A program made the translations under genes and the position numbers. From a virus (lineage: Duplodnaviria; Caudoviricetes), in the IMG/VR virus record IMGVR_UViG_3300048854_000081, positions 32,001 to 96,000 of that record: DNA of 64,000 nucleotides; one strand, written 5' to 3'. How positions within the stretch are numbered: the stretch's first letter is position 1; every line of letters starts with the position of its first letter. Below the pieces are notes generated by a model. That model ran no database searches. It saw nothing but the letters and a program-made list of their open reading frames with translations, and was not told the origin of the DNA. Below are positions 1 to 64,000 of this stretch, piece by piece.

Positions 1-426
1 GATAACTTCCATGTATCGATTGAACGATGGCATGAAGCGTGCCGGAGCTTTTTTATTAAATAGCAGTGACGTATCGTGGGCCATCTGCAAATCTTGTAGG
101 AATGCGGTCTGATGCACGCTTATATTATATTCCGAGAATAGGCCGAGCATATCCGGAAGAATGTAAGTCATGGCTTTTTCGAAAGTTTCTGGTCCTTTAC
201 TATCAGAATAAGTAAGGAATGCCAGTTCATATCGAATCACTTCGATTTCCTTCTTACTAAGAAGGAATCCAATTGGGCAGCGACAGCCATCATCAGCGAT
301 ATATGCCGAAGCCCAATTGTTGTGAGAAGCCTTCCCTTGATCAGCCATTTTACTGCTGATGAATTTGAAGACCTTTCTGTTACTGTGTTCACCTTTGAGG
401 TAACCGATCAGGGTTGGATCGCTCAT
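1..426 (-). CDS. Paralog family A protein (C..CPIG...FLQDLQMAHD), runs off window start
   Basis: Hand translation from ATG at 426: MSDPTLIGYLKGEHS...DQGKAS...DGCRCPIGFLLSKK...FLQDLQMAHD; no stop before position 1. Confidence 0.8.
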   Translation of the reverse strand, partial: MSDPTLIGYLKGEHSNRKVFKFISSKMADQGKASHNNWASAYIADDGCRCPIGFLLSKKEIEVIRYELAFLTYSDSKGPETFEKAMTYILPDMLGLFSEYNISVHQTAFLQDLQMAHDTSLLFNKKAPARFMPSFNRYMEVI

Positions 427-437
427 AAATTTCTCTG

Positions 438-755
438 TTAATAGTTTTCTTTAAGGAATTCGTTTTGGACGGCAATCGAGGTCGTCAATCCTTCAATCCT
501 ATCGTGCATTGACTTGATTAGCTTCTCGACTTCCTCACGTGGAGGAATGACATTGCCTTCCCAACGCATATTGTACTGTTCAGCCGTGATCGCCCAGCGC
601 TCATATTGATAAACGATAGACTCACAGAGGTCTGCATCTTCCATGCCTTCGGTATCGCCGAAGTAGATGTAATGCGGAGTGTCATAGCCAGCACCACCAC
701 GACCCCAAATGTAGTACACAAGCCATGGGCTCTTCTTATTATCTTCAGAGGTCAT
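438..755 (-). CDS. Hypothetical protein
   Basis: ORF track 438..776; likely start MTSEDN in packed leftward operon. Confidence 0.7.
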   Translation of the reverse strand: MTSEDNKKSPWLVYYIWGRGGAGYDTPHYIYFGDTEGMEDADLCESIVYQYERWAITAEQYNMRWEGNVIPPREEVEKLIKSMHDRIEGLTTSIAVQNEFLKENY

Positions 756-945
756 GATAGTCACCCTTGAACGCATGCTTGATGTCGATGATGGCCTTGG
801 TGCTCAGGGAAACATCAATGTTGACATTCTTACCATTGATCAAATAGATGTGGAGAATGCCATTAAGACTTTCCATATTGATGATATGGTCAGTGTTGAC
901 ATATTGAATGTGGTGCGGATTACTATTCAGTTCGACAAGTGCCAT
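745..945 (-). CDS. Hypothetical protein
   Basis: 66-aa ORF with upstream AGGAG, overlaps next gene. Confidence 0.65.
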   Translation of the reverse strand: MALVELNSNPHHIQYVNTDHIINMESLNGILHIYLINGKNVNIDVSLSTKAIIDIKHAFKGDYHDL

Positions 946-999
946 GACAGTCTCCTGTGGTTAGGGGGCTATAATATATTACTGGGCTAGCCGTGTCAA

Positions 1000-1272
1000 C
1001 TATCGCACGCTACAGACATCACCCTCACGGGAAGTAAAGGTTTCTTCCGTTCCAGAACTAAAGTTGCGCCATGTTTTGATGCTTGTGCTATACGACCAGT
1101 GTCCGGGGGTGGACGTGATTGTGTTGCCCGTAGACATTGACTTACAGGATACCACATTGTCTGGTATCCCCGTCGAATATTTTGCACCGACTATAACAAT
1201 AGCACAAAAGATAGCGATACCAGCCATCGCTATGAGTATGCCCAGTAAGAATTTTTGAACCCAAATGCTCAT
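1000..1272 (-). CDS. Small membrane-anchored protein, two-Cys family (paralog of 5244 and 5489)
   Basis: N-terminal hydrophobic helix; VSCKS...W...TFTSREGDVC matches VVCTS...FxPRxxDxC of paralogs. Confidence 0.7.
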   Translation of the reverse strand: MSIWVQKFLLGILIAMAGIAIFCAIVIVGAKYSTGIPDNVVSCKSMSTGNTITSTPGHWSYSTSIKTWRNFSSGTEETFTSREGDVCSVR

Positions 1273-1739
1273 TAGTAAGGTTTCCCGCTCATTTTGTTTT
1301 CATAATACTTAACACAATCATGTAATTCGGAAATCTGTCTGGTTAATTCATAGATTTCTTCACGATACGAATCACGGACGACAGTACATGCATAATTACG
1401 GAATAGATTCAAGTACATATGAAGCCATTCGCGCTTAAGCTCTTCAGGTGCATCGATGCGCGTCATATCACGCATGACATCGTTTGGTGACGTTCTAGAG
1501 AAATTCTTTCCGTCTCCTGCATGATCATACCAAAGCTCAACGAATTGCTGACCGAAATGCTCAGACATGATAATCTTTTCGACAGACAGTCCTTTCATAT
1601 CCATAAGATAATGGAATAGAGTCTTGGTGGTAAACCAAGACTCAGCATCTTTAAGGAAAAAATCAGTCCACTTCTCTTCATCCAAATAAGGAATGACTTC
1701 AGCGTAGTTCGCTACCTGCAATTTAGTCAACAGTTCCAC
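1272..1739 (-). CDS. Hypothetical protein
   Basis: 155-aa ORF, abuts neighbours. Confidence 0.7.
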   Translation of the reverse strand: MELLTKLQVANYAEVIPYLDEEKWTDFFLKDAESWFTTKTLFHYLMDMKGLSVEKIIMSEHFGQQFVELWYDHAGDGKNFSRTSPNDVMRDMTRIDAPEELKREWLHMYLNLFRNYACTVVRDSYREEIYELTRQISELHDCVKYYENKMSGKPY

Positions 1740-1748
1740 AGTGATTCC

Positions 1749-2189
1749 TTATTTGAACGGGAAAACCAATCCCTTGGTTGCATAATAAAATTCAGCGCTG
1801 TGTTTAAAAGACTCAAGAAAATCTTCATCGCGACCCATCGCATCCTTGACACCAGACAAAGCATTGTCATGGAGAACTTGAAGTTCGCTAAGGAATTGAA
1901 TGCGTAGATCGAATGCGCAAAGTTCATCTTCATTTTTACGGAAGTACTTATTGGTCACATCAGTCACGCCATTGGCATTGTATGCATCCATATTAGGATC
2001 GTAGGCGTCATCAGGGATAAGCCAGCCGATGGCACACTTGCTTCCTTCTGGACCACGATACACACAGTTACCATCCATATCAAGGGATGCATAGCCCTGT
2101 TCAAGAAGCTTACCGATAGTGTAATCGGCTACTTCCTGTTCTGTGACAGTACCGTTGAGATAGTCTGTGATGGTTATAGTCTTCATCAT
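1749..2189 (-). CDS. Paralog family A protein
   Basis: EQGYAS...CVYRGPEGSKCAIGWLIPDDAY...FLSELQVLHD. Confidence 0.85.
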   Translation of the reverse strand: MMKTITITDYLNGTVTEQEVADYTIGKLLEQGYASLDMDGNCVYRGPEGSKCAIGWLIPDDAYDPNMDAYNANGVTDVTNKYFRKNEDELCAFDLRIQFLSELQVLHDNALSGVKDAMGRDEDFLESFKHSAEFYYATKGLVFPFK

Positions 2190-2410
2190 TTGAGTCTAAC
2201 ACCTTTAAGTTTAATTCGGGCAAGCTCAGCTTCAAGAGCCTTCAGCTTACGTTCGGCTAGAATCCAACGAGCTTTCATGGCTTCATAATCATCATGTGTT
2301 ACATAACCACCAAGCCGATATTCATCCATGTAGGCACGTGGATATGGTTCTGAATACTCACCATCAGAATCCCACTCCCAAGCACATTCGTATCGGGTTA
2401 CCTCAGTCAT
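2186..2410 (-). CDS. Hypothetical protein
   Basis: 74-aa ORF, ATGA-type overlap. Confidence 0.65.
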   Translation of the reverse strand: MTEVTRYECAWEWDSDGEYSEPYPRAYMDEYRLGGYVTHDDYEAMKARWILAERKLKALEAELARIKLKGVRLK

Positions 2411-2419
2411 GGCTATTCC

Positions 2420-2878
2420 TTAGGCTAATGGATAGGTAAGATTTTCTTCGATGCAGAAAGGTATGACAGTTTGTTCAAAATGATAATTGAAACTGTCCTT
2501 ATCCCCTTGGATACTTCTCCAATGAGCACGATCATGGGTCATCTGTAATTTGTTAAGAAACTCTAGGCGAGTTTCAATATCTTCAGAAGTTGGAGAGATA
2601 TCGTATTTCTTAGCAAAGAATTTCTCAACCAATGCACCAGCATCGATACCAACACTACCAATACCATGAGAAAATGGGCTATCCATTTCGGAATTATATT
2701 CTTCATCAGGAATCAGATGACCAATGGCACACTTTCTTCCCCCAGTACCACGATAGAGACAGGAGTTGGGTCCAGCAGAGGCACGACCTTGCTTATAGAC
2801 TTCTCTAACAGCAAAATTGACGACTTCCTGCTTGCTTACCTGACCGGTAAGGAAATTCTTTAGATTGATATCAGACAT
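2420..2878 (-). CDS. Paralog family A protein
   Basis: KQGRAS...CLYRGTGGRKCAIGHLIPDEEY...FLNKLQMTHD. Confidence 0.85.
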   Translation of the reverse strand: MSDINLKNFLTGQVSKQEVVNFAVREVYKQGRASAGPNSCLYRGTGGRKCAIGHLIPDEEYNSEMDSPFSHGIGSVGIDAGALVEKFFAKKYDISPTSEDIETRLEFLNKLQMTHDRAHWRSIQGDKDSFNYHFEQTVIPFCIEENLTYPLA

Positions 2879-2934
2879 GAATAAATCTCAATGGATGGAA
2901 TAAGAGGTGAGTATAAAATGAAAGACTATGTAAG

Positions 2935-3174
2935 TCAATCGCAAAAGAACTGCCAATGTGCAGTAGGATGAGGAACCTGTGACCGATCATGAATTACATC
3001 CCATTTAACATCAGTCTCGATAAACCGTATCTCATACGTAGTATTCGCATCCAATTCCTTAGGGAGATTGTAACGAATTATGTAGAGTCTGGCATCAAAC
3101 TCTGCTTCAGTATATAACCACTTATCATTTGTACCAGCCTTACGATATAGAATACCTTTAATATTGTTACTCAT
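2935..3174 (-). CDS. Hypothetical protein
   Basis: 79-aa ORF in operon. Confidence 0.6.
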   Translation of the reverse strand: MSNNIKGILYRKAGTNDKWLYTEAEFDARLYIIRYNLPKELDANTTYEIRFIETDVKWDVIHDRSQVPHPTAHWQFFCD

Positions 3175-3197
3175 AGATAACTCTTAGGGATGTAAAG

Positions 3198-3536
3198 TTA
3201 TTCAGCGCAATTTCGCATGAATTGTTCCACGGCTTCTGGACCTTCGGCCACAGCTTCATGGTAATATCGTGATAATTCCTTAGCAGCACCATCACCAGCA
3301 GTATAGCTATTACCAGCTAAATGCTCTCTTAAGCAATGTTCGTGGTTACCCATGATAGGATCAACCTTAAATCGCTCAGGATCAGCGTCGGCAATTGTAC
3401 TGCGAGCAGCTTCGATCCATTTGCGGAGTTCATCACCCACCGGACCATCCTTGGAATAGACTACAAAGCCATCGGAAAAATGCACGATGCCTTCCAGTAG
3501 TTCCAGCATTTCCTTATTGATGTCTTCATTAGCCAT
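3198..3536 (-). CDS. Hypothetical protein
   Basis: 112-aa ORF in operon. Confidence 0.7.
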   Translation of the reverse strand: MANEDINKEMLELLEGIVHFSDGFVVYSKDGPVGDELRKWIEAARSTIADADPERFKVDPIMGNHEHCLREHLAGNSYTAGDGAAKELSRYYHEAVAEGPEAVEQFMRNCAE

Positions 3537-3891
3537 GGTCTTGTTCCTGTGCTTTCTTCATAACGTATTCGATAGAATGGAAGATGAAGCGTACCATAGC
3601 CTCACCCTTAATCTTACTAAAGTCTGAAGTGTTCAACCACAGATCATTACCATTGATATCAAAGTAAGGCTCATCACCCTGAAATTCATAGCCTTCAAAG
3701 TGGCGAATAGTACGCGCAAAATCAAAGAGCCTTGTGGTTTCCTCATCAAGCTCTTCAGAATGATTCATAATCAAAGCCGTACAACGAGCACAACCCGTGC
3801 TTCCTTCAGGATCAGCATTACATGGGTCACTGTCACTACACGAGGTGCGATCATGTTCAGGGTGGGCCTTAGCCCAATCTTTAGTATTCAT
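3529..3891 (-). CDS. Hypothetical protein with N-terminal His/Cys cluster
   Basis: HDRTSCSDSDPCN...CARC. Confidence 0.7.
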   Translation of the reverse strand: MNTKDWAKAHPEHDRTSCSDSDPCNADPEGSTGCARCTALIMNHSEELDEETTRLFDFARTIRHFEGYEFQGDEPYFDINGNDLWLNTSDFSKIKGEAMVRFIFHSIEYVMKKAQEQDHG

Positions 3892-4112
3892 ACAGAAGCT
3901 TCCAAAATGTCAATTTCATCAATCCACTGAGTTTTGATATGTCTACCACCGCTGGCAACGATATGATCACCCATGTAGAGTTTATACTGATAGCAATGTT
4001 TCTCGTCATTGAAACGAATATCAGTGACATACCAGTAGATATCACCACGAGACTCACCATCATTGATGTGAACCGCCTGACGCTCTTCGAATTTAGGTTT
4101 CAAATCAGTCAT
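3888..4112 (-). CDS. Hypothetical protein
   Basis: 74-aa ORF overlapping both neighbours. Confidence 0.65.
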   Translation of the reverse strand: MTDLKPKFEERQAVHINDGESRGDIYWYVTDIRFNDEKHCYQYKLYMGDHIVASGGRHIKTQWIDEIDILEASV

Positions 4113-4560
4113 GTCCGGGTCTCCAAGCCTTGGGAGTAATACGATGGGTACCGTCGATCATCTGATATGCAATGATACCTTGACTATGAAAGGAACCCCA
4201 CTTGTAAACGAGTGTACCATCTTTCCGTGAGTCAATGAAATAGATTTCATTCTGAAGAGAATTCTTTAATTCATCATCAGTACAGGGAATGGTTTCGATC
4301 TTATGACCCGGAAGACGCACGGGTACATGAAGCTCAGGCATCGGAACAACTTCACCCGTCTCCGAATTGATTACCTGCCAATCAGCAAAGTAGGAATAGA
4401 GTGGCGTTTCACGATACTTCTTCATCTTATAGGTATTGATAGCCTGACTCAGAGTAAAGCCAGTCCATTGTGTCTTCCACTTCTTACGATACAACCCTTG
4501 GATAGCATAGATCGGCTGATTGGATTGCATGGGTATACCTCTCATGTAAGATGAACACAA
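4105..4560 (-). CDS. Hypothetical protein
   Basis: ORF track; true start probably MQSNQP. Confidence 0.65.
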   Translation of the reverse strand: MCSSYMRGIPMQSNQPIYAIQGLYRKKWKTQWTGFTLSQAINTYKMKKYRETPLYSYFADWQVINSETGEVVPMPELHVPVRLPGHKIETIPCTDDELKNSLQNEIYFIDSRKDGTLVYKWGSFHSQGIIAYQMIDGTHRITPKAWRPGHD

Positions 4561-4783
4561 GTTACCACATGTAACCTGAACAGGATGTTATCGACGAATA
4601 GCCACAACCACCTGATTGACACCGAAGCGTTTGTTCCATTTCTTCTGGATTCGCTTACGATAGCTGCCAAACTTATGCCATGGCTTCAATGGAAGGAAAC
4701 GATTAGGTTCTAAACGTACGGCAGGTATATACTTAGATTTCTTAACCGGAACTCCGTTAGAGCACAGATAACAATGCGTATAT

Positions 4784-5005
4784 TCAGAAATTTTCATCAC
4801 CTAAGTCCCAGCAGAATTTAACAAAGAACCACAACCACACAATACCTATAAATTCAAAACCAATGAATACGCATTTGTTACGTATGTCATCAGCATCACA
4901 GACGAGTGTAGGACAGCTACTAGAGAAAATCGCATAAGAACAAAAGAGTGCCCATAGCGTACCCACTACACCCATGATTATAATAAAAATACGCCAACCA
5001 GTCAT
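4784..5005 (-). CDS. Small two-TM membrane protein
   Basis: Two hydrophobic segments. Confidence 0.65.
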   Translation of the reverse strand: MTGWRIFIIIMGVVGTLWALFCSYAIFSSSCPTLVCDADDIRNKCVFIGFEFIGIVWLWFFVKFCWDLGDENF

Positions 5006-5247
5006 AGATTCCTCTCCTTGTATGCAGTAAGGATTTCCTTATAAGACTCAAGGATTATTTCAGCTTCCCCTAAAGACTTACTGGTATAGTAGGCATCAGC
5101 ACATTCACCATCACACTGAGCATCCGGACCACATACGTGATTATCCCTAGGAATCTTCTCACCATAGCGATAAGCCACATTGATAGCTTTCTGTAAGGCA
5201 TCTACCAAATCAGTGACCACACCCATATAGATGACTTCTGGAATCAT
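5002..5247 (-). CDS. Hypothetical protein
   Basis: 81-aa ORF, Cys cluster HVCGPDAQCDGEC. Confidence 0.6.
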   Translation of the reverse strand: MIPEVIYMGVVTDLVDALQKAINVAYRYGEKIPRDNHVCGPDAQCDGECADAYYTSKSLGEAEIILESYKEILTAYKERNL

Positions 5248-5492
5248 CGAGTAACTTCCAATATCTCACAGGTATCACCCGTACGAGGACTAAAGGTAAG
5301 TTTAACACCACTGAAATTTTGCCAGCCATAATAACCCACACGTTCAGAATAAGGCTGCCATGCAGAGGCGACTTTTGATCTTAGGATACTTCCATCTACC
5401 CCTGACGTGCATACCACTTGCATAGGAGTGTCCTTAACCGAACAACCCACTACACTAATTGCTAATAGAATAAAACCAAGGAGAATTTTCAT
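5244..5492 (-). CDS. Small lipoprotein, two-Cys family
   Basis: MKILLGFILLAISVVGC lipobox-like signal; VVCTS...FSPRTGDTC. Confidence 0.75.
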   Translation of the reverse strand: MKILLGFILLAISVVGCSVKDTPMQVVCTSGVDGSILRSKVASAWQPYSERVGYYGWQNFSGVKLTFSPRTGDTCEILEVTR

Positions 5493-5752
5493 GGGGCAGA
5501 AATCACACATGAGTCAGCAGGACGTGGCATAAAATCAATATCCGGACCAGAACGATCATAAAACCAGCCATAGTAACCCGGACGCTTATTATAGGAATTC
5601 CAGTTATTGGCAATAGGTGACTTGATCACCGTTCCGTTTTCACTGGAAGTGCAAACCACTTGATAACGCTGTTTAAGCAACTCTTCACGACTGGTACCAC
5701 CATAGCAACCAGTAAGAATAAGACATACAACAGCTAAGAGAAGAATTTTCAT
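5489..5752 (-). CDS. Small lipoprotein, two-Cys family
   Basis: MKILLLAVVCLILTGC lipobox; VVCTS...FMPRPADSC. Confidence 0.75.
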   Translation of the reverse strand: MKILLLAVVCLILTGCYGGTSREELLKQRYQVVCTSSENGTVIKSPIANNWNSYNKRPGYYGWFYDRSGPDIDFMPRPADSCVISAP

Positions 5753-5768
5753 GACTTGGAACTATCCT

Positions 5769-6167
5769 TTAGGATACACGCATCAGCAGGACGGGGGAAG
5801 AATCGAATGTCGCCCACGTTACTGCCATTTTCCATAAACCAGCCATGATAGGTATTAGTACCCAAAGGCATGGACCAGTAATGCTATGATACTGCTTAAC
5901 ATAATGAATGACCGTACGATCAAGAGTGTCGATATGAGCATCCATCGTAGGATTACGAGTACAAAGCTCCCTCATGACTTTCTTACTGAGAAGGAAACCA
6001 ATAGGACACCTATCCCCATTATCACTGTGATAGACAGGCGTAAGAGAATCACCCGTATCAATCATGGACGGACCCATTTGTTCATTAATCTTCTTTCTGA
6101 TGAAATTGATCAATCGAACAGGTGTCACTCCACCCCGAAGCACGGAACAAAAGGTAGGATCAGCCAT
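5769..6167 (-). CDS. Divergent paralog family A protein
   Basis: MADPT...EQMGPS...YHSDNGDRCPIGFLLSKK, closest to 1..426; lacks LQxxHD. Confidence 0.7.
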   Translation of the reverse strand: MADPTFCSVLRGGVTPVRLINFIRKKINEQMGPSMIDTGDSLTPVYHSDNGDRCPIGFLLSKKVMRELCTRNPTMDAHIDTLDRTVIHYVKQYHSITGPCLWVLIPIMAGLWKMAVTWATFDSSPVLLMRVS

Positions 6168-6604
6168 CACAGACTCCAAGCAAGATTATACTTACCATAG
6201 AAGGTAGCAGCACGATCCTTGAATAGATCAACGAACTCGCCCTTCCCTTTATTAACAAAAGCAATCGAATCATTGAATGCTGCATCATGGACTCGCTGAA
6301 GATCAGAAAGAAATTCAATATCATCCTGACTCTTAGACACATCCGAATAATAGCGCTCAATAATCTGATGGGAACCATTCGCCAATCCAGCATCCATCCT
6401 ATACTGATACTCATCATCAGGAATAAGCCAACCAATAGCACATTTTCTTCCCTCCGTAGAACGATACTTACAAGAAGCATCACCACCCACAGATGCCTTT
6501 CCCTGTTCAAGAATCTTGGCAACGGCATAATCTGCCACTGCCTGACGATCCACTTTACCAGTAAGAAAATTCTTAATGTTGACATCGGTCATGTTATTCT
6601 CCAA
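6167..6604 (-). CDS. Paralog family A protein
   Basis: CKYRSTEGRKCAIGWLIPDDEY...FLSDLQRVHD. Confidence 0.85.
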   Translation of the reverse strand: MENNMTDVNIKNFLTGKVDRQAVADYAVAKILEQGKASVGGDASCKYRSTEGRKCAIGWLIPDDEYQYRMDAGLANGSHQIIERYYSDVSKSQDDIEFLSDLQRVHDAAFNDSIAFVNKGKGEFVDLFKDRAATFYGKYNLAWSL

Positions 6605-7022
6605 AAGGCCATACTAGCTTATGTAGCTCATAAAAGGCAATAGCTCGCTTAGTAAGAGCACTCATGAATCCTTCCTTTGAACCACCAAACATACCAATAT
6701 CCACGTAAGCCTTATCATGGACTCCCTGTAGACGCTGAAGGAATTCCGTATGTTCACTCCACTGATCATAACCCATTCGGTCGAGCATAGATGTCACAGT
6801 CCACCCAAAGCTATCCATAGTAGACTGATACTCGTCATCAGGGATAAGCCAGCCAATAGCACACTTAGTATCCAAAGGACCACGATACTTGCAATAGCCA
6901 TCATCTGCACCAAAGGAAGGACGACCCTGCTCAATAAGCTTACCAATAGCAAAGTCAGCCACTTCCTGTTCGGAATGCTGACCAGATAGATAAGAACGAA
7001 TAGTAATATCAGACATGTCCAA
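6594..7022 (-). CDS. Paralog family A protein
   Basis: CKYRGPLDTKCAIGWLIPDDEY...FLQRLQGVHD. Confidence 0.85.
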   Translation of the reverse strand: MDMSDITIRSYLSGQHSEQEVADFAIGKLIEQGRPSFGADDGYCKYRGPLDTKCAIGWLIPDDEYQSTMDSFGWTVTSMLDRMGYDQWSEHTEFLQRLQGVHDKAYVDIGMFGGSKEGFMSALTKRAIAFYELHKLVWPFGE

Positions 7023-7425
7023 AACTCCAAATTAGGTTATAATCGTCATAGAACTGATGAGCCTTCTTTCGGAATAACTCGATAAAGGTATTCTCACCAA
7101 AATTACCTACATTAGCACGATCATGAGTTTTCTGTAGTTGATCAAGAAAGACTGCCCTTGTCGAAATCTTGTCACCCTTATACAATTGTTCGATAACTCG
7201 GGATGCCCTGACACCACAACTGGAATCCAATAACGGTAGATAATCACTGTCAGGGATCAAATGACCAATGGCACACTTAGTCCCACCTTCACCCCTATAC
7301 TGACACTGGTTGACACTATTCACGGAAGCACACCCCTGCTCAAGGATTTTACCCACGGCATAGTCAGCGACCTCTTGAAAAGAAATCTCTTTATCAAGGA
7401 AACGCTTTAGATTGATGTCATTCAT
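7009..7425 (-). CDS. Paralog family A protein
   Basis: CQYRGEGGTKCAIGHLIPDSDY...FLDQLQKTHD. Confidence 0.85.
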   Translation of the reverse strand: MNDINLKRFLDKEISFQEVADYAVGKILEQGCASVNSVNQCQYRGEGGTKCAIGHLIPDSDYLPLLDSSCGVRASRVIEQLYKGDKISTRAVFLDQLQKTHDRANVGNFGENTFIELFRKKAHQFYDDYNLIWSFGHV

Positions 7426-7703
7426 GATTTATAAACTCTATGGTTAATATGGGCTGGATGTAGATAGATAATCTTCTCAAATCTATCCTTATCCCAACCT
7501 TCCGGTTCATCTGTATGAGACCTAGAATAAGTTCCTTCATCAAACTCAACTTGCATGGTCATAAGCCATACGGTATCAAACCCAACCACCTTACCACAAT
7601 CACCCGCTTTTAGTCTAGGGTGACTATGATCATGAACTAACCGAACCCTATCACCTATATGGAATTCATCAGGAAAGGGAATAGGGAATTGCTTATGTGA
7701 CAT
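7422..7703 (-). CDS. Hypothetical protein, SH3/KOW-like beta pattern
   Basis: FHIGDRVRL...LKAGDCGKVVG...QVEFD. Confidence 0.65.
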   Translation of the reverse strand: MSHKQFPIPFPDEFHIGDRVRLVHDHSHPRLKAGDCGKVVGFDTVWLMTMQVEFDEGTYSRSHTDEPEGWDKDRFEKIIYLHPAHINHRVYKS

Positions 7704-7830
7704 AGGTTAGGCTCACTGATAGGTACGAATGGACCTATTTCTACAGGAATTAGGTTCACTGTAAATGGATATTAATCTCAGAATATGCGAAGCATCACTT
7801 CGTGTATGAGAATGGGTTAAAAACAATATC

Positions 7831-7938
7831 TGTCAAGCTTCCTTTACATATAGCAGAAATGGCTTAAAACAGGCATTTAGAAATTATTTGAGAATATATG
7901 TACGATTTATCGACACTTCGTGTAAAGGAAGCTTGACA
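7831..7938. repeat. Perfect 18-bp inverted repeat in AT-rich intergenic gap
   Basis: tgtcaagcttcctttaca (7831-7848) / tgtaaaggaagcttgaca (7921-7938). Confidence 0.9.
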
Positions 7939-8160
7939 TGATGAGAATATGTAGAGAAAACATGAGGATAAAATGAGGTATAATGTTGTAATATATTATA
8001 CTCTGCATACGTACTCTGTGTGCGTGGACACCCTCAAAATTTTCAATGAAAAATAACTCTAATCATATCATATACTTACGATACCTTTTCTTAGCCTATT
8101 GCGGCTGTAACATAAATCATATTACATTACAACCGCATGATTGTCAAGTGATGATAAAGC

Positions 8161-9120
8161 TTATAGTTTGAATACTAACGTAGGGTTAGTCATGTCTTTG
8201 GTGATAGCCACATTCCATCCAGCATTGATATAAGCTTTCATTAGTCTATACATAGCTTTGGATTGGAGTGTCATTCTATCCTTAGGGATATCGATACCAT
8301 CCAAGATAATCTGATCTAGATCATGGATAGAGAAATTAGCTACAGAAGGGCTAGGGCCATCATTGAGTTGATCGACGGCAGCATTCTCTAGCATATTATT
8401 GATCTGATCCTTACCGATCTGGAAATAGGTTTCGGCAAGCTTCAGTTGGTTAATCTTATTATCGTACATTGCTCTGGTATAGATGAACTCAAGGTTAGGC
8501 TGAGCATCTGGTTCCGGAGTGACGACAGAAAATGGATAAATTTTCTCATAGTTATCGATTAGATAATGTTCATCTTCATCGAGGGGTAGTACACCTTCTT
8601 CAACATCGATAAGACCAATGCGTTCAGCTTTAAGTCTAGCAGCGAGTGCATCATTCTCTAGGTCTTCATCATGTTTATCGAGCATGATGGCGATGGTTTC
8701 CTTTACATACTTAACGTATTCGGCGACAGACATAGGAGGTTTGGTGAAGGCACCATCACCCATATAAATGTTATGAAGGAATGCTTGGCCGAAAGCTTTA
8801 AGGACGGCTTCTTCGCCATAGAGAGTTTTGCCACCTTCATCTGAGGATACCCAAACGATTCTACGATTGAGAGCAGGTTCACCCTTTTCCCATTTAAGGA
8901 TAGAGTTATCGAGGGAGTGTGTCAGACCATTATAGGCAGCGAAGCCTACGACAGAGGTTAGCCAGCCATTACCGAAGAGAGGATATTGTTTTTGGCTATA
9001 GGGACCAAGAGAGAGGTCATACTTAGCATTATAGTCTCTCATATAGTAATGGAAAGCCTTTACAGATAGAAGAGTGTAAAGGCTTTTTAGATTAGCATAT
9101 TGGCGGTCTTTGAGTTTCAT
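8161..9120 (-). CDS. Hypothetical protein, paralog of 9117..9821
   Basis: DRQYANLKSLY / VVGFAAY / MLDKHDE shared with neighbour. Confidence 0.8.
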   Translation of the reverse strand: MKLKDRQYANLKSLYTLLSVKAFHYYMRDYNAKYDLSLGPYSQKQYPLFGNGWLTSVVGFAAYNGLTHSLDNSILKWEKGEPALNRRIVWVSSDEGGKTLYGEEAVLKAFGQAFLHNIYMGDGAFTKPPMSVAEYVKYVKETIAIMLDKHDEDLENDALAARLKAERIGLIDVEEGVLPLDEDEHYLIDNYEKIYPFSVVTPEPDAQPNLEFIYTRAMYDNKINQLKLAETYFQIGKDQINNMLENAAVDQLNDGPSPSVANFSIHDLDQIILDGIDIPKDRMTLQSKAMYRLMKAYINAGWNVAITKDMTNPTLVFKL

Positions 9121-9821
9121 TGTGGGTAATGGTCTGTGAAGTGAATAGTAAGGGAGATATCGGAATCAATTTTCAGTGTAGCGTTATATCCATCTGCCTG
9201 CAACATGGTATACATTTGCTTGAACACATAGCATTGAACATCTTTATCCTTAGAGGTAATGGCATCTTGATTGATGTTGATACTACGAAGGCTTTTGCCA
9301 TATTGGATACTAGCGTTCAGTTTTTCATTGAAAAAATTGATCAGGTTAGCTAGTTCATTATGTTTAACCTCGACGGCCTTGATTTCTTCCTTGAATGTCT
9401 TATAAGGAATAAGCTTAGGAAGTTGACGAGTTTGGATAGACATAGGAGTTTCCTCGTGTTTGTCAAGGATAGTTTTGATGAACTGGTTAAGGTGATCCAC
9501 ATATTGTAATGTAGACATGTATGGATTAACGTCACGATCCATACCACTAGCAAAGGATTCACCAAAGATTTCAACGATGTTAGGATATCTAACAACATCT
9601 TTATTATAGGTAACGCGACGGAATGGTTCTGTGTAGTAACCGAGTTGATCGATAGTTAACCAAGCTGCGAAACCGATGACATTCCAAAAGTAAGAATCCC
9701 AGCGATTGTGTGGTTCATCTGCACGGCTATTGGAACTAACATTGCTAAGGAAAGTAACATAGTCGGAAGCATTCAATCTTTCATAGAGAGCTTTGAGATT
9801 CTTAATTTGTTTATCATTCAT
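9117..9821 (-). CDS. Hypothetical protein, paralog of 8161..9120
   Basis: MNDKQIKNLKALY / VIGFAAW / ILDKHEE. Confidence 0.8.
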   Translation of the reverse strand: MNDKQIKNLKALYERLNASDYVTFLSNVSSNSRADEPHNRWDSYFWNVIGFAAWLTIDQLGYYTEPFRRVTYNKDVVRYPNIVEIFGESFASGMDRDVNPYMSTLQYVDHLNQFIKTILDKHEETPMSIQTRQLPKLIPYKTFKEEIKAVEVKHNELANLINFFNEKLNASIQYGKSLRSININQDAITSKDKDVQCYVFKQMYTMLQADGYNATLKIDSDISLTIHFTDHYPQ

Positions 9822-9859
9822 GTTAGTAAGTCCTAACGTATAGAGGGGTGGATGGTATA

Positions 9860-9881
9860 CCTTACGCAAGCGTTAGGACTT
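9860..9881. repeat. 22-bp repeat ccttacgcaagcgttaggactt, copy 1 of 3
   Basis: Identical at 19342-19363 and 19434-19455. Confidence 0.9.
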
Positions 9882-9885
9882 CTTT

Positions 9886-10287
9886 TCAAAGGCCAGCGAA
9901 ATAGCTTGTATAGGGAACGTACCCGACATGTTCAAATCCTTCGCGTTGAAAGATTTTGGTATCGGAGTGTCCAGCTATCTGATTATACTTGTCCTTCCCA
10001 TACTTTGCAAGTTGGGTTCCTATACGTTGGCCTCTAGCTTTGGTTCTGGTATAGAGGTGTTGGATGGGGACGGGTCGTTGTTTGAATTTCATAATGAGTG
10101 CCCACCCTAGGATGGTATCATCATCTTCGATATAGGCGACCTCAGCATACTCCACGGAGGGATTGCCTTTGCGACATGCTGCGATGGCGTCTTGCATCTC
10201 TCCACGTTTACGGTAATTTAACCCATGGAGTTTCGAATAGATTGAGCTTGGTAGTTCCTGAACGGAACATGAACGAAGTTGCTGCAT
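9886..10287 (-). CDS. GNAT-family acetyltransferase
   Basis: ILGWALI...LYTRTKARGQRIGTQL, acetyl-CoA motif A pattern. Confidence 0.7.
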   Translation of the reverse strand: MQQLRSCSVQELPSSIYSKLHGLNYRKRGEMQDAIAACRKGNPSVEYAEVAYIEDDDTILGWALIMKFKQRPVPIQHLYTRTKARGQRIGTQLAKYGKDKYNQIAGHSDTKIFQREGFEHVGYVPYTSYFAGL

Positions 10288-10482
10288 AAAACCTCAAAGT
10301 ATTGCATATGGTTTCAAAACTGTCAAGTGCTTCACTGATACCTATTCAGGTTCCATTTAGAAACCGAGTTCCTTACGGCTCATAGGCCGAAGGGATGAAA
10401 TCCCTTAATCTAACGTTAAGGTTGGACCAGATGGGCCATCATGACATTATTTGATGACTGCTGGGTAAACGGTTCTGTTTTA

Positions 10483-10535
10483 TTAAGCTACCGTTCAGGT
10501 TAGGTCTGGTAAAATAGGGTGGAGGATGGAGAAGC
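10483..10535 (+). promoter_or_regulatory. TTCAG-box/TAAAAT/GGATGG element, copy A
   Basis: ttaag-N6-ttcag-N11-taaaat-agggtggaggatggagaagc. Confidence 0.7.
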
Positions 10536-10647
10536 TGGTAGGTAATCTCTCTGTTGCAATGTATTTCAATCTGTTGTACTTTGCATTGCAAAGATTCGCT
10601 ATAGCGAATATACTGTTAGTAACTGGACTTTCTATAGGAGACATGAC

Positions 10648-10860
10648 ATGGCTACTCCTTCACCTGATGACTTACATATCGCTGCACAATGGCTTGACAT
10701 CTATGAGGGTGCTGAAGATGCTGAAGATGCTGAGGCGTGTAAGCGTGTCGCCAAGTGGTTGATAGAGCAATCGAAGGCTGCTGAGTTGAGGCAGATATGT
10801 CGTGATGCTGGTGTCTCTGTAGCGCATGCTAAGAGAGTCATGAAACAGAAGGGTCTATAA
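10648..10860 (+). CDS. Hypothetical protein
   Basis: AGGAG RBS; first gene of rightward region. Confidence 0.7.
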   Translation: MATPSPDDLHIAAQWLDIYEGAEDAEDAEACKRVAKWLIEQSKAAELRQICRDAGVSVAHAKRVMKQKGL

Positions 10861-11054
10861 TGGACTTCCATGAGCGCAAGGCGGAACGGAAGCTTCATTA
10901 TGAAACCTATATCAAGGGATGGAAGCTGAAGGATTGTGTTGCATGTAATGGCTCAGGTCGGTATGATATTGGAAGATCACCTAAGTGTGGATCATGTGGT
11001 GGAACAGGTAAGGTGAAATATAAACCTTATCCATTAACAAACCTTTCAGCTTAG
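10860..11054 (+). CDS. Small DnaJ-type zinc-finger protein
   Basis: CVACNGSG and CGSCGGTG (CxxCxGxG x2). Confidence 0.75.
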   Translation: MDFHERKAERKLHYETYIKGWKLKDCVACNGSGRYDIGRSPKCGSCGGTGKVKYKPYPLTNLSA

Positions 11055-11073
11055 TTACGTATAATAGGTAACC

Positions 11074-11625
11074 ATGAACACAGACATTCAGACGCGTATC
11101 CGTAGCGACCTTGAAGCATGTATGATCAAGGCTCGTCGTATCTTCCCCGAGACGGTTAACATGTTCACGGGTGAAGTCCGTATGATCCGTAGTTCCCGTA
11201 CGTTGGGGACATGTAACAATGACTTCCTGAGTCGAATGAACTTCAAGTTCAATATCGATTTTGCTGAGCAGGACTATGACACCCTGCTTAATGACACGAT
11301 CCCTCATGAAGTAGCCCATGCTGTTGTGTTCCAGCTTCAGCGTCTTGGTAAGCTTCCCCGTAATATCCGCGTGCATGGTAAGGAATGGCGTAGGGTGGCT
11401 ACCATCCTTGGCTGTCGTCCACGTGCCACGACGAATACGTGTGCAGTCCTGAAGGTAAAGAAGACCATCCGTCGCTTTGAGTATCGTATGGGTGATGGTA
11501 ATATCATGATGTTGAGTGCTACGGTGCATAACCGGATTCAGAGTGGTTGGCATTCGTATCACTGTAAGACAACCAAACAGCCCTTGCGTCGGGACTCATT
11601 CACTGGTAACATTCAAGTTCGATAA
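11074..11625 (+). CDS. SprT-like zinc metalloprotease
   Basis: DTIPHEVAH (HExxH) and HGKEW motif. Confidence 0.85.
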   Translation: MNTDIQTRIRSDLEACMIKARRIFPETVNMFTGEVRMIRSSRTLGTCNNDFLSRMNFKFNIDFAEQDYDTLLNDTIPHEVAHAVVFQLQRLGKLPRNIRVHGKEWRRVATILGCRPRATTNTCAVLKVKKTIRRFEYRMGDGNIMMLSATVHNRIQSGWHSYHCKTTKQPLRRDSFTGNIQVR

Positions 11626-11842
11626 GGGGGATACAATGTGTCAACCGAATAATGAAATCGATGGCTTCGTGATGTTCTTTGTCTGTGCCATTTTCTTCTG
11701 TGGTGCGATCTTCTGCTACCTTGAACTGAATACCGGTAAGCCTGCCCCCTACAATGTGCGTCGCTGCTGGACTGGCGCTGGCCTATTCTGCATTGGTGTC
11801 CCCGTCGTCAAGATGCTCATCTTCCTCTTCTAAGGATTCCTC

Positions 11843-12295
11843 ATGGCCGATACAAGCAAAGATGTCACTCTCAAGAACTTCCTCGCTGGTCGAGTGAGCA
11901 AGCAAGCTGTGGCTGACTTCATTGTCGCCCGCATGAAGGAACAGCGTCGTGGTTCTGCTAAGTTCTATGACGAAGAAGGCTATCGTGATGAAGTGGAAAT
12001 GTGTCTGTACCGTGGACCTGAGGGTGCGAAGTGTGCTGTTGGTCATCTGATCCCTGATCGCCAGTATCGTAAGGGTATGGATGCTGATTCGGGTCTGCCT
12101 GTCGAACAACTGATGTTGGAGTATTTTCCTGCCTATTCGGAAGATACCGACAAGCTATATTTTCTTAAACATTTACAGATGGCACATGATGGTGCTGCCA
12201 GTGAGTTCGATGATGAATTCGTAGATGAATTCATTCGTCGTGTAACTTCGGTTTACCATAACCATAAGCTTGACATGACGACTCTTAGCAAGTAA
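11843..12295 (+). CDS. Paralog family A protein
   Basis: CLYRGPEGAKCAVGHLIPDRQY...FLKHLQMAHD. Confidence 0.85.
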   Translation: MADTSKDVTLKNFLAGRVSKQAVADFIVARMKEQRRGSAKFYDEEGYRDEVEMCLYRGPEGAKCAVGHLIPDRQYRKGMDADSGLPVEQLMLEYFPAYSEDTDKLYFLKHLQMAHDGAASEFDDEFVDEFIRRVTSVYHNHKLDMTTLSK

Positions 12296-12326
12296 TATTC
12301 ACCTACTCACTCACGGAATATAACTC

Positions 12327-12791
12327 ATGACCGACGTAACCATTCGTAATTTCATGTCTAGCTTGGTGACGAAGCAAGAAGTCTTCGATTTCGTGTGCAC
12401 CAGCTTGATCAATCAGGGTCGTGGTTCGTATGATCCCGAGTTTGGTGATGTGGGCATGTGTCTGTATCGTCATCCGGATGGTGCGAAGTGTGCGGTGGGT
12501 CATATGATCGCCGATGAAGAATACGTCCCGAGAATGGATGGTGTTGGTTGTGGTTCTAATCCTGAAGTCGGAGCCACTGGCGTAATGGAATTGATCCCGA
12601 ACTACTTCCCTGCACTGGTCGGGTCTGCGAGTTATGAGACGGATGTCTACTTTCTTAGGCAGTTGCAGGGTGCTCATGATGACGCTGCGATTCGTAACTT
12701 CAGTCATGACGGATTTGTCGAGGCGTTCAAAAAGAATGTTAAATCGGTTGGTAACACATATGACCTTGACACATCGGTGTTGGGCCTGTAA
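12327..12791 (+). CDS. Paralog family A protein
   Basis: CLYRHPDGAKCAVGHMIADEEY...FLRQLQGAHD. Confidence 0.85.
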   Translation: MTDVTIRNFMSSLVTKQEVFDFVCTSLINQGRGSYDPEFGDVGMCLYRHPDGAKCAVGHMIADEEYVPRMDGVGCGSNPEVGATGVMELIPNYFPALVGSASYETDVYFLRQLQGAHDDAAIRNFSHDGFVEAFKKNVKSVGNTYDLDTSVLGL

Positions 12792-12807
12792 TATAATCTA
12801 ACAATGT

Positions 12808-12894
12808 GGCACTATGGCGGAATTGGTAGACGCAGCAGACTTAAAATCTGCCGGGATTACTCTCGTCCGGGTTCGATTCCCGGTGGTGCTACCA
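12808..12894 (+). tRNA. tRNA-Leu(UAA)
   Basis: GGCACTA/TGGTGCT acceptor, gcaga-cttaaaa-tctgc anticodon arm, long variable arm, GGTTCGATTCC, CCA. Confidence 0.92.
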
Positions 12895-12927
12895 CACATT
12901 GACAGATTTGCTAAATAAACATATCAT

Positions 12928-13004
12928 CCGCCTATGGTCCAACTGGATAGGGCAACGACCTTCTAAGTCGTACGGTGGGGGTTCGAATCCCTCTAGGCGG
13001 ACCA
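12928..13004 (+). tRNA. tRNA-Arg(UCU)
   Basis: CCGCCTA/TAGGCGG acceptor, acgac-cttctaa-gtcgt, GGTTCGAATCC, CCA. Confidence 0.92.
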
Positions 13005-13009
13005 ATTTT

Positions 13010-13098
13010 GGGTAGGTAGCTTAAGTGAGCGAGTCTCACAGGTAAAGCAGCGGAGTCATGACCGTCAATGTGGGTTCGAATCCCATCCCTGCCCGCCA
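13010..13098 (+). tRNA. Atypical tRNA-like gene (CAU in irregular anticodon loop; hairpin inserted in D-loop)
   Basis: GGGTAGG/CCTGCCC acceptor, GGTTCGAATCC, GCCA end; gtgag-cgagt-ctcac inside D-loop. Confidence 0.65.
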
Positions 13099-13105
13099 CT
13101 ATTCT

Positions 13106-13182
13106 AACTCCATCGCCAAGTCCGGTTAAGGCACAGGATTTTGATTCCTGCATCGTAGGTTCGAATCCTACTGGGGTTGCCA
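13106..13182 (+). tRNA. tRNA-Gln(UUG)
   Basis: cagga-ttttgat-tcctg anticodon arm, gtagg-ttcgaat-cctac, GCCA. Confidence 0.9.
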
Positions 13183-13187
13183 CCTTC

Positions 13188-13211
13188 AAACCTCCCATTG
13201 GGAGGTTTTTT
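13188..13211 (+). terminator. Intrinsic terminator after tRNA cluster
   Basis: aaacctccc-att-gggaggtttttt. Confidence 0.85.
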
Positions 13212-13266
13212 ATTGCTTGACGTTTTCCCATGAATGATTTATATTGAAATCAAAGGAGACCTTATC

Positions 13267-13512
13267 ATGTCTGATATCATCACCAAATACAAAGTCACTG
13301 TCATTGAGTCTGAGCGTGGTTGGGGTCAGTCTTACGAAACTGAATACTACCTCACTGAAGCTGATGCTCATAATCGGGTGAAGTCTATCAATGATAAGAA
13401 TACTGCTACTCATGCTCCTGACTTCTATGTCAAGGCAATTTATGATGGCAAGATCGAAGGTGTGATGCAACTGGACCTCAACGGGATTCCAAAGTTTAGA
13501 GAACTAAAGTAA
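13267..13512 (+). CDS. Hypothetical phage protein
   Basis: AAGGAG RBS; YKVTVIESERGWGQ. Confidence 0.75.
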   Translation: MSDIITKYKVTVIESERGWGQSYETEYYLTEADAHNRVKSINDKNTATHAPDFYVKAIYDGKIEGVMQLDLNGIPKFRELK

Positions 13513-13757
13513 TGTATAGAGAGTTACCTCCCTTGAAAGAAAGGGATAAGACATTCATCGATGGTATGGTAAATGATTACGTTGAGCTAATCTGTATTCA
13601 AGTAGCATCCTATAAGTTACTGTATGATGCTGAAATGGCTCCACCTACCCAAGAAACAGCAAAGACTATCGATCAGTGTTACATTGCACTGAACAATACT
13701 GAGGAAGGACTCAAGATGGTCAGGACGTTACTTAAGACAACCAAAATTGCGTATTGA
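13512..13757 (+). CDS. Hypothetical protein
   Basis: TAATG overlap with upstream gene. Confidence 0.65.
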   Translation: MYRELPPLKERDKTFIDGMVNDYVELICIQVASYKLLYDAEMAPPTQETAKTIDQCYIALNNTEEGLKMVRTLLKTTKIAY

Positions 13758-13809
13758 CATATACGTTACAGGTTGTATAATGTAATTCCCGTCGCCGCTA
13801 AGGCTTACC

Positions 13810-14445
13810 ATGCTGACTTCCATCTGTCGTTTCATGGCTTTCCTTTCAGTCACAGGTTTCTGCATGTTGATGAGTGCAGCCATCTGGTTCGGTTTCATTG
13901 TCAATGGTCGCCACCACGTTCCTCTCTCCCTTCCCAATGCATCGGCTTCCCTCCTGCGTCATGATGGGATCGATAGCATGGAACTGGACTGTATGGCACG
14001 TAACGTATTCTTTGAGGCTCGTGGTGAATCTGCCAAGGGTAAGCTAATGGTAGCTTCGGTAGTGATCCAGCGGACGCTATCGCCTCACTATCCCGGTACA
14101 GTCTGTGGTGTGGTTACACAGGCTAATACAGATGACTTCGGCCGTATCATCAAGAATGAATGCTCATTCTCATGGATGTGTGATGGTCAGAATCATGACA
14201 TCGATTTATCTAACGAAACCATCCGACGTGAATGGATGGAATCCTATACGATTTCTAAACTGGTCATGATGGGTAAGCTAAAGCCAACCATTGACATGGA
14301 AGGTGTAACGCATTACCATGCTGACTACGTTAAGCCGTACTGGGCAAAGAGTAAGAATTACAAGGTGGTAGCCAAGGTAGGGGAACACATCTTCTATCGC
14401 TGGTCTAAGGCCACCCTTCCGAAACTCACCATCGCCTCTATCTAA
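13810..14445 (+). CDS. Cell wall hydrolase, SleB/Hydrolase_2 family, N-terminal TM anchor
   Basis: CMARNVFFEARGES...CSFSWMCDG...THYHADYVKPYW...VGEHIFY. Confidence 0.9.
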   Translation: MLTSICRFMAFLSVTGFCMLMSAAIWFGFIVNGRHHVPLSLPNASASLLRHDGIDSMELDCMARNVFFEARGESAKGKLMVASVVIQRTLSPHYPGTVCGVVTQANTDDFGRIIKNECSFSWMCDGQNHDIDLSNETIRREWMESYTISKLVMMGKLKPTIDMEGVTHYHADYVKPYWAKSKNYKVVAKVGEHIFYRWSKATLPKLTIASI

Positions 14446-14454
14446 GGAAACGAC

Positions 14455-14772
14455 ATGCATTCCATTATCCAGCAGATGATCAACCTCGGTGAAAGCGCGG
14501 AATCCACGACCGAACGTCTCGCCATCTACAGCCGTGGTGATTCTTACGAAGACCTGTCGAATCTCTTCGCACATATCGAAAACAAGACCCGTGATGGTAA
14601 TGTGGTCCCCAATGGCTTCAGCTATCATATTGCTCAGCCCCGTTGCTGGGCAATCGAAGGCTCCCCTGCCAACATCCTTGAAGTCGCTGCGAGTCATGGG
14701 CTGACGGGTGGTGTGATCGTCAAGGAATCGAAGACCTACGTCATCTGGCCGGACATCCATTACGTTCGGTAA
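14455..14772 (+). CDS. Hypothetical protein, tandem paralog of 14832
   Basis: SYEDLSNLF...CWAI...EVAASHG...VIWPDI shared. Confidence 0.8.
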   Translation: MHSIIQQMINLGESAESTTERLAIYSRGDSYEDLSNLFAHIENKTRDGNVVPNGFSYHIAQPRCWAIEGSPANILEVAASHGLTGGVIVKESKTYVIWPDIHYVR

Positions 14773-14831
14773 TTGACAGGCGAGTTGTAATACGTTATAC
14801 TCTCTTCATCAAATCACTCAAAGGAAATGTC

Positions 14832-15158
14832 ATGCACGCTCTGATCGCCGATATGATTGATGTGTTCGAAAACAATGATTTCGATAACGTCGATGCTCTG
14901 CGTAAATTCAGCAAAGCGGAATCGTATGATGACCTGTCTACTCTGTTCATGAGCATTGCCGATAATTCGGATGCGGAACTGTATGATGGTGGTTACTCCG
15001 GTCGTAGCATGTACGGCGATGAGTGCTGGGCTATCCGCTGCGACGATATCGTTAAGGTAATCGAAGTCGCTGCGATGCATGGTGTGACCAAAGCCAAGTG
15101 GGATTCGCTTGGTATGAGTTTCGTCGTGTACTGGCCGCACATTACTTACATCGTTTGA
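14832..15158 (+). CDS. Hypothetical protein, tandem paralog of 14455
   Basis: SYDDLSTLF...YSGRSMYGDECWAI...EVAAMHG...VYWPHI. Confidence 0.8.
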   Translation: MHALIADMIDVFENNDFDNVDALRKFSKAESYDDLSTLFMSIADNSDAELYDGGYSGRSMYGDECWAIRCDDIVKVIEVAAMHGVTKAKWDSLGMSFVVYWPHITYIV

Positions 15159-15221
15159 CAAATCCGAAATAATCTATATAATTCACTTCTCTTTCACCTC
15201 ACATCAAATAGGATCATACAA

Positions 15222-15602
15222 ATGACCATCAAGCTTGCCCACTTTCCCGATGCCCAGCTTCCGCATACCATTGCTTACAAGATCAATGAGAATATGACGG
15301 TAACCGCCGCATTCGCTCAGGTGGGTGAAGGTGATAAGTATGATCGTGCCATGGGTCGTACGCTGGCTCGTGGTCGCCTGCTCAAGGGTGGTGTGGGTGC
15401 TAATGGTACTCAGCGCACGGTTACGTACAATTTCGAAGACATCGGTGAAATCAATCATCGTGCCATTACCTCGTTCCTCAGCGAAACGCATTTCCCCGTG
15501 TTCAAGGGTCTCACCCGGACACAGGCATATGCTCTGCTTCGCGGTAAGCTCAAGCTTGACCCGGATGGTAACCCCATCGTGAAGCTTGACAAGGTTTACT
15601 AA
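15222..15602 (+). CDS. Hypothetical protein
   Basis: Own TTGACA/TATAAT promoter and RBS; 126 aa. Confidence 0.75.
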   Translation: MTIKLAHFPDAQLPHTIAYKINENMTVTAAFAQVGEGDKYDRAMGRTLARGRLLKGGVGANGTQRTVTYNFEDIGEINHRAITSFLSETHFPVFKGLTRTQAYALLRGKLKLDPDGNPIVKLDKVY

Positions 15603-15627
15603 TCTGATACAATAGTGACACAAGTTT

Positions 15628-15683
15628 TAGGATGCCTACAGCAACCAACCTTTCTTGCATATAGAAACCAACTGCGCATCCTG
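15628..15683 (+). ncRNA. Candidate TROVE-associated stem RNA unit 1
   Basis: taggatgc-ctacagcaac...gcatcctg; ends pair. Confidence 0.65.
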
Positions 15684-15696
15684 TAAGTTTTAGTTT

Positions 15697-15786
15697 TAGA
15701 ATGATTTCTGCAACACTACTTGGATAAAGATGGGGGTCTAAACAACCTGCTATTGAGTGGGTATCGTAATCCCACAAATCATTCTG
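15697..15786 (+). ncRNA. Candidate TROVE-associated stem RNA unit 2
   Basis: tagaatgattt-ctgcaac...aaatcattctg; ends pair. Confidence 0.65.
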
Positions 15787-15829
15787 TTTGACAAACCCAC
15801 TTTAATCTGTATAATAATCGAATCAAGTT

Positions 15830-15886
15830 TGGGATGAGTTCCGCAACTCAAAAATCAATCTGTTAAATTGAAAAAAGATCATCCCG
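15830..15886 (+). ncRNA. Candidate TROVE-associated stem RNA unit 3 (5' leader of the TROVE-like gene)
   Basis: tgggatga-gttccgcaac...tcatcccg; preceded by TTGACA-N16-TATAAT (15788-15815). Confidence 0.65.
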
Positions 15887-15907
15887 TTAATCAAAGGAAA
15901 GTAACCC

Positions 15908-17341
15908 ATGAATCCGCTTCTATCCGGTATGCAGCACGCAACCAACAAGTCGTTCACCGAAAACGGTGCACTGACCAATGCATCGACTCTCGATGCTTGC
16001 CTTGATTTCTTCAATGTTGGTCCGGTCGCAAAGGCCAAGCCATCCGATGCTGTGAAAGCATTCAAGGTTGCATATTCCACGGATCGTGAAGTCGCTCTGC
16101 GTGTCCTTCAGTGGGTACGTGACATTCGTGGTGGTGCTGGCGCACGTCAGGCTTTCCGTGACTGCTTTGCATGGCTGATGGACTATCATGCAAATGATGC
16201 CATTGCTATCCTCAACAAGACTGCTTTGATCGGTCGTTGGGATGACGTGCTTGTCGCGTTGTTCTCTTCCCATGCATCGGTTCAGCAGCACGCAGTCAAG
16301 TTGATTCGTAATGCTCTTAACGAGCAGAACGGTCTCTGTGCGAAGTGGATGCCACGTAAGGGTCCCATTGCTGGCGCTCTGCGTACTCAGCTTTCCCTTT
16401 CACCGAAGGGCTACCGTAAGCTTATCGTCGATCTGTCCAAGACCGTCGAGCAGCAGATGTGTGCACAGGATTGGGAAGAGATTAACTACTCCCACGTTCC
16501 TTCGGTTGCTTTCTCTCGCTACCGTAAGGCATTCAAGCGTAACGATGAAACTCGTTTCGCAGCGTTTGCCGAAGCCGCAGTGAAGGGTGAAGTGAAGGTC
16601 AATGCTTCGGCTGTCTTCCCTCATGATGTTGTGAAGGGTTTGAATTCTTACAATGCCGCCTACATGGGTCAGGTAGAGCGTAACGCTGTCAATGCACAGT
16701 GGAAGTCGCTTCCTAACTACATGCCGGATGGTGATACGGGTATCGTTGTGGCTGACGTGTCCGGTTCGATGGAGTTCCCAGTTTCGGGTCAGACGACCGC
16801 CATGGATGTGTGTATCGCTCTGGCGATGTACATGGGTGAGCGTGCAGCGGGTCCATTCAAGGATGCATTCATTACCTTCAGCACTGATCCACGTTTGCAG
16901 GTTCTTACGGGTGACGACATCGTTGGCCGTTACACTCAGCTTCAGTCGGCACAGTGGAACATGAGCACTGATCTTCAGAAGGTGTTCCATCTGATTTTGA
17001 ATACGGCAGTTTCGAAGTCGATTGCTCAGGCTGACATGCCGAAGTTCGTCACCATCCTGTCGGACATGGAATTCAATTCATGCATCACTGGTGGTACGAA
17101 TCTGGACGCCATTCGTACTCAGTACAAGATGGCTGGCTATGAAATGCCTAAGATTATCTTCTGGAACCTGAGGGGTCGTCTTGGTAACAATGCGGCGACT
17201 GCGACGGACAAGGATGTAGGCTTGATTTCTGGTTACTCTCCGGCTATCCTTAGCTCGGTGTTCAAGTGCGAAGATTTGATGCCAGTCAATCTTATGCTCA
17301 CGGCTGTCATGGTCGAGCGCTACGATCTGGAACTGGTGTAA
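15908..17341 (+). CDS. TROVE/Ro60-like protein with C-terminal vWA domain (DUF2828-type)
   Basis: N-terminal TENGA...LDFF, RDIRGGAG, GRWDD, CAKWMPR; MIDAS DVSGSM; T in WNMSTD; LSDMEF; FWNL. Confidence 0.85.
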   Translation: MNPLLSGMQHATNKSFTENGALTNASTLDACLDFFNVGPVAKAKPSDAVKAFKVAYSTDREVALRVLQWVRDIRGGAGARQAFRDCFAWLMDYHANDAIAILNKTALIGRWDDVLVALFSSHASVQQHAVKLIRNALNEQNGLCAKWMPRKGPIAGALRTQLSLSPKGYRKLIVDLSKTVEQQMCAQDWEEINYSHVPSVAFSRYRKAFKRNDETRFAAFAEAAVKGEVKVNASAVFPHDVVKGLNSYNAAYMGQVERNAVNAQWKSLPNYMPDGDTGIVVADVSGSMEFPVSGQTTAMDVCIALAMYMGERAAGPFKDAFITFSTDPRLQVLTGDDIVGRYTQLQSAQWNMSTDLQKVFHLILNTAVSKSIAQADMPKFVTILSDMEFNSCITGGTNLDAIRTQYKMAGYEMPKIIFWNLRGRLGNNAATATDKDVGLISGYSPAILSSVFKCEDLMPVNLMLTAVMVERYDLELV

Positions 17342-17404
17342 GTAAAAAGCTGAAGGTGAAACGAAACGCTGGCCTCAACTAGTGGTTTCATCTTCAGTCC
17401 GTTT

Positions 17405-17598
17405 TAGAATGTGTACTGCAACCCTTCAAAAATAGCCGATCCATGTAAGCGGAACTCACGGAACAATGTGAGGGAGCCCATGAAAAGAGTCTCCGGTGCT
17501 TGAAATCATCGGATAGTTAAGGTAAGATTCCGGAGGCAATGACCTCCTACCTTCGGGTAAGCGAATCCAGCAGGTTAGAAAAACCTACCCACATTCTG
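17405..17598 (+). ncRNA. Candidate TROVE-associated stem RNA unit 4 (long, multibranched)
   Basis: tagaatgtg-tactgcaac...cacattctg; internal hairpins including tacc-ttcg-ggta. Confidence 0.65.
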
Positions 17599-17660
17599 GT
17601 TTTACAGTTGACAAAGATTAATTAGCAAGTATAATTGATCTGTACTAAATAGATTCACAT

Positions 17661-17737
17661 CGGGGTGTAGCTCAGTCTGGTAGAGCATCTGCTTTGGGAG
17701 CAGAGGGTCGTCGGTTCGAACCCGGCTACCCCGACCA
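17661..17737 (+). tRNA. tRNA-Pro(UGG)
   Basis: CGGGGTGTAGCTCAGTCTGGTAGAGC, tctgc-tttggga-gcaga, CCA. Confidence 0.95.
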
Positions 17738-17748
17738 ATTTTTGTAAG

Positions 17749-17910
17749 TTGTGTTAGTAAAGATTATCCATGGGTACAGTGTACCCACCCCTGATAACTG
17801 TGGGTACTGCCAAAAGCGTACAGAAAACAGGGACCGTCTGGCAGGATGAAACAGAAATACTGTTTACTATAGGTTCGGTATTATCTGGTGGAGTATCTTT
17901 ACTAACACAA
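17749..17910 (+). ncRNA. Candidate ~160-nt structured RNA closed by a perfect 16-bp stem
   Basis: ttgtgttagtaaagat / atctttactaacacaa; internal tgggtac-agt-gtaccca hairpin; no ORF. Confidence 0.55.
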
Positions 17911-17978
17911 TTTTGTTTTAGCTGTAGTCGAAAATGATTGCAGTGGGACTAGGCAAGAAAGCCGTGAGTCTTATTCTT

Positions 17979-18005
17979 AACCCGCCCTCGTGGCGGGTTC
18001 TTTTT
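17979..18005 (+). terminator. Intrinsic terminator
   Basis: aacccgcc-ctcgt-ggcgggtt-cttttt. Confidence 0.85.
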
Positions 18006-18045
18006 GTCTATTGCATTATACTTTTGATGAGGTATAATACGTTTC

Positions 18046-18420
18046 ATGATCAAACTCAAACCCATCATCCGTACTCAGTCCGCCTCGCACATGAGCCTTC
18101 AACAGCTTAAGCGTGCGCAGAAGCATCGATGCTTCTATTGTGGTACTCGTTTCAATTACACAAACGATAGCCGAGTTCATCTGTTTCCCCGTGGATTGGG
18201 ATTTGAAACTACTATTCTGGATGCAGTCTATGCTTGTGTTGGCTGTAAGAGTAAGAAAGCCAACAAGATGCCTCATCCTCGTGAGGTGATCCGATTCCAC
18301 AAGCTGTACTTGGGTCATGTCTATGCTCTAAAAGACAAGACGATCATTGTCACTCGTAACAATAAGCCTCAATTCAAACTGGCTATCACTCCCGAAATCA
18401 TCAGAGACTATTGTAAGTAA
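18046..18420 (+). CDS. HNH-fold protein, degenerate active site
   Basis: QKHRCFYCG...SRVHLFPR...DAVYACVGCKSKK. Confidence 0.75.
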   Translation: MIKLKPIIRTQSASHMSLQQLKRAQKHRCFYCGTRFNYTNDSRVHLFPRGLGFETTILDAVYACVGCKSKKANKMPHPREVIRFHKLYLGHVYALKDKTIIVTRNNKPQFKLAITPEIIRDYCK

Positions 18421-18423
18421 CTC

Positions 18424-18816
18424 ATGATCACACTTAAGCCCATCCTTAGAGCTAACCGTCGCTGTGAATCCATGGATTCCAATAAGCTTCTGGCTGCACA
18501 GAATAATCGTTGCTTCTACTGTGACGGTAAGTTCCCCGATAGACATACTGGTCCTCTGCGTCTCAGCCGTGATCACCTGTTCCCGCGTTGGTGGGGTCTC
18601 GGTATGGGTGGGAACATGGTCTTCGCTCATGCTCATTGCAACTCACACAAGAACGGTCGCACGCCTACCAATGAAGAGGTGTTGAAGTTCTTCCGCCTCT
18701 ACAAGCAGAATGCTCCTAAGCGCTATTGGGATCGTATCATCCTGTCCACCCGTAACCATAAGCCTCGTTTCAAGCTGGTGATCACTCCGGAATTGATTAG
18801 GGATTACTGCGCATGA
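18424..18816 (+). CDS. HNH endonuclease
   Basis: QNNRCFYCD...SRDHLFPR...NMVFAHAHCNSHK. Confidence 0.85.
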   Translation: MITLKPILRANRRCESMDSNKLLAAQNNRCFYCDGKFPDRHTGPLRLSRDHLFPRWWGLGMGGNMVFAHAHCNSHKNGRTPTNEEVLKFFRLYKQNAPKRYWDRIILSTRNHKPRFKLVITPELIRDYCA

Positions 18817-19205
18817 AAGTCTATCGTATCGAGAATGCATTGGGACAGGGGTTCCTTTACCGTGCCAACTGGACTGATACCTTTGTCCTTCCCGAGGATG
18901 AAGAAGCATATACTAAGGAATGTGGTCAGTGGTTGTCTACAGATAAGCACCAGAGCCCTCCTTATCGTATGGTAGAGCTTGGTCAGGTGTTCGGTTGCCC
19001 TTCACTGGAATATATGGCAGAATGGATCAATCCTAACATTCTGGATATGTTGGAACGTGCTGGGTACAAGGTCTATGTCTACTCGACTAAGCTGCATACC
19101 AAGCATCCCACCAGTCCTAACCAAGTATCATTCAAGAAAAAGAATGCTGTCTTGATCGAAGCATTTCATCTAGACATCCTAAGGAATATTCATGAACCTG
19201 CGTGA
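18813..19205 (+). CDS. Hypothetical protein, paralog of 21009 (possible ART-like fold)
   Basis: MKVYRIE..GQG...FGCPSLEYMAEW...QVSF. Confidence 0.7.
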   Translation: MKVYRIENALGQGFLYRANWTDTFVLPEDEEAYTKECGQWLSTDKHQSPPYRMVELGQVFGCPSLEYMAEWINPNILDMLERAGYKVYVYSTKLHTKHPTSPNQVSFKKKNAVLIEAFHLDILRNIHEPA

Positions 19206-19341
19206 TACTGTTAAAGCTGCGATGCTGTTGCATCCTTCCATCAACAACTCCGTGGTAAGCGTCTACTATCACCTGTTCACCTCAAATGGTACAGGCTATC
19301 AGTGGAACAGTGATGGTGAACTCAAGGCCGAAGAAGGTTAA

Positions 19342-19455
19342 CCTTACGCAAGCGTTAGGACTTCTTTTTCAAACAATGAAGGGAGCCATTAGGCTCCCTT
19401 TTCTATTGGTGAGTACTGTGGGGGATACCCTACCCTTACGCAAGCGTTAGGACTT
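19342..19455. repeat. Two more copies of the 22-bp repeat flanking a terminator hairpin
   Basis: ccttacgcaagcgttaggactt at 19342-19363 and 19434-19455; aagggagcc-atta-ggctccctttt between them. Confidence 0.9.
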
Positions 19456-19890
19456 AATTGGGTCTTCTGCGTATAGGGGTTCTAGGTCTTCGAAGGTGCC
19501 AGCACGATCATAGATCATCGTCCACTCGACGGCTGCATAGATTAGCTCAGTCGGATAGAACTGTCGTGCTGCCTTCGCGATCATGGTACCATAGCCCTTG
19601 CGGCGATGGTCAGGATGGGTGTACACATCCATGGTGAGTATGAATTCACCGTTTAGCAATAGCTGGAACACCATACCCCATGAGAGTACAGTGGGCTCTT
19701 CCAGTCCGTCAGTGATATAGAATACCCTTAGGTCTTTGACCGATGGACTACCCTTTCTCACCCGGTTCAGGATACGGAGCATCCTGCCAGACTTTAGGCC
19801 ACAATTCAAGTCTCTTAACTGTTTCCTAATGTTTCTGTTAAGTGAACTATGTAGTTCAGTAATGACCTCAATTTCACACATCCTTAACAT
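19447..19890 (-). CDS. GNAT-family acetyltransferase
   Basis: VLSWGMV...DVYTHPDHRRKGYGTMI motif A. Confidence 0.85.
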   Translation of the reverse strand: MLRMCEIEVITELHSSLNRNIRKQLRDLNCGLKSGRMLRILNRVRKGSPSVKDLRVFYITDGLEEPTVLSWGMVFQLLLNGEFILTMDVYTHPDHRRKGYGTMIAKAARQFYPTELIYAAVEWTMIYDRAGTFEDLEPLYAEDPIKS

Positions 19891-19952
19891 GTCCCTGTCT
19901 TGGGTCAGTCAAACAAGCATAACCCATTACAAAATAATTGCAACCCCCTCTG

Positions 19953-20005
19953 TTCAGCTCCCGTTCAGGTTGGTTACGTTAAAATAGGGTCGTGGATGGG
20001 AGAGC
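19953..20005 (+). promoter_or_regulatory. TTCAG-box/TAAAAT/GGATGGG element, copy B
   Basis: ttcag-ctcccg-ttcag-N11-taaaat-agggtcgtggatgggagagc. Confidence 0.8.
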
Positions 20006-20107
20006 ACAAGGAGAATGATACGCGTATGTGCGAGGGTATGCAAGGGGGTTGACACGGGTTTCATTTGTTTTATAATTCCCTCACTCCTAACGAAAACAGG
20101 TTCACAC

Positions 20108-20860
20108 ATGTTCACTCGTACCAAACACTTGCTTGCCATTTCCGCCGATGCTAAGACGGTCAAGGGTAGTAAGCTCGGGGTGATGACTGGCGTTATGTAT
20201 CTCGCACCGCACGCTCTGTCAGGTTTTCAGGTATGCCCCAAGGCATCGGAAGGGTGCAAGCTCGCGTGCCTCTACACGGCAGGCCGTGGCGTCTACAGCT
20301 ATACACAGAACGCACGCATCAATAAGACAAAATGGTTTTTCGAAGAACGCGAGACGTTCATGGAAACCCTCGTCTCCGATGTCAAGCGACTCATTCGCAA
20401 GGCTGACCGCGCGGATATGATTCCTGCTATCCGCCTCAATGGCACCAGTGATATCGCATGGGAAAAGATCAAGGTTAGCCGTGATGGTGTCGAATACCCG
20501 TCGATCATGGAAGCCTTCCCCGAAGTCCAGTTTTACGATTACACGGCGATCCTAGGCAGGACCAAAGCCCTGAAGCTCGACAATTACCACCTGACGTTTT
20601 CCCTTAAAGAGAATAACGACAAGGATGCACGCAAGGCACTGGATCAAGGCTATAACCTTGCCGTGGTGATGCGTCTGCGCCGCAAAGAAGACAAGCCCAA
20701 GCGCTGGGCAGGCTATCCGGTTGTCAATGGTGACGAAACGGACGTCCGTTTCATGGATAAGAAAGGTGGAACCATTGTGGGTCTCTTCCCCAAGGGTAAG
20801 GGTCGCTATGATACCTCGGGCTTTGTCCGTGATGTAACCGCTACCCTCAAAGCCGCCTAA
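20108..20860 (+). CDS. GP88-like phage protein with Cys triad (radical-SAM-like metal-binding pattern)
   Basis: CPKASEGCKLACL; IRLNGTSDIAW; FYDYT; YHLTFS; GDETDVRF. Confidence 0.75.
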   Translation: MFTRTKHLLAISADAKTVKGSKLGVMTGVMYLAPHALSGFQVCPKASEGCKLACLYTAGRGVYSYTQNARINKTKWFFEERETFMETLVSDVKRLIRKADRADMIPAIRLNGTSDIAWEKIKVSRDGVEYPSIMEAFPEVQFYDYTAILGRTKALKLDNYHLTFSLKENNDKDARKALDQGYNLAVVMRLRRKEDKPKRWAGYPVVNGDETDVRFMDKKGGTIVGLFPKGKGRYDTSGFVRDVTATLKAA

Positions 20861-20891
20861 AGCATTAGGGAACCGAAAGGTTCCCTTTTGT

Positions 20892-20940
20892 TTGCATTCT
20901 CTAATCAATGTGCTAAAATAGACTGGCGGATGGGAAAAGC
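20892..20940 (+). promoter_or_regulatory. sigma70-type promoter fused to GGATGGG element, copy C
   Basis: ttgcat-N16-taaaat-agactggcggatgggaaaagc. Confidence 0.8.
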
Positions 20941-20969
20941 TCTTCGCGATCATGCCGGTTCCATTTCTG

Positions 20970-21001
20970 TTCAGGCTAGGTTCAGTTACGTAACCTATAA
21001 T
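20970..21001 (+). promoter_or_regulatory. TTCAG-N6-TTCAG-N10-TATAAT promoter (no -35)
   Basis: Same architecture at 21438-21469 and 22958-22989. Confidence 0.7.
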
Positions 21002-21008
21002 CGTAAGC

Positions 21009-21446
21009 ATGAAAATCTTCCGAGTTGAAACCCCCGATGGTGAAGGTCCGTTCATTGGTGAGCATTCGTTTGATATGCTTGCCACCCATTTGTTTTCATC
21101 CGAAACCCATCCCTCCCCATGGCGTGACGATCTAGAACACATGATAGGTCTAGGTAGGCCGAACAAGTGTGGGTGTGATTCCATCCAGTCACTAAAGGGA
21201 TGGTTCAACGCTATCGAAGTCAATAAGCTAACAGGTGTCAGGCTGGATGATCGCGACGACCGTAACTACCTGTTACGTGCTACTGAAAGAGATTTGGGAC
21301 TGTTCAAGCTTCACGGCTTTGGTATCGCTGTCTATGAGGTAGAAGACGATGAATGCGAATATGGTTTGGGATTGACTCAGCTAGCATTCCCTACCTCTCG
21401 CGCTACCTTGATCGAAACGTTACCGATTGATGTTCTATTCAGCTAG
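21009..21446 (+). CDS. Hypothetical protein, paralog of 18813 (possible ART-like fold)
   Basis: MKIFRVE..GEGPF...CGCDSIQSLKGWF...QLAF. Confidence 0.7.
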   Translation: MKIFRVETPDGEGPFIGEHSFDMLATHLFSSETHPSPWRDDLEHMIGLGRPNKCGCDSIQSLKGWFNAIEVNKLTGVRLDDRDDRNYLLRATERDLGLFKLHGFGIAVYEVEDDECEYGLGLTQLAFPTSRATLIETLPIDVLFS

Positions 21447-21499
21447 TATTCAGATACAACCCTTATAATTCAAATCATCACCTAACGGAATCAAACGTA

Positions 21500-21874
21500 A
21501 TGATGACCGAAGCCGAAAAAGATTGGCAAGTCAAGATGACACTGGCACGGGACGACTTGCATAAACTCATGCATAGCGATTCGTATCGTGACGTTCGGAA
21601 GCATGCCATGCGTATGAGTTCCGTGGTCGAATTCAATCCCATTCCTGAACTAAAGGGAAAGCCGGGTAAGAATTGCAACCGCACGGCTTGCCAGCGGCCT
21701 TTCGCGTTCTTCAAGCATATCGACAATCATGCATACTACTGTTTCAGTTGCACGCATGACATCAATTTCGCCAATCTCGATTGGTCGGTAATCAATGGTG
21801 GTAAGTACCTCATTGAGTTGGATACGGAAGTGTTGACAACGTATCTGAAAGATAATAACCTGTCCTCACTCTAA
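21500..21874 (+). CDS. Hypothetical zinc-finger protein
   Basis: CNRTACQ...YYCFSC. Confidence 0.7.
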   Translation: MMTEAEKDWQVKMTLARDDLHKLMHSDSYRDVRKHAMRMSSVVEFNPIPELKGKPGKNCNRTACQRPFAFFKHIDNHAYYCFSCTHDINFANLDWSVINGGKYLIELDTEVLTTYLKDNNLSSL

Positions 21875-21891
21875 CGAAAGGCAACCAAAAC

Positions 21892-22497
21892 ATGCTTCAG
21901 GCAGTCGCCAGCGAAACCACCAACATCGCGTATCTCGACGACCTTCCCTATTATGCGGAAGACAAGGAATCGGCAAGTATCAAGGCAGCGGTTAACGTCC
22001 TCAAGGGAATGTTCCCCACTGTCACCGACATCCCGAACGATACCCGTGCACTGGGGATCGTGGAACGCTCCCTGTCGCACATGATGCATTTCGACCAGAA
22101 GTTTGACACGAATGCCCAGTTCGGTAACGACCATTACGAATTGATGGTCATGCAAGCTGAAGCCCACACCGCATGGCTGGATTCGCCCGATGGTACTCCC
22201 ATCCCTGATATCCTCCTGTATCGCCCTGTAGAGGCGGTGGTCGAAGGCGACGAGGTTACCGAAACTCTGGTAGCCAGTGTGGAGACCGCTACCGTTACGG
22301 AACCGGTCGAAGTCAAGGAACGTAAGCCACGTGGTCCGGCTAACGATTCGAACTATCAGAAAGCATTGCGCTTCTACAAAGAAGATGTAGCAGCGGGTAA
22401 GATCAAGTCGCATACGGTAGCTCGCATGGTTGCCTTGGGTATTGCACCCGGAACCGCAGGGGTTTACTATAGCAAATTCAAGCACGCGAAAAGCTAA
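21892..22497 (+). CDS. Hypothetical protein, possible C-terminal HTH
   Basis: 201 aa; C-terminal TVARMVALGIAPGTAGVYYS. Confidence 0.7.
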   Translation: MLQAVASETTNIAYLDDLPYYAEDKESASIKAAVNVLKGMFPTVTDIPNDTRALGIVERSLSHMMHFDQKFDTNAQFGNDHYELMVMQAEAHTAWLDSPDGTPIPDILLYRPVEAVVEGDEVTETLVASVETATVTEPVEVKERKPRGPANDSNYQKALRFYKEDVAAGKIKSHTVARMVALGIAPGTAGVYYSKFKHAKS

Positions 22498-22632
22498 CAG
22501 AAGTAAACGTAAGCTGAACGAATCGTAAGACAGTAGTTGCATTTAGTTAGAAACCCTGTATTATAGTCATCACTGGCCTCAACCAGTAACTTACATCAAA
22601 CCTAACCTAATCACCTCAAAAGGAATCAAACC

Positions 22633-22887
22633 ATGTCCACGAACGCCAAGAATGTCATCACCGGTACCGCCGCTTCGCTCCTGTCGCAGGGTCTCCGTCT
22701 CAACGGTGTCGAAGTCAAGGCTCCGTACCTGTCCGTCCTCGCTGGCTACAAGAACCTCGGCGTGAAGGTTACCGGCAAGGTCGAGTCCGAAGTCAAGAAG
22801 CAGGGCAAGCCCGCCCACATCTACGCGCTGACCTCGCGCAAGGGCATCAATGAGTTCACGCTGGACAATCCGTCCGTCGAAGCCTAA
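22633..22887 (+). CDS. Small basic protein, paralog of 31809
   Basis: LRLNG...KKQGKPAHIYAL; strong RBS AAAGGAA. Confidence 0.75.
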   Translation: MSTNAKNVITGTAASLLSQGLRLNGVEVKAPYLSVLAGYKNLGVKVTGKVESEVKKQGKPAHIYALTSRKGINEFTLDNPSVEA

Positions 22888-23075
22888 TCCCACGGGGTTA
22901 GAGTAGATTTGAGAGAGGGGGCCATTGGCTCCCTTTCTTTTTGTTTCAATGGAATCATTCAGGTTCCGTTCAGTTAGCTACTGTATAATTCTAATCATGG
23001 AAACGGAACAAGCAACGCTTGACACCCCGAACCATTCCGTTATAATACCTACACACCAACCCAAATGGAGCTACC

Positions 23076-23804
23076 ATGCTGGTCAAGATCACCCACAACG
23101 GAACCACCTTCTATTGCTCGCCGCGTCAGGCCGCAGCGTTGGAAGTCCTCATGGAAACCAATGGTGGCGGTTTCGCCGTGGTGAAGGGCTACAAGGCAGC
23201 ATCGACGGGCGAGGTCGCGGACATCACGTTCGTATCCCGTTTCAAGATCGCGAAGCTCTATGAGCGCACCATCAAGGCACTGGAAAGCTTCACGATGGAA
23301 GACATCATGAGCGATGTCCGCGACAATCCGAAGATCAAGGCACTGACCGTGGAAGCCTTGTGGGAAGCGTTCGACGCTCGCAAGTCATCGGAAATTGCCA
23401 GTATGCAAAAGACGCTCGATGGTGTCCGCGATGATGCACACCGTCAGGCTCACGACCGCAACTACCTGACCCTCGTGGATGGCGTGAAGGTTAACTTCAA
23501 GTCGGAGCTTGACAAGCTTACGAAACTAAAGCTCCCTGTCCTGAAGGATGGTATCCCGGTCGTCGAATCGATCATGCTGAACGTGTTGCAGGTCGGTAAG
23601 AAAGTCATCACGGAAGGCGAGTATAAGGCCGTGAATTCGGGTGTCCCCGTCATCCTGTCCAACGCCATGAAAGCTCACCTTCCGAAGTCCTGCAAGATCA
23701 AGGCAATTTCCCTGAAAGAAGACAACTTCGAAGCTCTGCACATTGACGGCAATGCCATCGTGCCGGACGATATCAAGGGCGACCTGAAGGCTTTCAATTC
23801 GTAA
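23076..23804 (+). CDS. Hypothetical protein
   Basis: 242 aa, own promoter 23019-23046, GGAG RBS. Confidence 0.8.
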   Translation: MLVKITHNGTTFYCSPRQAAALEVLMETNGGGFAVVKGYKAASTGEVADITFVSRFKIAKLYERTIKALESFTMEDIMSDVRDNPKIKALTVEALWEAFDARKSSEIASMQKTLDGVRDDAHRQAHDRNYLTLVDGVKVNFKSELDKLTKLKLPVLKDGIPVVESIMLNVLQVGKKVITEGEYKAVNSGVPVILSNAMKAHLPKSCKIKAISLKEDNFEALHIDGNAIVPDDIKGDLKAFNS

Positions 23805-23880
23805 ACATAACCTGAATGGAAGGGCTAACCCCCTTCCATTCTTCTACAGTTCCGTTATAATACTCCCACACCAACGGAGA

Positions 23881-24069
23881 ATGACTGTGAACAAGCGCGA
23901 AGCTGTCGAAAACTTCAAGGAGGGCATCCTCCCGCACATCCCCAGCAATGACAAGGTGGCGATTCGCTGCGCATGGAATGACTACGTTGACGGCCTGAAC
24001 AAAGATGGTCAGGTTACCGACTATCAGGCTCGCACGTGGTCCAACCCCTATGATAGGACGAACCGCTAA
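23881..24069 (+). CDS. Hypothetical protein
   Basis: 62 aa with RBS. Confidence 0.65.
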   Translation: MTVNKREAVENFKEGILPHIPSNDKVAIRCAWNDYVDGLNKDGQVTDYQARTWSNPYDRTNR

Positions 24070-24293
24070 TGATATACGGACAGTTCTATCAGAAGTCGGC
24101 CAGTGATCCCACCAAGCTTGTTGAAGCTTGCGGAGACCGTGCTGTCATCATTCTCGACGGTCGCGGTTCACTGGAACTTAACATAGCTTTCATTCGTCAA
24201 GAGTGTGAGGCTCGTGGGTACGCAGGTTTCTCCCTGTATCGTGGGGATACCTTTACCCGTAGCTTCCCCATCACATCCATTCAACGTATCTGA
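24069..24293 (+). CDS. Hypothetical protein
   Basis: 74 aa, TAATG overlap. Confidence 0.65.
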   Translation: MIYGQFYQKSASDPTKLVEACGDRAVIILDGRGSLELNIAFIRQECEARGYAGFSLYRGDTFTRSFPITSIQRI

Positions 24294-24324
24294 ATCATTA
24301 GGGAACCTTCGGGTTCCCTTTTGT

Positions 24325-24372
24325 TTGCAAATTGCATTACATATGCTAAAATAGGGTCGTGGATGGGAGAGC
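24325..24372 (+). promoter_or_regulatory. sigma70-type promoter fused to GGATGGG element, copy D
   Basis: ttgcaa-N16-taaaat-agggtcgtggatgggagagc. Confidence 0.8.
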
Positions 24373-24616
24373 TTCACGGAATTTGTGCGACGCAACTTGT
24401 TAATTTCTGTCCAGTGTTGTAAATATACTGAAACAGAGGATCACAGTTCCATGACAATCATTCGTGTAGACGGCCACAGAGCCGAACCAATTGAAACCAT
24501 CGTTCAGGGTCTTCTGGATGGCTCTAGAACGCTTTCCCCGATAGAAACGGCCAACATCCTAGCAGTGATGAACGAAGCCCTAGAAACGCTACGTAGAGAG
24601 TCTGAGGGCTGTTCCC

Positions 24617-24844
24617 ATGTATAAGACCGAACTAGACGCCATGGTCACGAAAGACCCTAGCAAAATGGTCAACTTCAAACCTTACATTATCGAAGCCAAG
24701 GACATCACTCTAACCGTGGTGTTACATCCTATATGGGCTAAGACAGTGTACGATGCATTCCAACAATGTCTTATGAATTTCCCAACGGATATGATCACGG
24801 CCATCTATTCGCTAACCGATCCGGACAACCTGAACGTAGCCTGA
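24617..24844 (+). CDS. Hypothetical protein
   Basis: 75-aa ORF. Confidence 0.6.
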   Translation: MYKTELDAMVTKDPSKMVNFKPYIIEAKDITLTVVLHPIWAKTVYDAFQQCLMNFPTDMITAIYSLTDPDNLNVA

Positions 24845-25071
24845 ATTTACCCTATTGCATTCTGTTAGAAAACCTGTAGACTACTTACATCGACTAACCA
24901 AACGGAACCAGCCATGTACGAGTCAGCTAAGAACTTCGCGATGAATCCGGGTAACCCCTACGTTGCCGCTGCGTTCTATGGTGCTGTATGGGCTGGTATC
25001 TATGTGGTGATGTATCAGTGGGTCATCCATCACTAAGCTTGACATTCAAACAATAAGTAGTAAACTGAAAT

Positions 25072-25581
25072 TGTCGTCGGGAACCAATGAGACAATCGAT
25101 GACGGAGCCGAGAGGGAATTAACCCTCACACCTGACCCAGCACTGTAGAACGGCAACAGCCTAATGACTGGGATAGACGATAGGATAGAGCTTATATGTC
25201 CTTACCGCGACGGGTCTTGATGCCAATAAGCTTAGGCATGTAGGTAGGTGGGCTATCACTGAAAAACTTGATGCGGTATCCCTAGAATAAGCCTCTAGGG
25301 CGCTCCACCCCCAGCCCACCATGGCCCCATGGTGCCCTAAATGAACCGAGCGCTCTGCGCCATTTAGACCTTAGTAAAAGTGAGGGTGACATCATGTAGC
25401 GACGCTAACCAAATTTGGATGATGACAAAATTCTGATAAAACTTGACGTTGTAAGGGGCTGTACCAGTCGCCAGTAGCGTGGACAGCAAATTCATCAACT
25501 AACCTAGGTGGCGTGTCATGTAACGTCTCAATTCAGGAGCCCTAGAGGCTATAGAAGCGATACATCATAGACTAAGCGACA
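25072..25581 (+). ncRNA. Candidate large (~510 nt) structured non-coding RNA
   Basis: Promoter TTGACA-N16-TAAACT (25039-25066), no ORF >=60 aa, many helices, terminator right after. Confidence 0.65.
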
Positions 25582-25584
25582 CGG

Positions 25585-25612
25585 AAAGCCCCTTAATAGG
25601 GGCTTTTCTTTT
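25585..25612 (+). terminator. Intrinsic terminator
   Basis: aaagcccc-ttaata-ggggcttt-tctttt. Confidence 0.85.
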
Positions 25613-25684
25613 GTTCAGAATAGGGGGTTGCATCTGTTATCAAACCCTGTATAATGTATTTCAACAACCCAATGGATCGAAGCC

Positions 25685-26050
25685 ATGAACGACTATTCCA
25701 AGTATTACCCGCTGATCGACAAGCTGGCTACGGAAGATTTCGCCCGTCGCCATCCCGGTAACGTTAAGATGGGCTTCTCCAAGCGCATCGACTTTCAAGA
25801 CGGTGGCAAGCTGATCAAGATGGTCAGTGTGGACCTGAACGATGGCGTGGAAAACGAGTATGGTCGTTCGGTCTATGGTTTCATTGTCAAAGAAGACAAT
25901 ACCATCAAGAGCGCGACCACGGGTGCCTTTTTCAAGGCTGGTGACCTGTTGAAGGCCGCAGGCTGGAAGGCTCCCGCAAAGAACTTCGCTCGTGGTAACA
26001 TCCACGACCTGAACGACGACTCCAAGTTGCCCTATACGGGTATCGGTTGA
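25685..26050 (+). CDS. Conserved hypothetical phage protein
   Basis: RSVYGFI...GDLLKAAGWKAPAKNFARGNI. Confidence 0.8.
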   Translation: MNDYSKYYPLIDKLATEDFARRHPGNVKMGFSKRIDFQDGGKLIKMVSVDLNDGVENEYGRSVYGFIVKEDNTIKSATTGAFFKAGDLLKAAGWKAPAKNFARGNIHDLNDDSKLPYTGIG

Positions 26051-26110
26051 GGGGTGTTGCATCCCTCTTTGGTTCTGTTATAATACTCCCACACTCACTA
26101 GGGAACGACC

Positions 26111-26479
26111 ATGGATCAGCAAACCCTTTGCAATACCTTTGTCCAGAACGTCAGCCTCGCGTTTCCGAAGGCTTTCGTCAAGGCCAAGCCGTGGAAGTCC
26201 ATCGGTGATCGCCCAACGCTTTGGGTCGAATTCGCATCATCGAAGACATGGGCGAATGGCATCATCCAGAATGATCCCCTCCACATGCGTCTGCTCGTGC
26301 AGGGTAGCGATGCCAAAGGCTGGTCCATCGATGGCGACTCGTTCCCCAAGCGTGCTCTCAAAGCCGTTGGTGTCAATAGCCGCAAGATCAGCGGCAAGAC
26401 CGAAGCCGAAGTTATGCAAAAACTGGAAGACTGGTTTTGCAATAATGTCGAAAACATCAATGCGGCTACCCCTGACTAA
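26111..26479 (+). CDS. Hypothetical protein
   Basis: Own promoter and RBS. Confidence 0.75.
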   Translation: MDQQTLCNTFVQNVSLAFPKAFVKAKPWKSIGDRPTLWVEFASSKTWANGIIQNDPLHMRLLVQGSDAKGWSIDGDSFPKRALKAVGVNSRKISGKTEAEVMQKLEDWFCNNVENINAATPD

Positions 26480-26542
26480 GGGGTATTGTGTTCTGTTACG
26501 AAACCTGTATACTGATCACACACCAACCACAGAGACGCTATC

Positions 26543-26794
26543 ATGACCGAGAATGCCGCTCCCCGTGAACTGAACGTCATTGCTGCCGACATCATCCGTA
26601 GCTGGCCCAAGCCGTACTTCGGTGCCGTGCCCTACATCCAAGCGATGCGGACCATGAAAACGATGAAGGATATGTATTACGCAGATGATGCGTTCTATAT
26701 CGTCCGCTACCTGCTGGGCAATATGCAGACCTTCCGTGGTGCTGATGCCCGCCGCCTCAAGGCCGAACTGAAAGCACTGGTAGGGGATAAGTAA
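26543..26794 (+). CDS. Conserved hypothetical phage protein
   Basis: PYFGAVPYIQAM...FRGADARRLKAEL. Confidence 0.8.
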   Translation: MTENAAPRELNVIAADIIRSWPKPYFGAVPYIQAMRTMKTMKDMYYADDAFYIVRYLLGNMQTFRGADARRLKAELKALVGDK

Positions 26795-27004
26795 TGCCCC
26801 TCGTGCTGGTACTTGTCCTGATCATCCTGTTGGTTTTCATCTACAAGACAGCGGGAGGGGTTGCGGTCGCTGGTACCCTTCTAGGTGGTATCGTCCTGAT
26901 ACTGGGCTCCTACCTGCTGAACTACTGAACGAGTTTCGTAACAGGGTATTGTGTTCTGTTACGAAACCTGTATACTGATCCCACCCAATAACGGAGATAA
27001 GTAA

Positions 27005-27280
27005 ATGGCAAGCCGTCATTCCACCTACGTTCCCAGCACAACCCCCGGCAAGACGTGGAAGGTCTACGTTCACAAGGGGTTCGATAAGCGAATCTATGCC
27101 GCAGCGTCGGAAGGTGTTTATGAACCTGCCGGAGATTCCACGTTCGAATCATTCACTACGGAAATTCCGGGTGATCGTTTCCTACGGCTTTTCCTCACTG
27201 GCTCACGCCTGACGGACAAGGTAGAGCGGGAAGGTATCGAAGCGATGATCGAAACCCTGAAGAAAGACGGTCTAGCATAA
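27005..27280 (+). CDS. Hypothetical protein
   Basis: Own promoter (duplicate of the 26481 promoter), GGAG RBS. Confidence 0.75.
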   Translation: MASRHSTYVPSTTPGKTWKVYVHKGFDKRIYAAASEGVYEPAGDSTFESFTTEIPGDRFLRLFLTGSRLTDKVEREGIEAMIETLKKDGLA

Positions 27281-27378
27281 CCATAAAGCCCCATTGCTGG
27301 GGCTTTTCTTTACGTTACGGTAGCTGTTCCCCATCCGCCAATCTATTTTAATATAACCTACCTGAACGTAACCTGAAT
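27278..27378. repeat. 101-bp cassette (terminator + GGATGGG element copy E + TTCAG box), identical to 35714-35814
   Basis: Base-by-base match of the two stretches. Confidence 0.9.
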
Positions 27379-27451
27379 GAGTTTCGTAACAGGGTGTTGC
27401 ATTCCTTACGTAACTAGGTATACTAGCCACACCAACCACGGAGATACGGCG

Positions 27452-27784
27452 ATGGCTTCCAAGATCAAATCCGTTACGTACAATGGTCAGACCTATACGA
27501 AGGATTCCATCAAGGAAAAGCTCACCACGGATAACCGTTGGTTGCAGCGGGCCATCCTCGCTATCTATGCGGGCCAGACCTCACAAGAGCAAAACTCTGG
27601 TGAAACCGTCGAGGATAACGGTATTGGCTTCTCTGGTGCCGATTCTTACGTAATGTCCATTTACGCTAAGATGATCATGAAAGGCCAACCTCTGTACGCT
27701 GGTCAGCTTGCCAAGGCTCGCAAGACCATGCCCAAGTATGCTGGTCAACTTCTCGGGATCATTTCCGAAAAGAGCCACACTTGA
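27452..27784 (+). CDS. Conserved hypothetical phage protein
   Basis: RAILAIYAGQTSQEQ...NGIGFSGAD...KYAGQL. Confidence 0.8.
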   Translation: MASKIKSVTYNGQTYTKDSIKEKLTTDNRWLQRAILAIYAGQTSQEQNSGETVEDNGIGFSGADSYVMSIYAKMIMKGQPLYAGQLAKARKTMPKYAGQLLGIISEKSHT

Positions 27785-27838
27785 CACCTTCCGTAGTTCC
27801 GTTATAATACTCTCACACTCACTCAAACGGATAACATC

Positions 27839-28264
27839 ATGCACCTCACACGTCTGGTCATGCTCGCCGAATGGTTGGAAGCTGGCGCTCCCGAAAAGGA
27901 TAACGTCACTCGTTTCAGCATGACGAACTGGATCGTTCCGCAGAAAAATTCGTGTGGCACGGCATGTTGCATCGCTGGCGCTACCGTGCAGTTTTTCAAC
28001 GATGAAGCTCGCACGTTCAAGAGTGAGCAGGACGTTTATAACGCCTCGCTCAAGGGTGTGCAGGAGTACGCTCGTGGCCTGTTGGACCTCACGAAGGATC
28101 AGGCGAACGACCTGTTCTATGCCAATGAATATTTCATTGTCGAGAATGAGGATGCGCTGTATTACTCCAAAGCGCTGAAGGCCATCACTCCCGCACATGC
28201 TGCCCGCGTGATCCGCAAGTTTATCGCCACGGGTGAAATCGACTACATCGGTTGCGAAGCTTAA
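27839..28264 (+). CDS. Hypothetical protein with CGTACCIAG motif
   Basis: FSMTNW...CGTACCIAGA. Confidence 0.8.
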   Translation: MHLTRLVMLAEWLEAGAPEKDNVTRFSMTNWIVPQKNSCGTACCIAGATVQFFNDEARTFKSEQDVYNASLKGVQEYARGLLDLTKDQANDLFYANEYFIVENEDALYYSKALKAITPAHAARVIRKFIATGEIDYIGCEA

Positions 28265-28349
28265 CCTAACGTAACTAGGAGGGGTTGCATAAGGTAACCC
28301 CTTCCATTAGAATAACCTCACACCAACCAAATCACTCAAAGGAAATCAC

Positions 28350-28571
28350 ATGACCTTCCGTATCCTGTCCGCCGCCCGTTTCGCCAACACCACGAAGATG
28401 ACCGGTCGCACGCCGCTGGAAGTCTCGGCTGTCAGTGGCAAGAACTACAAGACGTTGGACTCCGCGATCCGCTCGGGTCTGCCGCAGATCGTCAGCAAGG
28501 ATGCCCGTCGTGGTGACGTGTTCGTGGTCATCGAAGGTCCGAACGGCCAGCTTGCCCACCGCACCATCTGA
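28350..28571 (+). CDS. Hypothetical protein
   Basis: AAAGGAAA RBS, own promoter. Confidence 0.7.
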   Translation: MTFRILSAARFANTTKMTGRTPLEVSAVSGKNYKTLDSAIRSGLPQIVSKDARRGDVFVVIEGPNGQLAHRTI

Positions 28572-28593
28572 TCCACGTTCTATAGGCAAACCC

Positions 28594-28890
28594 ATGAAAA
28601 AGCATCATTTTACTAGTGGATCAGTAAATGCTTCCACGTATGCAGTAATCGATGGTGTTCCGTATCCTCAACTGGATATGATCATGGGTATTGCCAAAAG
28701 TAAAGGCTACACTGGTAGCGAAAATACTTTAGCTTACCGCATCAAGGGTGGGGCCAAATCATGGGCAGAATTGATCCGCTCGCCACGCAACAATATGAAA
28801 AATGCGATGGTAGATCGTCAGTTAAAAAGGGAACGTGAGAAAGCCGAGATTGCACAAATGATGCGCGATCTTGATGAACGCAAACGGTAA
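28594..28890 (+). CDS. Hypothetical basic protein
   Basis: Start MKKHHF within track ORF 28435..28890. Confidence 0.6.
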   Translation: MKKHHFTSGSVNASTYAVIDGVPYPQLDMIMGIAKSKGYTGSENTLAYRIKGGAKSWAELIRSPRNNMKNAMVDRQLKREREKAEIAQMMRDLDERKR

Positions 28891-28933
28891 TGGGGTTGAC
28901 AATTAAAATCCCTCCACTATAATGTAATTCATC

Positions 28934-29009
28934 GGGTCGATAGCTCAGTTGGCAGAGCACGGGACTTTTAATCCTGCGGTCGCGGGTTCGAATCCCGCTC
29001 GACCCACCA
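28934..29009 (+). tRNA. tRNA-Lys(UUU)
   Basis: GGGTCGA/TCGACCC acceptor, cggga-cttttaa-tcctg, CCA. Confidence 0.93.
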
Positions 29010-29175
29010 GTCTTTGGGGCATGGTTGTAGGGTATGAACAAAAGGCTAGGTTTGCGTACGGAACCTAGTTTCATACCTTGGGCGTTCGATTCCCCACCCT
29101 TTGTTTTCTGTGGTACAATACGATAACGAGCAATCGACCGTGGCGTATCACTGTTTTATAACCTAAGGAGTTATT

Positions 29176-29397
29176 ATGGATCAGGCTTTCATTTTGTTGG
29201 AAGGGTCGCTGAATCATCTGTCTGTCGAGCATGGTGCCAAGGTGGGCGATACGGTGTATCCCGTGAAGGGCTATGATTACGGGCTGGCGCGTGATGATAC
29301 GTATGCCACGGGTGAAGAGTATATCTCGGTCACTCTGGACCAGAATGGTGACTATCCGTATTTCACGGTACCCGTTCGCCTGATCGAGTCGGTTTAA
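29176..29397 (+). CDS. Hypothetical protein
   Basis: AAGGAG RBS; DYGLARDDT...YISVTL. Confidence 0.75.
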   Translation: MDQAFILLEGSLNHLSVEHGAKVGDTVYPVKGYDYGLARDDTYATGEEYISVTLDQNGDYPYFTVPVRLIESV

Positions 29398-29431
29398 AGG
29401 TAGTTGCAATACATTTCAAATCATGTATAAT

Positions 29432-29580
29432 GAAATTGTGGTCAGAGACATCGGGACGACTAACCTCCCAGTGTGTACCACGACCGGCCATCCTGTCGGT
29501 AATAGAAAAGTGGATGCATAGCAGGTCATGATGACAATTCGCTATCAGGATACGGGGACGATAGCCTGCCCCACAGTTTC
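29432..29580 (+). ncRNA. Candidate ~145-nt structured RNA
   Basis: gaaattgtgg / ccacagtttc terminal stem directly after TTGCAA-N16-TATAAT. Confidence 0.5.
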
Positions 29581-29659
29581 GGAAGTGTAGCCCAAAATAC
29601 TAGAGGCGGGGAGCATTAGAGCACCCTTCAGTGTAGGCGCAAACCCTACCACTTCCACC
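29581..29659 (+). tRNA. Aberrant tRNA-like element
   Basis: GGAAGTG/CACTTCC acceptor, gcc/ggc D stem, gtagg-cgcaaac-cctac T arm; non-canonical loops. Confidence 0.55.
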
Positions 29660-29667
29660 CGGTTTAT

Positions 29668-29842
29668 GCAGGTGTACGCGAATGGCGAAGCGGCTGGAAA
29701 GAAACCTAGCGACGGTTAGATAGGCGTCCAGTGTTATATGAGGATATACCGAAGGTTTGCGCAGACCAACGGTGAAACAATAGAGAGTCGTCTCTATCAT
29801 GCTCATGTTTTGTTGGTGGTTCGATTCCATCCTCCTGCGACA
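29668..29842 (+). ncRNA. tRNA-like RNA with ~100-nt structured insertion
   Basis: GCAGGTG/CTCCTGC acceptor, cgc/gcg D arm, ggtgg-ttcgatt-ccatc T arm, internal hairpins. Confidence 0.55.
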
Positions 29843-29861
29843 ATTTACTAAAGGATACATC

Positions 29862-30164
29862 ATGCAATTCAATGTTACCGCCCGCATGTATGAGATAACC
29901 ATCGAAGAAAATGAAATGCTGGCTCTCATTCGTGAGGAAGCCTATGATGGTAAACTCTGCGAGAATACGCTATTCGATAAGCTTAAAAAGGTCGATGGCG
30001 TCTCTAACATTGATTACAATGGTCACTTTGGCTCTGCTATCTTCCTGACCATCGATGTTGACAAGGATGACGGTAGCATTGGTAATCCGATTCGTAACAA
30101 GATCGAAAGTATCATCCGTAAGCACCTTGACCGTGCTGTAGGTTACCAGAACAAGAAACGTTGA
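29862..30164 (+). CDS. Hypothetical protein
   Basis: Start MQFNVT after AAAGGA. Confidence 0.7.
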   Translation: MQFNVTARMYEITIEENEMLALIREEAYDGKLCENTLFDKLKKVDGVSNIDYNGHFGSAIFLTIDVDKDDGSIGNPIRNKIESIIRKHLDRAVGYQNKKR

Positions 30165-30198
30165 CATTGAGCTAAATAACCGTATAATAATTGAATCA

Positions 30199-30275
30199 GG
30201 GCGGTTAGCTCAATTGGTTAGAGCAAGCGACTCATAATCGCTGGGTCGGGGGTTCGAATCCCTCACCGCCCACCA
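30199..30275 (+). tRNA. tRNA with CAU anticodon, most likely tRNA-Ile2
   Basis: GGGCGGT/ACCGCCC; agcga-ctcataa-tcgct arm resembles the proteobacterial Ile2 anticodon arm; CCA. Confidence 0.88.
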
Positions 30276-30325
30276 CCATACCAAACCCGATCAGAAATGG
30301 TCGGGTTTTCTTTTACCTCACGGTG

Positions 30326-30381
30326 TCTCTTCTCCGATCCACGACCCTATTTTAGCATATCCTCTCTGAATGGTAGCTGAA
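30326..30381 (-). promoter_or_regulatory. GGATGGG-type element, copy F
   Basis: Reverse complement: ttcag-N6-ttcag-N11-taaaat-agggtcgtggatcggagaag. Confidence 0.75.
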
Positions 30382-30456
30382 TCGTAACGTTATCCATGGG
30401 GTTGTAATTGTTTTACAACCTAGTAGAATACCTCTACCAACCACGAGGGAAGACCT

Positions 30457-30741
30457 ATGGCACGTCAATACATCAAACGCCGTATCGATATCGGCACCAT
30501 TCGTGGCACGTACAATCGTGCTGGTCTGCGTCCACCGTCGCTCTATAACGATATCGCGAAGATGGTGGAGGGTAGCGCAAAGCGTACCCGTGACCTCGGT
30601 GTGGCTGTCCGCCATGCAGACGCGAAGTTCATTCACGAGGTGGTGACCATGCTACGTGACGACGGCTTCACAGTCAATCGTCGTGCGGTCACAGAAGCGG
30701 AGTCCGACGAATACTGCACAGTGCTGTATTTGTCGTGGTGA
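30457..30741 (+). CDS. Hypothetical protein
   Basis: Own promoter, GAGGGA RBS. Confidence 0.7.
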   Translation: MARQYIKRRIDIGTIRGTYNRAGLRPPSLYNDIAKMVEGSAKRTRDLGVAVRHADAKFIHEVVTMLRDDGFTVNRRAVTEAESDEYCTVLYLSW

Positions 30742-30910
30742 TGTGACGTTTTTGGTCACCTAGAGGTCATAATCTGACGTTAGGTGACCAAATTGTTCCC
30801 AATTAAACTAAACTGCAAAAAGACGCGATTTTCACGTCTGTCTCACTTGTGTAAACGTCATGTCCTTGCTAAAGTGCCTACACCAAAAGGGCAGGGTAGG
30901 TCGTAGGACG

Positions 30911-31567
30911 ATGGCAACGTACATTCGAAGTTTTGAGTTTATTGATCGTGAAATTGATTTCACTGTAAAGGGAACCGGTTGGAGAATGCTGGATACTCCT
31001 ACCTTCGATCCTCTAAATGTTGCCTATGGTGTCGTCCATGACGCTATAGAGCATTACGAAGCTGGTGAGGAAGGCATCGAGAACGAAATGATGGCCTTCG
31101 GTTCGATCTACCACATCCGCGTACAGGGTAAGTGGTGGGACCAGTTCGGTATGAATGTCAACGCTAATAAAATGATGGCGTGGGATATCGCTCGTTTTCT
31201 ACATGAGCTTGACTTTGTTATAGCTCCCTGCCCATCCAAGACCTCCAAAGCACTGAACGATTTTTGCGTTGAAGCTTTTCCGCATTACGTTGCACAGTTA
31301 GCTAAGCACTACAGTGTCGAAGAACATTCCGATCAGATGGTAAGAGCCATGCACGCCTTTCAACAGGCTTGCGCATGGATGTCTCGTGGTTACGCTCGCT
31401 CTCTGAAGCGTTGGCACGGTAACACACCTTCTGCTCTGACTGACCTGTTTAATTCTCTCACGTCGCTCATTGAACGTGTGACAGGTAAACATGGTGATTT
31501 GCTTAAAGTTTCGTTTGATACGAAAAGCCTAGATCACAAGTGTGAACATCTTGTCATAGTCGTGTAA
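30911..31567 (+). CDS. Hypothetical protein (HDxxEH motif)
   Basis: VVHDAIEH...ENEMMAFG. Confidence 0.7.
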   Translation: MATYIRSFEFIDREIDFTVKGTGWRMLDTPTFDPLNVAYGVVHDAIEHYEAGEEGIENEMMAFGSIYHIRVQGKWWDQFGMNVNANKMMAWDIARFLHELDFVIAPCPSKTSKALNDFCVEAFPHYVAQLAKHYSVEEHSDQMVRAMHAFQQACAWMSRGYARSLKRWHGNTPSALTDLFNSLTSLIERVTGKHGDLLKVSFDTKSLDHKCEHLVIVV

Positions 31568-31808
31568 AGAGTGTATCATTGCGTTTACAGAAGGTGTAGA
31601 GAGATTGTTCTGATCCTCACACCTTCTTCACTTCGGTAGACAACTTGTGAAAATTGTGTCTAGAAGATTGCCGTTTTTGTTCATGTTAGGAACCATCGCC
31701 TGAATACGTATGTTTCGGGTGGTTGTTTTCGTTCCTTTTAAAAGTTACCTTGTATCCACCGGAAGCAATCAGGCACCGGTTTTACATACTTTTAATCGGA
31801 GTTACACC

Positions 31809-32264
31809 ATGAACGCAACAGCACAGAAAATCGAAGGCACCCCAGCCGAACTAGCCAATCGCCTCAGCATGAACGGTCATATCCTGACCCAAGCTGACAT
31901 TGGCTTCCTGACCCGCTTGGGTCTCGGTAAGAAGGTTGGAACGGAAAAGTCCGGTTCCGGTCGCGGTGGTAAACCTGCAACCCGTTGGGCGATCAATCCG
32001 CGAGCCACCCTGAAGTTCGATGTGGTCGAGGAAGCCGTCCAGCAGACCTCTGCAATGGTTCAGCAGCCAAAGCAGGCTCGTGGCCGCAATGCTGCCGCGA
32101 ACGATGACCAGAAGCAGTCGGGTGGTATCGCTGGCATCACCAGCAAGAGCGACCTTGCGGAACTGATCGTATCGGCTGTCGCTGCCGTGATGGATCATCG
32201 CGACAAGCAACAGAACGCAAATTCGGCAGATAATGCTGGTGCGTCTGCCTCTGCTCAGGCATAA
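31809..32264 (+). CDS. Hypothetical protein, N-terminal domain paralogous to 22633
   Basis: LSMNG...GRGGKPATRWAI. Confidence 0.75.
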   Translation: MNATAQKIEGTPAELANRLSMNGHILTQADIGFLTRLGLGKKVGTEKSGSGRGGKPATRWAINPRATLKFDVVEEAVQQTSAMVQQPKQARGRNAAANDDQKQSGGIAGITSKSDLAELIVSAVAAVMDHRDKQQNANSADNAGASASAQA

Positions 32265-32432
32265 TCGAGTCGCCTCTTCAGGCAAAACTCAATCGTGGCC
32301 TCCCGAGTAGTTCAGCGTATCAAACCGTTGCTACTCGGTGCCATGGTTGTAATGTATTACAACATACATGAATCCCAATTGAATCGTTTCTAGCTTGGCA
32401 GTTACGAGAGGGGTACAAACGGGAGTAGTTCC

Positions 32433-32654
32433 ATGGGCAGCGTGAAACCTAGCAACGTGATTCCTTTCGATGCTTATGCCGAAGGTTCAAGAGCTTTCCA
32501 TGATGGGAAGACGTGGCATGAAAATCCCTATGCTCACATGGCATGTTCCCCACACGCTTACATGTGGACATGTGGATGGGATGATGCCAGTCTAAACCCT
32601 ACGGTAATCCCTCCTAAGGTGCAGCGTGTACAGCAGTCGCGAACGGTTGGATGA
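32433..32654 (+). CDS. Hypothetical protein
   Basis: AYAEG..AF..G.....NPY...W..GW pattern. Confidence 0.6.
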   Translation: MGSVKPSNVIPFDAYAEGSRAFHDGKTWHENPYAHMACSPHAYMWTCGWDDASLNPTVIPPKVQRVQQSRTVG

Positions 32655-32793
32655 ACTGGGGACGCTCTGGTATGACATCTTTGATCCCGAAGGGAACATG
32701 GTCGCCAGCCTCAAAGACTTCTACGTCGTCGAAACCCTGCTATTTCAACTCAACAGGTCCACCCACTGACTATCTAATCAGTGGGTAGTTGCA

Positions 32794-32847
32794 GCGGCCT
32801 CCATCCTCGTCTCTATTTTAATACATCTACCCTGAACCGTAGCTGAA
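32794..32847 (-). promoter_or_regulatory. GGATGG element, copy G
   Basis: Reverse complement: ttcag-N6-ttcag-N11-taaaat-agagacgaggatggaggccgc. Confidence 0.75.
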
Positions 32848-32924
32848 TGAAGCTTTGCGGGCATTGTTGCATCTGTCGTTAGGTTACGTTATGATACCTC
32901 CACACTAACCAAACGGACCTAGCG

Positions 32925-35716
32925 ATGAATCGTTACGTTGCCATTCCCTCGCGTCATCTGCGCAATACCAAGACGGGTGCCACGGCAAGCCTCTATGGTG
33001 CCCATCCGGCCAAGTCTCCGGGTGATTTTCAGAACTGGCTCGTAGTCACTAACGGTTGGACCATCCACGACCTCAAGGAAAACCGTATCGGTGGTTTCCA
33101 GTCGTGCCCTCCCGGTTCCTCACAGGAACATGCGGAGTCCGTCGCTGCCCACCTCAACGCTCTCACAGGGAATCGTACCCATGGTTAATTTCAACTGGTG
33201 GCTCATTGCCAGCCTCATCGGCTTCTCGGTCAGCTTGTACTACTGGGTATTTCACTGGGTACGGGCGATTTCCATCATCGGTCTTCAGACGAAAAGCACC
33301 ATCGCGTTTCGTCCGTATGCAATCAGTGGTGTTGGTTTGTTCATCTTCGGGTGGCTGTTGTATCATTGCAACTAATGCATTACAATAGTATCTCACAAAG
33401 GATATCTAATGTATTGCATTCGTTATACGGTTGACAAAGAGACGGCCATATGGTGCGACCCCAACATCCGGGGTAACCGTGAACCAATGGAATATCACAT
33501 AAAGGCACATGCTGAACAGGAATGCGAGTTCCTGAATCGTCAGTATTGTGGTGAAGGGTTTCACTTCACTGTTGACATTCATCCTAACGTTACTGTAACC
33601 TAACCGTTCTCATTCGGAGACAACCATGTCCACCAACACGATCCCGAACATCATCAAGTCTGTCGGTAATCTCAATCCCATCGCCCATGAGGTGTGGAAG
33701 GGTCGTGATGCCAAGGTGGAATACATCGTTCGTGGCATCACTGGCATTGACCCCAAGGTGGAGTTCATCGCTACCGATCACGTGGGCTGTCGCCAGTACT
33801 GTGATACCCTTACCGAAGCCCTTGCGTGGCTCGACCTCCCCAAGTACTAAGGGAACTACCATGTTGAAGAAAGAACGTCAGCAATTGGCTAAGGATATTG
33901 TGGCCCTGTGTAACGAGCATGGTTACACGTTCACTATGGACCCTATCTATGTCCATGGCCGGGATGCTGGAATCACCCTGAACATCGATTGTGGCGCGGT
34001 TAAAGCCATGGTCAGGCTCAACCACAGGGAATTCTATAGCGTTAACTGGTACGATGCCAAACGTCAACTATCCTCATGGACCTTTGGTGATGTCAATGCC
34101 TTCCATGGCACCAAGGCTACGTCATTCTGCGCTGGTGGCGACCAACTGTTGACATTCTTCAAGACAACCTTTACCAAGATCAAGAATGGTAAAGCGTTCA
34201 CCTAAGGGTATTGCGTTACCTAACCTATTCCATTAGAATGGCAACATCCTACAGGGGAACAGCCATGACACACCGTGATCGCCACCCATTCCATCGGTCG
34301 CACACTCCTGATAAGAACTACCTGTATTGCACCATTGATGCCCGTAAGGCTCTGGCGCGTGCGGCAGAACTGAAGAAAGCCCGTCGTAAGCCTAAGGCTC
34401 GACTGCTGGCGCTTATCAATCGGATTCGTGGCATAATCTAAGGGTGTTGCATTCCGTAATCCATTGCATTATACTGTCGTCACTCCAAAGGGAACTGACA
34501 TGACCGACCCGAATATTTTCTATGTTGTATCTGCCTCTAGCAAGCGTGGTCTTGAGTCGGATGGCTATATCGATTACGATTCCCATTCGGGCGGTTATCC
34601 ATACCTTGCAAAGACTCTCATGGGTGCATATCGCTATGATACTCAGCAGAAGGCTGTTGATGCCGCTGAAAGGCTGCTCAGGAGCTTTGATAAGGAATAC
34701 AAGAATGTCAACGTTCTGCAAGCCAGACTTGCCACGAGCGTTATGATTCATTTTCCGGACGTTGACACCGATTATGACAAGGGTCTTCGTGACGGCAAGT
34801 TCCGTAATTCGTCGAAGTATCCGAACAATGACGAATACATGAATGGTTATATCGAAGGTATCAAGTCCTCAAAGGGAAACCTGACATGAACGACCGTGAA
34901 ATAATTGACGCACAGGTTAAGTCCATCACCAACGCTCTGGAAGCGTTGGTGCGGGTGAAAGAGGCTTCCAAGCCCTTCGCTGCCCTGTTGCAGGATCACC
35001 ATGATGACAAGGCCGACGATGAACCGTTGTTCGGTGTCAATGGTAAGTATATCACCTATGGTGATCTGCGTGAACTCAAGCGTGCCCTGAAGAAGGTTTC
35101 GTAACAGTTGCATTAGCTATTCAATTGCATTATACTTGCATCACACCAACCAAAGAGGATTACGGCAATGTCCCGTTCGTTTCGTGAAGGTTTCCAGCCC
35201 ATCAAGTCGAAGGCAAACGATCCGCGTCGTGCTTACCAGCATGATGACATGTTCGCTACCAGTGGTAAGCGTGGTGGTGACAAGGATGCGAAGCGTGAGG
35301 CTCGCCGTCAGGAAAAGCGTAACCAAACGCATTTCTACAGCCTGTGAAGGTGTTGACTCGGGTAGAAATCGTGACATGGGTATTCATCATCGTTCTAGCT
35401 GGCGCTATGTTGCTGGCTAGTTCGATATCACTGGGTATTGCATTCCTTACGTAAAGGTGTATACTAGCTACACACCAACCGAAACGAGGGATGACCAATG
35501 TACACTCTCCGCGATGCACTCCGTGAACGTGCCTACCAGAACGCCAAGATGGAAGCGCGTTGGAAGCATGAGAATGCCAAACGTGAAGAAATCGAAACCA
35601 TTCTGAAAGCTAACCCACAGATTGGAATCCTGATGCGCAACGGCAAGAATGTGTACTACACCTATCCCGCTGGTGGCAAGTACAAAGAAGCCAAGCATCC
35701 CGGCAAGCTAATCTAA
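32925..35716 (+). other. Run of small hypothetical early genes (32925-33188, 33181-33375, 33409-33603, 33626-33850, 33861-34205, 34265-34441, 34500-34889, 34886-35104, 35168-35347, 35498-35716)
   Basis: Rightward ORFs with RBSs, several with their own TTGCAT/TATACT promoter. Confidence 0.7.
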
Positions 35717-35814
35717 CCATAAAGCCCCATTGCTGGGGCTTTTCTTTACGTTACGGTAGCTGTTCCCCATCCGCCAATCTATTTTAATATAACCTACCTG
35801 AACGTAACCTGAAT
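35714..35814. repeat. 101-bp cassette containing element copy H, identical to 27278-27378
   Basis: Exact duplicate. Confidence 0.9.
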
Positions 35815-35883
35815 AACATTTCATAACCCTATTGCATTCCTTTTGTAAGAGTGTATACTAGCCTCATACCACAGAGAACGACC

Positions 35884-36084
35884 ATGACCGAAGCTGAGCA
35901 GATTGCATCCACCCTCGTCGAACCTTACAAGGCCGACCTTGCTCCCTATCGTGGTCTGACTCCTACGCTGGACGATGTGCGTAAGTTCGTGGTCCGTTAC
36001 TTCCGTCAGCCCGGTCGAGTCTATCCCGGTCACCTGATGGCAGGTGAGATTGCCAAGGCTCTGTACGCCCTGATCATCGCTTGA
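35884..36084 (+). CDS. Hypothetical protein
   Basis: Start MTEAEQ after promoter. Confidence 0.65.
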   Translation: MTEAEQIASTLVEPYKADLAPYRGLTPTLDDVRKFVVRYFRQPGRVYPGHLMAGEIAKALYALIIA

Positions 36085-36137
36085 CATCCTCTGAGGTTTA
36101 GTTATAATACCTCCACACCACTCATAAGGGATTTGCC

Positions 36138-36539
36138 ATGAAGCTTGTCGCTACCGAAACCGAAATGCTGCAACTGGCCTATGACGTACTGACCACTGGC
36201 CTGCCGAACTTCGTAGGCTACGGTATCGAACTGGATTACAGCCAGCAGGAATATGACAAGGCCAAGCAATCGCTGATCACCAGTGGTTCGACCAAGCCGA
36301 ACGATATCTGCATCGAAGACGTGCAGCGTGAAATGCTCCGCATGGGCTATGGCCTGACGTTCACGGATACGGAACATGAAGATGATGAGCCGGTCACGCT
36401 GACGCTGGAACTGATCAAGAAGAATTGGGATAGCATCCCGTTCAGTCGTATCGAGGCAGTGCTCAAAGAAAATTACGATGCCGATGATGCGGACGTGATC
36501 GCCCAGTCCATGATCTACGGCGAAGTGGTCTACGGTTAA
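36138..36539 (+). CDS. Hypothetical protein
   Basis: C-terminal DADDADVIAQSMIYGEVVYG. Confidence 0.8.
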   Translation: MKLVATETEMLQLAYDVLTTGLPNFVGYGIELDYSQQEYDKAKQSLITSGSTKPNDICIEDVQREMLRMGYGLTFTDTEHEDDEPVTLTLELIKKNWDSIPFSRIEAVLKENYDADDADVIAQSMIYGEVVYG

Positions 36540-36588
36540 CATACAAAACCCTACCTGACAAGGGTGGGGTTTTCTTATGGACGTTACT

Positions 36589-36641
36589 GCTCTCCCATCC
36601 ACAACCCTATTTTAAAGGATACTAGCTGAATAGAACCTGAA
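36589..36641 (-). promoter_or_regulatory. GGATGGG element, copy I
   Basis: Reverse complement: ttcag-N6-ttcag-N11-taaaat-agggttgtggatgggagagc. Confidence 0.8.
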
Positions 36642-36718
36642 CGGTTACAAATCTTAGGTATTGCATTCCATTATGAAACTAGTATACTAGCCACACACCA
36701 ACCAACAGAGACAATACC

Positions 36719-37087
36719 ATGTCCGTTTACAAAAGCGCCATGAAGTACGGTAATCTTGTCAGTGGTATGATGGCTAACAGCCTGCCGAAGCCAGATGCAA
36801 AAGTTGGCGACTGGGCTACCATCATGGGTGGACGTGATCGCCATCCTGCCAAGATCACCGAAATCGTCTATGCCAAGAATGGCAAGATCAAGGGTTACAT
36901 GCTACAGCGCATGTCGTGGAAGATGGACCAGAATAGCGAAGGCTACGGTGTCAAGGGCTGGGAAGACGACTCCAAGCCGCAGGGTGAACCCAGCTTCTAC
37001 GAGGTGATCGTGCGGGGCAAGATGAAGGGTGCAGTACGTGATGCCCTGATCGGCCATGCCAACCCGTTCTATGATCGAACCTTCTAA
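36719..37087 (+). CDS. Hypothetical protein
   Basis: KVGDWAT..GRDRHPA...FYDRTF. Confidence 0.75.
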   Translation: MSVYKSAMKYGNLVSGMMANSLPKPDAKVGDWATIMGGRDRHPAKITEIVYAKNGKIKGYMLQRMSWKMDQNSEGYGVKGWEDDSKPQGEPSFYEVIVRGKMKGAVRDALIGHANPFYDRTF

Positions 37088-37135
37088 ACACAAGGAACCC
37101 ATCCTGTCAAGGGGTGGGTTTCATTTTACATGAAT

Positions 37136-37190
37136 GCTGTTACCCATCCGCCAGTCTATTTTAATATAACCAAGCTGAACACACGCTGAA
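37136..37190 (-). promoter_or_regulatory. GGATGGG element, copy J
   Basis: Reverse complement: ttcag-N6-ttcag-N11-taaaat-agactggcggatgggtaacagc. Confidence 0.8.
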
Positions 37191-37264
37191 TAGATTACCT
37201 AACAGAGTGTTGCATTCCTTACGTAACTAGGTATACTAGCCACACACCAACCAAAGGATATGTC

Positions 37265-37687
37265 ATGAACGATCTGAATCACTCTGTCGAGCCGAAGAAC
37301 TTCCCCGCGTTCGTGGGCATGGTCCGCAAGTTGGGTGAAGATAAGGATGTCGCTACGGAACTGCTGTGGCACATCGTCAACGAGCGTCCTGAACTGGCTC
37401 TCGCCCTGTTCAACGATATGAATACCCCTGTTGTGGTCCATACTGTCCACGTTGGCTGTCCGCTGTCTCCGTCTGCCAAGGATAAGGATGAGGTTCGCCT
37501 TGCTCCCGGTGTGATTTGGGCTGGGGATAAGTCAACCATCAGCGTCTTCAATTATCGTGCCATCCGCGACATTCACACGGGTGGTGGTCAGAGCCCGCGC
37601 ATCGCTGCCATCAAGCGTTTGCGTGAGCTTACCAGCCTTGGACTCAAGGAAGCCAAGGATACGTGCGATCTGTGGTTCATGTGGTAA
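37265..37687 (+). CDS. Protein with C-terminal ribosomal protein bL12 (L7/L12) CTD-like motif
   Basis: RIAAIKRLRELTSLGLKEAKDTCD versus canonical bL12 KVxVIKxVRxxTGLGLKEAKDLVE. Confidence 0.8.
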   Translation: MNDLNHSVEPKNFPAFVGMVRKLGEDKDVATELLWHIVNERPELALALFNDMNTPVVVHTVHVGCPLSPSAKDKDEVRLAPGVIWAGDKSTISVFNYRAIRDIHTGGGQSPRIAAIKRLRELTSLGLKEAKDTCDLWFMW

Positions 37688-37750
37688 GGGGTTGCATTCC
37701 CTTACGTAATCTGTATACTAACCCCACACTAACCCGCTAAGGATACTGTC

Positions 37751-40640
37751 GTGATTCCTCTGAACGCCAAGAACATCGCCGCTCTCAACTTCTGCGAGAA
37801 CCTTGCCAATGGTAACCGTGGAGTCAAGGCATTCCTTGTCGCTAACATGACGGGTTGCACGTGCTGTCGCGATGAGAACTTCTACAGTGGTCCGTATCGC
37901 ACCAAGGAAGAGGCGGAAGCCGTGATGGTAGACCACCGTAAGCGTTCCTTGCTGGCTTCCCAGTTCGCTCGCGAAGGCAGGTATCACATTACCGAATGCC
38001 ATGTGCTGGAATATGAGAACTTGCTTGTGATCGACGGCGAGACTGTCAACCGTGGCGGTTGGAATCAGCACAATCTCGATATCGGTTACACCCCCTAACC
38101 AAGGGTGTTGACAACCTCATAGGTTCCGTTATAATACCTCCACACCACACGGAAACGACCATGAAAACTCTGACCGGCCAGATTGTTGACTTCGTTGCCA
38201 CCGCAAAGGCCAATGGTGCCTGCACTGTCTACGCCAAGCTGCCCCGCTATCATGGACTGGTCGCGAACAACAAGGTCGTTCAGATTCGTAACAAGCGTGC
38301 ATACGCTGAGTATGTGGACGAACTGGGTAACATCGTGGTCCTCTGCAATGACCTGATCGTTCGCCAGTTCACCCATGCGGAATACGATGATGTGATCCTC
38401 GGTAAGAATGATCGCTATCACGTCATCATGCGCTTTGACAAGAATCAGGGCGTGCGTGCTGGGACACATGCCTATCTGGATGTCAAGGGTCGGATGCAGT
38501 GGTCCAAGGCCACGGCTACCAAGCATCTGAACGATGTCAAGAACGACGTTGGCTACAACAGCCATTACGATCACTTCGCACTGGAACTGGCATGAACGAG
38601 CTTATCCGTGCCATGGAACAAATCGAACGCCTCTCACGGGAGGCTGATCCCAAGCTGGTCGATGTCCCTGCGATGTTGGGTGATATCGCACGCAAAGCAT
38701 TGGAAAATGTCAAGGGGTTGCATTCCGTTACGTAACCTGTATACTACACCCATACTAACCAACGGCGAACTGCTATGAACCTCGTGATCACTTCTCTCCG
38801 TCAGCGTGTTGAGTCCGAGTCCTACTCCCTGTTCTTCCCGTTGGTGGAACATCCGGGTGCAGGCTGGGCACCACCGTGTGACAAGGATGGGAATGTCCTC
38901 CCCGATGAGTTCGCATCGCTGGCGCAGCGTCAGGCCGAAGTGGCTAAGCATCTTGCCGATCCCATCTATGGCAAGCCCTACGTCCAGACCTTCTATAACA
39001 GCTACGTGGAAGCTGCTGTAGGCCGTTGTGAGTGCGGTGGCACAGTCCAGCTTGATGACGGACTGGAAAACTTCTGCGATGAGTGTGGTGCGTGCTACAA
39101 CATGGCTGGGCAGCGTGTCCATCCTGAACTGGCCGAAGGGAACGACCTCTACTAAGGGGTTGCATTCCATTACAAAACCTGTATACTAGCCACACACCAC
39201 AACGGAACTGATGCCATGACCACTGTTACCGATTTCGAAACCCTCATTGGCTTGCGCGAGTATGCTGATGACCGTGCGGAATACTGGTCCATGGAACTGA
39301 ACAAGTTCCCTAAGGGTGAAATGGGTCTGACTCCCGATGCTGTCAAGGCATCCCCGGAGTTCAAGATGGCTAAGAGTAACTACGATGAGGCATTCTTTAG
39401 CCTCCGTCGTTACAATGCCCTGCTCCGCACCCACTACCCGAAACAGTTCGCCAAGCATACCAAAGCTGCCATTGCAGCACGGAGAGCCAAAGCATGAACG
39501 ATAACCTTCCCCTTGAAATCAAGTGGCGTGGTGCGACCTATGTGATGCTGTCCGTTCAAGACGGCTACGTTACGTGGCGTAATACCTTCTCCGGCTACAG
39601 TGAGTCATGCTCTGTCGAAAGCTGGAAAGAGGGTAAGCCGTACGAACGCCAGATGGGTGCTTACTAACATGGTAGAACCGCGCCAGTTCACTGTAGGAGC
39701 GCATTCCATACGTAACCCATGGGAACGTAGCCTCAATGACACCGCTGAGCGTGTAGAGGCTTATGGGGGCTTACACCCTGTGTTGTACGATACCCTGACA
39801 GGAACGTACTTCACCCGCATCGTGCACACGTTCAGTCAGCACGCAATCCTCTACCATCTGCACCTGAAGTAGTCAAGGGTTGCATTTCCTTAGGAGATAG
39901 GTATACTAACCTCACTCACCAAGGAACTGCCATGAACGACATCAAAGAATTCGCAACCGTCGAAGATGCATTCGAATGGATGTATGAGGCTGTTGATGAT
40001 GGGTGTATCGATAACGAACGCTTTGCCTACTCCGATGATGAGGATGCGGTCAACCGTTTCATTGAGTTGACTGATCAAGGCTGCTGTGGTTGCTTCGATT
40101 CCCTCGTAACCATCCTCGGTCGTGAGGCACACATCGGTTGCAACTATGGACATTGATCCCATGACTGGCAGGCAGCATGACTTCATTCTCATGCTGCTGA
40201 TCAAAGCCCTACTGTTATCTAACCCTACCGCCGTACATGAGCGTACAGGACCGTCGTGGGGTTACATCTTCGATAAGGTAGGCAACGGTAGACCCCATGG
40301 CTATCCCACCATTGAAGAGTGGATGAATAGCCTTGACAAGTGGGCAGCTAGCAGGGCTATCACTGTCCTCAAGAGTCTACAACACTAAGGGGGTTGCATT
40401 CCCTTACGTAACCTGTATACTAGACTCATCCTAACGAAACGGACAACGACCATGACCTCTGCCAACTATGCCCATATCTCCCTCAACGACTGGAATGCTA
40501 TGTCGCCGGTCGAGAAGGCCAAGGCTAAGGAATACGTCAATGCACGCTGCGACCAGATGCAGACCCTTACCCGTGAGGCACGCATGGCTGAGCGCAAGGC
40601 TCACCGTATCGCTACCTACATCAATGAGGTTAACTACTAA
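37751..40640 (+). other. Run of small hypothetical early genes (37751-38098, 38161-38595, 38775-39155 with Zn ribbon, 39216-39497, 39932-40156, 40146-40388, 40452-40640)
   Basis: Most are preceded by TTGCAT-N16-TATACT and an RBS. Confidence 0.7.
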
Positions 40641-40856
40641 TGAATGCCTGCCCTAACCTCATCCCTATCATGAGCCGTGACCTCACCTATGTAGCAGGCG
40701 AGCTATCATGTGGTGGTGTATACAATGGTATGGTCATGCGCTGCGCACAGTGCAGTGAGTATGCCTGCCTTGAGTATGATGTGGATAGTGATAGCTAACA
40801 GTAGGTAACACAGTAAGCTAAGCATGTCAACACTATGCTTAGCGTGTACACGCACT

Positions 40857-40908
40857 GCTCCCCATCCTCGTCCCTATCTTACCATAGGTTAGCTGTATGT
40901 AACCTGAA
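40857..40908 (-). promoter_or_regulatory. GGATGGG element, copy K (degenerate)
   Basis: Reverse complement: ttcag-N6-tacag-N11-taagat-agggacgaggatggggagc. Confidence 0.7.
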
Positions 40909-41070
40909 CGCTATGGTATGTAACCTATTGCAATGCATAGGCTATGGTGGTATAGTATGTACATAGGTAGCCTACTGGTATACGTGGAACGCTAAAGCAA
41001 GTTTGGTTTTATTTTGAATTACTTTTATTTTCTTTTACACCGCAGGGGTATAGGGTAGGCTAAGCGAGAG

Positions 41071-41158
41071 TGTGTATCTACCCCTAAAATAAAATTTTTT
41101 CATGATTTTCTTTTCCGTCACGCGAAGACTGTGTATCTACCCCTAAAATAAAATTTTT
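41071..41158. repeat. 29-bp direct repeat with A/T tracts
   Basis: tgtgtatctacccctaaaataaaattttt at 41071-41099 and 41130-41158. Confidence 0.9.
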
Positions 41159-41176
41159 CTGGAAAATTTCTGCACC

Positions 41177-41488
41177 ATGACCGAAAATGATACCATGACC
41201 TTGTGGGATGCTGATGCAGATAATTTGATTGATAATGTGCACCTGATCGAATACGTAACCTTTGATAATCGTTTCTGCGTCCGAGGGTTTTGGATTTATA
41301 CTATCACCCTTGATTATTGGAATGCAGGTCGTACTGTATTAGATAAGCTTACGGTGTATCAGTATCATCATATGTCCGATAGGGTTGACATCCATCATTA
41401 CAATCAGTTACTAAGCGTAGTAGAAAATATGACGAAGATGCCTATTGAAGATTTCACCAATGGTACGTTTGGCTACATAGAACCCTGA
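41177..41488 (+). CDS. Paralog family B protein
   Basis: C-terminal NQLLSVVENMTKMPIEDFTNGTFGYI. Confidence 0.8.
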   Translation: MTENDTMTLWDADADNLIDNVHLIEYVTFDNRFCVRGFWIYTITLDYWNAGRTVLDKLTVYQYHHMSDRVDIHHYNQLLSVVENMTKMPIEDFTNGTFGYIEP

Positions 41489-41503
41489 ATCCTTATATCC
41501 TTC

Positions 41504-41944
41504 ATGATAAAACCCTTTTTAAAAATTTTTTCCAGAATTTTCCGTGCGGCGGACGAATCTACGGTAGAGACAACGGTTCCTGTCAAGGTGATGCCAAAGT
41601 TAGAGGACTATCTCAAATTAAGTCCTGATAAGACTAAAATGATAAAGCTATCCAAATTGTTAACAGATGGTACTTATAAGCTTATCGGGGTTGAATTGAT
41701 CCATAGTGATCATGCTATAGGTCATGGTAGGCTTTGTTATGATAATCTCAAGTTGATCTATAGGGATACCACGCTAAGTGACATTGAACCTGAGAGTAAT
41801 TATCTGTTGTGGCCGGTACCCGATTCGGAGAAAACTGGCATTGTATGTGTGGCCTACAATGATATCTTAGGAATGGTTGAAGACTATCTTGAAGGTAGCA
41901 TTAGTGAGTTTACGTTTGGAACCTTTGGATACATAGACCTCTGA
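41504..41944 (+). CDS. Paralog family B protein
   Basis: NDILGMVEDYLEGSISEFTFGTFGYI. Confidence 0.8.
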   Translation: MIKPFLKIFSRIFRAADESTVETTVPVKVMPKLEDYLKLSPDKTKMIKLSKLLTDGTYKLIGVELIHSDHAIGHGRLCYDNLKLIYRDTTLSDIEPESNYLLWPVPDSEKTGIVCVAYNDILGMVEDYLEGSISEFTFGTFGYIDL

Positions 41945-41986
41945 ATCCTTTATATCCCTTTCATCGGTTTCCTATGGTGCTACACT

Positions 41987-42478
41987 ATGGGAAATCTTCT
42001 TGTGTCCGAAACTAAAAAATTTTTCTGGAAATTTATTCTCATGATTGAATCAAAGCTTTCAATGATCCCTCATCCTATGCTTGGCTTTGGTAGCGCATCA
42101 GTATCCTTTGGTGAGGTTTCGAATGCCACACTATTAAATGATGGTATGGTGGGTTGGGATAATGCTCAGCATGTGATTGGTAAGATCAAGGATGGTTCCT
42201 ATAGAATTTCTCAGGTCTGTCTTATGTTGTATCATATTGTCAGGAATGCGATTCCGGGTGAAAAGGCATTGCCATATTTAAGACTGACTATCACTGACAA
42301 TGCTAAAAACTACATCCATTATTCATTAGCCCGGTATCATATGAAAGGTTACGATGCTGAGCAGATTGCCTTGGTGAATACACTGTTTAGTAAGATTGAA
42401 GATTACATTCAGGTGTCCTTGCATGAGTTTACTCAAGGTCATTTCGATTACATTCCTGTGGAGTTAGACCATGCTTAG
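41987..42478 (+). CDS. Paralog family B protein
   Basis: NTLFSKIEDYIQVSLHEFTQGHFDYI. Confidence 0.8.
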   Translation: MGNLLVSETKKFFWKFILMIESKLSMIPHPMLGFGSASVSFGEVSNATLLNDGMVGWDNAQHVIGKIKDGSYRISQVCLMLYHIVRNAIPGEKALPYLRLTITDNAKNYIHYSLARYHMKGYDAEQIALVNTLFSKIEDYIQVSLHEFTQGHFDYIPVELDHA

Positions 42479-42785
42479 TTATAGACAAAAGATAATTAAT
42501 GAAGTGCGTCAAGGCATCAACCGACGACCATTTACGGGTTTGACTGTGGAGGATGTTGCCAGTATAGTCGAAGAAGTGAAAGATTTCATTGATCCGTTTA
42601 TCGTAAATGTACGTAAGGGTGCCTATAGTGTAGCGTATGTTGAGTTCCATGAGCGCTATCTTAGGAAGAAGTCCAATGGTGATTCGGGTGAGCGTGGTAG
42701 CCAATTAGCTTTTTATTACAAGATTGTGTTGGATGAGGATGGTAATCGTCTTATCGATAAAATTGAGCCCGATTTAAATGAATGA
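42471..42785 (+). CDS. Probable family B member lacking the C-terminal motif
   Basis: GAYSVAYVEF...LAFYYKI resembles the family's N-terminal strands; no IEEFT tail. Confidence 0.6.
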   Translation: MLSYRQKIINEVRQGINRRPFTGLTVEDVASIVEEVKDFIDPFIVNVRKGAYSVAYVEFHERYLRKKSNGDSGERGSQLAFYYKIVLDEDGNRLIDKIEPDLNE

Positions 42786-43137
42786 AGAGATAGCTGAAAG
42801 GATTGCGCATTTACGGAATGATAAGTCGATCAAGGTCTTATCTATTGGCTTACGAAAGGATTTCCATAAGAGTGTAATCAAAAATCTTAGAAAAGGGGTT
42901 CGTGGCAGGGGAATGTTAGAGTGTCGTCAGTTGATTCAAATGTTTTATCAGTATAAAGTCATCAATCCTCATACTCAAAATCCTTATTTTGTATCCGAAA
43001 ATATCTTTTTTGAACAATCTGATATTCCGGTTGATGATCAGGGTGTAGAGGACTATAATTTTTTCCTATCTTATGTAGAAGATTGGTTGGGTGTGAGCAT
43101 TGAAGAATTTACAGAAGGTAGTTTCCATTATGTTTAG
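42778..43137 (+). CDS. Paralog family B protein
   Basis: NFFLSYVEDWLGVSIEEFTEGSFHYV. Confidence 0.8.
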   Translation: MNEEIAERIAHLRNDKSIKVLSIGLRKDFHKSVIKNLRKGVRGRGMLECRQLIQMFYQYKVINPHTQNPYFVSENIFFEQSDIPVDDQGVEDYNFFLSYVEDWLGVSIEEFTEGSFHYV

Positions 43138-43149
43138 TAAAGGTAATTT

Positions 43150-43458
43150 ATGAGAAATGAAACAATATATGGTTCGTTCTTAGATTTTGACAATAATATA
43201 GAAATTTTATATGTCACATTTCGTGAAATAAGATACGGAAAATTCTATGCTGAGGAATTAGGTAAAGAGTCTAATCATTCATTAGAAATTTTCTATAGAA
43301 AAGAGGGCGCAATACCTTCAGACCCAAATTATACTTATCGCATAACTACTGATTCTTCGATCAAAAAAGAATTGTTTAATAAAATTTTGACTGATATAGA
43401 GAATATCATAGAGGAATCCATAACTGTATTCACCCGTGGTCATTTCCATTATATTTAA
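43150..43458 (+). CDS. Paralog family B protein
   Basis: NKILTDIENIIEESITVFTRGHFHYI. Confidence 0.8.
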   Translation: MRNETIYGSFLDFDNNIEILYVTFREIRYGKFYAEELGKESNHSLEIFYRKEGAIPSDPNYTYRITTDSSIKKELFNKILTDIENIIEESITVFTRGHFHYI

Positions 43459-43464
43459 CATCAT

Positions 43465-43857
43465 TTGCCTTCTTTGGGTAGATATCCTACTATAGGGTCT
43501 TCCTCCATGATTATTCGTGCCATGCTACCTAAAGCTACTGTGAAGAATCTTCAAGAGAAGATAGTTGTTGTTTCCAAAAATCAAGTCTTTAAGAATGCGG
43601 CTGGTCCTTTCTTGGAAGCCTTTACTGCTGACAGGGTTGTCATTCGCTATCTAGGGTTTTATGATAAATTTAATACCGTCAGTAACCGTAAGGAACCAGT
43701 GATCCTCATTGAATATACCATGGAAGCTATGGAATGTCGGCTTGAGATTCCTGCACATGCGTGTGAGTTGGATGAATACCGTAGGGTCATTGCTCTGGTG
43801 GAAGATCATGTTGGGCAGTCCATTGAAGAGTTTACCTATGGTCATATGGGAATGTAA
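43465..43857 (+). CDS. Paralog family B protein
   Basis: RRVIALVEDHVGQSIEEFTYGHMGM. Confidence 0.8.
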   Translation: MPSLGRYPTIGSSSMIIRAMLPKATVKNLQEKIVVVSKNQVFKNAAGPFLEAFTADRVVIRYLGFYDKFNTVSNRKEPVILIEYTMEAMECRLEIPAHACELDEYRRVIALVEDHVGQSIEEFTYGHMGM

Positions 43858-43862
43858 ATATA

Positions 43863-44201
43863 ATGATTGGATATACTAAGCCCCATAACAGCGAGTCAGG
43901 TAAATTTGAACCAGATAATGAAATTATCTTTATACAGAAGATTATTGATGGAATAAGTAAGATTCGTGGTGTCGAATATACTAGTTCATTTGCCTATGAA
44001 TGGTATTTCCCCATGGTTATTCCTCGCCATACGTTAGTGATCAATCTTCTGGTAGATGATAATATACTAAATTATTACCTGCCTAACACAATTGATCGTA
44101 TCCATATGCCTCTGGTCAATCAGCTTTATAGTAAGATTGAGAATGTGATTGACATGTCTATTGAAGAATTCACACACGGCAAGTTTTATTATGACCAATA
44201 A
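43863..44201 (+). CDS. Paralog family B protein
   Basis: NQLYSKIENVIDMSIEEFTHGKFYY. Confidence 0.8.
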   Translation: MIGYTKPHNSESGKFEPDNEIIFIQKIIDGISKIRGVEYTSSFAYEWYFPMVIPRHTLVINLLVDDNILNYYLPNTIDRIHMPLVNQLYSKIENVIDMSIEEFTHGKFYYDQ

Positions 44202-44508
44202 TGTAATAGTACAGCCTACTGAAGCCGAAATAATTGATAATGCAATTTCCGGTGTTTACAGACCACGAAGTTCCGAGATTTCAAGAGTGGTTAATGTTGG
44301 ATACGGTGAAGATTATCATGTACTGAAAATATTATTTTGGGAAGATATTCAACCCACAGGTCGGAGAATTAGACGGGTGATCCTCAAAACAAAGCATGAT
44401 ACCGAGTTGAGTAATGAGAAGCACAATAAGCTTATTGCGTTGGTTGAAGATACGACACGGATGCCCATTGCTGAATTTACGCAGGGTGTCTTCGGATATA
44501 AACATTAA
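44191..44508 (+). CDS. Paralog family B protein
   Basis: NKLIALVEDTTRMPIAEFTQGVFGY. Confidence 0.8.
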   Translation: MTNNVIVQPTEAEIIDNAISGVYRPRSSEISRVVNVGYGEDYHVLKILFWEDIQPTGRRIRRVILKTKHDTELSNEKHNKLIALVEDTTRMPIAEFTQGVFGYKH

Positions 44509-44524
44509 TTAAGGAAATTGATTG

Positions 44525-44866
44525 ATGAAATATCAATTTTTAGAAGAAATAGAAGATACTGCCCTCAGTATTATTGAAGGAAAGATACGTGTTAGATTCA
44601 TTGATCAAGTAAATTCTTTTAATCCTGATTCAGTTGTCACGGAACCTGCGTTTACCTTGCAGTTATTTTTAGCGAATAAAAATAACAACAACGATGCCAC
44701 GTATAATGTATTAGAAATTGAAAATAATTCATGGAAAAATAATCTAACTAAATCAACATTCAATAAATTGCTAGCAGTTGTAGAGGATTTAACCGGAATA
44801 TCTATTCATGAACTTACAAAAGGTCAGATAGATTATGTTGAGATTGCAAAAGATGACCAATTATGA
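44525..44866 (+). CDS. Paralog family B protein
   Basis: NKLLAVVEDLTGISIHELTKGQIDYV. Confidence 0.8.
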   Translation: MKYQFLEEIEDTALSIIEGKIRVRFIDQVNSFNPDSVVTEPAFTLQLFLANKNNNNDATYNVLEIENNSWKNNLTKSTFNKLLAVVEDLTGISIHELTKGQIDYVEIAKDDQL

Positions 44867-45372
44867 ACATGTTTAAAAAATTTATCTACAAATTAATGAT
44901 TAAATGGTTTCCGGATGATATTCGTGTACCATTACCAGATATCAGAAACAATCCGAACAGTCAATTGTATCAAGGTGATGCTCAGTTGGATGCTGACGCT
45001 GAAATGTTGAACGTAATTCGAATGATCGAAGGCAATAAAACGAAAATTACTGCAATCACTTATACTAAATCTGATACTTCAGGTAATTTTGCTAAATCTA
45101 ATAGTTCAGGTAATTTTGGTCCAGTAGGTTGGGGATATTTTGTAGTCCATAACCTTGAAATACATTATGCAGTTGGAGACCCTACTTCAATATTGTATAA
45201 TACGAAGGGTATGGTTAAATTAACTTCTAGAGTTAATAAATTTGGTGATGACACGCTCCCATCGAATGACGATATCACCCGTGATACTTACAATAGAATG
45301 TTGGAAATTTTAGAAAATATCCTTGACATGCCTATTGAAGACTTTACCGAAGCCAAATTCTTCTATATCTAA
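44863..45372 (+). CDS. Paralog family B protein
   Basis: NRMLEILENILDMPIEDFTEAKFFYI. Confidence 0.8.
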   Translation: MNMFKKFIYKLMIKWFPDDIRVPLPDIRNNPNSQLYQGDAQLDADAEMLNVIRMIEGNKTKITAITYTKSDTSGNFAKSNSSGNFGPVGWGYFVVHNLEIHYAVGDPTSILYNTKGMVKLTSRVNKFGDDTLPSNDDITRDTYNRMLEILENILDMPIEDFTEAKFFYI

Positions 45373-45451
45373 TCTGTACCTTAACGGGTGAATCTGAAGT
45401 GATTGACACGTTCTCCACAATTAGATAGAATTGCTATCCTTGGAGAAACAT

Positions 45452-46033
45452 ATGTCCCTAACGTATTACGACAATAACAATAGTTCACTTGCAGGTATAT
45501 TGGACACTGGCGATTTGAGAGAACCCATTACCGACGACACACTCGACATGCGTGCTGTCACTGCTCTTGACAATATCATAAAAGAATTAATTACGTTTCA
45601 TGAAACAAAACCCGGATGGAGCTTGGGTGGTACTCCATTAAATCTAGAGTATGGTGAAACTCTTTTACTTAAAAAGAAGTTTGAAAATGGAAACACGGTT
45701 ATTGTCGGTATCACTTCTCCCTATTTCTATTTTCCATCCCAGCGAACCATGATTTATTTTGATGGTAAGATTAAGGAAGATACTGGTAAGATGTCAGTAG
45801 CTCAAATTTCTCAGAATGGTGAAAAGATATTCTTTACATCAAGTAAGATGCAGACCCAAGACGGTGCTCTCCCATTATCGGTCAAGGGTATTACCTCAAT
45901 GTACGAGGTCGAGTCCATGCAGACCACATTGAAAGAGTTACACCAAAAATGTACGACGATATTTTCCCTTATTGAAGATATCTATGAAAAATCCATTGAA
46001 GACATTACCTCCAACATCATCACCCAAGGTTAA
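45452..46033 (+). CDS. Divergent family B protein
   Basis: TTIFSLIEDIYEKSIEDITSNII. Confidence 0.7.
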   Translation: MSLTYYDNNNSSLAGILDTGDLREPITDDTLDMRAVTALDNIIKELITFHETKPGWSLGGTPLNLEYGETLLLKKKFENGNTVIVGITSPYFYFPSQRTMIYFDGKIKEDTGKMSVAQISQNGEKIFFTSSKMQTQDGALPLSVKGITSMYEVESMQTTLKELHQKCTTIFSLIEDIYEKSIEDITSNIITQG

Positions 46034-46041
46034 GTAGTATC

Positions 46042-46428
46042 ATGCAGTTGAACACCCTTCCACAGAAGAGCACCATTCCAGTTGATATTGCTTTTCATGA
46101 TTATGTAACTTCTACAAGTCCGAAGGATATTTGTAAAGACATAGTGTTTGGTAATCATTATTATGTTGCAGGGGATAATACAATGAATGTATCCCCTGCC
46201 ATTATCATCCGTGGTGATTTCTCTATTTTTCTTACTTTTGTTGAAGATATGGACAAGAGTGTCACTGTCGTAGTCAATCCATCGGATTGTGACGATGGTA
46301 AGATGACTTTCATGTCATTGGATGATAACCTCAAGGCTGACCTTAACCTTCTATTCTCTTTGGTAGAGAACTTCATGAATCATCCTATTACCTATATAAC
46401 CAATAACTTATTCGATTACTATGTTTAA
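46042..46428 (+). CDS. Divergent family B protein
   Basis: NLLFSLVENFMNHPITYITNNLFDY. Confidence 0.7.
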   Translation: MQLNTLPQKSTIPVDIAFHDYVTSTSPKDICKDIVFGNHYYVAGDNTMNVSPAIIIRGDFSIFLTFVEDMDKSVTVVVNPSDCDDGKMTFMSLDDNLKADLNLLFSLVENFMNHPITYITNNLFDYYV

Positions 46429-46903
46429 GGATGTCTACAAGACCTTCCAAGATCAGTTTTTGTCCGAATTCCAGACAGCCTTACCAGAGGTAAGTCCTAC
46501 TAAACCTATATCTGCTCAGCAAATCATAGCCAATCTAAATGCTGTGATGAGCACCGTCAGTACCGGTTATGATAACCAAATCAATGCAAAACCGCTCATT
46601 AAGCAGTTTTTGGACTTCAAAATCACGTCTATTACCCTTAAAATGAAGGTTAGCAAGAACATAAGCTTCGTTAAGCCTATACATACTTACTATACTATTG
46701 ATATTGGTCCGTTCACACTCAACACAGGTGGAAGTGAGGAAGGATTTCGTCGCTTACAGAAGATTAGGTCAACTAACTTCGATTACAACTACACGTTCAA
46801 TGGTGGTGAGGTTGAAGCCAGTCTACTAAAAAAGTTTGATGAGATTATTGCCAATGTTGAAGATATTATGGAAGATTTTTGGGAAAACATCCTTACGATG
46901 TAA
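46421..46903 (+). CDS. Most divergent family B-like protein
   Basis: DEIIANVEDIMEDFWENILTM. Confidence 0.55.
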   Translation: MFKDVYKTFQDQFLSEFQTALPEVSPTKPISAQQIIANLNAVMSTVSTGYDNQINAKPLIKQFLDFKITSITLKMKVSKNISFVKPIHTYYTIDIGPFTLNTGGSEEGFRRLQKIRSTNFDYNYTFNGGEVEASLLKKFDEIIANVEDIMEDFWENILTM

Positions 46904-46907
46904 ATCT

Positions 46908-47654
46908 ATGAAGTTCATTAAACTAATAAAAAAGAAAATAAAAATGATTAAAGATAAAAACACATTCAGAGATACGATGTACGATTATGCTAATATAAAT
47001 GAGTATTTCTCATTTTATGGCAACGTAATTTATATCTCGACCGATTACTATCACGGTAATGATTACTTTTTGGTTCTAAAGCGTGACACCAAGTACGCCT
47101 TGGTAACGATTAACCAAGAAGAAATCCAATATTACTTTGGGTTAAAGAACAGAGACAACATTACTCGCGATTTGGATACACTGTACGCGAAGCTTGAGTT
47201 CGTTGAAGGGTTACATAATTTTCGTAGAAAGCTGGATTGGTATCTATTGAATGTATTCTTCAACGAGAAGTCACGCTTCGAACTGATCAAGATTAAGAAT
47301 TCTGATCTAGTTCTATGGAATTTCATTCTGGTTGAGAATGTAATCAACAATAATAGACGTGACAAGACGATTGCTACCAAACTTATTACCCATGAATCCA
47401 GACAGCTTAACCCAAGTCTCCACCTGTCCTTCGTTCATACTGTAAATGTTTACAATACTCAGTTCACGGTAGACTATGATTGGGTGGAAGGTAATGCCTT
47501 CGTGGATGTTACTATCTACCATTTTAATTATAAATCTAAGCGTAGACTTAACTTGTTTGACATTTCGGAGTTAAATGCCGTATTATCGGTCATGTCACTT
47601 GGTGATGATTACAAAACACTAGAATATCTTGAGGGTTTCATTTTAAATGTCTGA
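46908..47654 (+). CDS. Hypothetical protein
   Basis: Track ORF 46836..47654; likely start MKFIK. Confidence 0.7.
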   Translation: MKFIKLIKKKIKMIKDKNTFRDTMYDYANINEYFSFYGNVIYISTDYYHGNDYFLVLKRDTKYALVTINQEEIQYYFGLKNRDNITRDLDTLYAKLEFVEGLHNFRRKLDWYLLNVFFNEKSRFELIKIKNSDLVLWNFILVENVINNNRRDKTIATKLITHESRQLNPSLHLSFVHTVNVYNTQFTVDYDWVEGNAFVDVTIYHFNYKSKRRLNLFDISELNAVLSVMSLGDDYKTLEYLEGFILNV

Positions 47655-48819
47655 CATCGTTTATAACTACACCAATGAATCGGCTGGTACAACCCACTCA
47701 TTCATGAACGAATATGCGTTTTCATCTATAACAGGTGCTAATTTCAGTCATGTAAAACGTTATTCATTCGATGCGAATGGTAAAGTCAGCATGGATCAAA
47801 TCATGAGTTTGATCAATCCTTTGATCGATAAATTCAATTATGATAGGGTTATTTCATCCGCAGTTCGTGGTTTAGATTATAGTGATTACGAACAGGATGA
47901 CGAAGAGTTAGCCGAAACATCACTTACCGAAGATTATTTGGAATATGTTTATCTATTCTCAACTTCAAAGACTGTTGCAGTTAGCATCAATTTCTTCGGT
48001 GGTGGTAGCAATTATCTACAGTTGAATGTAGTTTGTCAGAAACATGATGTGGAATTGGCTGCTAGTACGTTCGAAGCCTTCTATGAAGTGATCACTTCAC
48101 TGAAAAAGCCTTCTGAAGAGAAAAGCAAAGTCAATTTCATTTGTCAGTCTGGTGCTGGTGGTTTGTACTTGAGTGAGCTTGAGCTACGAAAGGACAATAC
48201 TTTCGACCTAAATGCTCATTATAACGATGATTTCGTTCCTATTTCAGAACATATCATCGAATCACTCAATAAAAAGCGTGGTAAGGGCATCGTATTCTTG
48301 CATGGTAAGCACGGTACAGGTAAAACCACCTATCTACGTCACCTGATCCATAGCTTGAAGAAGAATGTGATCTACGTTTCACCTGATATGAGTGCTAGAG
48401 TATCGGAGCCTTCGTTCCTAACATTCCTCATGAAGCACAAAAATAGCGTTTTGATCATCGAAGATGCTGAAAACGTAATCAAAACTCGTGAAGCAGGTGA
48501 AAATCAAGCAGTTTCTAACCTATTGAACATCACTGATGGTATTTTGGGTGATGGTTTGAACTTCCAGATCATTTGTACCTTCAATACGGGCTTCGATAAC
48601 ATCGATCCAGCATTGAAGCGCAAGGGAAGAATGATTGCTCAATACGAATTCGGTAATCTATCTCGTGAGAAGACCTCAAATCTCGTTAAAGAGACCTACG
48701 GTTCAGAAGTTTTACCATTGCATTCGGAAATGTCACTTGCTGAAATCTTCAATATGCAAGAAGACAACTTTGAAAAGGTAGTTGCAAAACGAGCTATCGG
48801 CTTCACAGCTTCACTATAA
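47647..48819 (+). CDS. AAA+ ATPase
   Basis: Walker A GKHGTGKT, Walker B LIIEDAE, LLNITDG, TFN, DPALKRKGR arginine-finger region. Confidence 0.92.
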   Translation: MSDIVYNYTNESAGTTHSFMNEYAFSSITGANFSHVKRYSFDANGKVSMDQIMSLINPLIDKFNYDRVISSAVRGLDYSDYEQDDEELAETSLTEDYLEYVYLFSTSKTVAVSINFFGGGSNYLQLNVVCQKHDVELAASTFEAFYEVITSLKKPSEEKSKVNFICQSGAGGLYLSELELRKDNTFDLNAHYNDDFVPISEHIIESLNKKRGKGIVFLHGKHGTGKTTYLRHLIHSLKKNVIYVSPDMSARVSEPSFLTFLMKHKNSVLIIEDAENVIKTREAGENQAVSNLLNITDGILGDGLNFQIICTFNTGFDNIDPALKRKGRMIAQYEFGNLSREKTSNLVKETYGSEVLPLHSEMSLAEIFNMQEDNFEKVVAKRAIGFTASL

Positions 48820-48820
48820 G

Positions 48821-48847
48821 AAAAGGCCGGGAATTCCCGGCCTTTTT
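48821..48847. terminator. Bidirectional intrinsic terminator
   Basis: aaaaggccggg-aatt-cccggcctttt between convergent genes. Confidence 0.85.
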
Positions 48848-48849
48848 GT

Positions 48850-49317
48850 TTACGCCTGTTGAGGCTGCTGTGGTGCTTGTTGCTGGACAGGTCTTTGTGG
48901 AGCGCCACCAGTAGTATCCTGATTACGGGAAGGCTGACCCTGTACGTTGCCACCCGGCTGCTGCTGGAACAGTTGAGTACCCTTTGCCTTCTGTAGAATC
49001 TGTTCTACTTCGGCAGCGATGGTGTTATCCAAACGCTTGATGAAACCACGTAGCTTGTTAAGATTCGACCATACACGGCTCTTCTGTGCTGGATCATTAA
49101 GCTTATTCACGATCTTGACAGCATTCATTGCGGCCATATAACGCTTCTTAGCTTCATCGAACATGTAAGACAAGTCTTCACTTTCGAAATCTAGTACACC
49201 TTCGTTAAGCTGCTTATCCTGCTTCTTGGCTTTCATCCATGTTTCATGAAGAGCCATGATGGCATCTTTCATTTCAGCCAATTCATTTTCAATAATAATT
49301 TTTTGTAGAACTTCCAT
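48850..49317 (-). CDS. Helical hypothetical protein, Gln-rich tail (probable late/virion)
   Basis: MEVLQKIIIENE N-terminus. Confidence 0.75.
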   Translation of the reverse strand: MEVLQKIIIENELAEMKDAIMALHETWMKAKKQDKQLNEGVLDFESEDLSYMFDEAKKRYMAAMNAVKIVNKLNDPAQKSRVWSNLNKLRGFIKRLDNTIAAEVEQILQKAKGTQLFQQQPGGNVQGQPSRNQDTTGGAPQRPVQQQAPQQPQQA

Positions 49318-49326
49318 TATCTTACC

Positions 49327-49701
49327 TCAAAAAAGTTTGTACTTTGATTCTTCATCTTCTTCCTCTTCCTCATCATCGTTTTCCGAATCATCAAGGGAGA
49401 AGCTGGCTTCTTCACTTTCCGGGTCGCCGTCGATGACTTCGATGTTATCGTCGTCTTCAAGACCGCCTGCGGCTTTTTCTGCGTCGTGGCATGGGCACGA
49501 ACATGTAGCTGGGTCATGCTCTGGATGATCTTCATCATTACCCTGACCATCATCTTGACCAAATGAGAGTTCCATGTCGCCATCTTGACTCTCACCATCA
49601 TCTAAGCTATCATCACCCTTTACGAATTGTACTTCGTCTTCAGGTTTGGCCGGTGTGCTAAAAATAGCAAATTCTGTTATAAGCCCTTTAAGAACTTCCA
49701 T
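49327..49701 (-). CDS. Very acidic low-complexity protein (probable late/virion)
   Basis: D/E-rich; ATAAATA upstream on minus strand. Confidence 0.75.
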   Translation of the reverse strand: MEVLKGLITEFAIFSTPAKPEDEVQFVKGDDSLDDGESQDGDMELSFGQDDGQGNDEDHPEHDPATCSCPCHDAEKAAGGLEDDDNIEVIDGDPESEEASFSLDDSENDDEEEEEDEESKYKLF

Positions 49702-49756
49702 TACGATTCTCCGAAATCTTTACTATTTATTCTAAACTTTAGAAGGAGTTATAAAA

Positions 49757-50260
49757 ATGAGATTATATTCTTTTGTTAATGGTTTGTACATGAACTCGCT
49801 TCAGTATGGTCTTCAGACCGGCCATGTCATTTCTGAAATGGCCTTGCAGAACAATGCTAACTATTTTGAATGGGCATCCAAGCACAAGACCATCATCATC
49901 TGCGATGCTATCAACCTTGCTGGGTTGTTCCGTGTGCAGAAGCTATTGATCGATTTTACGTCCATGATCGGTAGTCTTAGTAAGGTTTTCTACCCAGTAG
50001 AATCGTTTAATGAGGATGAAGCTTCTCTTGGTGGGATCATGACGTGCGTTGGTGCTGTCATTCCTGAAGATATTTACGATTTCCCGCTTCATTACCCGGA
50101 AAGTAAGTACCTGAATCTTCTTGAAACGCTGTCACCACGTAAGCTCGTTGAAAACTATGAGTTTGCTATTGAAAACTTTCATGCTCAGGAATTTGGTGTG
50201 GAACGAATTAAATTTTTGACTTATTGCTTACTTAAGTCGTATAATTTGGCTCCACGTTGA
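49757..50260 (+). CDS. Pth2-like (peptidyl-tRNA hydrolase II fold) phage protein
   Basis: LQYGLQTGH...WASKHKTIII...FNEDE..L..IMTCVG. Confidence 0.6.
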   Translation: MRLYSFVNGLYMNSLQYGLQTGHVISEMALQNNANYFEWASKHKTIIICDAINLAGLFRVQKLLIDFTSMIGSLSKVFYPVESFNEDEASLGGIMTCVGAVIPEDIYDFPLHYPESKYLNLLETLSPRKLVENYEFAIENFHAQEFGVERIKFLTYCLLKSYNLAPR

Positions 50261-50269
50261 GATTATTAA

Positions 50270-51298
50270 ATGAAGTTGATTGAAGATACGAAGCTCGATT
50301 TTAAAGATGTTTGTGTGGTACCTAAGCCCTCGCGAGCAGGGTCGAGAAGCGAAGTTAACCTTTCTTCTCAGTACCTCACACTCCATTCTAAGCAAATCAT
50401 TCGCGGTATCCCTATTATCGCTGCCAATATGAGTGCTGTAGCTACATTTGAAATGGCTAAAGCTCTTGCGGCCAACGGCATGTTCACTGCCCTTCACAAG
50501 CATTATTCTGTCGAAGAATTGGCTCAATTCTATAATTATTCCAATCGAGACGTCATCGATCATACCTTTTATACTCTAGGTATGCACGACATGGAGAAGT
50601 TTGAGCATTTTGTGGACCTGTGCCGTGACGGATTCCCCAAGTTAATCTGTCTCGATGTAGCCAATGGTTACATGCAGAACTTCCATCGTTTTATCCACAA
50701 AGTCAGAAATATATGTCGTGGCTCCATTATCATGGCAGGCAACGTCGTAACTCCTGAGGGTGTTCGGATCGTTGTCGATTCTGGTGCAGATATCGTTAAG
50801 GTGGGCATAGGATCATCGGCAGTATGTCGTACCCGTATGGTCGCTGGCGTGGGTGTTCCTCAGTTATCAGCCATCCTCGACTGTTATGAAATGACAAATA
50901 AAATGAATGCTTTGATGTGTTCGGATGGTGGTTGCAATTCACCGGGAGACTTTGTAAAAGCATTTGGGGCTGGCGCTGACTTTGTAATGTCTGGTACAAT
51001 GTTTGCCGGTCATGAGGAATGTGGTGGCGAAATTAGCGACGGTAAGATGGCTTTTTACGGTATGTCTTCCGAAGCAGCCATGAACAAACATCATGGTGGT
51101 ATGGCTAACCATCGATCTTCTGAAGGTATCCATACCATGGTAGATTACAAGGGTCCAGTTCAAAATACCGTGAATCATATCCTCGGCGGATTGAGAAGCG
51201 GTGGTAGTTACATCAATGCACTAACTCTTGCTGAGTTTGCACCAAACACAACTTTCGTTAAAGTTAATAGACCTTACAACAATATTTTTGGAGAATAA
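50270..51298 (+). CDS. guaC: GMP reductase
   Basis: [60 protein letters not shown]. Confidence 0.92.
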
Positions 51299-51300
51299 CA

Positions 51301-52008
51301 ATGAAGCAACCCAACACTGGTCCGTCACTTACTGACCGCATGAAGGCTTATGAGCAGGTTAACACTGGCTATCTAATGAAGCGTACACCTGTCGTCATCC
51401 GCTTGGATGGCAAGGCTTTTAAATCATGGACATCAAACCTCAATCGTCCTTTCGATCCTATCCTTCCTGAACTAATGAAGGAAACCGTTAAGTACCTGAT
51501 GAAGGAAGTACAGGGTTGCACATTTGCATTCTCTCAGTCCGATGAGATTTCTATTTTCCTTCGTGATTATGATTCTCTGACCACTGAGGGTTGGTTTGGT
51601 TACAATGTACAGAAGATGATTAGTGTGTCGGCTTCTCTAGTGACTGCGAAATTCAATCAGGCGGCTGCTAAATACGATTTACCTTTAGCCCATTTTGATG
51701 CGAGAGTGTTTTCTCTTCCTAAGGAAGAGGTTGTTAATTATTTCATCTATCGTCAGCATGACGGTGTACGAAATAGTGTGAGTATGCATGCTCATGATGT
51801 GTTCGGTCATAAGGCTGTACAGGGAAAGAGTGTGATTGAAATGAAGCAAATGCTTAAGGATGAAGGTAAGTCTTGGGATGATCTTCCGACTCAGTTCCGT
51901 CATGGAATTGCTATCCGAAAGGATGAGTCGCAGATTACGACTGAACTTCCTCTCTTTAAGGATGATAGAAGTTACATTGAAGAACTAGTTTACGTTAAAG
52001 CAGAATAA
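51301..52008 (+). CDS. thg1: tRNA(His) guanylyltransferase Thg1-like protein
   Basis: RMKAYE, VVIRLDGKAF, QSDEIS, HFDARVF, YFIYRQHDGVRNS. Confidence 0.92.
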   Translation: MKQPNTGPSLTDRMKAYEQVNTGYLMKRTPVVIRLDGKAFKSWTSNLNRPFDPILPELMKETVKYLMKEVQGCTFAFSQSDEISIFLRDYDSLTTEGWFGYNVQKMISVSASLVTAKFNQAAAKYDLPLAHFDARVFSLPKEEVVNYFIYRQHDGVRNSVSMHAHDVFGHKAVQGKSVIEMKQMLKDEGKSWDDLPTQFRHGIAIRKDESQITTELPLFKDDRSYIEELVYVKAE

Positions 52009-52022
52009 AAACAGGAAATATA

Positions 52023-52385
52023 ATGAGTGATGTAAAAGTAATTGCGTTTAACAACGGTATGCAGGTTATCGCCAACGTTGTAAAAGAAGATGCCACCCAT
52101 CTTCATGTGGAAGATATGTTAGTCATCGTCCTCATCCCACCACAGCCAATTCGTGATGACGAAGGTAATGTGACTGGTAATACACCGCCACGTCTTCAGT
52201 TCGCTGAATTCAGTGATTTCATGGTGTTGAGTGATTTTGGTGATGGTGTTTCGGGTAAGGTTCCACATACCAGCTACATGTTGCTATCCGATCCAGTGGA
52301 TACGATTGCTGCTGGTTTCAGTAGCCGTACTAGCAGAATTCAGCTAGCCTCGGTTTCTAATTCTGGTAAAATCATTACCAAGTAA
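52023..52385 (+). CDS. Hypothetical protein, possible Sm-like beta fold
   Basis: VKVIAFNNGMQVIANV N-terminus typical of T4-like phage small proteins. Confidence 0.65.
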   Translation: MSDVKVIAFNNGMQVIANVVKEDATHLHVEDMLVIVLIPPQPIRDDEGNVTGNTPPRLQFAEFSDFMVLSDFGDGVSGKVPHTSYMLLSDPVDTIAAGFSSRTSRIQLASVSNSGKIITK

Positions 52386-52387
52386 TT

Positions 52388-52702
52388 ATGTATTACACTA
52401 GTATACTATATAAGAAAGATAACAAAGTATACCTAGGATCGGTGTCGCCAAGCAATCCAAAGGCTGTTGAAGCTTTTGGATTGCTTTTTTCTGTCAAGGC
52501 TAAAACATTCTCAGAAGAAATGGTTTATATCGTCATGGTGGAAAAGGTTGAAGGTGAACCTGTTAAGGTATATGAGTTAGAAAAGTTCACTGCCGGTTCT
52601 GTATTGAACGGTGGAACGATTGCTGATGCCAATCTAAACACGATGTTGTCTGTAGCTACGGTACTCTTAGAGAGCCATCTAAAGCGTCTCAGATACCATT
52701 GA
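52388..52702 (+). CDS. Hypothetical protein
   Basis: 104-aa ORF. Confidence 0.65.
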   Translation: MYYTSILYKKDNKVYLGSVSPSNPKAVEAFGLLFSVKAKTFSEEMVYIVMVEKVEGEPVKVYELEKFTAGSVLNGGTIADANLNTMLSVATVLLESHLKRLRYH

Positions 52703-53006
52703 AGTTGATATTATAGGCTTGTTCAAAGAAACTACGTTCCTCGTGCTCTAATTCGAAGATAACTCGATTAAGATTCCATTGCTTTGGATGAACGTTATAC
52801 ATGATCATGGTTTGACCTTTCTGCAAGGCAAACCAGAAGGCCACACCACCCAAAATCTTGGGTTGTAGCTCATTGAAATACTGGCCGGTCTTCAGGCTAT
52901 AGTTATAAAGAAATTCAGCAATCTTCTCAGTTACCTGTGGCACATCAAGGTCCGAGACCAATTCCGTTTGCAACTCTTTTTCTTTTAAAATTCTTCCCTT
53001 ATCCAT
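52689..53006 (-). CDS. Hypothetical protein
   Basis: 105-aa ORF. Confidence 0.65.
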   Translation of the reverse strand: MDKGRILKEKELQTELVSDLDVPQVTEKIAEFLYNYSLKTGQYFNELQPKILGGVAFWFALQKGQTMIMYNVHPKQWNLNRVIFELEHEERSFFEQAYNINFNGI

Positions 53007-53310
53007 AATGATACTCTATCGTTTCTACTGAGTATATATTAAGTAGATAGGTAAGCTGTTCTTCTAATTGGGATTTTAGTTCCATGAACTCAATAGACTT
53101 GGCATAAGTCTCCGCATAGTCACGGAACGAGTCATAGTAACAGAGAGATTTAAAACGAGGGAACTTGAATTCAAGATTCAAGTTTTGGGAACCATAATTT
53201 ATTAAAACTACGTCGGTGATCGTGTCACAAGTGGTGCAGACATACGTGTTCCAGTAGTTTACTAAATCTAGTTCGAAGTGTTTCAGCTTCATACAAACGT
53301 CCGTTACCAA
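52999..53310 (-). CDS. Hypothetical protein
   Basis: 103-aa ORF. Confidence 0.6.
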   Translation of the reverse strand: MVTDVCMKLKHFELDLVNYWNTYVCTTCDTITDVVLINYGSQNLNLEFKFPRFKSLCYYDSFRDYAETYAKSIEFMELKSQLEEQLTYLLNIYSVETIEYHYG

Positions 53311-53318
53311 AAATTATT

Positions 53319-53326
53319 TATAAATA
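53319..53326 (+). promoter_or_regulatory. T4-type late promoter TATAAATA
   Basis: Exact T4 gp55 consensus 24 nt upstream of ATG 53350. Confidence 0.6.
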
Positions 53327-53349
53327 TTATGACATCTATTGGTAAATTT

Positions 53350-53952
53350 ATGGGCTTGTTTCAAGAAATTATTATTGCAGAAAACCACAAGGCTTCTCAG
53401 AAGGAGCTTGAGTACACTCATTCTCTTATCAATAAGACATACAATGAATGGCGTAAGATTCGTCGCAGAATTAATGCAGTAGATATCATCACGACTACGG
53501 TTAACAGAATCATCAAGATGAACCCGGAATCTATCCAGTTCTTGAATGATGAAATGAAAATGAAGATGGCTATCCTGATCATGCGTTGCATGGATAACCC
53601 ATATTGGAAGCCAGTTTCCAATAAAGAGAAGCTTTACACCAAGCTATTTCCTCTAATCAAACCTCTAGAGAACTTCGCGCTCAATACAGGCACCAACGGA
53701 ACGCTTAAGCAAATTATCATGACTCGCCTAAGTGCGAACCTTGCTATGCAGGATGAACACAATAAGGGTAAAGTTATGGTGTGCTATGAGCCAACCATGC
53801 CTATTGCCTACTCCCGTTATCTTCTCGGTGAACACAAGCCAGACAAGGTTTACAAGATGCAGGCTTTATCCATGCCCGAAGACTTTGAAACCTTGATCCA
53901 TATCATCAGACTTGATTTGGATAAGGCCATGAAGAAAGCTTCAGCCAAATAA
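53350..53952 (+). CDS. Hypothetical late protein
   Basis: MGLFQEIIIAE start after late promoter. Confidence 0.7.
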   Translation: MGLFQEIIIAENHKASQKELEYTHSLINKTYNEWRKIRRRINAVDIITTTVNRIIKMNPESIQFLNDEMKMKMAILIMRCMDNPYWKPVSNKEKLYTKLFPLIKPLENFALNTGTNGTLKQIIMTRLSANLAMQDEHNKGKVMVCYEPTMPIAYSRYLLGEHKPDKVYKMQALSMPEDFETLIHIIRLDLDKAMKKASAK

Positions 53953-53960
53953 AAACTTCG

Positions 53961-54737
53961 TCATATTTCTATGACGAAGTTGGGGTCGAAGTTACCCTGA
54001 TTTTCCTTACCATAACCTCGGGGATTAGCCAAGACTCTGGTGTTTCCTACCATATAGTCTGAACTGTTATGACAATGGCCGTGAACCCAAAGATCGATTT
54101 CATGATCTAGGATGAATTCACTCAAGTCAGAAACGAATCCTGCGTTCAGTACGCTTCCCTTATACTTTTCGGCAACAGACTCGTACGTTGGAGCATGATG
54201 CGTCAGAACGATTTTCTTATCCGTAATGGCTTCCTTTAACGCATTATCAATGAACTCCAAGTCTTTCTTGTGCATAGCCATCGCATCAAGAGGCTTAAAT
54301 TTTCTCTGATATGGGAAATTGGCAGTGCCAATTCGGATATTGTGGAAGTCATTAAGACCTTGATTGACTTGCCAGATAGCCATGGGATCGCCCTTAGCCA
54401 TATCTGTCCACAACGTAGCCCCGATGATGGTAACACCATCAAGAACCACAGACCTTCGATCCATCACCAAAACGTTAGGAATGTCTACGATGGCATTCTT
54501 GAATTTGGTGATAGCATTGTTGATGCTTCCACCGTAATATTCATGATTACCAAAAATCACGAGGACATTCATGTAGTTTGGCGCAGCATCTAACAAGAAC
54601 TCACGAAAATACTTCACGCGATCAATCTCGCATGTATCTCCGATTAAGGCTAGTACAGTGTTCTTTGAGTCTTCGGGGGGAAAATCCTTATAAGAAACGA
54701 TGTCCAGATGTAGGTCACTAATCAATTTAATTTTCAT
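53961..54737 (-). CDS. Calcineurin-like metallophosphoesterase
   Basis: SDLH, IGD, GNHEYY, THHAP, HGHCH, NPRGY. Confidence 0.92.
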   Translation of the reverse strand: MKIKLISDLHLDIVSYKDFPPEDSKNTVLALIGDTCEIDRVKYFREFLLDAAPNYMNVLVIFGNHEYYGGSINNAITKFKNAIVDIPNVLVMDRRSVVLDGVTIIGATLWTDMAKGDPMAIWQVNQGLNDFHNIRIGTANFPYQRKFKPLDAMAMHKKDLEFIDNALKEAITDKKIVLTHHAPTYESVAEKYKGSVLNAGFVSDLSEFILDHEIDLWVHGHCHNSSDYMVGNTRVLANPRGYGKENQGNFDPNFVIEI

Positions 54738-54789
54738 AAGGTTTCTTCCTGCAAATAAATATATTCACACACTTACAGGAACTTGTCAA

Positions 54790-55509
54790 ATGAGCAACAC
54801 TTACTATGGTTTAGGTCACATCGAACATTCTGATCCTCGCGATGCTCTATTCCCCATGTCTGCCGTACTACCGGAACGTCCTTTCATTACTCAAAAGATG
54901 TGGTGGGATAACGGTTGGTGGGGCAATCAAGGTAACACTTCGATGTGCACTGTTTACTCATGGTCTCATTGGTTAGAAGACGGTCCTCTCATTCAAGATG
55001 GCCTAGGACAGCGTGAAAAGCCGTTGTTCGATGTTCAGAAGCTTTATCATAAAGCTCAGTTGAACGATGGTATTCCGGGTACCAATTACAATGGTTCGAC
55101 TGTTCGTGCTGTTGCTAAGATTCTTAAAGATATGGGTGTGATCGGCGAATACCGTTGGGCAGCATCCGTTGACGATATTGTCACTTGTCTTCTAACTCTC
55201 GGTCCTGTAGTTGTGGGTACTCGTTGGTATACTTCCATGTTCTCACCAGATAGTCAAGGGCTGGTCAAACCTGTAGGTGGAATGGCTGGTGGTCATGCTT
55301 ACTTGTTAAATGGTGTGGATGTTGACAAGAAATTGATCCGCATCAAGAATTCATGGGGTAAGGAGTGGGGTCAGGACGGTCATGCTTATGTTTCATTTGA
55401 TGACTTTGCCAAGCTTCTAGCTGATGGTGGTCAGGCTTGTATGGCCTTTGCTCAGAAGCTAACAGTGTTACCAAATCTGGATAGCACGCAAGACCAAGAT
55501 GTAACATAA
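54790..55509 (+). CDS. Papain-like (C1) cysteine peptidase
   Basis: NQGNTSMCTVYS, GGHAYLLNG, IKNSWGKEWG. Confidence 0.9.
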   Translation: MSNTYYGLGHIEHSDPRDALFPMSAVLPERPFITQKMWWDNGWWGNQGNTSMCTVYSWSHWLEDGPLIQDGLGQREKPLFDVQKLYHKAQLNDGIPGTNYNGSTVRAVAKILKDMGVIGEYRWAASVDDIVTCLLTLGPVVVGTRWYTSMFSPDSQGLVKPVGGMAGGHAYLLNGVDVDKKLIRIKNSWGKEWGQDGHAYVSFDDFAKLLADGGQACMAFAQKLTVLPNLDSTQDQDVT

Positions 55510-55536
55510 AAAAAGGGAGCTTTCGCTCCCTTTTTT
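55508..55536. terminator. Bidirectional intrinsic terminator
   Basis: aaaaagggagc-tttc-gctcccttttt. Confidence 0.85.
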
Positions 55537-56851
55537 ATTTCAGTACCTTTAGAAGTTTCTCTAGATCGAGTCTGTATTCAGTTTCGGCCGTCGTTCCCTT
55601 AAAATATACACAACTCTCGTATAGTTCAAGGTACTTGTTGCCCAACTTATCAATTTCTTCCGTCGTTAGATGATAGAAATTCATGTTTAACAGCGAATCG
55701 ATGTGCTCTGGCTTAAACTTAAGTGCGATCAATTCATCATTCAATTGCTTCTTGGATTTTTCCTTGAAGGTAATCTTGTTCGCGATAACTGACTCAATGA
55801 ACTTAATCTTAGCTTTTAACAACGCCATATCGGTTGTTAAGATGTCCAGTTCTTTTTCAATACGTTTTTGAACGTACTTAAGACGGAAATCACAGAAATC
55901 CTTGATCAAATCGATAGGTGTATCGTAAATCTTAAACTTACCTTCCGGATCAATGACCGATAGGTTTTCAGTGAATGACTTTCTTAGCTTAAAGGTCTTT
56001 TCGATATCACCATCAAAATCTCTTCTAAGAGTAACCAAGAACTGGAAGCCATTCATATCACACTGGTCTTCATAGTTGACCAATACGCCGTTCTCTTCCA
56101 ATGTATCAAGAATCTCTACATAGGTTTCACGATCATAACCGTAAGGAACTTCTGTGATGAGAAGCTTTGTCTTACCCTTGAGTTCGAATGTACCAACGAC
56201 ATCGTAACTCTTAGGACCAGTTCTCTCAACCGTGCCAGTGAACTGGGGGAACTTCGGTAGCAATGTTTTACCATCGATGCTCTTACCGCTCAGATACATC
56301 GCAGTGAGCTTCGTAACCTCCTTCACGTCGTAGGGAAGGATATCGGTAGCAAAGCCCGTAGCAACGCCGCTGATGCCATTCAGAAGCACATACGGGATGA
56401 TAGGAAGATACCATTTAGGTGTCTTGATATCTTCATCGATATGTTCGGGACATAGATCGGTATCCATGAAGAAATTGTAGAAATTCTTATGAATCTTGGC
56501 GAAGATGTAACGTGCTGCTGCCGGTTTCTGTACCAATCGAGTACCAAAGTTACCATCGCCTTCTAGTAAGGGATTGTTATTCTGCCAATCGGAACCCATC
56601 GCAGTAGCCGCACCCTGTGCAGATGTTTCGCCGTGATGGTAACCATATGCTGAAACGTTACCTGCAATCTCTGCTACCTTGGCAAATCTATCCTTAGCAT
56701 TCTTCAATGCCGAATACAGAATGAAGCGCTGGCTTGGCTTTAAGCCGTCTACCATGGAAGGAATAGCACGCTCTTCTACAGTATAGAGAGCGTATTCCTT
56801 CCAGTTCTTGGCAACAACTACGGTTAGTGGTACTTTTTTATTCTTAGCCAT
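55535..56851 (-). CDS. gp52: DNA topoisomerase II, gp52-like (GyrA/ParC-type) subunit
   Basis: RAIPSMVDGLKPSQR, YHHGETS, GNFGTR, AAARYI catalytic Tyr. Confidence 0.95.
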   Translation of the reverse strand: MAKNKKVPLTVVVAKNWKEYALYTVEERAIPSMVDGLKPSQRFILYSALKNAKDRFAKVAEIAGNVSAYGYHHGETSAQGAATAMGSDWQNNNPLLEGDGNFGTRLVQKPAAARYIFAKIHKNFYNFFMDTDLCPEHIDEDIKTPKWYLPIIPYVLLNGISGVATGFATDILPYDVKEVTKLTAMYLSGKSIDGKTLLPKFPQFTGTVERTGPKSYDVVGTFELKGKTKLLITEVPYGYDRETYVEILDTLEENGVLVNYEDQCDMNGFQFLVTLRRDFDGDIEKTFKLRKSFTENLSVIDPEGKFKIYDTPIDLIKDFCDFRLKYVQKRIEKELDILTTDMALLKAKIKFIESVIANKITFKEKSKKQLNDELIALKFKPEHIDSLLNMNFYHLTTEEIDKLGNKYLELYESCVYFKGTTAETEYRLDLEKLLKVLK

Positions 56852-56858
56852 TATCTCA

Positions 56859-58682
56859 TTATTCCATCATATACTTTTTACGCAGATTTGCATCCTTACC
56901 ATACATCATATTGAAAAGTTCAACGTCGTCGATGACAATCGTTTCATAGTAAGGATCGCTGATGATATCCTTATATTCTTCAATACGCAAAGAACCCAGT
57001 CCTTTGATGTATGCAAGCTCGTATCCGCTGGTTGAACCCTTGAAAGCATCCAATTCAGTCTTATCATAGAAATAATGACGTTGCTTCTTGCTTCTCAGGA
57101 TGTAACGAGGCGAGTTCAGAATCTTAACTCTACCATGTTCAAACAATTCCGGCCAGTTGTAGAAGAAATTGATCAATAGGCAGCGGATCGAAAATCCATC
57201 CACGTCTTGGTCAGTGGTGATAGCAATCGTACCATAATTCAAGGTCTTTGCTGGTTTACCCAGTTCAAGACCTAGCACCACCATCAATTCGCTTAGAGCA
57301 CCACTGGAAAGGATTTCCTTGTTCGATTTGTCGAATGTGTTAAGAATCTTACCACGAAGTGGAATAGCACCCTGCGTTTCCGAATTTCTAACTGAGACGA
57401 ACTGTCCGATAGCCGAGTCACCTTCCGTAATGAAGAGTGTCTTCTTCTCAAAGATGGAAGAGGTAGCAGGGATATGCTTGGCTACTTTCTTTTTCTTTAG
57501 GTTATTATTCTTCTTACGTTCTTCGGCAAGGTCTGCTGCACGTTGCTTGGCAAGCTGTGTCTCAATGATTGGCATCAAGATCGCTTCATTCTTTAGAATT
57601 TGCTTAGCAATATTCTCATAGTCAACATGGGACAGATGTTCAGCCACCTCTTGTGAGGTATTGGTCAAACGCTCCTTGGTCTGAGAATCGAACTTCATAT
57701 TCTTAAAATTACGGATAACCGAAACCAACTGAATATGAGACTTGATCTGCGCTGGCATGATATCGAACTTATGCTTCTTCTTGATACCTTCGCGCAGCGT
57801 AGCGACCACACCATTCATAATGTAATCAATATGCGAGCCACCTGAGTACAGAGTCAGGCCATTGACCACAGAATGATAACGTAATTCAGCTTCAGGTGAT
57901 GGCATGAAGCCTAGAATGACATTCTCATCACTATAAACGATAGCATTCTCACCAAATTTGGATACATAAGCCTTCGGTGTACCCATCTTGATAGGCGTAC
58001 CGTTGAACTTAAATGTAATATTAGGATAAGCAACCGCGAGACCGACAATACGGTCTTCGATGAGCTTTATCATGGTTTCATCAAACTTTTCCAGTGAAAA
58101 ACGCTGGAAATCAGGCTGAATAGTGACTTTCGTGTACTTTTTAGTCGATTTTGTGACCTTTACAGACACAATCTTAGCATTGTCTACGCATTCAACAACG
58201 AACTTTTGGGAACCATCGGAGGTTTCACCGTGGAACTTCTTACTAAAAATGTTGGATAGTGCGGAGCCCACACCATTCATACCAGCCGTGACGCGATTAG
58301 CATCATCGTTAAAGTTGGAACCAGCCTTGGTCTTGCACCAAGCCGCCTGCGGACGATAGATATCGGAACCATCTACATCCTTGACCTTATCGACGGGAAT
58401 ACCACGTCCATTGTCTAGAACGGTAAAGGTGGTGTCTGTGACATCGATGTCGATCTTGTCAGCGAACTTCCCTTGGGTTCGTGTGTATTCGTCTACGGAA
58501 TTGTCAATTAGCTCATTGACGATCTTGAATAGACCGGGATTGTAATGGACAGAAGCATAATTGTAGTTAAGGAATAATTCCTTCTTCTCAATCGATGTCG
58601 ATCCAATGTAGATAGCTGGTCTAAGTAATACGTGCGAAATATCGTCTAATATTTTGAAATCTTTTTGTTCTTCTTTTTTCAT
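56859..58682 (-). CDS. gp39: DNA topoisomerase II large subunit, fused gp39+gp60 (GyrB/ParE-type)
   Basis: ELIDNSVDE, DNGRGIP, GMNGVGS, EGDSA, PLRGK, DQDVDG, KGLGS. Confidence 0.95.
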   Translation of the reverse strand: MKKEEQKDFKILDDISHVLLRPAIYIGSTSIEKKELFLNYNYASVHYNPGLFKIVNELIDNSVDEYTRTQGKFADKIDIDVTDTTFTVLDNGRGIPVDKVKDVDGSDIYRPQAAWCKTKAGSNFNDDANRVTAGMNGVGSALSNIFSKKFHGETSDGSQKFVVECVDNAKIVSVKVTKSTKKYTKVTIQPDFQRFSLEKFDETMIKLIEDRIVGLAVAYPNITFKFNGTPIKMGTPKAYVSKFGENAIVYSDENVILGFMPSPEAELRYHSVVNGLTLYSGGSHIDYIMNGVVATLREGIKKKHKFDIMPAQIKSHIQLVSVIRNFKNMKFDSQTKERLTNTSQEVAEHLSHVDYENIAKQILKNEAILMPIIETQLAKQRAADLAEERKKNNNLKKKKVAKHIPATSSIFEKKTLFITEGDSAIGQFVSVRNSETQGAIPLRGKILNTFDKSNKEILSSGALSELMVVLGLELGKPAKTLNYGTIAITTDQDVDGFSIRCLLINFFYNWPELFEHGRVKILNSPRYILRSKKQRHYFYDKTELDAFKGSTSGYELAYIKGLGSLRIEEYKDIISDPYYETIVIDDVELFNMMYGKDANLRKKYMME

Positions 58683-58789
58683 CTTATGTCTTCTAAAAAT
58701 TCTATTTATTAGTCAAATTGGAGCACTATAAAAGAAAAAATCTGGAACCTGTGAAGATTCCAGATTTTTTATGTCCAAATCCGCGAGAT

Positions 58790-59161
58790 TTAGTCGAACA
58801 GCTTGTTAACTAGTTCGCTGATGGCGATACGCTTACGGACACGGGTGCCCTTAACGGTCTTGCTTAGACGAACGTATGGCTGACCACCGATCATTTCCTG
58901 AGCAACGTAGTCGCCGTAGGTGTTTGAGTATACACGACCGTCAGCGGTAAGTGCATAGTTGTTAAAGCTAGGAATGGTCTTGTCGTTAGGAACCGAAGCC
59001 CAACGCTCACCAGCAACGATGTCGGAAACGTGACGACGGTCAATGCCGTAGATGTTGCCTAGAGCGGTTGAGGAAATACCATTTGCGTGGTGACGACGGA
59101 TATCGATTACGTCAGAGACGGTTAGCTTTTGTCTTGTTTGATTGCTCATATTTTTCTCCAA
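58790..59161 (-). CDS. DNA-binding protein: HTH plus NUMOD4-like segment
   Basis: KLTVSDVIDIR...STALGNIYGIDRRHVSDIVAGERW; IPSFNNYALTADGRVYS. Confidence 0.7.
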   Translation of the reverse strand: MEKNMSNQTRQKLTVSDVIDIRRHHANGISSTALGNIYGIDRRHVSDIVAGERWASVPNDKTIPSFNNYALTADGRVYSNTYGDYVAQEMIGGQPYVRLSKTVKGTRVRKRIAISELVNKLFD

Positions 59162-59204
59162 TTAGGTTATATATGTTTACGAACGTGCGGCTATTATCAC
59201 AAAA

Positions 59205-59591
59205 TTATTCAGGAGTGTCAACAGTTTTTTCAGGATTTACGGGACTTGTGTTAGAATTAGCCGTAGCGACCTGTACTGCGATAGACTGAATAGCGCGCTG
59301 GTAGTAAAGTTCGTTGTAGATACCCTGCAAGAGAGCCGTAGGCTTCTTAATGAAATATAGGAGGGTATCGATACTAGTCCTGAATAGGAGAGTGATAGCG
59401 AAGGCAGTCTGGAAGGACACTAGATTCGTATGGAAATCTTGCACAACGAATGTGTTCCATACAAAATAAATGAGTGCCGAATAGATAAGGGAATTGATTA
59501 TTACACTGAAGGCCACTTTCGACCAATATGTAATAACCCCCGTGATGATTGCAGTTTGTCTAACTTGGGTTTGTGACATGATAGTATCCAA
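59205..59591 (-). CDS. Membrane protein
   Basis: Two hydrophobic helices. Confidence 0.7.
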   Translation of the reverse strand: MDTIMSQTQVRQTAIITGVITYWSKVAFSVIINSLIYSALIYFVWNTFVVQDFHTNLVSFQTAFAITLLFRTSIDTLLYFIKKPTALLQGIYNELYYQRAIQSIAVQVATANSNTSPVNPEKTVDTPE

Positions 59592-59622
59592 TTTTAACGA
59601 ATACTATCATAGCTCTCATTTG

Positions 59623-59889
59623 TTAGCAAGCTTGAGTTTCAACTGATGTCTGCAACGCTAGAATGGCATCCTCTAACGATGTGTAAGCATTTGATTCATC
59701 TACCAAAAGTGTACCCGCATTACAATCTAGAAGCGCAATATATTTAATATCCGTAACGAATACGGTATCAGCCGAAGGGATGATCTTAATTTCTACTTGA
59801 ATGCAAGTACCTTTCTTGACAGAATTGTCATCCAAAATCCACATAGGATCGTTTGGTGTAAAATTGTAATCAACTGTGTAAGTGCCCAT
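59623..59889 (-). CDS. Hypothetical protein
   Basis: 88 aa; resembles the N-terminal domain of 61425..62927. Confidence 0.65.
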   Translation of the reverse strand: MGTYTVDYNFTPNDPMWILDDNSVKKGTCIQVEIKIIPSADTVFVTDIKYIALLDCNAGTLLVDESNAYTSLEDAILALQTSVETQAC

Positions 59890-59907
59890 AGACCGGTTTC
59901 CTGTATT

Positions 59908-60651
59908 TTATTTAAGGGATAAATCTTTATCATTCAGCTTGTTGCCAAAATCATAAAGTTTTTCCATATAACCATTGTTTCTTAACGTCTTAAATACAAG
60001 ATTCTCCAAAGAAAATTCTCCACCCTTAGAAATAGATGCCTGACGCATCTTCTTTATTTTGTCTTGTAGATTTTTAACGGTTGTTTCATTTGTATTTCCG
60101 TCATTAATGATGGCATCGATTTCATCCATCAATTTCTTCGCCTTGACTTTGATTTCTTTTTCATCATAGACAAGGTTCTCTTCTTTGGTCGGTTCTCTGA
60201 CCCATGTATCCTTTACTAAAGAATAGATACCTGCATTACCTGATGGTAACTCGGCTTTATCCTGTGCGTATACCTCAACATCATGGCCTTTAATTGTTAC
60301 ATCATGACCATCGTTCCATAAGGTTTTCTTGGCCTTAAAGCAATCATCTAGATCAAAATCTGATCCATCACCTTCACAATCATTACAAATCTTTGAATAA
60401 TCTAAAATTACATGTAAATCAACGTCGGACAATCTAGACCAATTATAGTTGGCATTTGACCCAGTAAGGATAACATCAACAACAGATTCCTTGGGAGCTT
60501 TTAAAGCCACTAGGAAAGAGTTGGCGATTTCTTTAAGAGCAGATTTGACATCATCTTTCATCTGCATACCATCCCATAGCTTAGGATTAAGCTTGTCGTG
60601 GTATTCTAGGTGTGTTTTCAATGCTTTAAGAGCAATTTCAGTAAGTAGCAT
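59908..60651 (-). CDS. Pol-beta-superfamily nucleotidyltransferase
   Basis: LTGSNANYNWSRLSDVDLH (GS...DxD), VEVYAQ. Confidence 0.85.
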   Translation of the reverse strand: MLLTEIALKALKTHLEYHDKLNPKLWDGMQMKDDVKSALKEIANSFLVALKAPKESVVDVILTGSNANYNWSRLSDVDLHVILDYSKICNDCEGDGSDFDLDDCFKAKKTLWNDGHDVTIKGHDVEVYAQDKAELPSGNAGIYSLVKDTWVREPTKEENLVYDEKEIKVKAKKLMDEIDAIINDGNTNETTVKNLQDKIKKMRQASISKGGEFSLENLVFKTLRNNGYMEKLYDFGNKLNDKDLSLK

Positions 60652-60676
60652 GTTTAGATGTCTTTTATGTGGTTAT

Positions 60677-61351
60677 TTATGCTAGAGGGTCACTAATGAC
60701 CGGCTGAACGCCATATTTTGTACGTCTATACATTACATTATTGGCATGTAAGTCGTTAGCAAATTTTAAGTTCTTGATCATGTCATGTATGACTTTGACA
60801 GCCTCAGAAAGATTTTCATCTGTAATGTTGCTGGTATCACCATATTCGATGGCTGAATGAATGTTCTGAACCCATGTCGAATGTAGAGAATAGGTTTCAC
60901 TATTATGATAGAAACGAATATTATCAGGTTCAGAAGAGGTTTCAATGATATCTTTAGCAACCATATCAGTAAATGTTCTTTCAATAAGAGTACTTACCTC
61001 TTCAGGTTCCAACTCCTTAGCACTAATCAATTTCTCAATAGTATACTTGTGAGATTGCTGACCGTTAGGATCACTAACAGTTTTAATGTTGTAAACTCGT
61101 GGGAAGTAGGGATTACCAGTTAATTTATGTTCAACAATGTATTCAACATAATCATTGAACGGATCATGATCTTCAAAATTATGATTATATTTCTTAATCA
61201 TATGTGGATCACGGTCTGGTCTGGCAACAGAAAAATGTCCCGATCCTATCTTGTTTCTAGGATCGGGAACCTTGTCACCATCGAGATTGCGATTTAAGGT
61301 CACATTCTGTCTGGTTGGAATAATATCTTCAAGTATCGTTTGAATTTTCAT
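60677..61351 (-). CDS. Protein kinase-like (PKL fold) protein
   Basis: IGSGHFS Gly loop, IKK, DLHANNVM catalytic loop, ISDP. Confidence 0.75.
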   Translation of the reverse strand: MKIQTILEDIIPTRQNVTLNRNLDGDKVPDPRNKIGSGHFSVARPDRDPHMIKKYNHNFEDHDPFNDYVEYIVEHKLTGNPYFPRVYNIKTVSDPNGQQSHKYTIEKLISAKELEPEEVSTLIERTFTDMVAKDIIETSSEPDNIRFYHNSETYSLHSTWVQNIHSAIEYGDTSNITDENLSEAVKVIHDMIKNLKFANDLHANNVMYRRTKYGVQPVISDPLA

Positions 61352-61424
61352 AATAGTAGGTCAACTTCCCAATATTTATGTATGTGAAGACCAAAACATA
61401 CTATTACGTTACTTACTTTTCACC

Positions 61425-62927
61425 TTAAATTGCTGGTGTTTGTGTGACTGTTACGGTTGGCGTCAATGTTACCGATGGTGTGATAGAAATTGTAGGCGAT
61501 ACTGTAGGTGTCACGGTTGCGGCTGGCGTGCCCGTAACTGCTGGTGTAAGTGTTGGATTTGGAGTAACCGAAATCGTTACGGTTACTGCTGGTGTACCTG
61601 TGTGCGTTGGTGTAATCGTCAATGTAGGCGATGCTGTAACTGTTGGAGTTGGTGATACCGACACGTTTGGCGACACTGTTACTGCTGGTGTTCCTGAAAT
61701 GGTCGGTGTCACTGTTGCGGTAGCTGTTGGAGTAACTGTTACAGGTGGTGTACCGCTTACTGCAACGCTACGAGTGACGGATGGAGTAACCGTTACGGCT
61801 GGTGTTCCACTTACGGTAGCGGTGTGCGTAGGAGTAACAGTGACAGCGGCAGAGTGAGTTACAGAAGGTGTGGTCGTCAACGTTGGGGTTGGGCTTGGCG
61901 AATGAGTTACAGAGGGTGTGGAGGAAGCGGCTAGCGTTCCTGTAACGGTTCTAGTGGCTGTTGGTGTAGGTGTTGGCTGGACTACCGATCCGGATTTGGA
62001 TGGAGTTACCGTAGGTGTAGGTGTTGGCGAGAATAGAACTTGAGTCTGCGATACAGAAATTGTACCTGTTGGTGTTGGAGAAGTAAGAACTTCGTGTGCA
62101 CCCACGCTCTTCAACGAAAGTTGGGATACTCTGAATTGCTTATTAATAGCTAAAGGTGTCTTAAACTGACTATCTTCAAACAATTCGACTCTAATCTTTA
62201 GGCTTTCGGCTGCTCCCGAATTGATCACACAATCCACGATACCAGTATCAAATACTAGAACGTTAAGTAGTTCATTGTTCGACCGACTTGGGTTGATCTG
62301 AGCATCACCAAATAGTTCAGTATTATCATAATAGATTGATATGACAGCATATCTACCAGACAATGCAATATAGTTTAGATAAAGCGAATAGTCAGTATTT
62401 GCATGAACGGTTGGTACAGTACCTTCAAAATAGGTTTCTGTATTGCCTGTACTGGTAAACGTAAAGGTTCCATGATCAGCAGTTACAGTGCCGCCAACTT
62501 GTGTTGTAGACATAGGCCACATCAAATTGTTACCAAGTAATTGATACTTGTTAGAAACCGTCATCGAAGGTGTGACAGTTGGGAATGGTGTACCTGTTAC
62601 AGGTGGAGTAGACGATGCGGTGATCGTTGGAGTAGGAGTCACGCTACGCTGTAAGAAAATTTCAGCATAGCTTTGTAATGCAAATACATTTGCAGCTAAG
62701 ACATTGATAGTTGATCCAGTCGTTAGCAGAACGTCATAAGACGTTATATTAGGAAATGTTCCGTGAGTTCCCGTGCATATACCATTAGATATGGTACGGG
62801 TTGATACATCAACCACCCAAATACTATCATCAATTTGATATGGTGTGTACCCGTGTATATTATTACGCATGATTAATATTCCGTTATTAATTGCATAATG
62901 TAAACAATAAAATATGAAACCCGTCAT
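61425..62927 (-). CDS. Thr/Pro/Val/Ser-rich repeat protein (probable virion surface protein)
   Basis: Long TPTxTxTPxV repeats around a beta-rich central domain. Confidence 0.8.
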   Translation of the reverse strand: MTGFIFYCLHYAINNGILIMRNNIHGYTPYQIDDSIWVVDVSTRTISNGICTGTHGTFPNITSYDVLLTTGSTINVLAANVFALQSYAEIFLQRSVTPTPTITASSTPPVTGTPFPTVTPSMTVSNKYQLLGNNLMWPMSTTQVGGTVTADHGTFTFTSTGNTETYFEGTVPTVHANTDYSLYLNYIALSGRYAVISIYYDNTELFGDAQINPSRSNNELLNVLVFDTGIVDCVINSGAAESLKIRVELFEDSQFKTPLAINKQFRVSQLSLKSVGAHEVLTSPTPTGTISVSQTQVLFSPTPTPTVTPSKSGSVVQPTPTPTATRTVTGTLAASSTPSVTHSPSPTPTLTTTPSVTHSAAVTVTPTHTATVSGTPAVTVTPSVTRSVAVSGTPPVTVTPTATATVTPTISGTPAVTVSPNVSVSPTPTVTASPTLTITPTHTGTPAVTVTISVTPNPTLTPAVTGTPAATVTPTVSPTISITPSVTLTPTVTVTQTPAI

Positions 62928-63064
62928 CCTTGACAGGAATCATAAACCTTGAAAACAGTATGCAGAAAAAGCCGCTGAGCGACCACTAAAACTATTTAGT
63001 CGGTGGGTCACTCAACAGCCCATAAATAATCTGTTTTAACGGAATTTATGTGATTCGTATCACA

Positions 63065-63736
63065 TTATAGGACAAACTCAATTTCAAGCTTGGTGTTCTC
63101 GATAACAGCCGCGATATTGGCTCGTGCCTTCTTCTCATACGTATTGTAAAAATAGGGGGTATTATAGATACGTTTCTTCTTCAAAAGTGTTTCAAGAAAC
63201 TTGACCCTGTTACCTAACATGACTTTGCGGCTATAACCGAGAACAGCATATTCTTTAAGAATCAGATCAGAGGTCTTGTATACTCGATCATACTCTTCAC
63301 CAAACCCAGCCATGTCAACATCTAACATAATTTGTGTGACAATGTGAGTGCTCTCCGGCCAATCTTTCAAATGATGCTCTGTTGCAAGAATAGCATTCTT
63401 AGCAATAGTCATGGTTTCAGATAGGATTATGTTGTTATGCACGATAAGTTCATCGTGATAAATCTCACTGAAGCTGGCCTGAAATAGGTCTACAGACTCT
63501 TTTTCATTCGATGTTGTAGCAAATGGGAATGGTGAATAGATTGCATCATGGAACCAAATTGCCCAAAGCAAGCCAAGATTATAGGATGGATGTGGCATTG
63601 CAGAAGGAACATTGGATTGATATTCGCTTAATTTTGAAAGCAAATAGTGGATGTGGTCTAGGTTGTGATAATGGCGACCGGGACTGTTGTACAATGGAAT
63701 CAACAGTTGAAGTGCTTTAGGTGAAATCATGTACAT
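63065..63736 (-). CDS. HD-domain metal-dependent phosphohydrolase
   Basis: RHYHNLDHI, AIWFHDAIY, NEKES, ILATEHH, LDVDM. Confidence 0.88.
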   Translation of the reverse strand: MYMISPKALQLLIPLYNSPGRHYHNLDHIHYLLSKLSEYQSNVPSAMPHPSYNLGLLWAIWFHDAIYSPFPFATTSNEKESVDLFQASFSEIYHDELIVHNNIILSETMTIAKNAILATEHHLKDWPESTHIVTQIMLDVDMAGFGEEYDRVYKTSDLILKEYAVLGYSRKVMLGNRVKFLETLLKKKRIYNTPYFYNTYEKKARANIAAVIENTKLEIEFVL

Positions 63737-63788
63737 AAAAATCCCTTGGTTTTAGGCCAAGGGATTCTACTACACATGAAGATTAGAA

Positions 63789-64000
63789 TCAATCTAAAGT
63801 AAAATTACCAAAATCATGATCGGTCAAATCGTTCTTCATACCACCGATGACATAGCTTGAAATTTCTGTTTCTTGTGGTGCAACCTGCATGTCACCAGAG
63901 GAAAGGTACTTTTCAGTCCATGAAAGAGGATTCTTGGTGGAATAGTTGGTCTTGAGACCGATATTCTTCATTCTCTTACCAGCAATGTATTCAACGTAAT
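63789..64000 (-). CDS. nrdB: Ribonucleotide reductase class Ia beta subunit, C-terminal end (runs off window)
   Basis: RMKNIGL...NPLSW...QVAPQETEISSYVIGG. Confidence 0.9.
   Translation of the reverse strand, partial: YVEYIAGKRMKNIGLKTNYSTKNPLSWTEKYLSSGDMQVAPQETEISSYVIGGMKNDLTDHDFGNFTLD

Follow-up and report, generated by a model that had tools for sequence, protein, structure and literature searches.

Why would a giant phage carry the same promoter-like repeat eleven times in its early region and point most of the copies against its own genes? A preliminary description of the 64,000-nucleotide stretch of DNA analyzed here (the window) had reported eleven elements in which a promoter is followed by GGATGGG. 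All eleven are present, with the first base of the -10 hexamer at 10510, 19980, 20914 and 24347 on the plus strand (TAAAAT in each) and at 27350, 30354, 32820, 35786, 36614, 37163 and 40881 on the minus strand. Two copies deviate, the one at 30354 reading GGATCGG and the one at 40881 carrying TAAGAT. A whole-genome scan of the kind proposed in that description, with a position matrix derived from the eleven elements, returned the same eleven as the whole set in the 350,036-bp phage genome (33-41 bits against 14 for the next best site), and a looser pattern run over the whole genome found no copy beyond these. All of them lie within a GC-rich early/tRNA island of small ORFs at 10.4-41 kb of the window. 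According to a codon model the coding strand of the island is plus except for a small minus-strand gene at 19447-19890; PHROG matches in the island fall on plus-strand ORFs only, its six tRNAs are all on the plus strand, and a search against Rfam returned tRNAs only.

As judged from sequence, the eleven repeats are the conserved core of a putative host-type promoter family that is spread across giant XacN1-like phages. On balance we favor a more specific reading, namely that the repeat represents the polymerase-contacted core of clade-specific early promoters for the host sigma-70 enzyme, used mostly as the reverse arm of a two-way cassette. The core would consist of the -10 hexamer TAAAAT, of a discriminator in which the second base past the hexamer is always G, and of a G-rich GG-N-Y-GG block, which overlies the predicted start and would be transcribed first. 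Its input would be modular, being either an ordinary -35 hexamer or, 11 nt from the -10, the direct repeat RTTCAG-N5-RTTCAG, and the module would adjoin an intrinsic terminator in early/tRNA intergenic regions in either orientation. The upstream types agree with what had been reported, TTCAG-N6-TTCAG-N11 preceding nine of the eleven copies and TTGCAW-N16 the other two; the two copies said to have one degenerate repeat half are those at 10510 and 40881. The geometry is that of sigma-70 promoters, with TTGCAW-N16-TAAAAT in two copies and the direct repeat 11 nt from the -10 in nine, and TTGACA-N17-TAAAAT is present in the related genome G001, in XacN1 and in Xoo-sp13. The proposal that a single downstream block stands behind two promoter types extends to the relatives, in which the block follows either TTGACA-N17 or the TTCAG repeat. 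At 20969, 21437 and 22957 the TTCAG repeat stands before an ordinary TATAAT that lacks the G-block, and it is therefore a separate upstream module. The reading of the element as a promoter-like module is supported. Among 82 copies compared, the -10 hexamer reads TAAAAT in 77 and TAAGAT in the other five; the search of the relatives covered these two forms and not a G-block behind TATAAT. The restricted forms of the -10, together with block variants that are genome-specific, may indicate that a dedicated phage factor, and not sigma-70 alone, is at work.

The four plus-strand copies differ in their surroundings. Element 1 (10482-10535) consists of a degenerate PhoP-like repeat, the -10 at 10510-10515 and the G-rich block, and stands at the head of the plus-strand gene block, at a divergent junction with minus-strand genes. 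Element 2 (19952-20005), with a PhoP-like box at 19952-19968, the -10 at 19980 and the G-block, lies back-to-back with the promoter of the minus-strand gene 19447-19890 and is followed at 20049 by a perfect TTGACA-N16-TATAAT promoter. Elements 3 and 4 are tandem arrangements like the PeSL units of T4-type phages. In element 3 (20867-20939) a terminator hairpin at 20867-20886 precedes TTGCAT-N16-TAAAAT and the G-block, with the G-block-less PhoP-box promoter mentioned above following at 20969; in element 4 (24300-24372) the hairpin at 24300-24319 precedes TTGCAA-N16-TAAAAT and the G-block.

The seven minus-strand copies are the reverse arms of one repeated bidirectional cassette of ~175 bp that is attached to plus-strand genes. 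Its order would be a terminator, the reverse arm, a shared PhoP-like box, an 18-nt gap and the forward gene promoter. The cassette at 27285-27424 illustrates this layout: a plus-strand terminator (27285-27306) is followed by the reverse arm on the minus strand (27325-27378), made up of G-block, -10 and PhoP-like box, then by the 18-nt gap and by a forward plus-strand promoter with a CA-rich leader (27397-27424). It is near-identical over more than 100 nt to the cassette at 35721-35859 (terminator 35721-35742, reverse arm 35761-35814, forward promoter 35832-35859). The cassette at 30283-30429, located after tRNA-Met, has its terminator at 30283-30308, a reverse arm with GGATCGG at 30329-30382 and its forward promoter at 30402-30429, and that at 32759-32895 carries a hairpin (32759-32788), a reverse arm (32795-32848) and a forward promoter (32867-32895). 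Two further cassettes span 36545-36688 (terminator 36545-36573, reverse arm 36589-36642, forward promoter 36661-36688) and 37094-37237 (37094-37122, 37138-37191 and 37210-37237, respectively). The last one, at 40817-40956, lies at the right edge of the island; its hairpin at 40817-40843 is followed by a reverse arm with the TAAGAT and TACAG variants (40856-40909) and a forward promoter at 40928-40956. All reverse arms are on the minus strand, and the gap to the forward -35 measures 17-19 nt in all seven cassettes. Because the island genes, apart from 19447-19890, are on the plus strand, the seven copies are antisense to early genes and run into hairpins, as the preliminary description had stated for each of them. 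These hairpins are the intrinsic terminators of plus-strand genes, and their T-run is stronger on the plus side. Among 31 pairs from eight genomes the median distance from the -10 to the GC core of the hairpin is 44 nt (interquartile range 40-45.5).

The single flip in orientation, between the fourth and the fifth copy, had led to one of three competing proposals, in which polar DNA sites organize replication, injection or packaging around a central axis. It follows instead from cassette type and gene direction, and the axis is not borne out: orders in the relatives are mixed (e.g. SSSAASAA and SAASASSSAAS, with S for sense and A for antisense), and a Chi-like rule is at odds with the known XacN1 ends. 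About 60% of the copies clade-wide, and seven of eleven here, point against genes. A weak trend that local architecture explains only in part does recur in the relatives, sense copies standing at the head of a block and antisense copies deeper (Fisher P = 0.023 with this genome left out). It weakens once the first elements of the blocks, which are trivially in sense orientation, are left aside.

The direct repeat is identical to the published PhoP consensus of P. aeruginosa, GTTCAG-N5-RTTCAG (PMC3156716). Full matches to it number eleven within the island, with a single one in the rest of the genome (chance ~0.17 by a hand estimate). Eight of the eleven elements contain a full match, overlapping the -35 region; in the others, one half of the box at 40893-40909 reads TACAG, the first repeat at 10510 is degenerate, and a -35 takes the place of the box in the copies at 20914 and 24347. 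A search for a phage-encoded OmpR-family regulator with a Trans_reg_C DNA-binding domain found none. Because it matches the Pseudomonas PhoP box, the repeat is probably bound by a host response regulator. As in the PhoP-activated promoters of P. aeruginosa (PMC3156716), the identical direct repeat with its 11-bp periodicity takes the place of the -35. The box here, however, is phage-borne, with PhoP binding predicted from a consensus match, and a single box is placed for two divergent promoters, its centers near -32 and near -62.

What, then, would the reverse arms produce? RNAs of roughly 50-70 nt ending in hairpins had been predicted, and we arrive at ~55-62 nt for six of the seven minus-strand copies; in the copy at 32795-32848 the hairpin lies only 32 nt from the -10 and the predicted RNA is slightly shorter. 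The product should be a short, non-coding antisense RNA that ends in the two-way terminator of the neighboring gene. A leaderless micro-ORF starting from the ATG in GGATGG was considered and rejected, the peptides being unrelated and 4-79 aa long and one copy lacking the ATG. Within the block, G is near-invariant at fixed positions, which is in part imposed by the search criteria. The sole constrained position that is not G is a pyrimidine before the invariant GG at about +6/+7; at this position, which was outside the selection criteria, a pyrimidine is found in 71 of 82 copies. Changes in the initially transcribed sequence are known to shift the output of a promoter by a factor of more than 10, and escape is slowed by (T/C)G steps close to +6 (PMC5961368). 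The conserved pyrimidine-G step in these putative promoters suggests slow promoter escape. Purine-rich initial sequences are also tied to better productive yield (PMC5961368), and the G-rich block could therefore speed escape instead. Since the RNA has no conserved body and the constrained pyrimidine-GG step is of a kind tied to pausing in initial transcription, what serves the phage may be not the RNA but a polymerase kept in place next to the terminator and the forward promoter, where it would insulate or modulate the neighboring early unit. In its full form this idea describes a promoter that recruits polymerase strongly and then parks it as a paused initial-transcription complex next to a terminator and back-to-back with the promoter of the next gene, so that the stationed enzyme insulates or tunes each early unit, with many copies gated by PhoP; we regard it as a tentative and rather improbable proposal.

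Alternatively, the reverse arms might be multicopy genes for Hfq-type, trans-acting sRNAs, with a shared, single-stranded and G-rich 5' seed followed by A-rich sequence and a terminator hairpin, that act on host RNAs and are either switched by PhoP or constitutive. PhoP-driven antisense and small RNAs have precedents in AmgR and MgrR. Across genomes the RNAs are predicted to keep within constrained lengths, the hairpin is followed by a moderately T-rich tail (4.7 of 10 positions), and the 5' block is conserved clade-wide. However, the body of the RNA is unconserved and its length differs between XacN1 and Xoo-sp13, only ~8 conserved nt would be transcribed if the start lies 7 nt after the -10, and sense copies lack a terminator ahead of the next promoter. 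Moreover, a search of the phage for sequences complementary to the G-rich 5' end matched only the opposite strands of the elements themselves. Pairing with the CA-rich forward early leaders, an idea modeled on GcvB, was no better than with shuffled seeds (P = 0.75 to 1.0), and complementary hexamers showed no covariation across genomes, the CCATCC sites of this genome lying in coding sequence. We therefore consider an sRNA family unlikely. RNAs that titrate CsrA/RsmA, as had been suggested from the GGA motif, are very hard to reconcile with the sequences. GGATG does resemble part of the CsrA/RsmE SELEX motif, but GGA is lost in most relatives, being replaced in GGC, GGT and GGCC variants, and each RNA has a single GGA, whereas decoys of the CsrB and RsmY/Z type have several, mostly in hairpin loops. 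Nor is there an excess of 5' stems that would present the motif in a loop: for positions +1 to +7 against the next 21 nt, the best stem averaged 4.37 bp in 19 copies, compared with 4.42 bp in random island sequence (P = 0.62).

The favored reading, a promoter core, also has to be weighed against elements that work as DNA or as R-loops, either because stable RNA-DNA hybrids prime replication or promote recombination in a terminal-repeat region or because polar sites steer a translocase to the center. The non-template strand is G-rich from the start site onward, the copies are restricted to a region that forms the terminal repeat in XacN1, and several genomes have a convergent tendency. Against this, a T4-type R-loop origin such as oriF/oriG does not match the sequence downstream, which consists of the G-rich block, a short spacer and, ~30 nt on, a GC-rich hairpin, with no AT-rich unwinding element. 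A translocase signal would not need the fusion to a -10 at fixed register that every copy has, which together with the mixed orientation in G001 and G007 also led us to reject a Chi/KOPS-like polar motif, and the outermost XacN1 copies are wrongly oriented for an E. coli-type Chi rule given the known ends. We think that a polar or R-loop role is quite improbable. G-quadruplex and DnaA-box readings were dropped as well, neither being conserved across relatives.

The module is found in ~79 copies in nine related giant phages, which include the isolates XacN1 and Xoo-sp13; in XacN1 the copies occur only in the 66-kb terminal repeat (PMC5852040). Block variants in these relatives are GGCTGG, GGTCGG, GGCCGG and GGTTGG. 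A comparison of XacN1 with Xoo-sp13 shows no conservation in the sequence that separates the G-block from the hairpin. Within Xoo-sp13, a single C-to-A change has reached most of the copies, a sign of concerted evolution. In PA5oct, the only relative among giant phages with RNA-seq, neither the G-block nor the repeat was found.

Regulation in the XacN1 group is essentially uncharted; the word "promoter" does not appear in the XacN1 genome paper. The copies define a clade-wide and readily recognized promoter module with swappable upstream inputs, one of which resembles a host two-component regulator site; its predicted transcribed block is conserved far past what sigma-70 usually needs, and most copies have no gene behind them. 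The module bears on how promoter behavior is naturally controlled by the initially transcribed sequence, on whether antisense or stationed polymerases insulate densely packed phage early genes, and on whether host envelope-stress signaling enters phage early expression. If polymerases were indeed parked at these sites, a giant phage would sense the physiology of its host (PhoP envelope stress) at its earliest promoters. XacN1 and Xoo-sp13 offer culturable isolates that carry the module.

Several known systems resemble parts of this arrangement. In the lambda oop RNA and the convergent promoters of phage 186, an early gene is opposed either by a convergent promoter or by a transcript that is short and antisense. 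The same is predicted here, but the RNA would cover only terminator and spacer, not the coding region, and the unit is multicopy. The strong T5 N25 and T7 A1 early promoters of coliphages likewise use host sigma-70 and have a purine- or G-rich initially transcribed sequence as part of the functional promoter (PMC5961368, PMC12464699); in contrast to these, one predicted transcribed block serves many times over here, often with no gene behind it, and has a conserved pyrimidine-G step. The PeSL and PmSL units of T4-like phages (PMC2839356, PMC4122927) are short, highly conserved composites of terminator and early promoter that recur in plastic early regions, where they separate small ORFan genes, and that are homogenized within a genome, as is found here. 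They, too, exist in a second version with an activator box for the -35, a Mot box there and a PhoP-like box here. The definition of PeSL, an early promoter reading the same way right behind a terminator-like stem-loop, directly fits 20867-20939 and 24300-24372, whereas the promoter faces the stem-loop in the seven minus-strand copies and the copies at 10510 and 19980 have no upstream terminator hairpin. Unlike PeSL, most copies of the XacN1-group module point against genes, most of those in this genome form a fixed-geometry two-way cassette with one common activator box, that box is a putative site for a host two-component regulator, and the conserved part reaches about 14 nt beyond the predicted start site.

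The preliminary description listed eleven dispersed promoter-like elements, and all 11 were present. The element is a -10 hexamer TAAAAT followed by a G-rich block (G-block) that spans the predicted start. A matrix built from these copies and run over the whole genome scored them at 33-41 bits and everything else at 14 or less, and a looser pattern found no further copies in the genome. The upstream parts were likewise as described, with a TTCAG direct repeat (the PhoP-like box) in nine copies and TTGCAW-N16 in two.

The window spans bases 32001-96000 of a single virus contig of 350,036 bp and encodes T4-type topoisomerase II subunits. By protein, the closest isolates were Pseudomonas phages for the topoisomerase and the giant Xanthomonas and Stenotrophomonas phages XacN1, Xoo-sp13, CM1 and RAS14 for one gene of the element-bearing region. 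This region (10.4-41 kb) stands out as a compositional island: its GC content is 0.47-0.50 versus approximately 0.42 elsewhere, and it contains densely packed small genes and six tRNAs. Gene strand was assigned using a codon model trained on the long ORFs of the genome, PHROG matches and the strand of the tRNAs. All island genes lie on the plus strand except for one small minus-strand gene (19447-19890); PHROG matches in the island fell on plus-strand ORFs only and the tRNAs are likewise on plus. The island (10400-41000) matches the region placed in the 66-kb terminal repeat of XacN1; in the present assembly it may represent a terminal repeat that has been collapsed.

The island also holds a gene for a 477-aa protein (15908-17341, plus strand) with DUF2828 and DUF7788 domains (Ro60/TROVE-like neighbourhood), surrounded by perfect consensus promoters and tRNA-like pieces. 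Beyond the called tRNAs, tRNA-like T-arm sequences occur at 13010-13094 and about 29800-29850, one of which gave a weak Rfam tRNA match (25 bits). At 25039-25612, where element orientation flips, a TTGACA-N16-TAAACT promoter is followed by approximately 550 nt devoid of ORFs and then by a strong terminator (25583-25608). This segment is a candidate large structured ncRNA and had no match in Rfam; the terminal repeat of phage PA5oct carries two ncRNAs with high expression (PMC7318152).

Two further promoter families populate the island. Perfect TTGACA-N16-TATAAT promoters number 11, all on the plus strand (13754-38135), some directly driving tRNA-Pro, tRNA-Lys and tRNA-Met, while only 8 are found in the remaining 320 kb. 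The second plus-strand family, TTGCAT-N17-TATACT, has at least 14 copies (27397-40421) with a common CA-rich leader (ACACCAACCA type) ahead of the Shine-Dalgarno sequence. In the right half of the island the intergenic order on the plus strand is terminator, reverse-complement G-block and -10, PhoP-like box, a gap of 17-19 nt, TTGCAT-N17-TATACT, CA-rich leader and ATG. The seven minus-strand copies therefore each form the reverse arm of a bidirectional cassette that is repeated along the island, and such an arm accompanies only seven of the TTGCAT-N17-TATACT promoters. Because the island genes, bar 19447-19890, are on the plus strand, all seven run antisense to genes, as originally proposed, and they face hairpins. 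These hairpins, whose stronger T-run is on the plus side, are the terminators of the plus-strand genes. The cassettes at 27281-27400 and 35717-35836 share almost the same sequence for over 100 nt, terminator and spacer included, which indicates recent duplication or gene conversion. In XacN1, too, antisense copies stand back-to-back with a gene promoter. Among the plus-strand copies, 10510 heads a gene block in a divergent junction, 19980 and the promoter of the minus-strand gene 19447-19890 stand back-to-back, and 20914 and 24347 form terminator-promoter tandems.

The TTCAG repeat is an independent upstream module, since it also precedes plain TATAAT promoters that lack a G-block and drive plus-strand genes (20969-21002, 21437-21470 and 22957-22990, all plus). 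With its preceding purine it reads RTTCAG-N5-RTTCAG, the published PhoP-box consensus of Pseudomonas aeruginosa (PMC3156716). Full matches number 11 in the island and 1 in the rest of the genome, against a chance expectation of about 0.17, estimated by hand. As no OmpR-type DNA-binding domain was found among the phage-encoded proteins, the repeat is most likely read by a host regulator. Within the cassette, the centre of the box falls near -32 relative to the reverse promoter and near -62 relative to the forward one. At 24830-24846 (minus strand) a reversed box that lacks a G-block arm is found 8 nt upstream of a forward promoter, and 8 nt likewise separate the box at 19952 from a minus-strand promoter; both gaps differ from the 18-nt gap of the cassette by one helical turn.

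Pattern scans of viral contigs detected the element in several 300-350-kb phages, and looser matching added XacN1, Xoo-sp13 and RAS14 while PA5oct remained negative, giving about 79 copies in nine genomes. In XacN1 every copy falls within the 65,875-bp terminal repeat (PMC5852040). Conserved throughout are the -10 (TAAAAT, in a few copies TAAGAT, the only two forms searched in the relatives), an invariant G two bases later and a block GG-N-Y-GG(G)-RR. In every genome the core is preceded either by a -35 at 16-18 nt or by the PhoP-like repeat. Most Xoo-sp13 copies (sequences L051-L053) carry a C-to-A change in the block (GGCCGG to GGACGG) relative to XacN1 (1-70 kb), while spacer and flanks beyond it cannot be aligned between the two phages, which argues for concerted evolution of the core and an unconstrained RNA body.

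Along the genes, with S for sense and A for antisense, the copies of the present genome run SSSSAAAAAAA. The relatives show SSSAASAA, SSAAASAAAAAAA, SSAAA, SAASASSSAAS, SSAAAASAA and SAS. Overall, 26 copies are sense and 41 antisense. Sense copies lean toward the block head (Fisher P = 0.023, present genome left out), a trend that is partly trivial, since any element placed in a divergent junction necessarily counts as sense. The single flip is accordingly taken to reflect the local structure of the cassette together with a trend that is weak and unexplained; the genome axis suggested earlier is not needed.

Over 31 element-hairpin pairs from eight genomes, the GC core of the hairpin starts a median of 44 nt past the T of TAAAAT (interquartile range 40-45.5), with a mean of 6.4/10 positions in the A-run ahead of it and a T content behind it of 4.7/10. 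From these values, antisense copies are predicted to yield RNAs of approximately 55-62 nt that end in a two-way terminator. Downstream of sense copies the next promoter follows after 50-95 nt without an intervening terminator. The reverse arms could possibly constitute a family of trans-acting small RNAs; 5' stems were not in excess, the phage genome held no site complementary to the RNA 5' end, the complementary hexamer did not covary among the relatives, and pairing with early leaders showed no excess. A CsrA decoy, as envisaged in the preliminary description, is unlikely, as the central GGA of the present genome is replaced by GGC, GGT or GGCC in others.

Sigma-70 geometry, modular inputs and a bidirectional cassette of fixed layout are evident from the sequence, and conservation across the clade is restricted to the polymerase footprint (about -12 to +14). 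We infer that initiation itself is what the core tunes. The invariant G that follows the -10 coincides with a position known to act through sigma region 1.2 in stabilising open complexes. The sole constrained non-G position, a pyrimidine in 71/82 copies, is followed by the invariant GG and lies at +5/+6 to +6/+7; it would form the (T/C)G step linked with pausing during initial transcription and slow escape (PMC5961368). The block could act either way, toward slow or fast escape, because purine richness correlates with productive yield (PMC5961368). Our leading guess is that a polymerase parked beside the terminator and forward promoter, or alternatively a short antisense RNA pairing with read-through transcripts only, insulates or modulates neighbouring early units, in many copies subject to control by PhoP.

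The promoter cassette is real and conserved, apparently undescribed so far, and predicted to be transcribed. The closest known kind are the PeSL/PmSL cassettes of T4-like phages, which combine a terminator with an early promoter. Unlike these, the present cassette is bidirectional and carries a conserved transcribed block and a putative host-regulator box.

Follow-up and report, generated by a model that had tools for sequence, protein, structure and literature searches.

A promoter-to-terminator unit upstream of a DUF7717-like early gene: a candidate expanded leader RNA around a conserved start-stop box

Here we describe a self-contained, ORF-free unit, bounded by a promoter and a terminator, in a 350,036-bp IMG/VR virus record, and suggest from its sequence that it is an expanded, terminator-ended leader RNA of ~540 nt belonging to a DUF7717-like early gene, with a start-stop box as its core. 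This is the reading that we prefer, although we hold it tentatively; most likely, the unit is not an autonomous, conserved large RNA gene. The initial annotation had proposed an unrecognised structured RNA gene of about 510 nt at the symmetry axis of polar GGATGGG elements. Its physical description of the unit was correct and the feature is real, but the interpretation was over-read, and there is little support for a large structured RNA gene placed on a symmetry axis. The analysis was computational, and the transcript is a predicted one. Throughout, the window is the whole stretch of 64,000 nucleotides analysed (bases 32001-96000 of the record).

The proteins of this phage are ~40% identical to those of the Xanthomonas jumbo phages XacN1 and Xoo-sp13 and the Stenotrophomonas phages RAS14 and CM1. 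Its unit lies among densely packed, small, plus-strand genes of early type, in a region with many consensus sigma70-type promoters and with tRNA genes in between, and begins 2 bases past the stop of a 40-aa hydrophobic ORF (24914-25036). The gene-dense setting noted initially is borne out by the surrounding stretch without an ORF of at least 60 aa (24845-25660, 816 nt); of the 17 such gaps in the 350-kb genome, only one is longer. Within 25039-25612 there is no ATG, GTG or TTG ORF of that length on either strand, and each of the six frames is interrupted by stops, the longest stop-to-stop stretch (69 aa) being on the minus strand. The GC content of the unit (0.47) is similar to that of its surroundings; elsewhere in the window a sharp compositional boundary within the phage takes GC from ~0.50 to ~0.36 across 6 kb (42000-48000). 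The features of the unit and its downstream gene are as follows, all on the plus strand.

25039..25066, plus strand: sigma70-type promoter TTGACA-16 bases-TAAACT (-35 at 25039-25044, -10 at 25061-25066; 10/12 consensus matches)
near 25073, plus strand: transcription start predicted from the promoter consensus
25073..25103, plus strand: 5' hairpin GUCGUCGG/UCGAUGAC, 8 pairs with a 15-nt loop (mean pair probability 0.58)
25106..25254, plus strand: predicted branched domain (no homologues found) closed by AGCC/GGCU and CACCUG/UAGGUG
25106..25254, plus strand: hairpins GAGGG/CCCUC and CCCAG/CUGGG of the ensemble fold, inside the branched domain
25106..25254, plus strand: the pair GATAGAGCTT...GGCTATCAC, inside the branched domain and also found in the 13-kb unit described below
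25290..25301, plus strand: 5' arm of a perfect 12-bp long-range helix (partner 25539-25550; probability 0.81)
25317..25385, plus strand: three stable hairpins in series, CACCAUG/CAUGGUG, CUAAAUG/CAUUUAG (with a GCGC/GCGC tip) and CCUUA/UGAGG (probability 0.85-0.98)
25382..25399, plus strand: first SD-like site with a one-codon ORF, GAGGGTGA, four bases, ATG (25394) and TAG, the predicted partner of the conserved box
25506..25523, plus strand: conserved 18-nt box AGGTGGCGTGTCATGTAA, with SD-like AGGTG, ATG at 25518 and TAA at 25521 (17/18 identical in relatives L037, L038 and L039)
25539..25550, plus strand: 3' arm of the 12-bp long-range helix, aligning with TTGAGATGAT of the relatives' units
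25583..25612, plus strand: intrinsic terminator, an 11-pair GC-rich stem (25583-25608) with a UAAU loop and a U-run (pair probability 0.95-1.0)
25628..25655, plus strand: second promoter TTGCAT-16 bases-TATAAT, for the downstream gene, read by eye from the sequence
25685..26050, plus strand: 121-aa DUF7717-like early gene, the gene linked to the unit in relatives

The promoter and the terminator reported initially are thus both present, and the terminator is the predicted 3' end of the RNA. The second promoter falls under the threshold of the promoter scan, with a -35 hexamer matching at 3/6 positions. Inside the unit, a vestige-like TTGACG at 25443 stands without a -10 element. The early region has several terminators of the AAAGCCCC-loop-GGGGCTTT type (window 27285-27306 and 25583-25608; genome 59285 and 67721), so that terminator matches dominate every weak blast result for the unit.

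The case for a leader rests on the orthologous slot in related phages, which was located through the closest relatives of the downstream DUF7717-like protein. Its occupancy, with the identity of that protein, is as follows.

L020 and L022 (54% and 53% identity): gene starts 40 nt after another gene, without the unit
L062, L063 and L077: small genes directly before the gene, without the unit
L076 (47%): homologous small membrane ORF, then the GCTTGACA promoter, a 45-nt leader and the gene
L037 and L038/L039 (47-48%): promoter-to-terminator unit of ~175 nt before the gene
P0004 (50%): gene calls only, which leave no space for the unit

The unit is missing in six relatives (five by sequence, one from gene calls only), and six related genes that do without it indicate that it is dispensable. 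The units of ~175 nt have three things in common with that of the window: the promoter with its 5' end (GCTTGACATT, TAAnCT and GAAAT, common to the window and L037/L038), the box and the terminator. The distance from the 5' end to the box is 45 nt in these relatives versus 425 nt in the window phage. Together, the common elements and these two distances argue that the DUF7717-like gene was ancestrally served by the promoter at 25039; in L076 the same GCTTGACA as in the window, just after the stop of the small membrane ORF, drives the gene directly. The ~425 nt unique to the window phage, which include the second SD-ATG-TAG site and the perfect 12-bp long-range helix, would then be a lineage-specific graft between an old promoter and its gene, in which only the short box appears visibly constrained.

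Homologues of the interior itself, whose collection the initial annotation had called for, were sought in the INPHARED phages by blastn or nhmmer, in the phage's own genome, in the whole XacN1, Xoo-sp13 and RAS14 records, and in all relatives examined together with the scan's own index; each search returned nothing beyond terminator matches. Unannotated gaps of 500-870 nt do occur in the early regions of relatives (L022:9601-10247, L020:9619-10120, L010 (XacN1):17221-17789, and L009 (Xoo-sp13):4518-5387 and 18816-19534). By blastn, those of L022, L020, XacN1 and Xoo-sp13 bear no resemblance to the unit; they may hold other orphan RNAs.

The box, AGGTGRCGTGTCATGTAA, consists of an SD-like AGGTG(A/G), six bases, ATG and then immediately TAA. 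In the window, L037, L038 and L039 it is 17/18 identical and precedes the gene's ATG by 161-179 nt; only three independent sequences carry it, and its flanks are ~50-60% identical. The spacer is as strongly conserved as the SD and the ATG, and the sole variable position is A or G, compatible with pairing to U. In the phage genome the box is a lone copy, and no site there is complementary to it at up to 4 mismatches. SD-like sequences 4-9 nt before an ATG that is followed at once by a stop occur twice in the unit, at ATG 25394-TAG and ATG 25518-TAA; at least two such sites within 574 nt have a probability of 0.002 in shuffles, and genome-wide such sites are not enriched. Beyond the relatives, the box pattern had 0 matches in viral contigs and 21 chance matches in metagenome contigs, 0 of them adjoining a DUF7717 gene. 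One metagenome match (L050, 27/31 bases) was dismissed as coincidence; it is on a contig of ~75% GC with a GTGACGT-N10-ACGTCAC palindrome. The box presumably resembles the RegA SELEX site; a T4 RegA-type repressor was discarded as its binder, since a RegA homologue is absent from the phage genome. A Y-RNA-like WCNGCAAC motif was likewise set aside, being at chance level (12 found versus 14.7 expected) and in the wrong register.

What exceeds chance in this RNA is the unit as such and not its overall folding. With its terminator, the 543-nt RNA folds with a z-score of -2.26 against shuffles, whereas the 511-nt body without it reaches -1.12, and 11/100 shuffles fold as well. Sliding 120-nt windows are strongly negative (z -3 to -5) only where they cover the terminator, and lie at about -2 over 25250-25400. 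Within the ensemble fold, which has a 20-pair long-range closure and several very stable hairpins, the dominant element is the perfect 12-bp helix formed by 25290-25301 and 25539-25550, which lie 237 nt apart; only 0.6% of shuffles contain a perfect inverted repeat of at least 12. The inverted similarity between 25290-25425 and 25492-25550 is matched by 1/1000 shuffles, and in part the ~425 nt that separate the 5' end from the box resemble the box region in inverted form. The segment 25388-25425 is predicted to pair with 25492-25527, opposing both start-stop sites in one irregular helix. Facing the other site in this way, the box would be masked; its unpaired probability in the predicted ensemble is 0.26.

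All of the complementary segments listed as helices in the initial annotation exist, but only some are likely in the ensemble fold. Besides the 5' hairpin GUCGUCGG/UCGAUGAC, GAGGG/CCCUC (0.99), CCCAG/CUGGG (0.89) and CUAAAUG/CAUUUAG (0.96) are retained. The proposed ccctaga/tctaggg and gacgttg/taacgtc helices and the closure of 5' tgtcgt with 3' gcgaca have probabilities of about zero, all three being outcompeted by better alternatives, and ggtgggct/agcccacc is missing from the maximum-expected-accuracy fold. Several of these helices are lost because they compete with the 12-bp helix and the 25388-25425/25492-25527 pairing.

From the consensus signals, we envisage that host sigma70 RNA polymerase would start near 25073, at the ancestral promoter of the DUF7717-like gene, that most transcripts would end at the terminator (25583-25612) to give a non-coding RNA of ~540 nt, and that the gene itself would be served by the second promoter and any read-through. 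The functional core would be what is common with the 175-nt units, namely the promoter with its 5' end, the 18-nt box and the terminator. The box probably acts at the RNA level, the likeliest mode being the docking of a 30S or 70S ribosome on the untranslated leader, which could alter how stable the leader is, how often transcription reads through into the gene, or how many initiating ribosomes are available. Because of this inverted resemblance within the ~425 nt, the predicted fold hides the box opposite the second SD-ATG-TAG, inside the domain closed by the perfect 12-bp helix; the expansion may modulate access to the box or may be neutral. Ribosome docking is the favoured mechanism, but we regard it as rather doubtful. 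Since most of the box is paired in the predicted ensemble, it is not evident how a ribosome would reach it, and a bare ribosome site would have no need of a spacer conserved to the same degree as the SD and the ATG. The only comparative hint that the leader family acts as RNA comes from the relatives, whose 175-nt unit folds with a z-score of -3.7: all four differences between L037 and L038 in a 7-bp hairpin preserve pairing, amounting to one compensatory and two wobble changes. A pattern scan for the 20-mer of that hairpin gave 0 matches. More speculatively, and with little confidence, one could imagine a small, undescribed family of jumbo-phage leader RNAs built around an SD-AUG-UAA site, engaging host ribosomes without making a peptide, with the 425-nt extension making access conditional; such leaders might gate read-through into the DUF7717-like gene or hold initiating ribosomes early in infection.

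The preferred reading has to be weighed against the possibility that the unit is a neutral spacer, debris from cassette recombination, inverted duplication and gene loss that is transcribed and terminated as an RNA without function, with the box kept for a DNA-level reason (for example as a protein-binding site) or by recent common descent. We consider this somewhat unlikely. It would accommodate the leader lengths of 0, 45, 175 and 540 nt in the orthologous slot, an interior that has no homologue and folds much like shuffles, and the vestiges of other signals, which include the TTGACG at 25443 and short repeats common to another unit. A DNA-level role would also suit the short inverted repeat TGAC-GT-GTCA that the relatives hold in their box, but this is broken in the window (TGGC-GT-GTCA), and a box present as a single copy in the genome is not a repeated operator. 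The spacer reading is further opposed by the retention of the box across genes only 47-48% identical while its flanks diverged, by the perfect 12-bp helix and the two start-stop sites, each unlikely by chance, and by the failure to find protein remnants: neither tblastx nor Pfam/PHROG scans of all stop-to-stop frames gave a match, and a decayed gene was rejected.

It is improbable that the unit is a trans-acting, sRNA-like regulator, with the box as a seed for a host or phage mRNA and the terminator and U-tail as a chaperone handle. Bacterial and phage sRNAs typically combine, as the unit does, a single short conserved block with a variable body and an intrinsic terminator, and the relatives have an AU-rich stretch between box and terminator. 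Against this, the phage genome offers no complementary site at up to 4 mismatches, the box is SD-like and not anti-SD-like, and ~540 nt is long for the class. An exact scan of bacterial genome contigs for the 18-mer returned only 3 matches, in unrelated genomes, and no target was found.

A large, compact RNA of a new family, comparable to ROOL or GOLLD and acting as a structured particle, is the reading closest to the initial annotation, and we judge it quite improbable. Its length, its phage setting, the tRNA genes 3-5 kb away, and the stable hairpins and long-range closure of the ensemble fold are in its favour. However, cmscan against Rfam 15, whose family models include ROOL (RF03087) and GOLLD (RF01998), gave only tRNAs for the window at gathering score and, for the region of the unit with E up to 10, only terminator-like noise, the best match scoring 21.9 bits against a cut-off of 60. 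The initial annotation's expectation that no known Rfam family would match, ROOL and GOLLD included, was thus confirmed, but the idea of one conserved, highly structured 510-nt RNA gene fares badly: the interior is missing from every relative examined, homologous units are 175 nt long or absent, and the body, once its terminator is removed, folds no better than shuffles.

At the level of the genome, the symmetry axis carries no meaning. Plain GGATGGG shows neither polarity nor enrichment (19 copies on the plus strand and 22 on the minus strand genome-wide, with ~21 expected per strand). The local copies are the downstream part of a promoter-like motif, TAAAATAG-N6-GGATGGG, often behind TTCAGGT-type boxes, which is found in the window at these positions.

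10510, 19980, 20914 and 24347, plus strand: TAAAATAG-N6-GGATGGG copies
27323, 30327, 35766, 36594, 37143 and 40861, minus strand: TAAAATAG-N6-GGATGGG copies

Full-motif copies occupy the plus strand as far as 24361 and the minus strand from 27330 onwards, which locates the strand switch only to a 3-kb interval of five genes and leaves the proposed axis loose; the minus-strand copies point against the plus-strand genes. The motif also occurs in the relative L076 (186-216) and is therefore conserved beyond the window phage. A replication origin or primer transcript at this axis is very improbable, for although the region is ORF-free and promoter-fed and the motif points towards the interval from both sides, the cumulative GC skew reaches its global minimum at 145 kb without any extremum at 57 kb, where the unit lies, the unit has no iterons, tandem repeats or AT-rich tracts and a GC content like that of its surroundings, a strong terminator ends the transcript, and the strand switch is placed no more closely than 3 kb.

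Several known classes were also considered and rejected. ARAGORN finds neither a tRNA nor a tmRNA in the unit. A type III toxin-antitoxin system of the ToxIN kind would need a tandem repeat array, and 25039-25612 has no tandem repeats, only short two-copy repeats; the downstream protein is not ToxN-like. A leader-peptide attenuator is contradicted by ORFs of one codon only and by the candidate antiterminator (25452-25471 with 25576-25595), which has an ensemble probability of about zero and no counterpart in relatives.

The downstream 121-aa protein is a diverged member of DUF7717 (a weak DUF7717 match only). DUF7717-like proteins are widespread, with 1359 representatives at E of at most 0.001, and have an invariant GDLLKAAxWKAPAKNFARGN motif; a confident model of the fold (pLDDT 93) has no PDB match.

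A second ORF-free, promoter-to-terminator unit of ~300 nt lies outside the window, at G000:C1:13218-13565 (L032:419-766). This 13-kb unit holds the sole other genomic copy of the 10-mer GATAGAGCTT, again followed by GGCTATCAC and an A-run; its body has a z-score of -0.65 and no match in phage records. Paralogy of the two units was rejected because the alignment is not robust (0-47/300 shuffles reach its score, depending on gap costs), and the GATAGAGCTT-N5-35-GGCTATCAC pattern found only unrelated coding DNA in viral contigs. Further ORF-free gaps of 700-770 nt (G000:C1:7729-8432 and 179379-180149) have no Rfam match at E of at most 0.1, and those at G000:C1:961-1808 and 201397-201922 are tRNA clusters. 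Most tRNA genes of the phage have their own TTGACA/TATAAT-type promoter, with a -35 starting ~30-55 nt upstream (tRNA transcription units at window 12766-13182, 17608-17737, 28896-29009 and 30161-30308), and tRNA-Met also has its own terminator; transcription units of a single RNA are therefore common in the region.

Jumbo phages have many unexplained ORF-free transcription units, and the comparison of relatives makes one of them readable. If its box binds ribosomes, the unit would represent, in a phage, a one-codon start-stop regulator that is conserved and lies in a non-coding leader, whereas the start-stop sites documented so far are mostly within genes of E. coli. Should the box not bind them, the unit would be a useful negative control, a reminder that a long, hairpin-rich stretch from promoter to terminator is not by itself evidence for a ROOL/GOLLD-like RNA.

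Among known systems, terminator-containing leaders (attenuators and riboswitches) and ToxIN have the same layout of promoter, non-coding RNA, intrinsic terminator and protein gene, but the unit differs from them in having no sensing leader peptide, Rfam aptamer or tandem repeats, in the second promoter after its terminator, and in a protein that is not ToxN-like. With ROOL and GOLLD it has in common its size class, occurrence in a phage and nearby tRNA genes; unlike them, it has no covariance-model match and its interior is not conserved. Like phage morons, it is an insert with its own promoter and terminator that is present or absent in the same slot among relatives, but it carries no protein-coding gene, and its promoter appears not to have been imported but to be ancestral to the next gene.

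The jumbo phage PA5oct provides a closer parallel in its orphan ncRNAs ncRNA001-004, of 236-619 nt (PMC7318152). These are likewise ORF-free stretches of a few hundred nt in a jumbo phage that relies on host RNA polymerase and, like the interior of the unit, have no similarity to any known sequence. The PA5oct RNAs were defined by RNA-seq, whereas the unit is predicted, and the unit, unlike them, can be linked with a single downstream gene and with a conserved 18-nt box. For the box itself, the nearest counterparts are the operational start-stop sites of E. coli, as in yecJ/hslR (bioRxiv 10.1101/520783), and minigenes, whose effects have been reviewed for lambda bar and synthetic examples (PMC2490762). 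Like the box, these have an SD-like motif and an ATG with a stop at once; ribosomes bind to such sites, which can affect expression. Those of E. coli are located within genes, and a minigene includes one sense codon or more, whereas the box is a predicted site in a terminated, non-coding leader, and it differs from both in being conserved together with its spacer.
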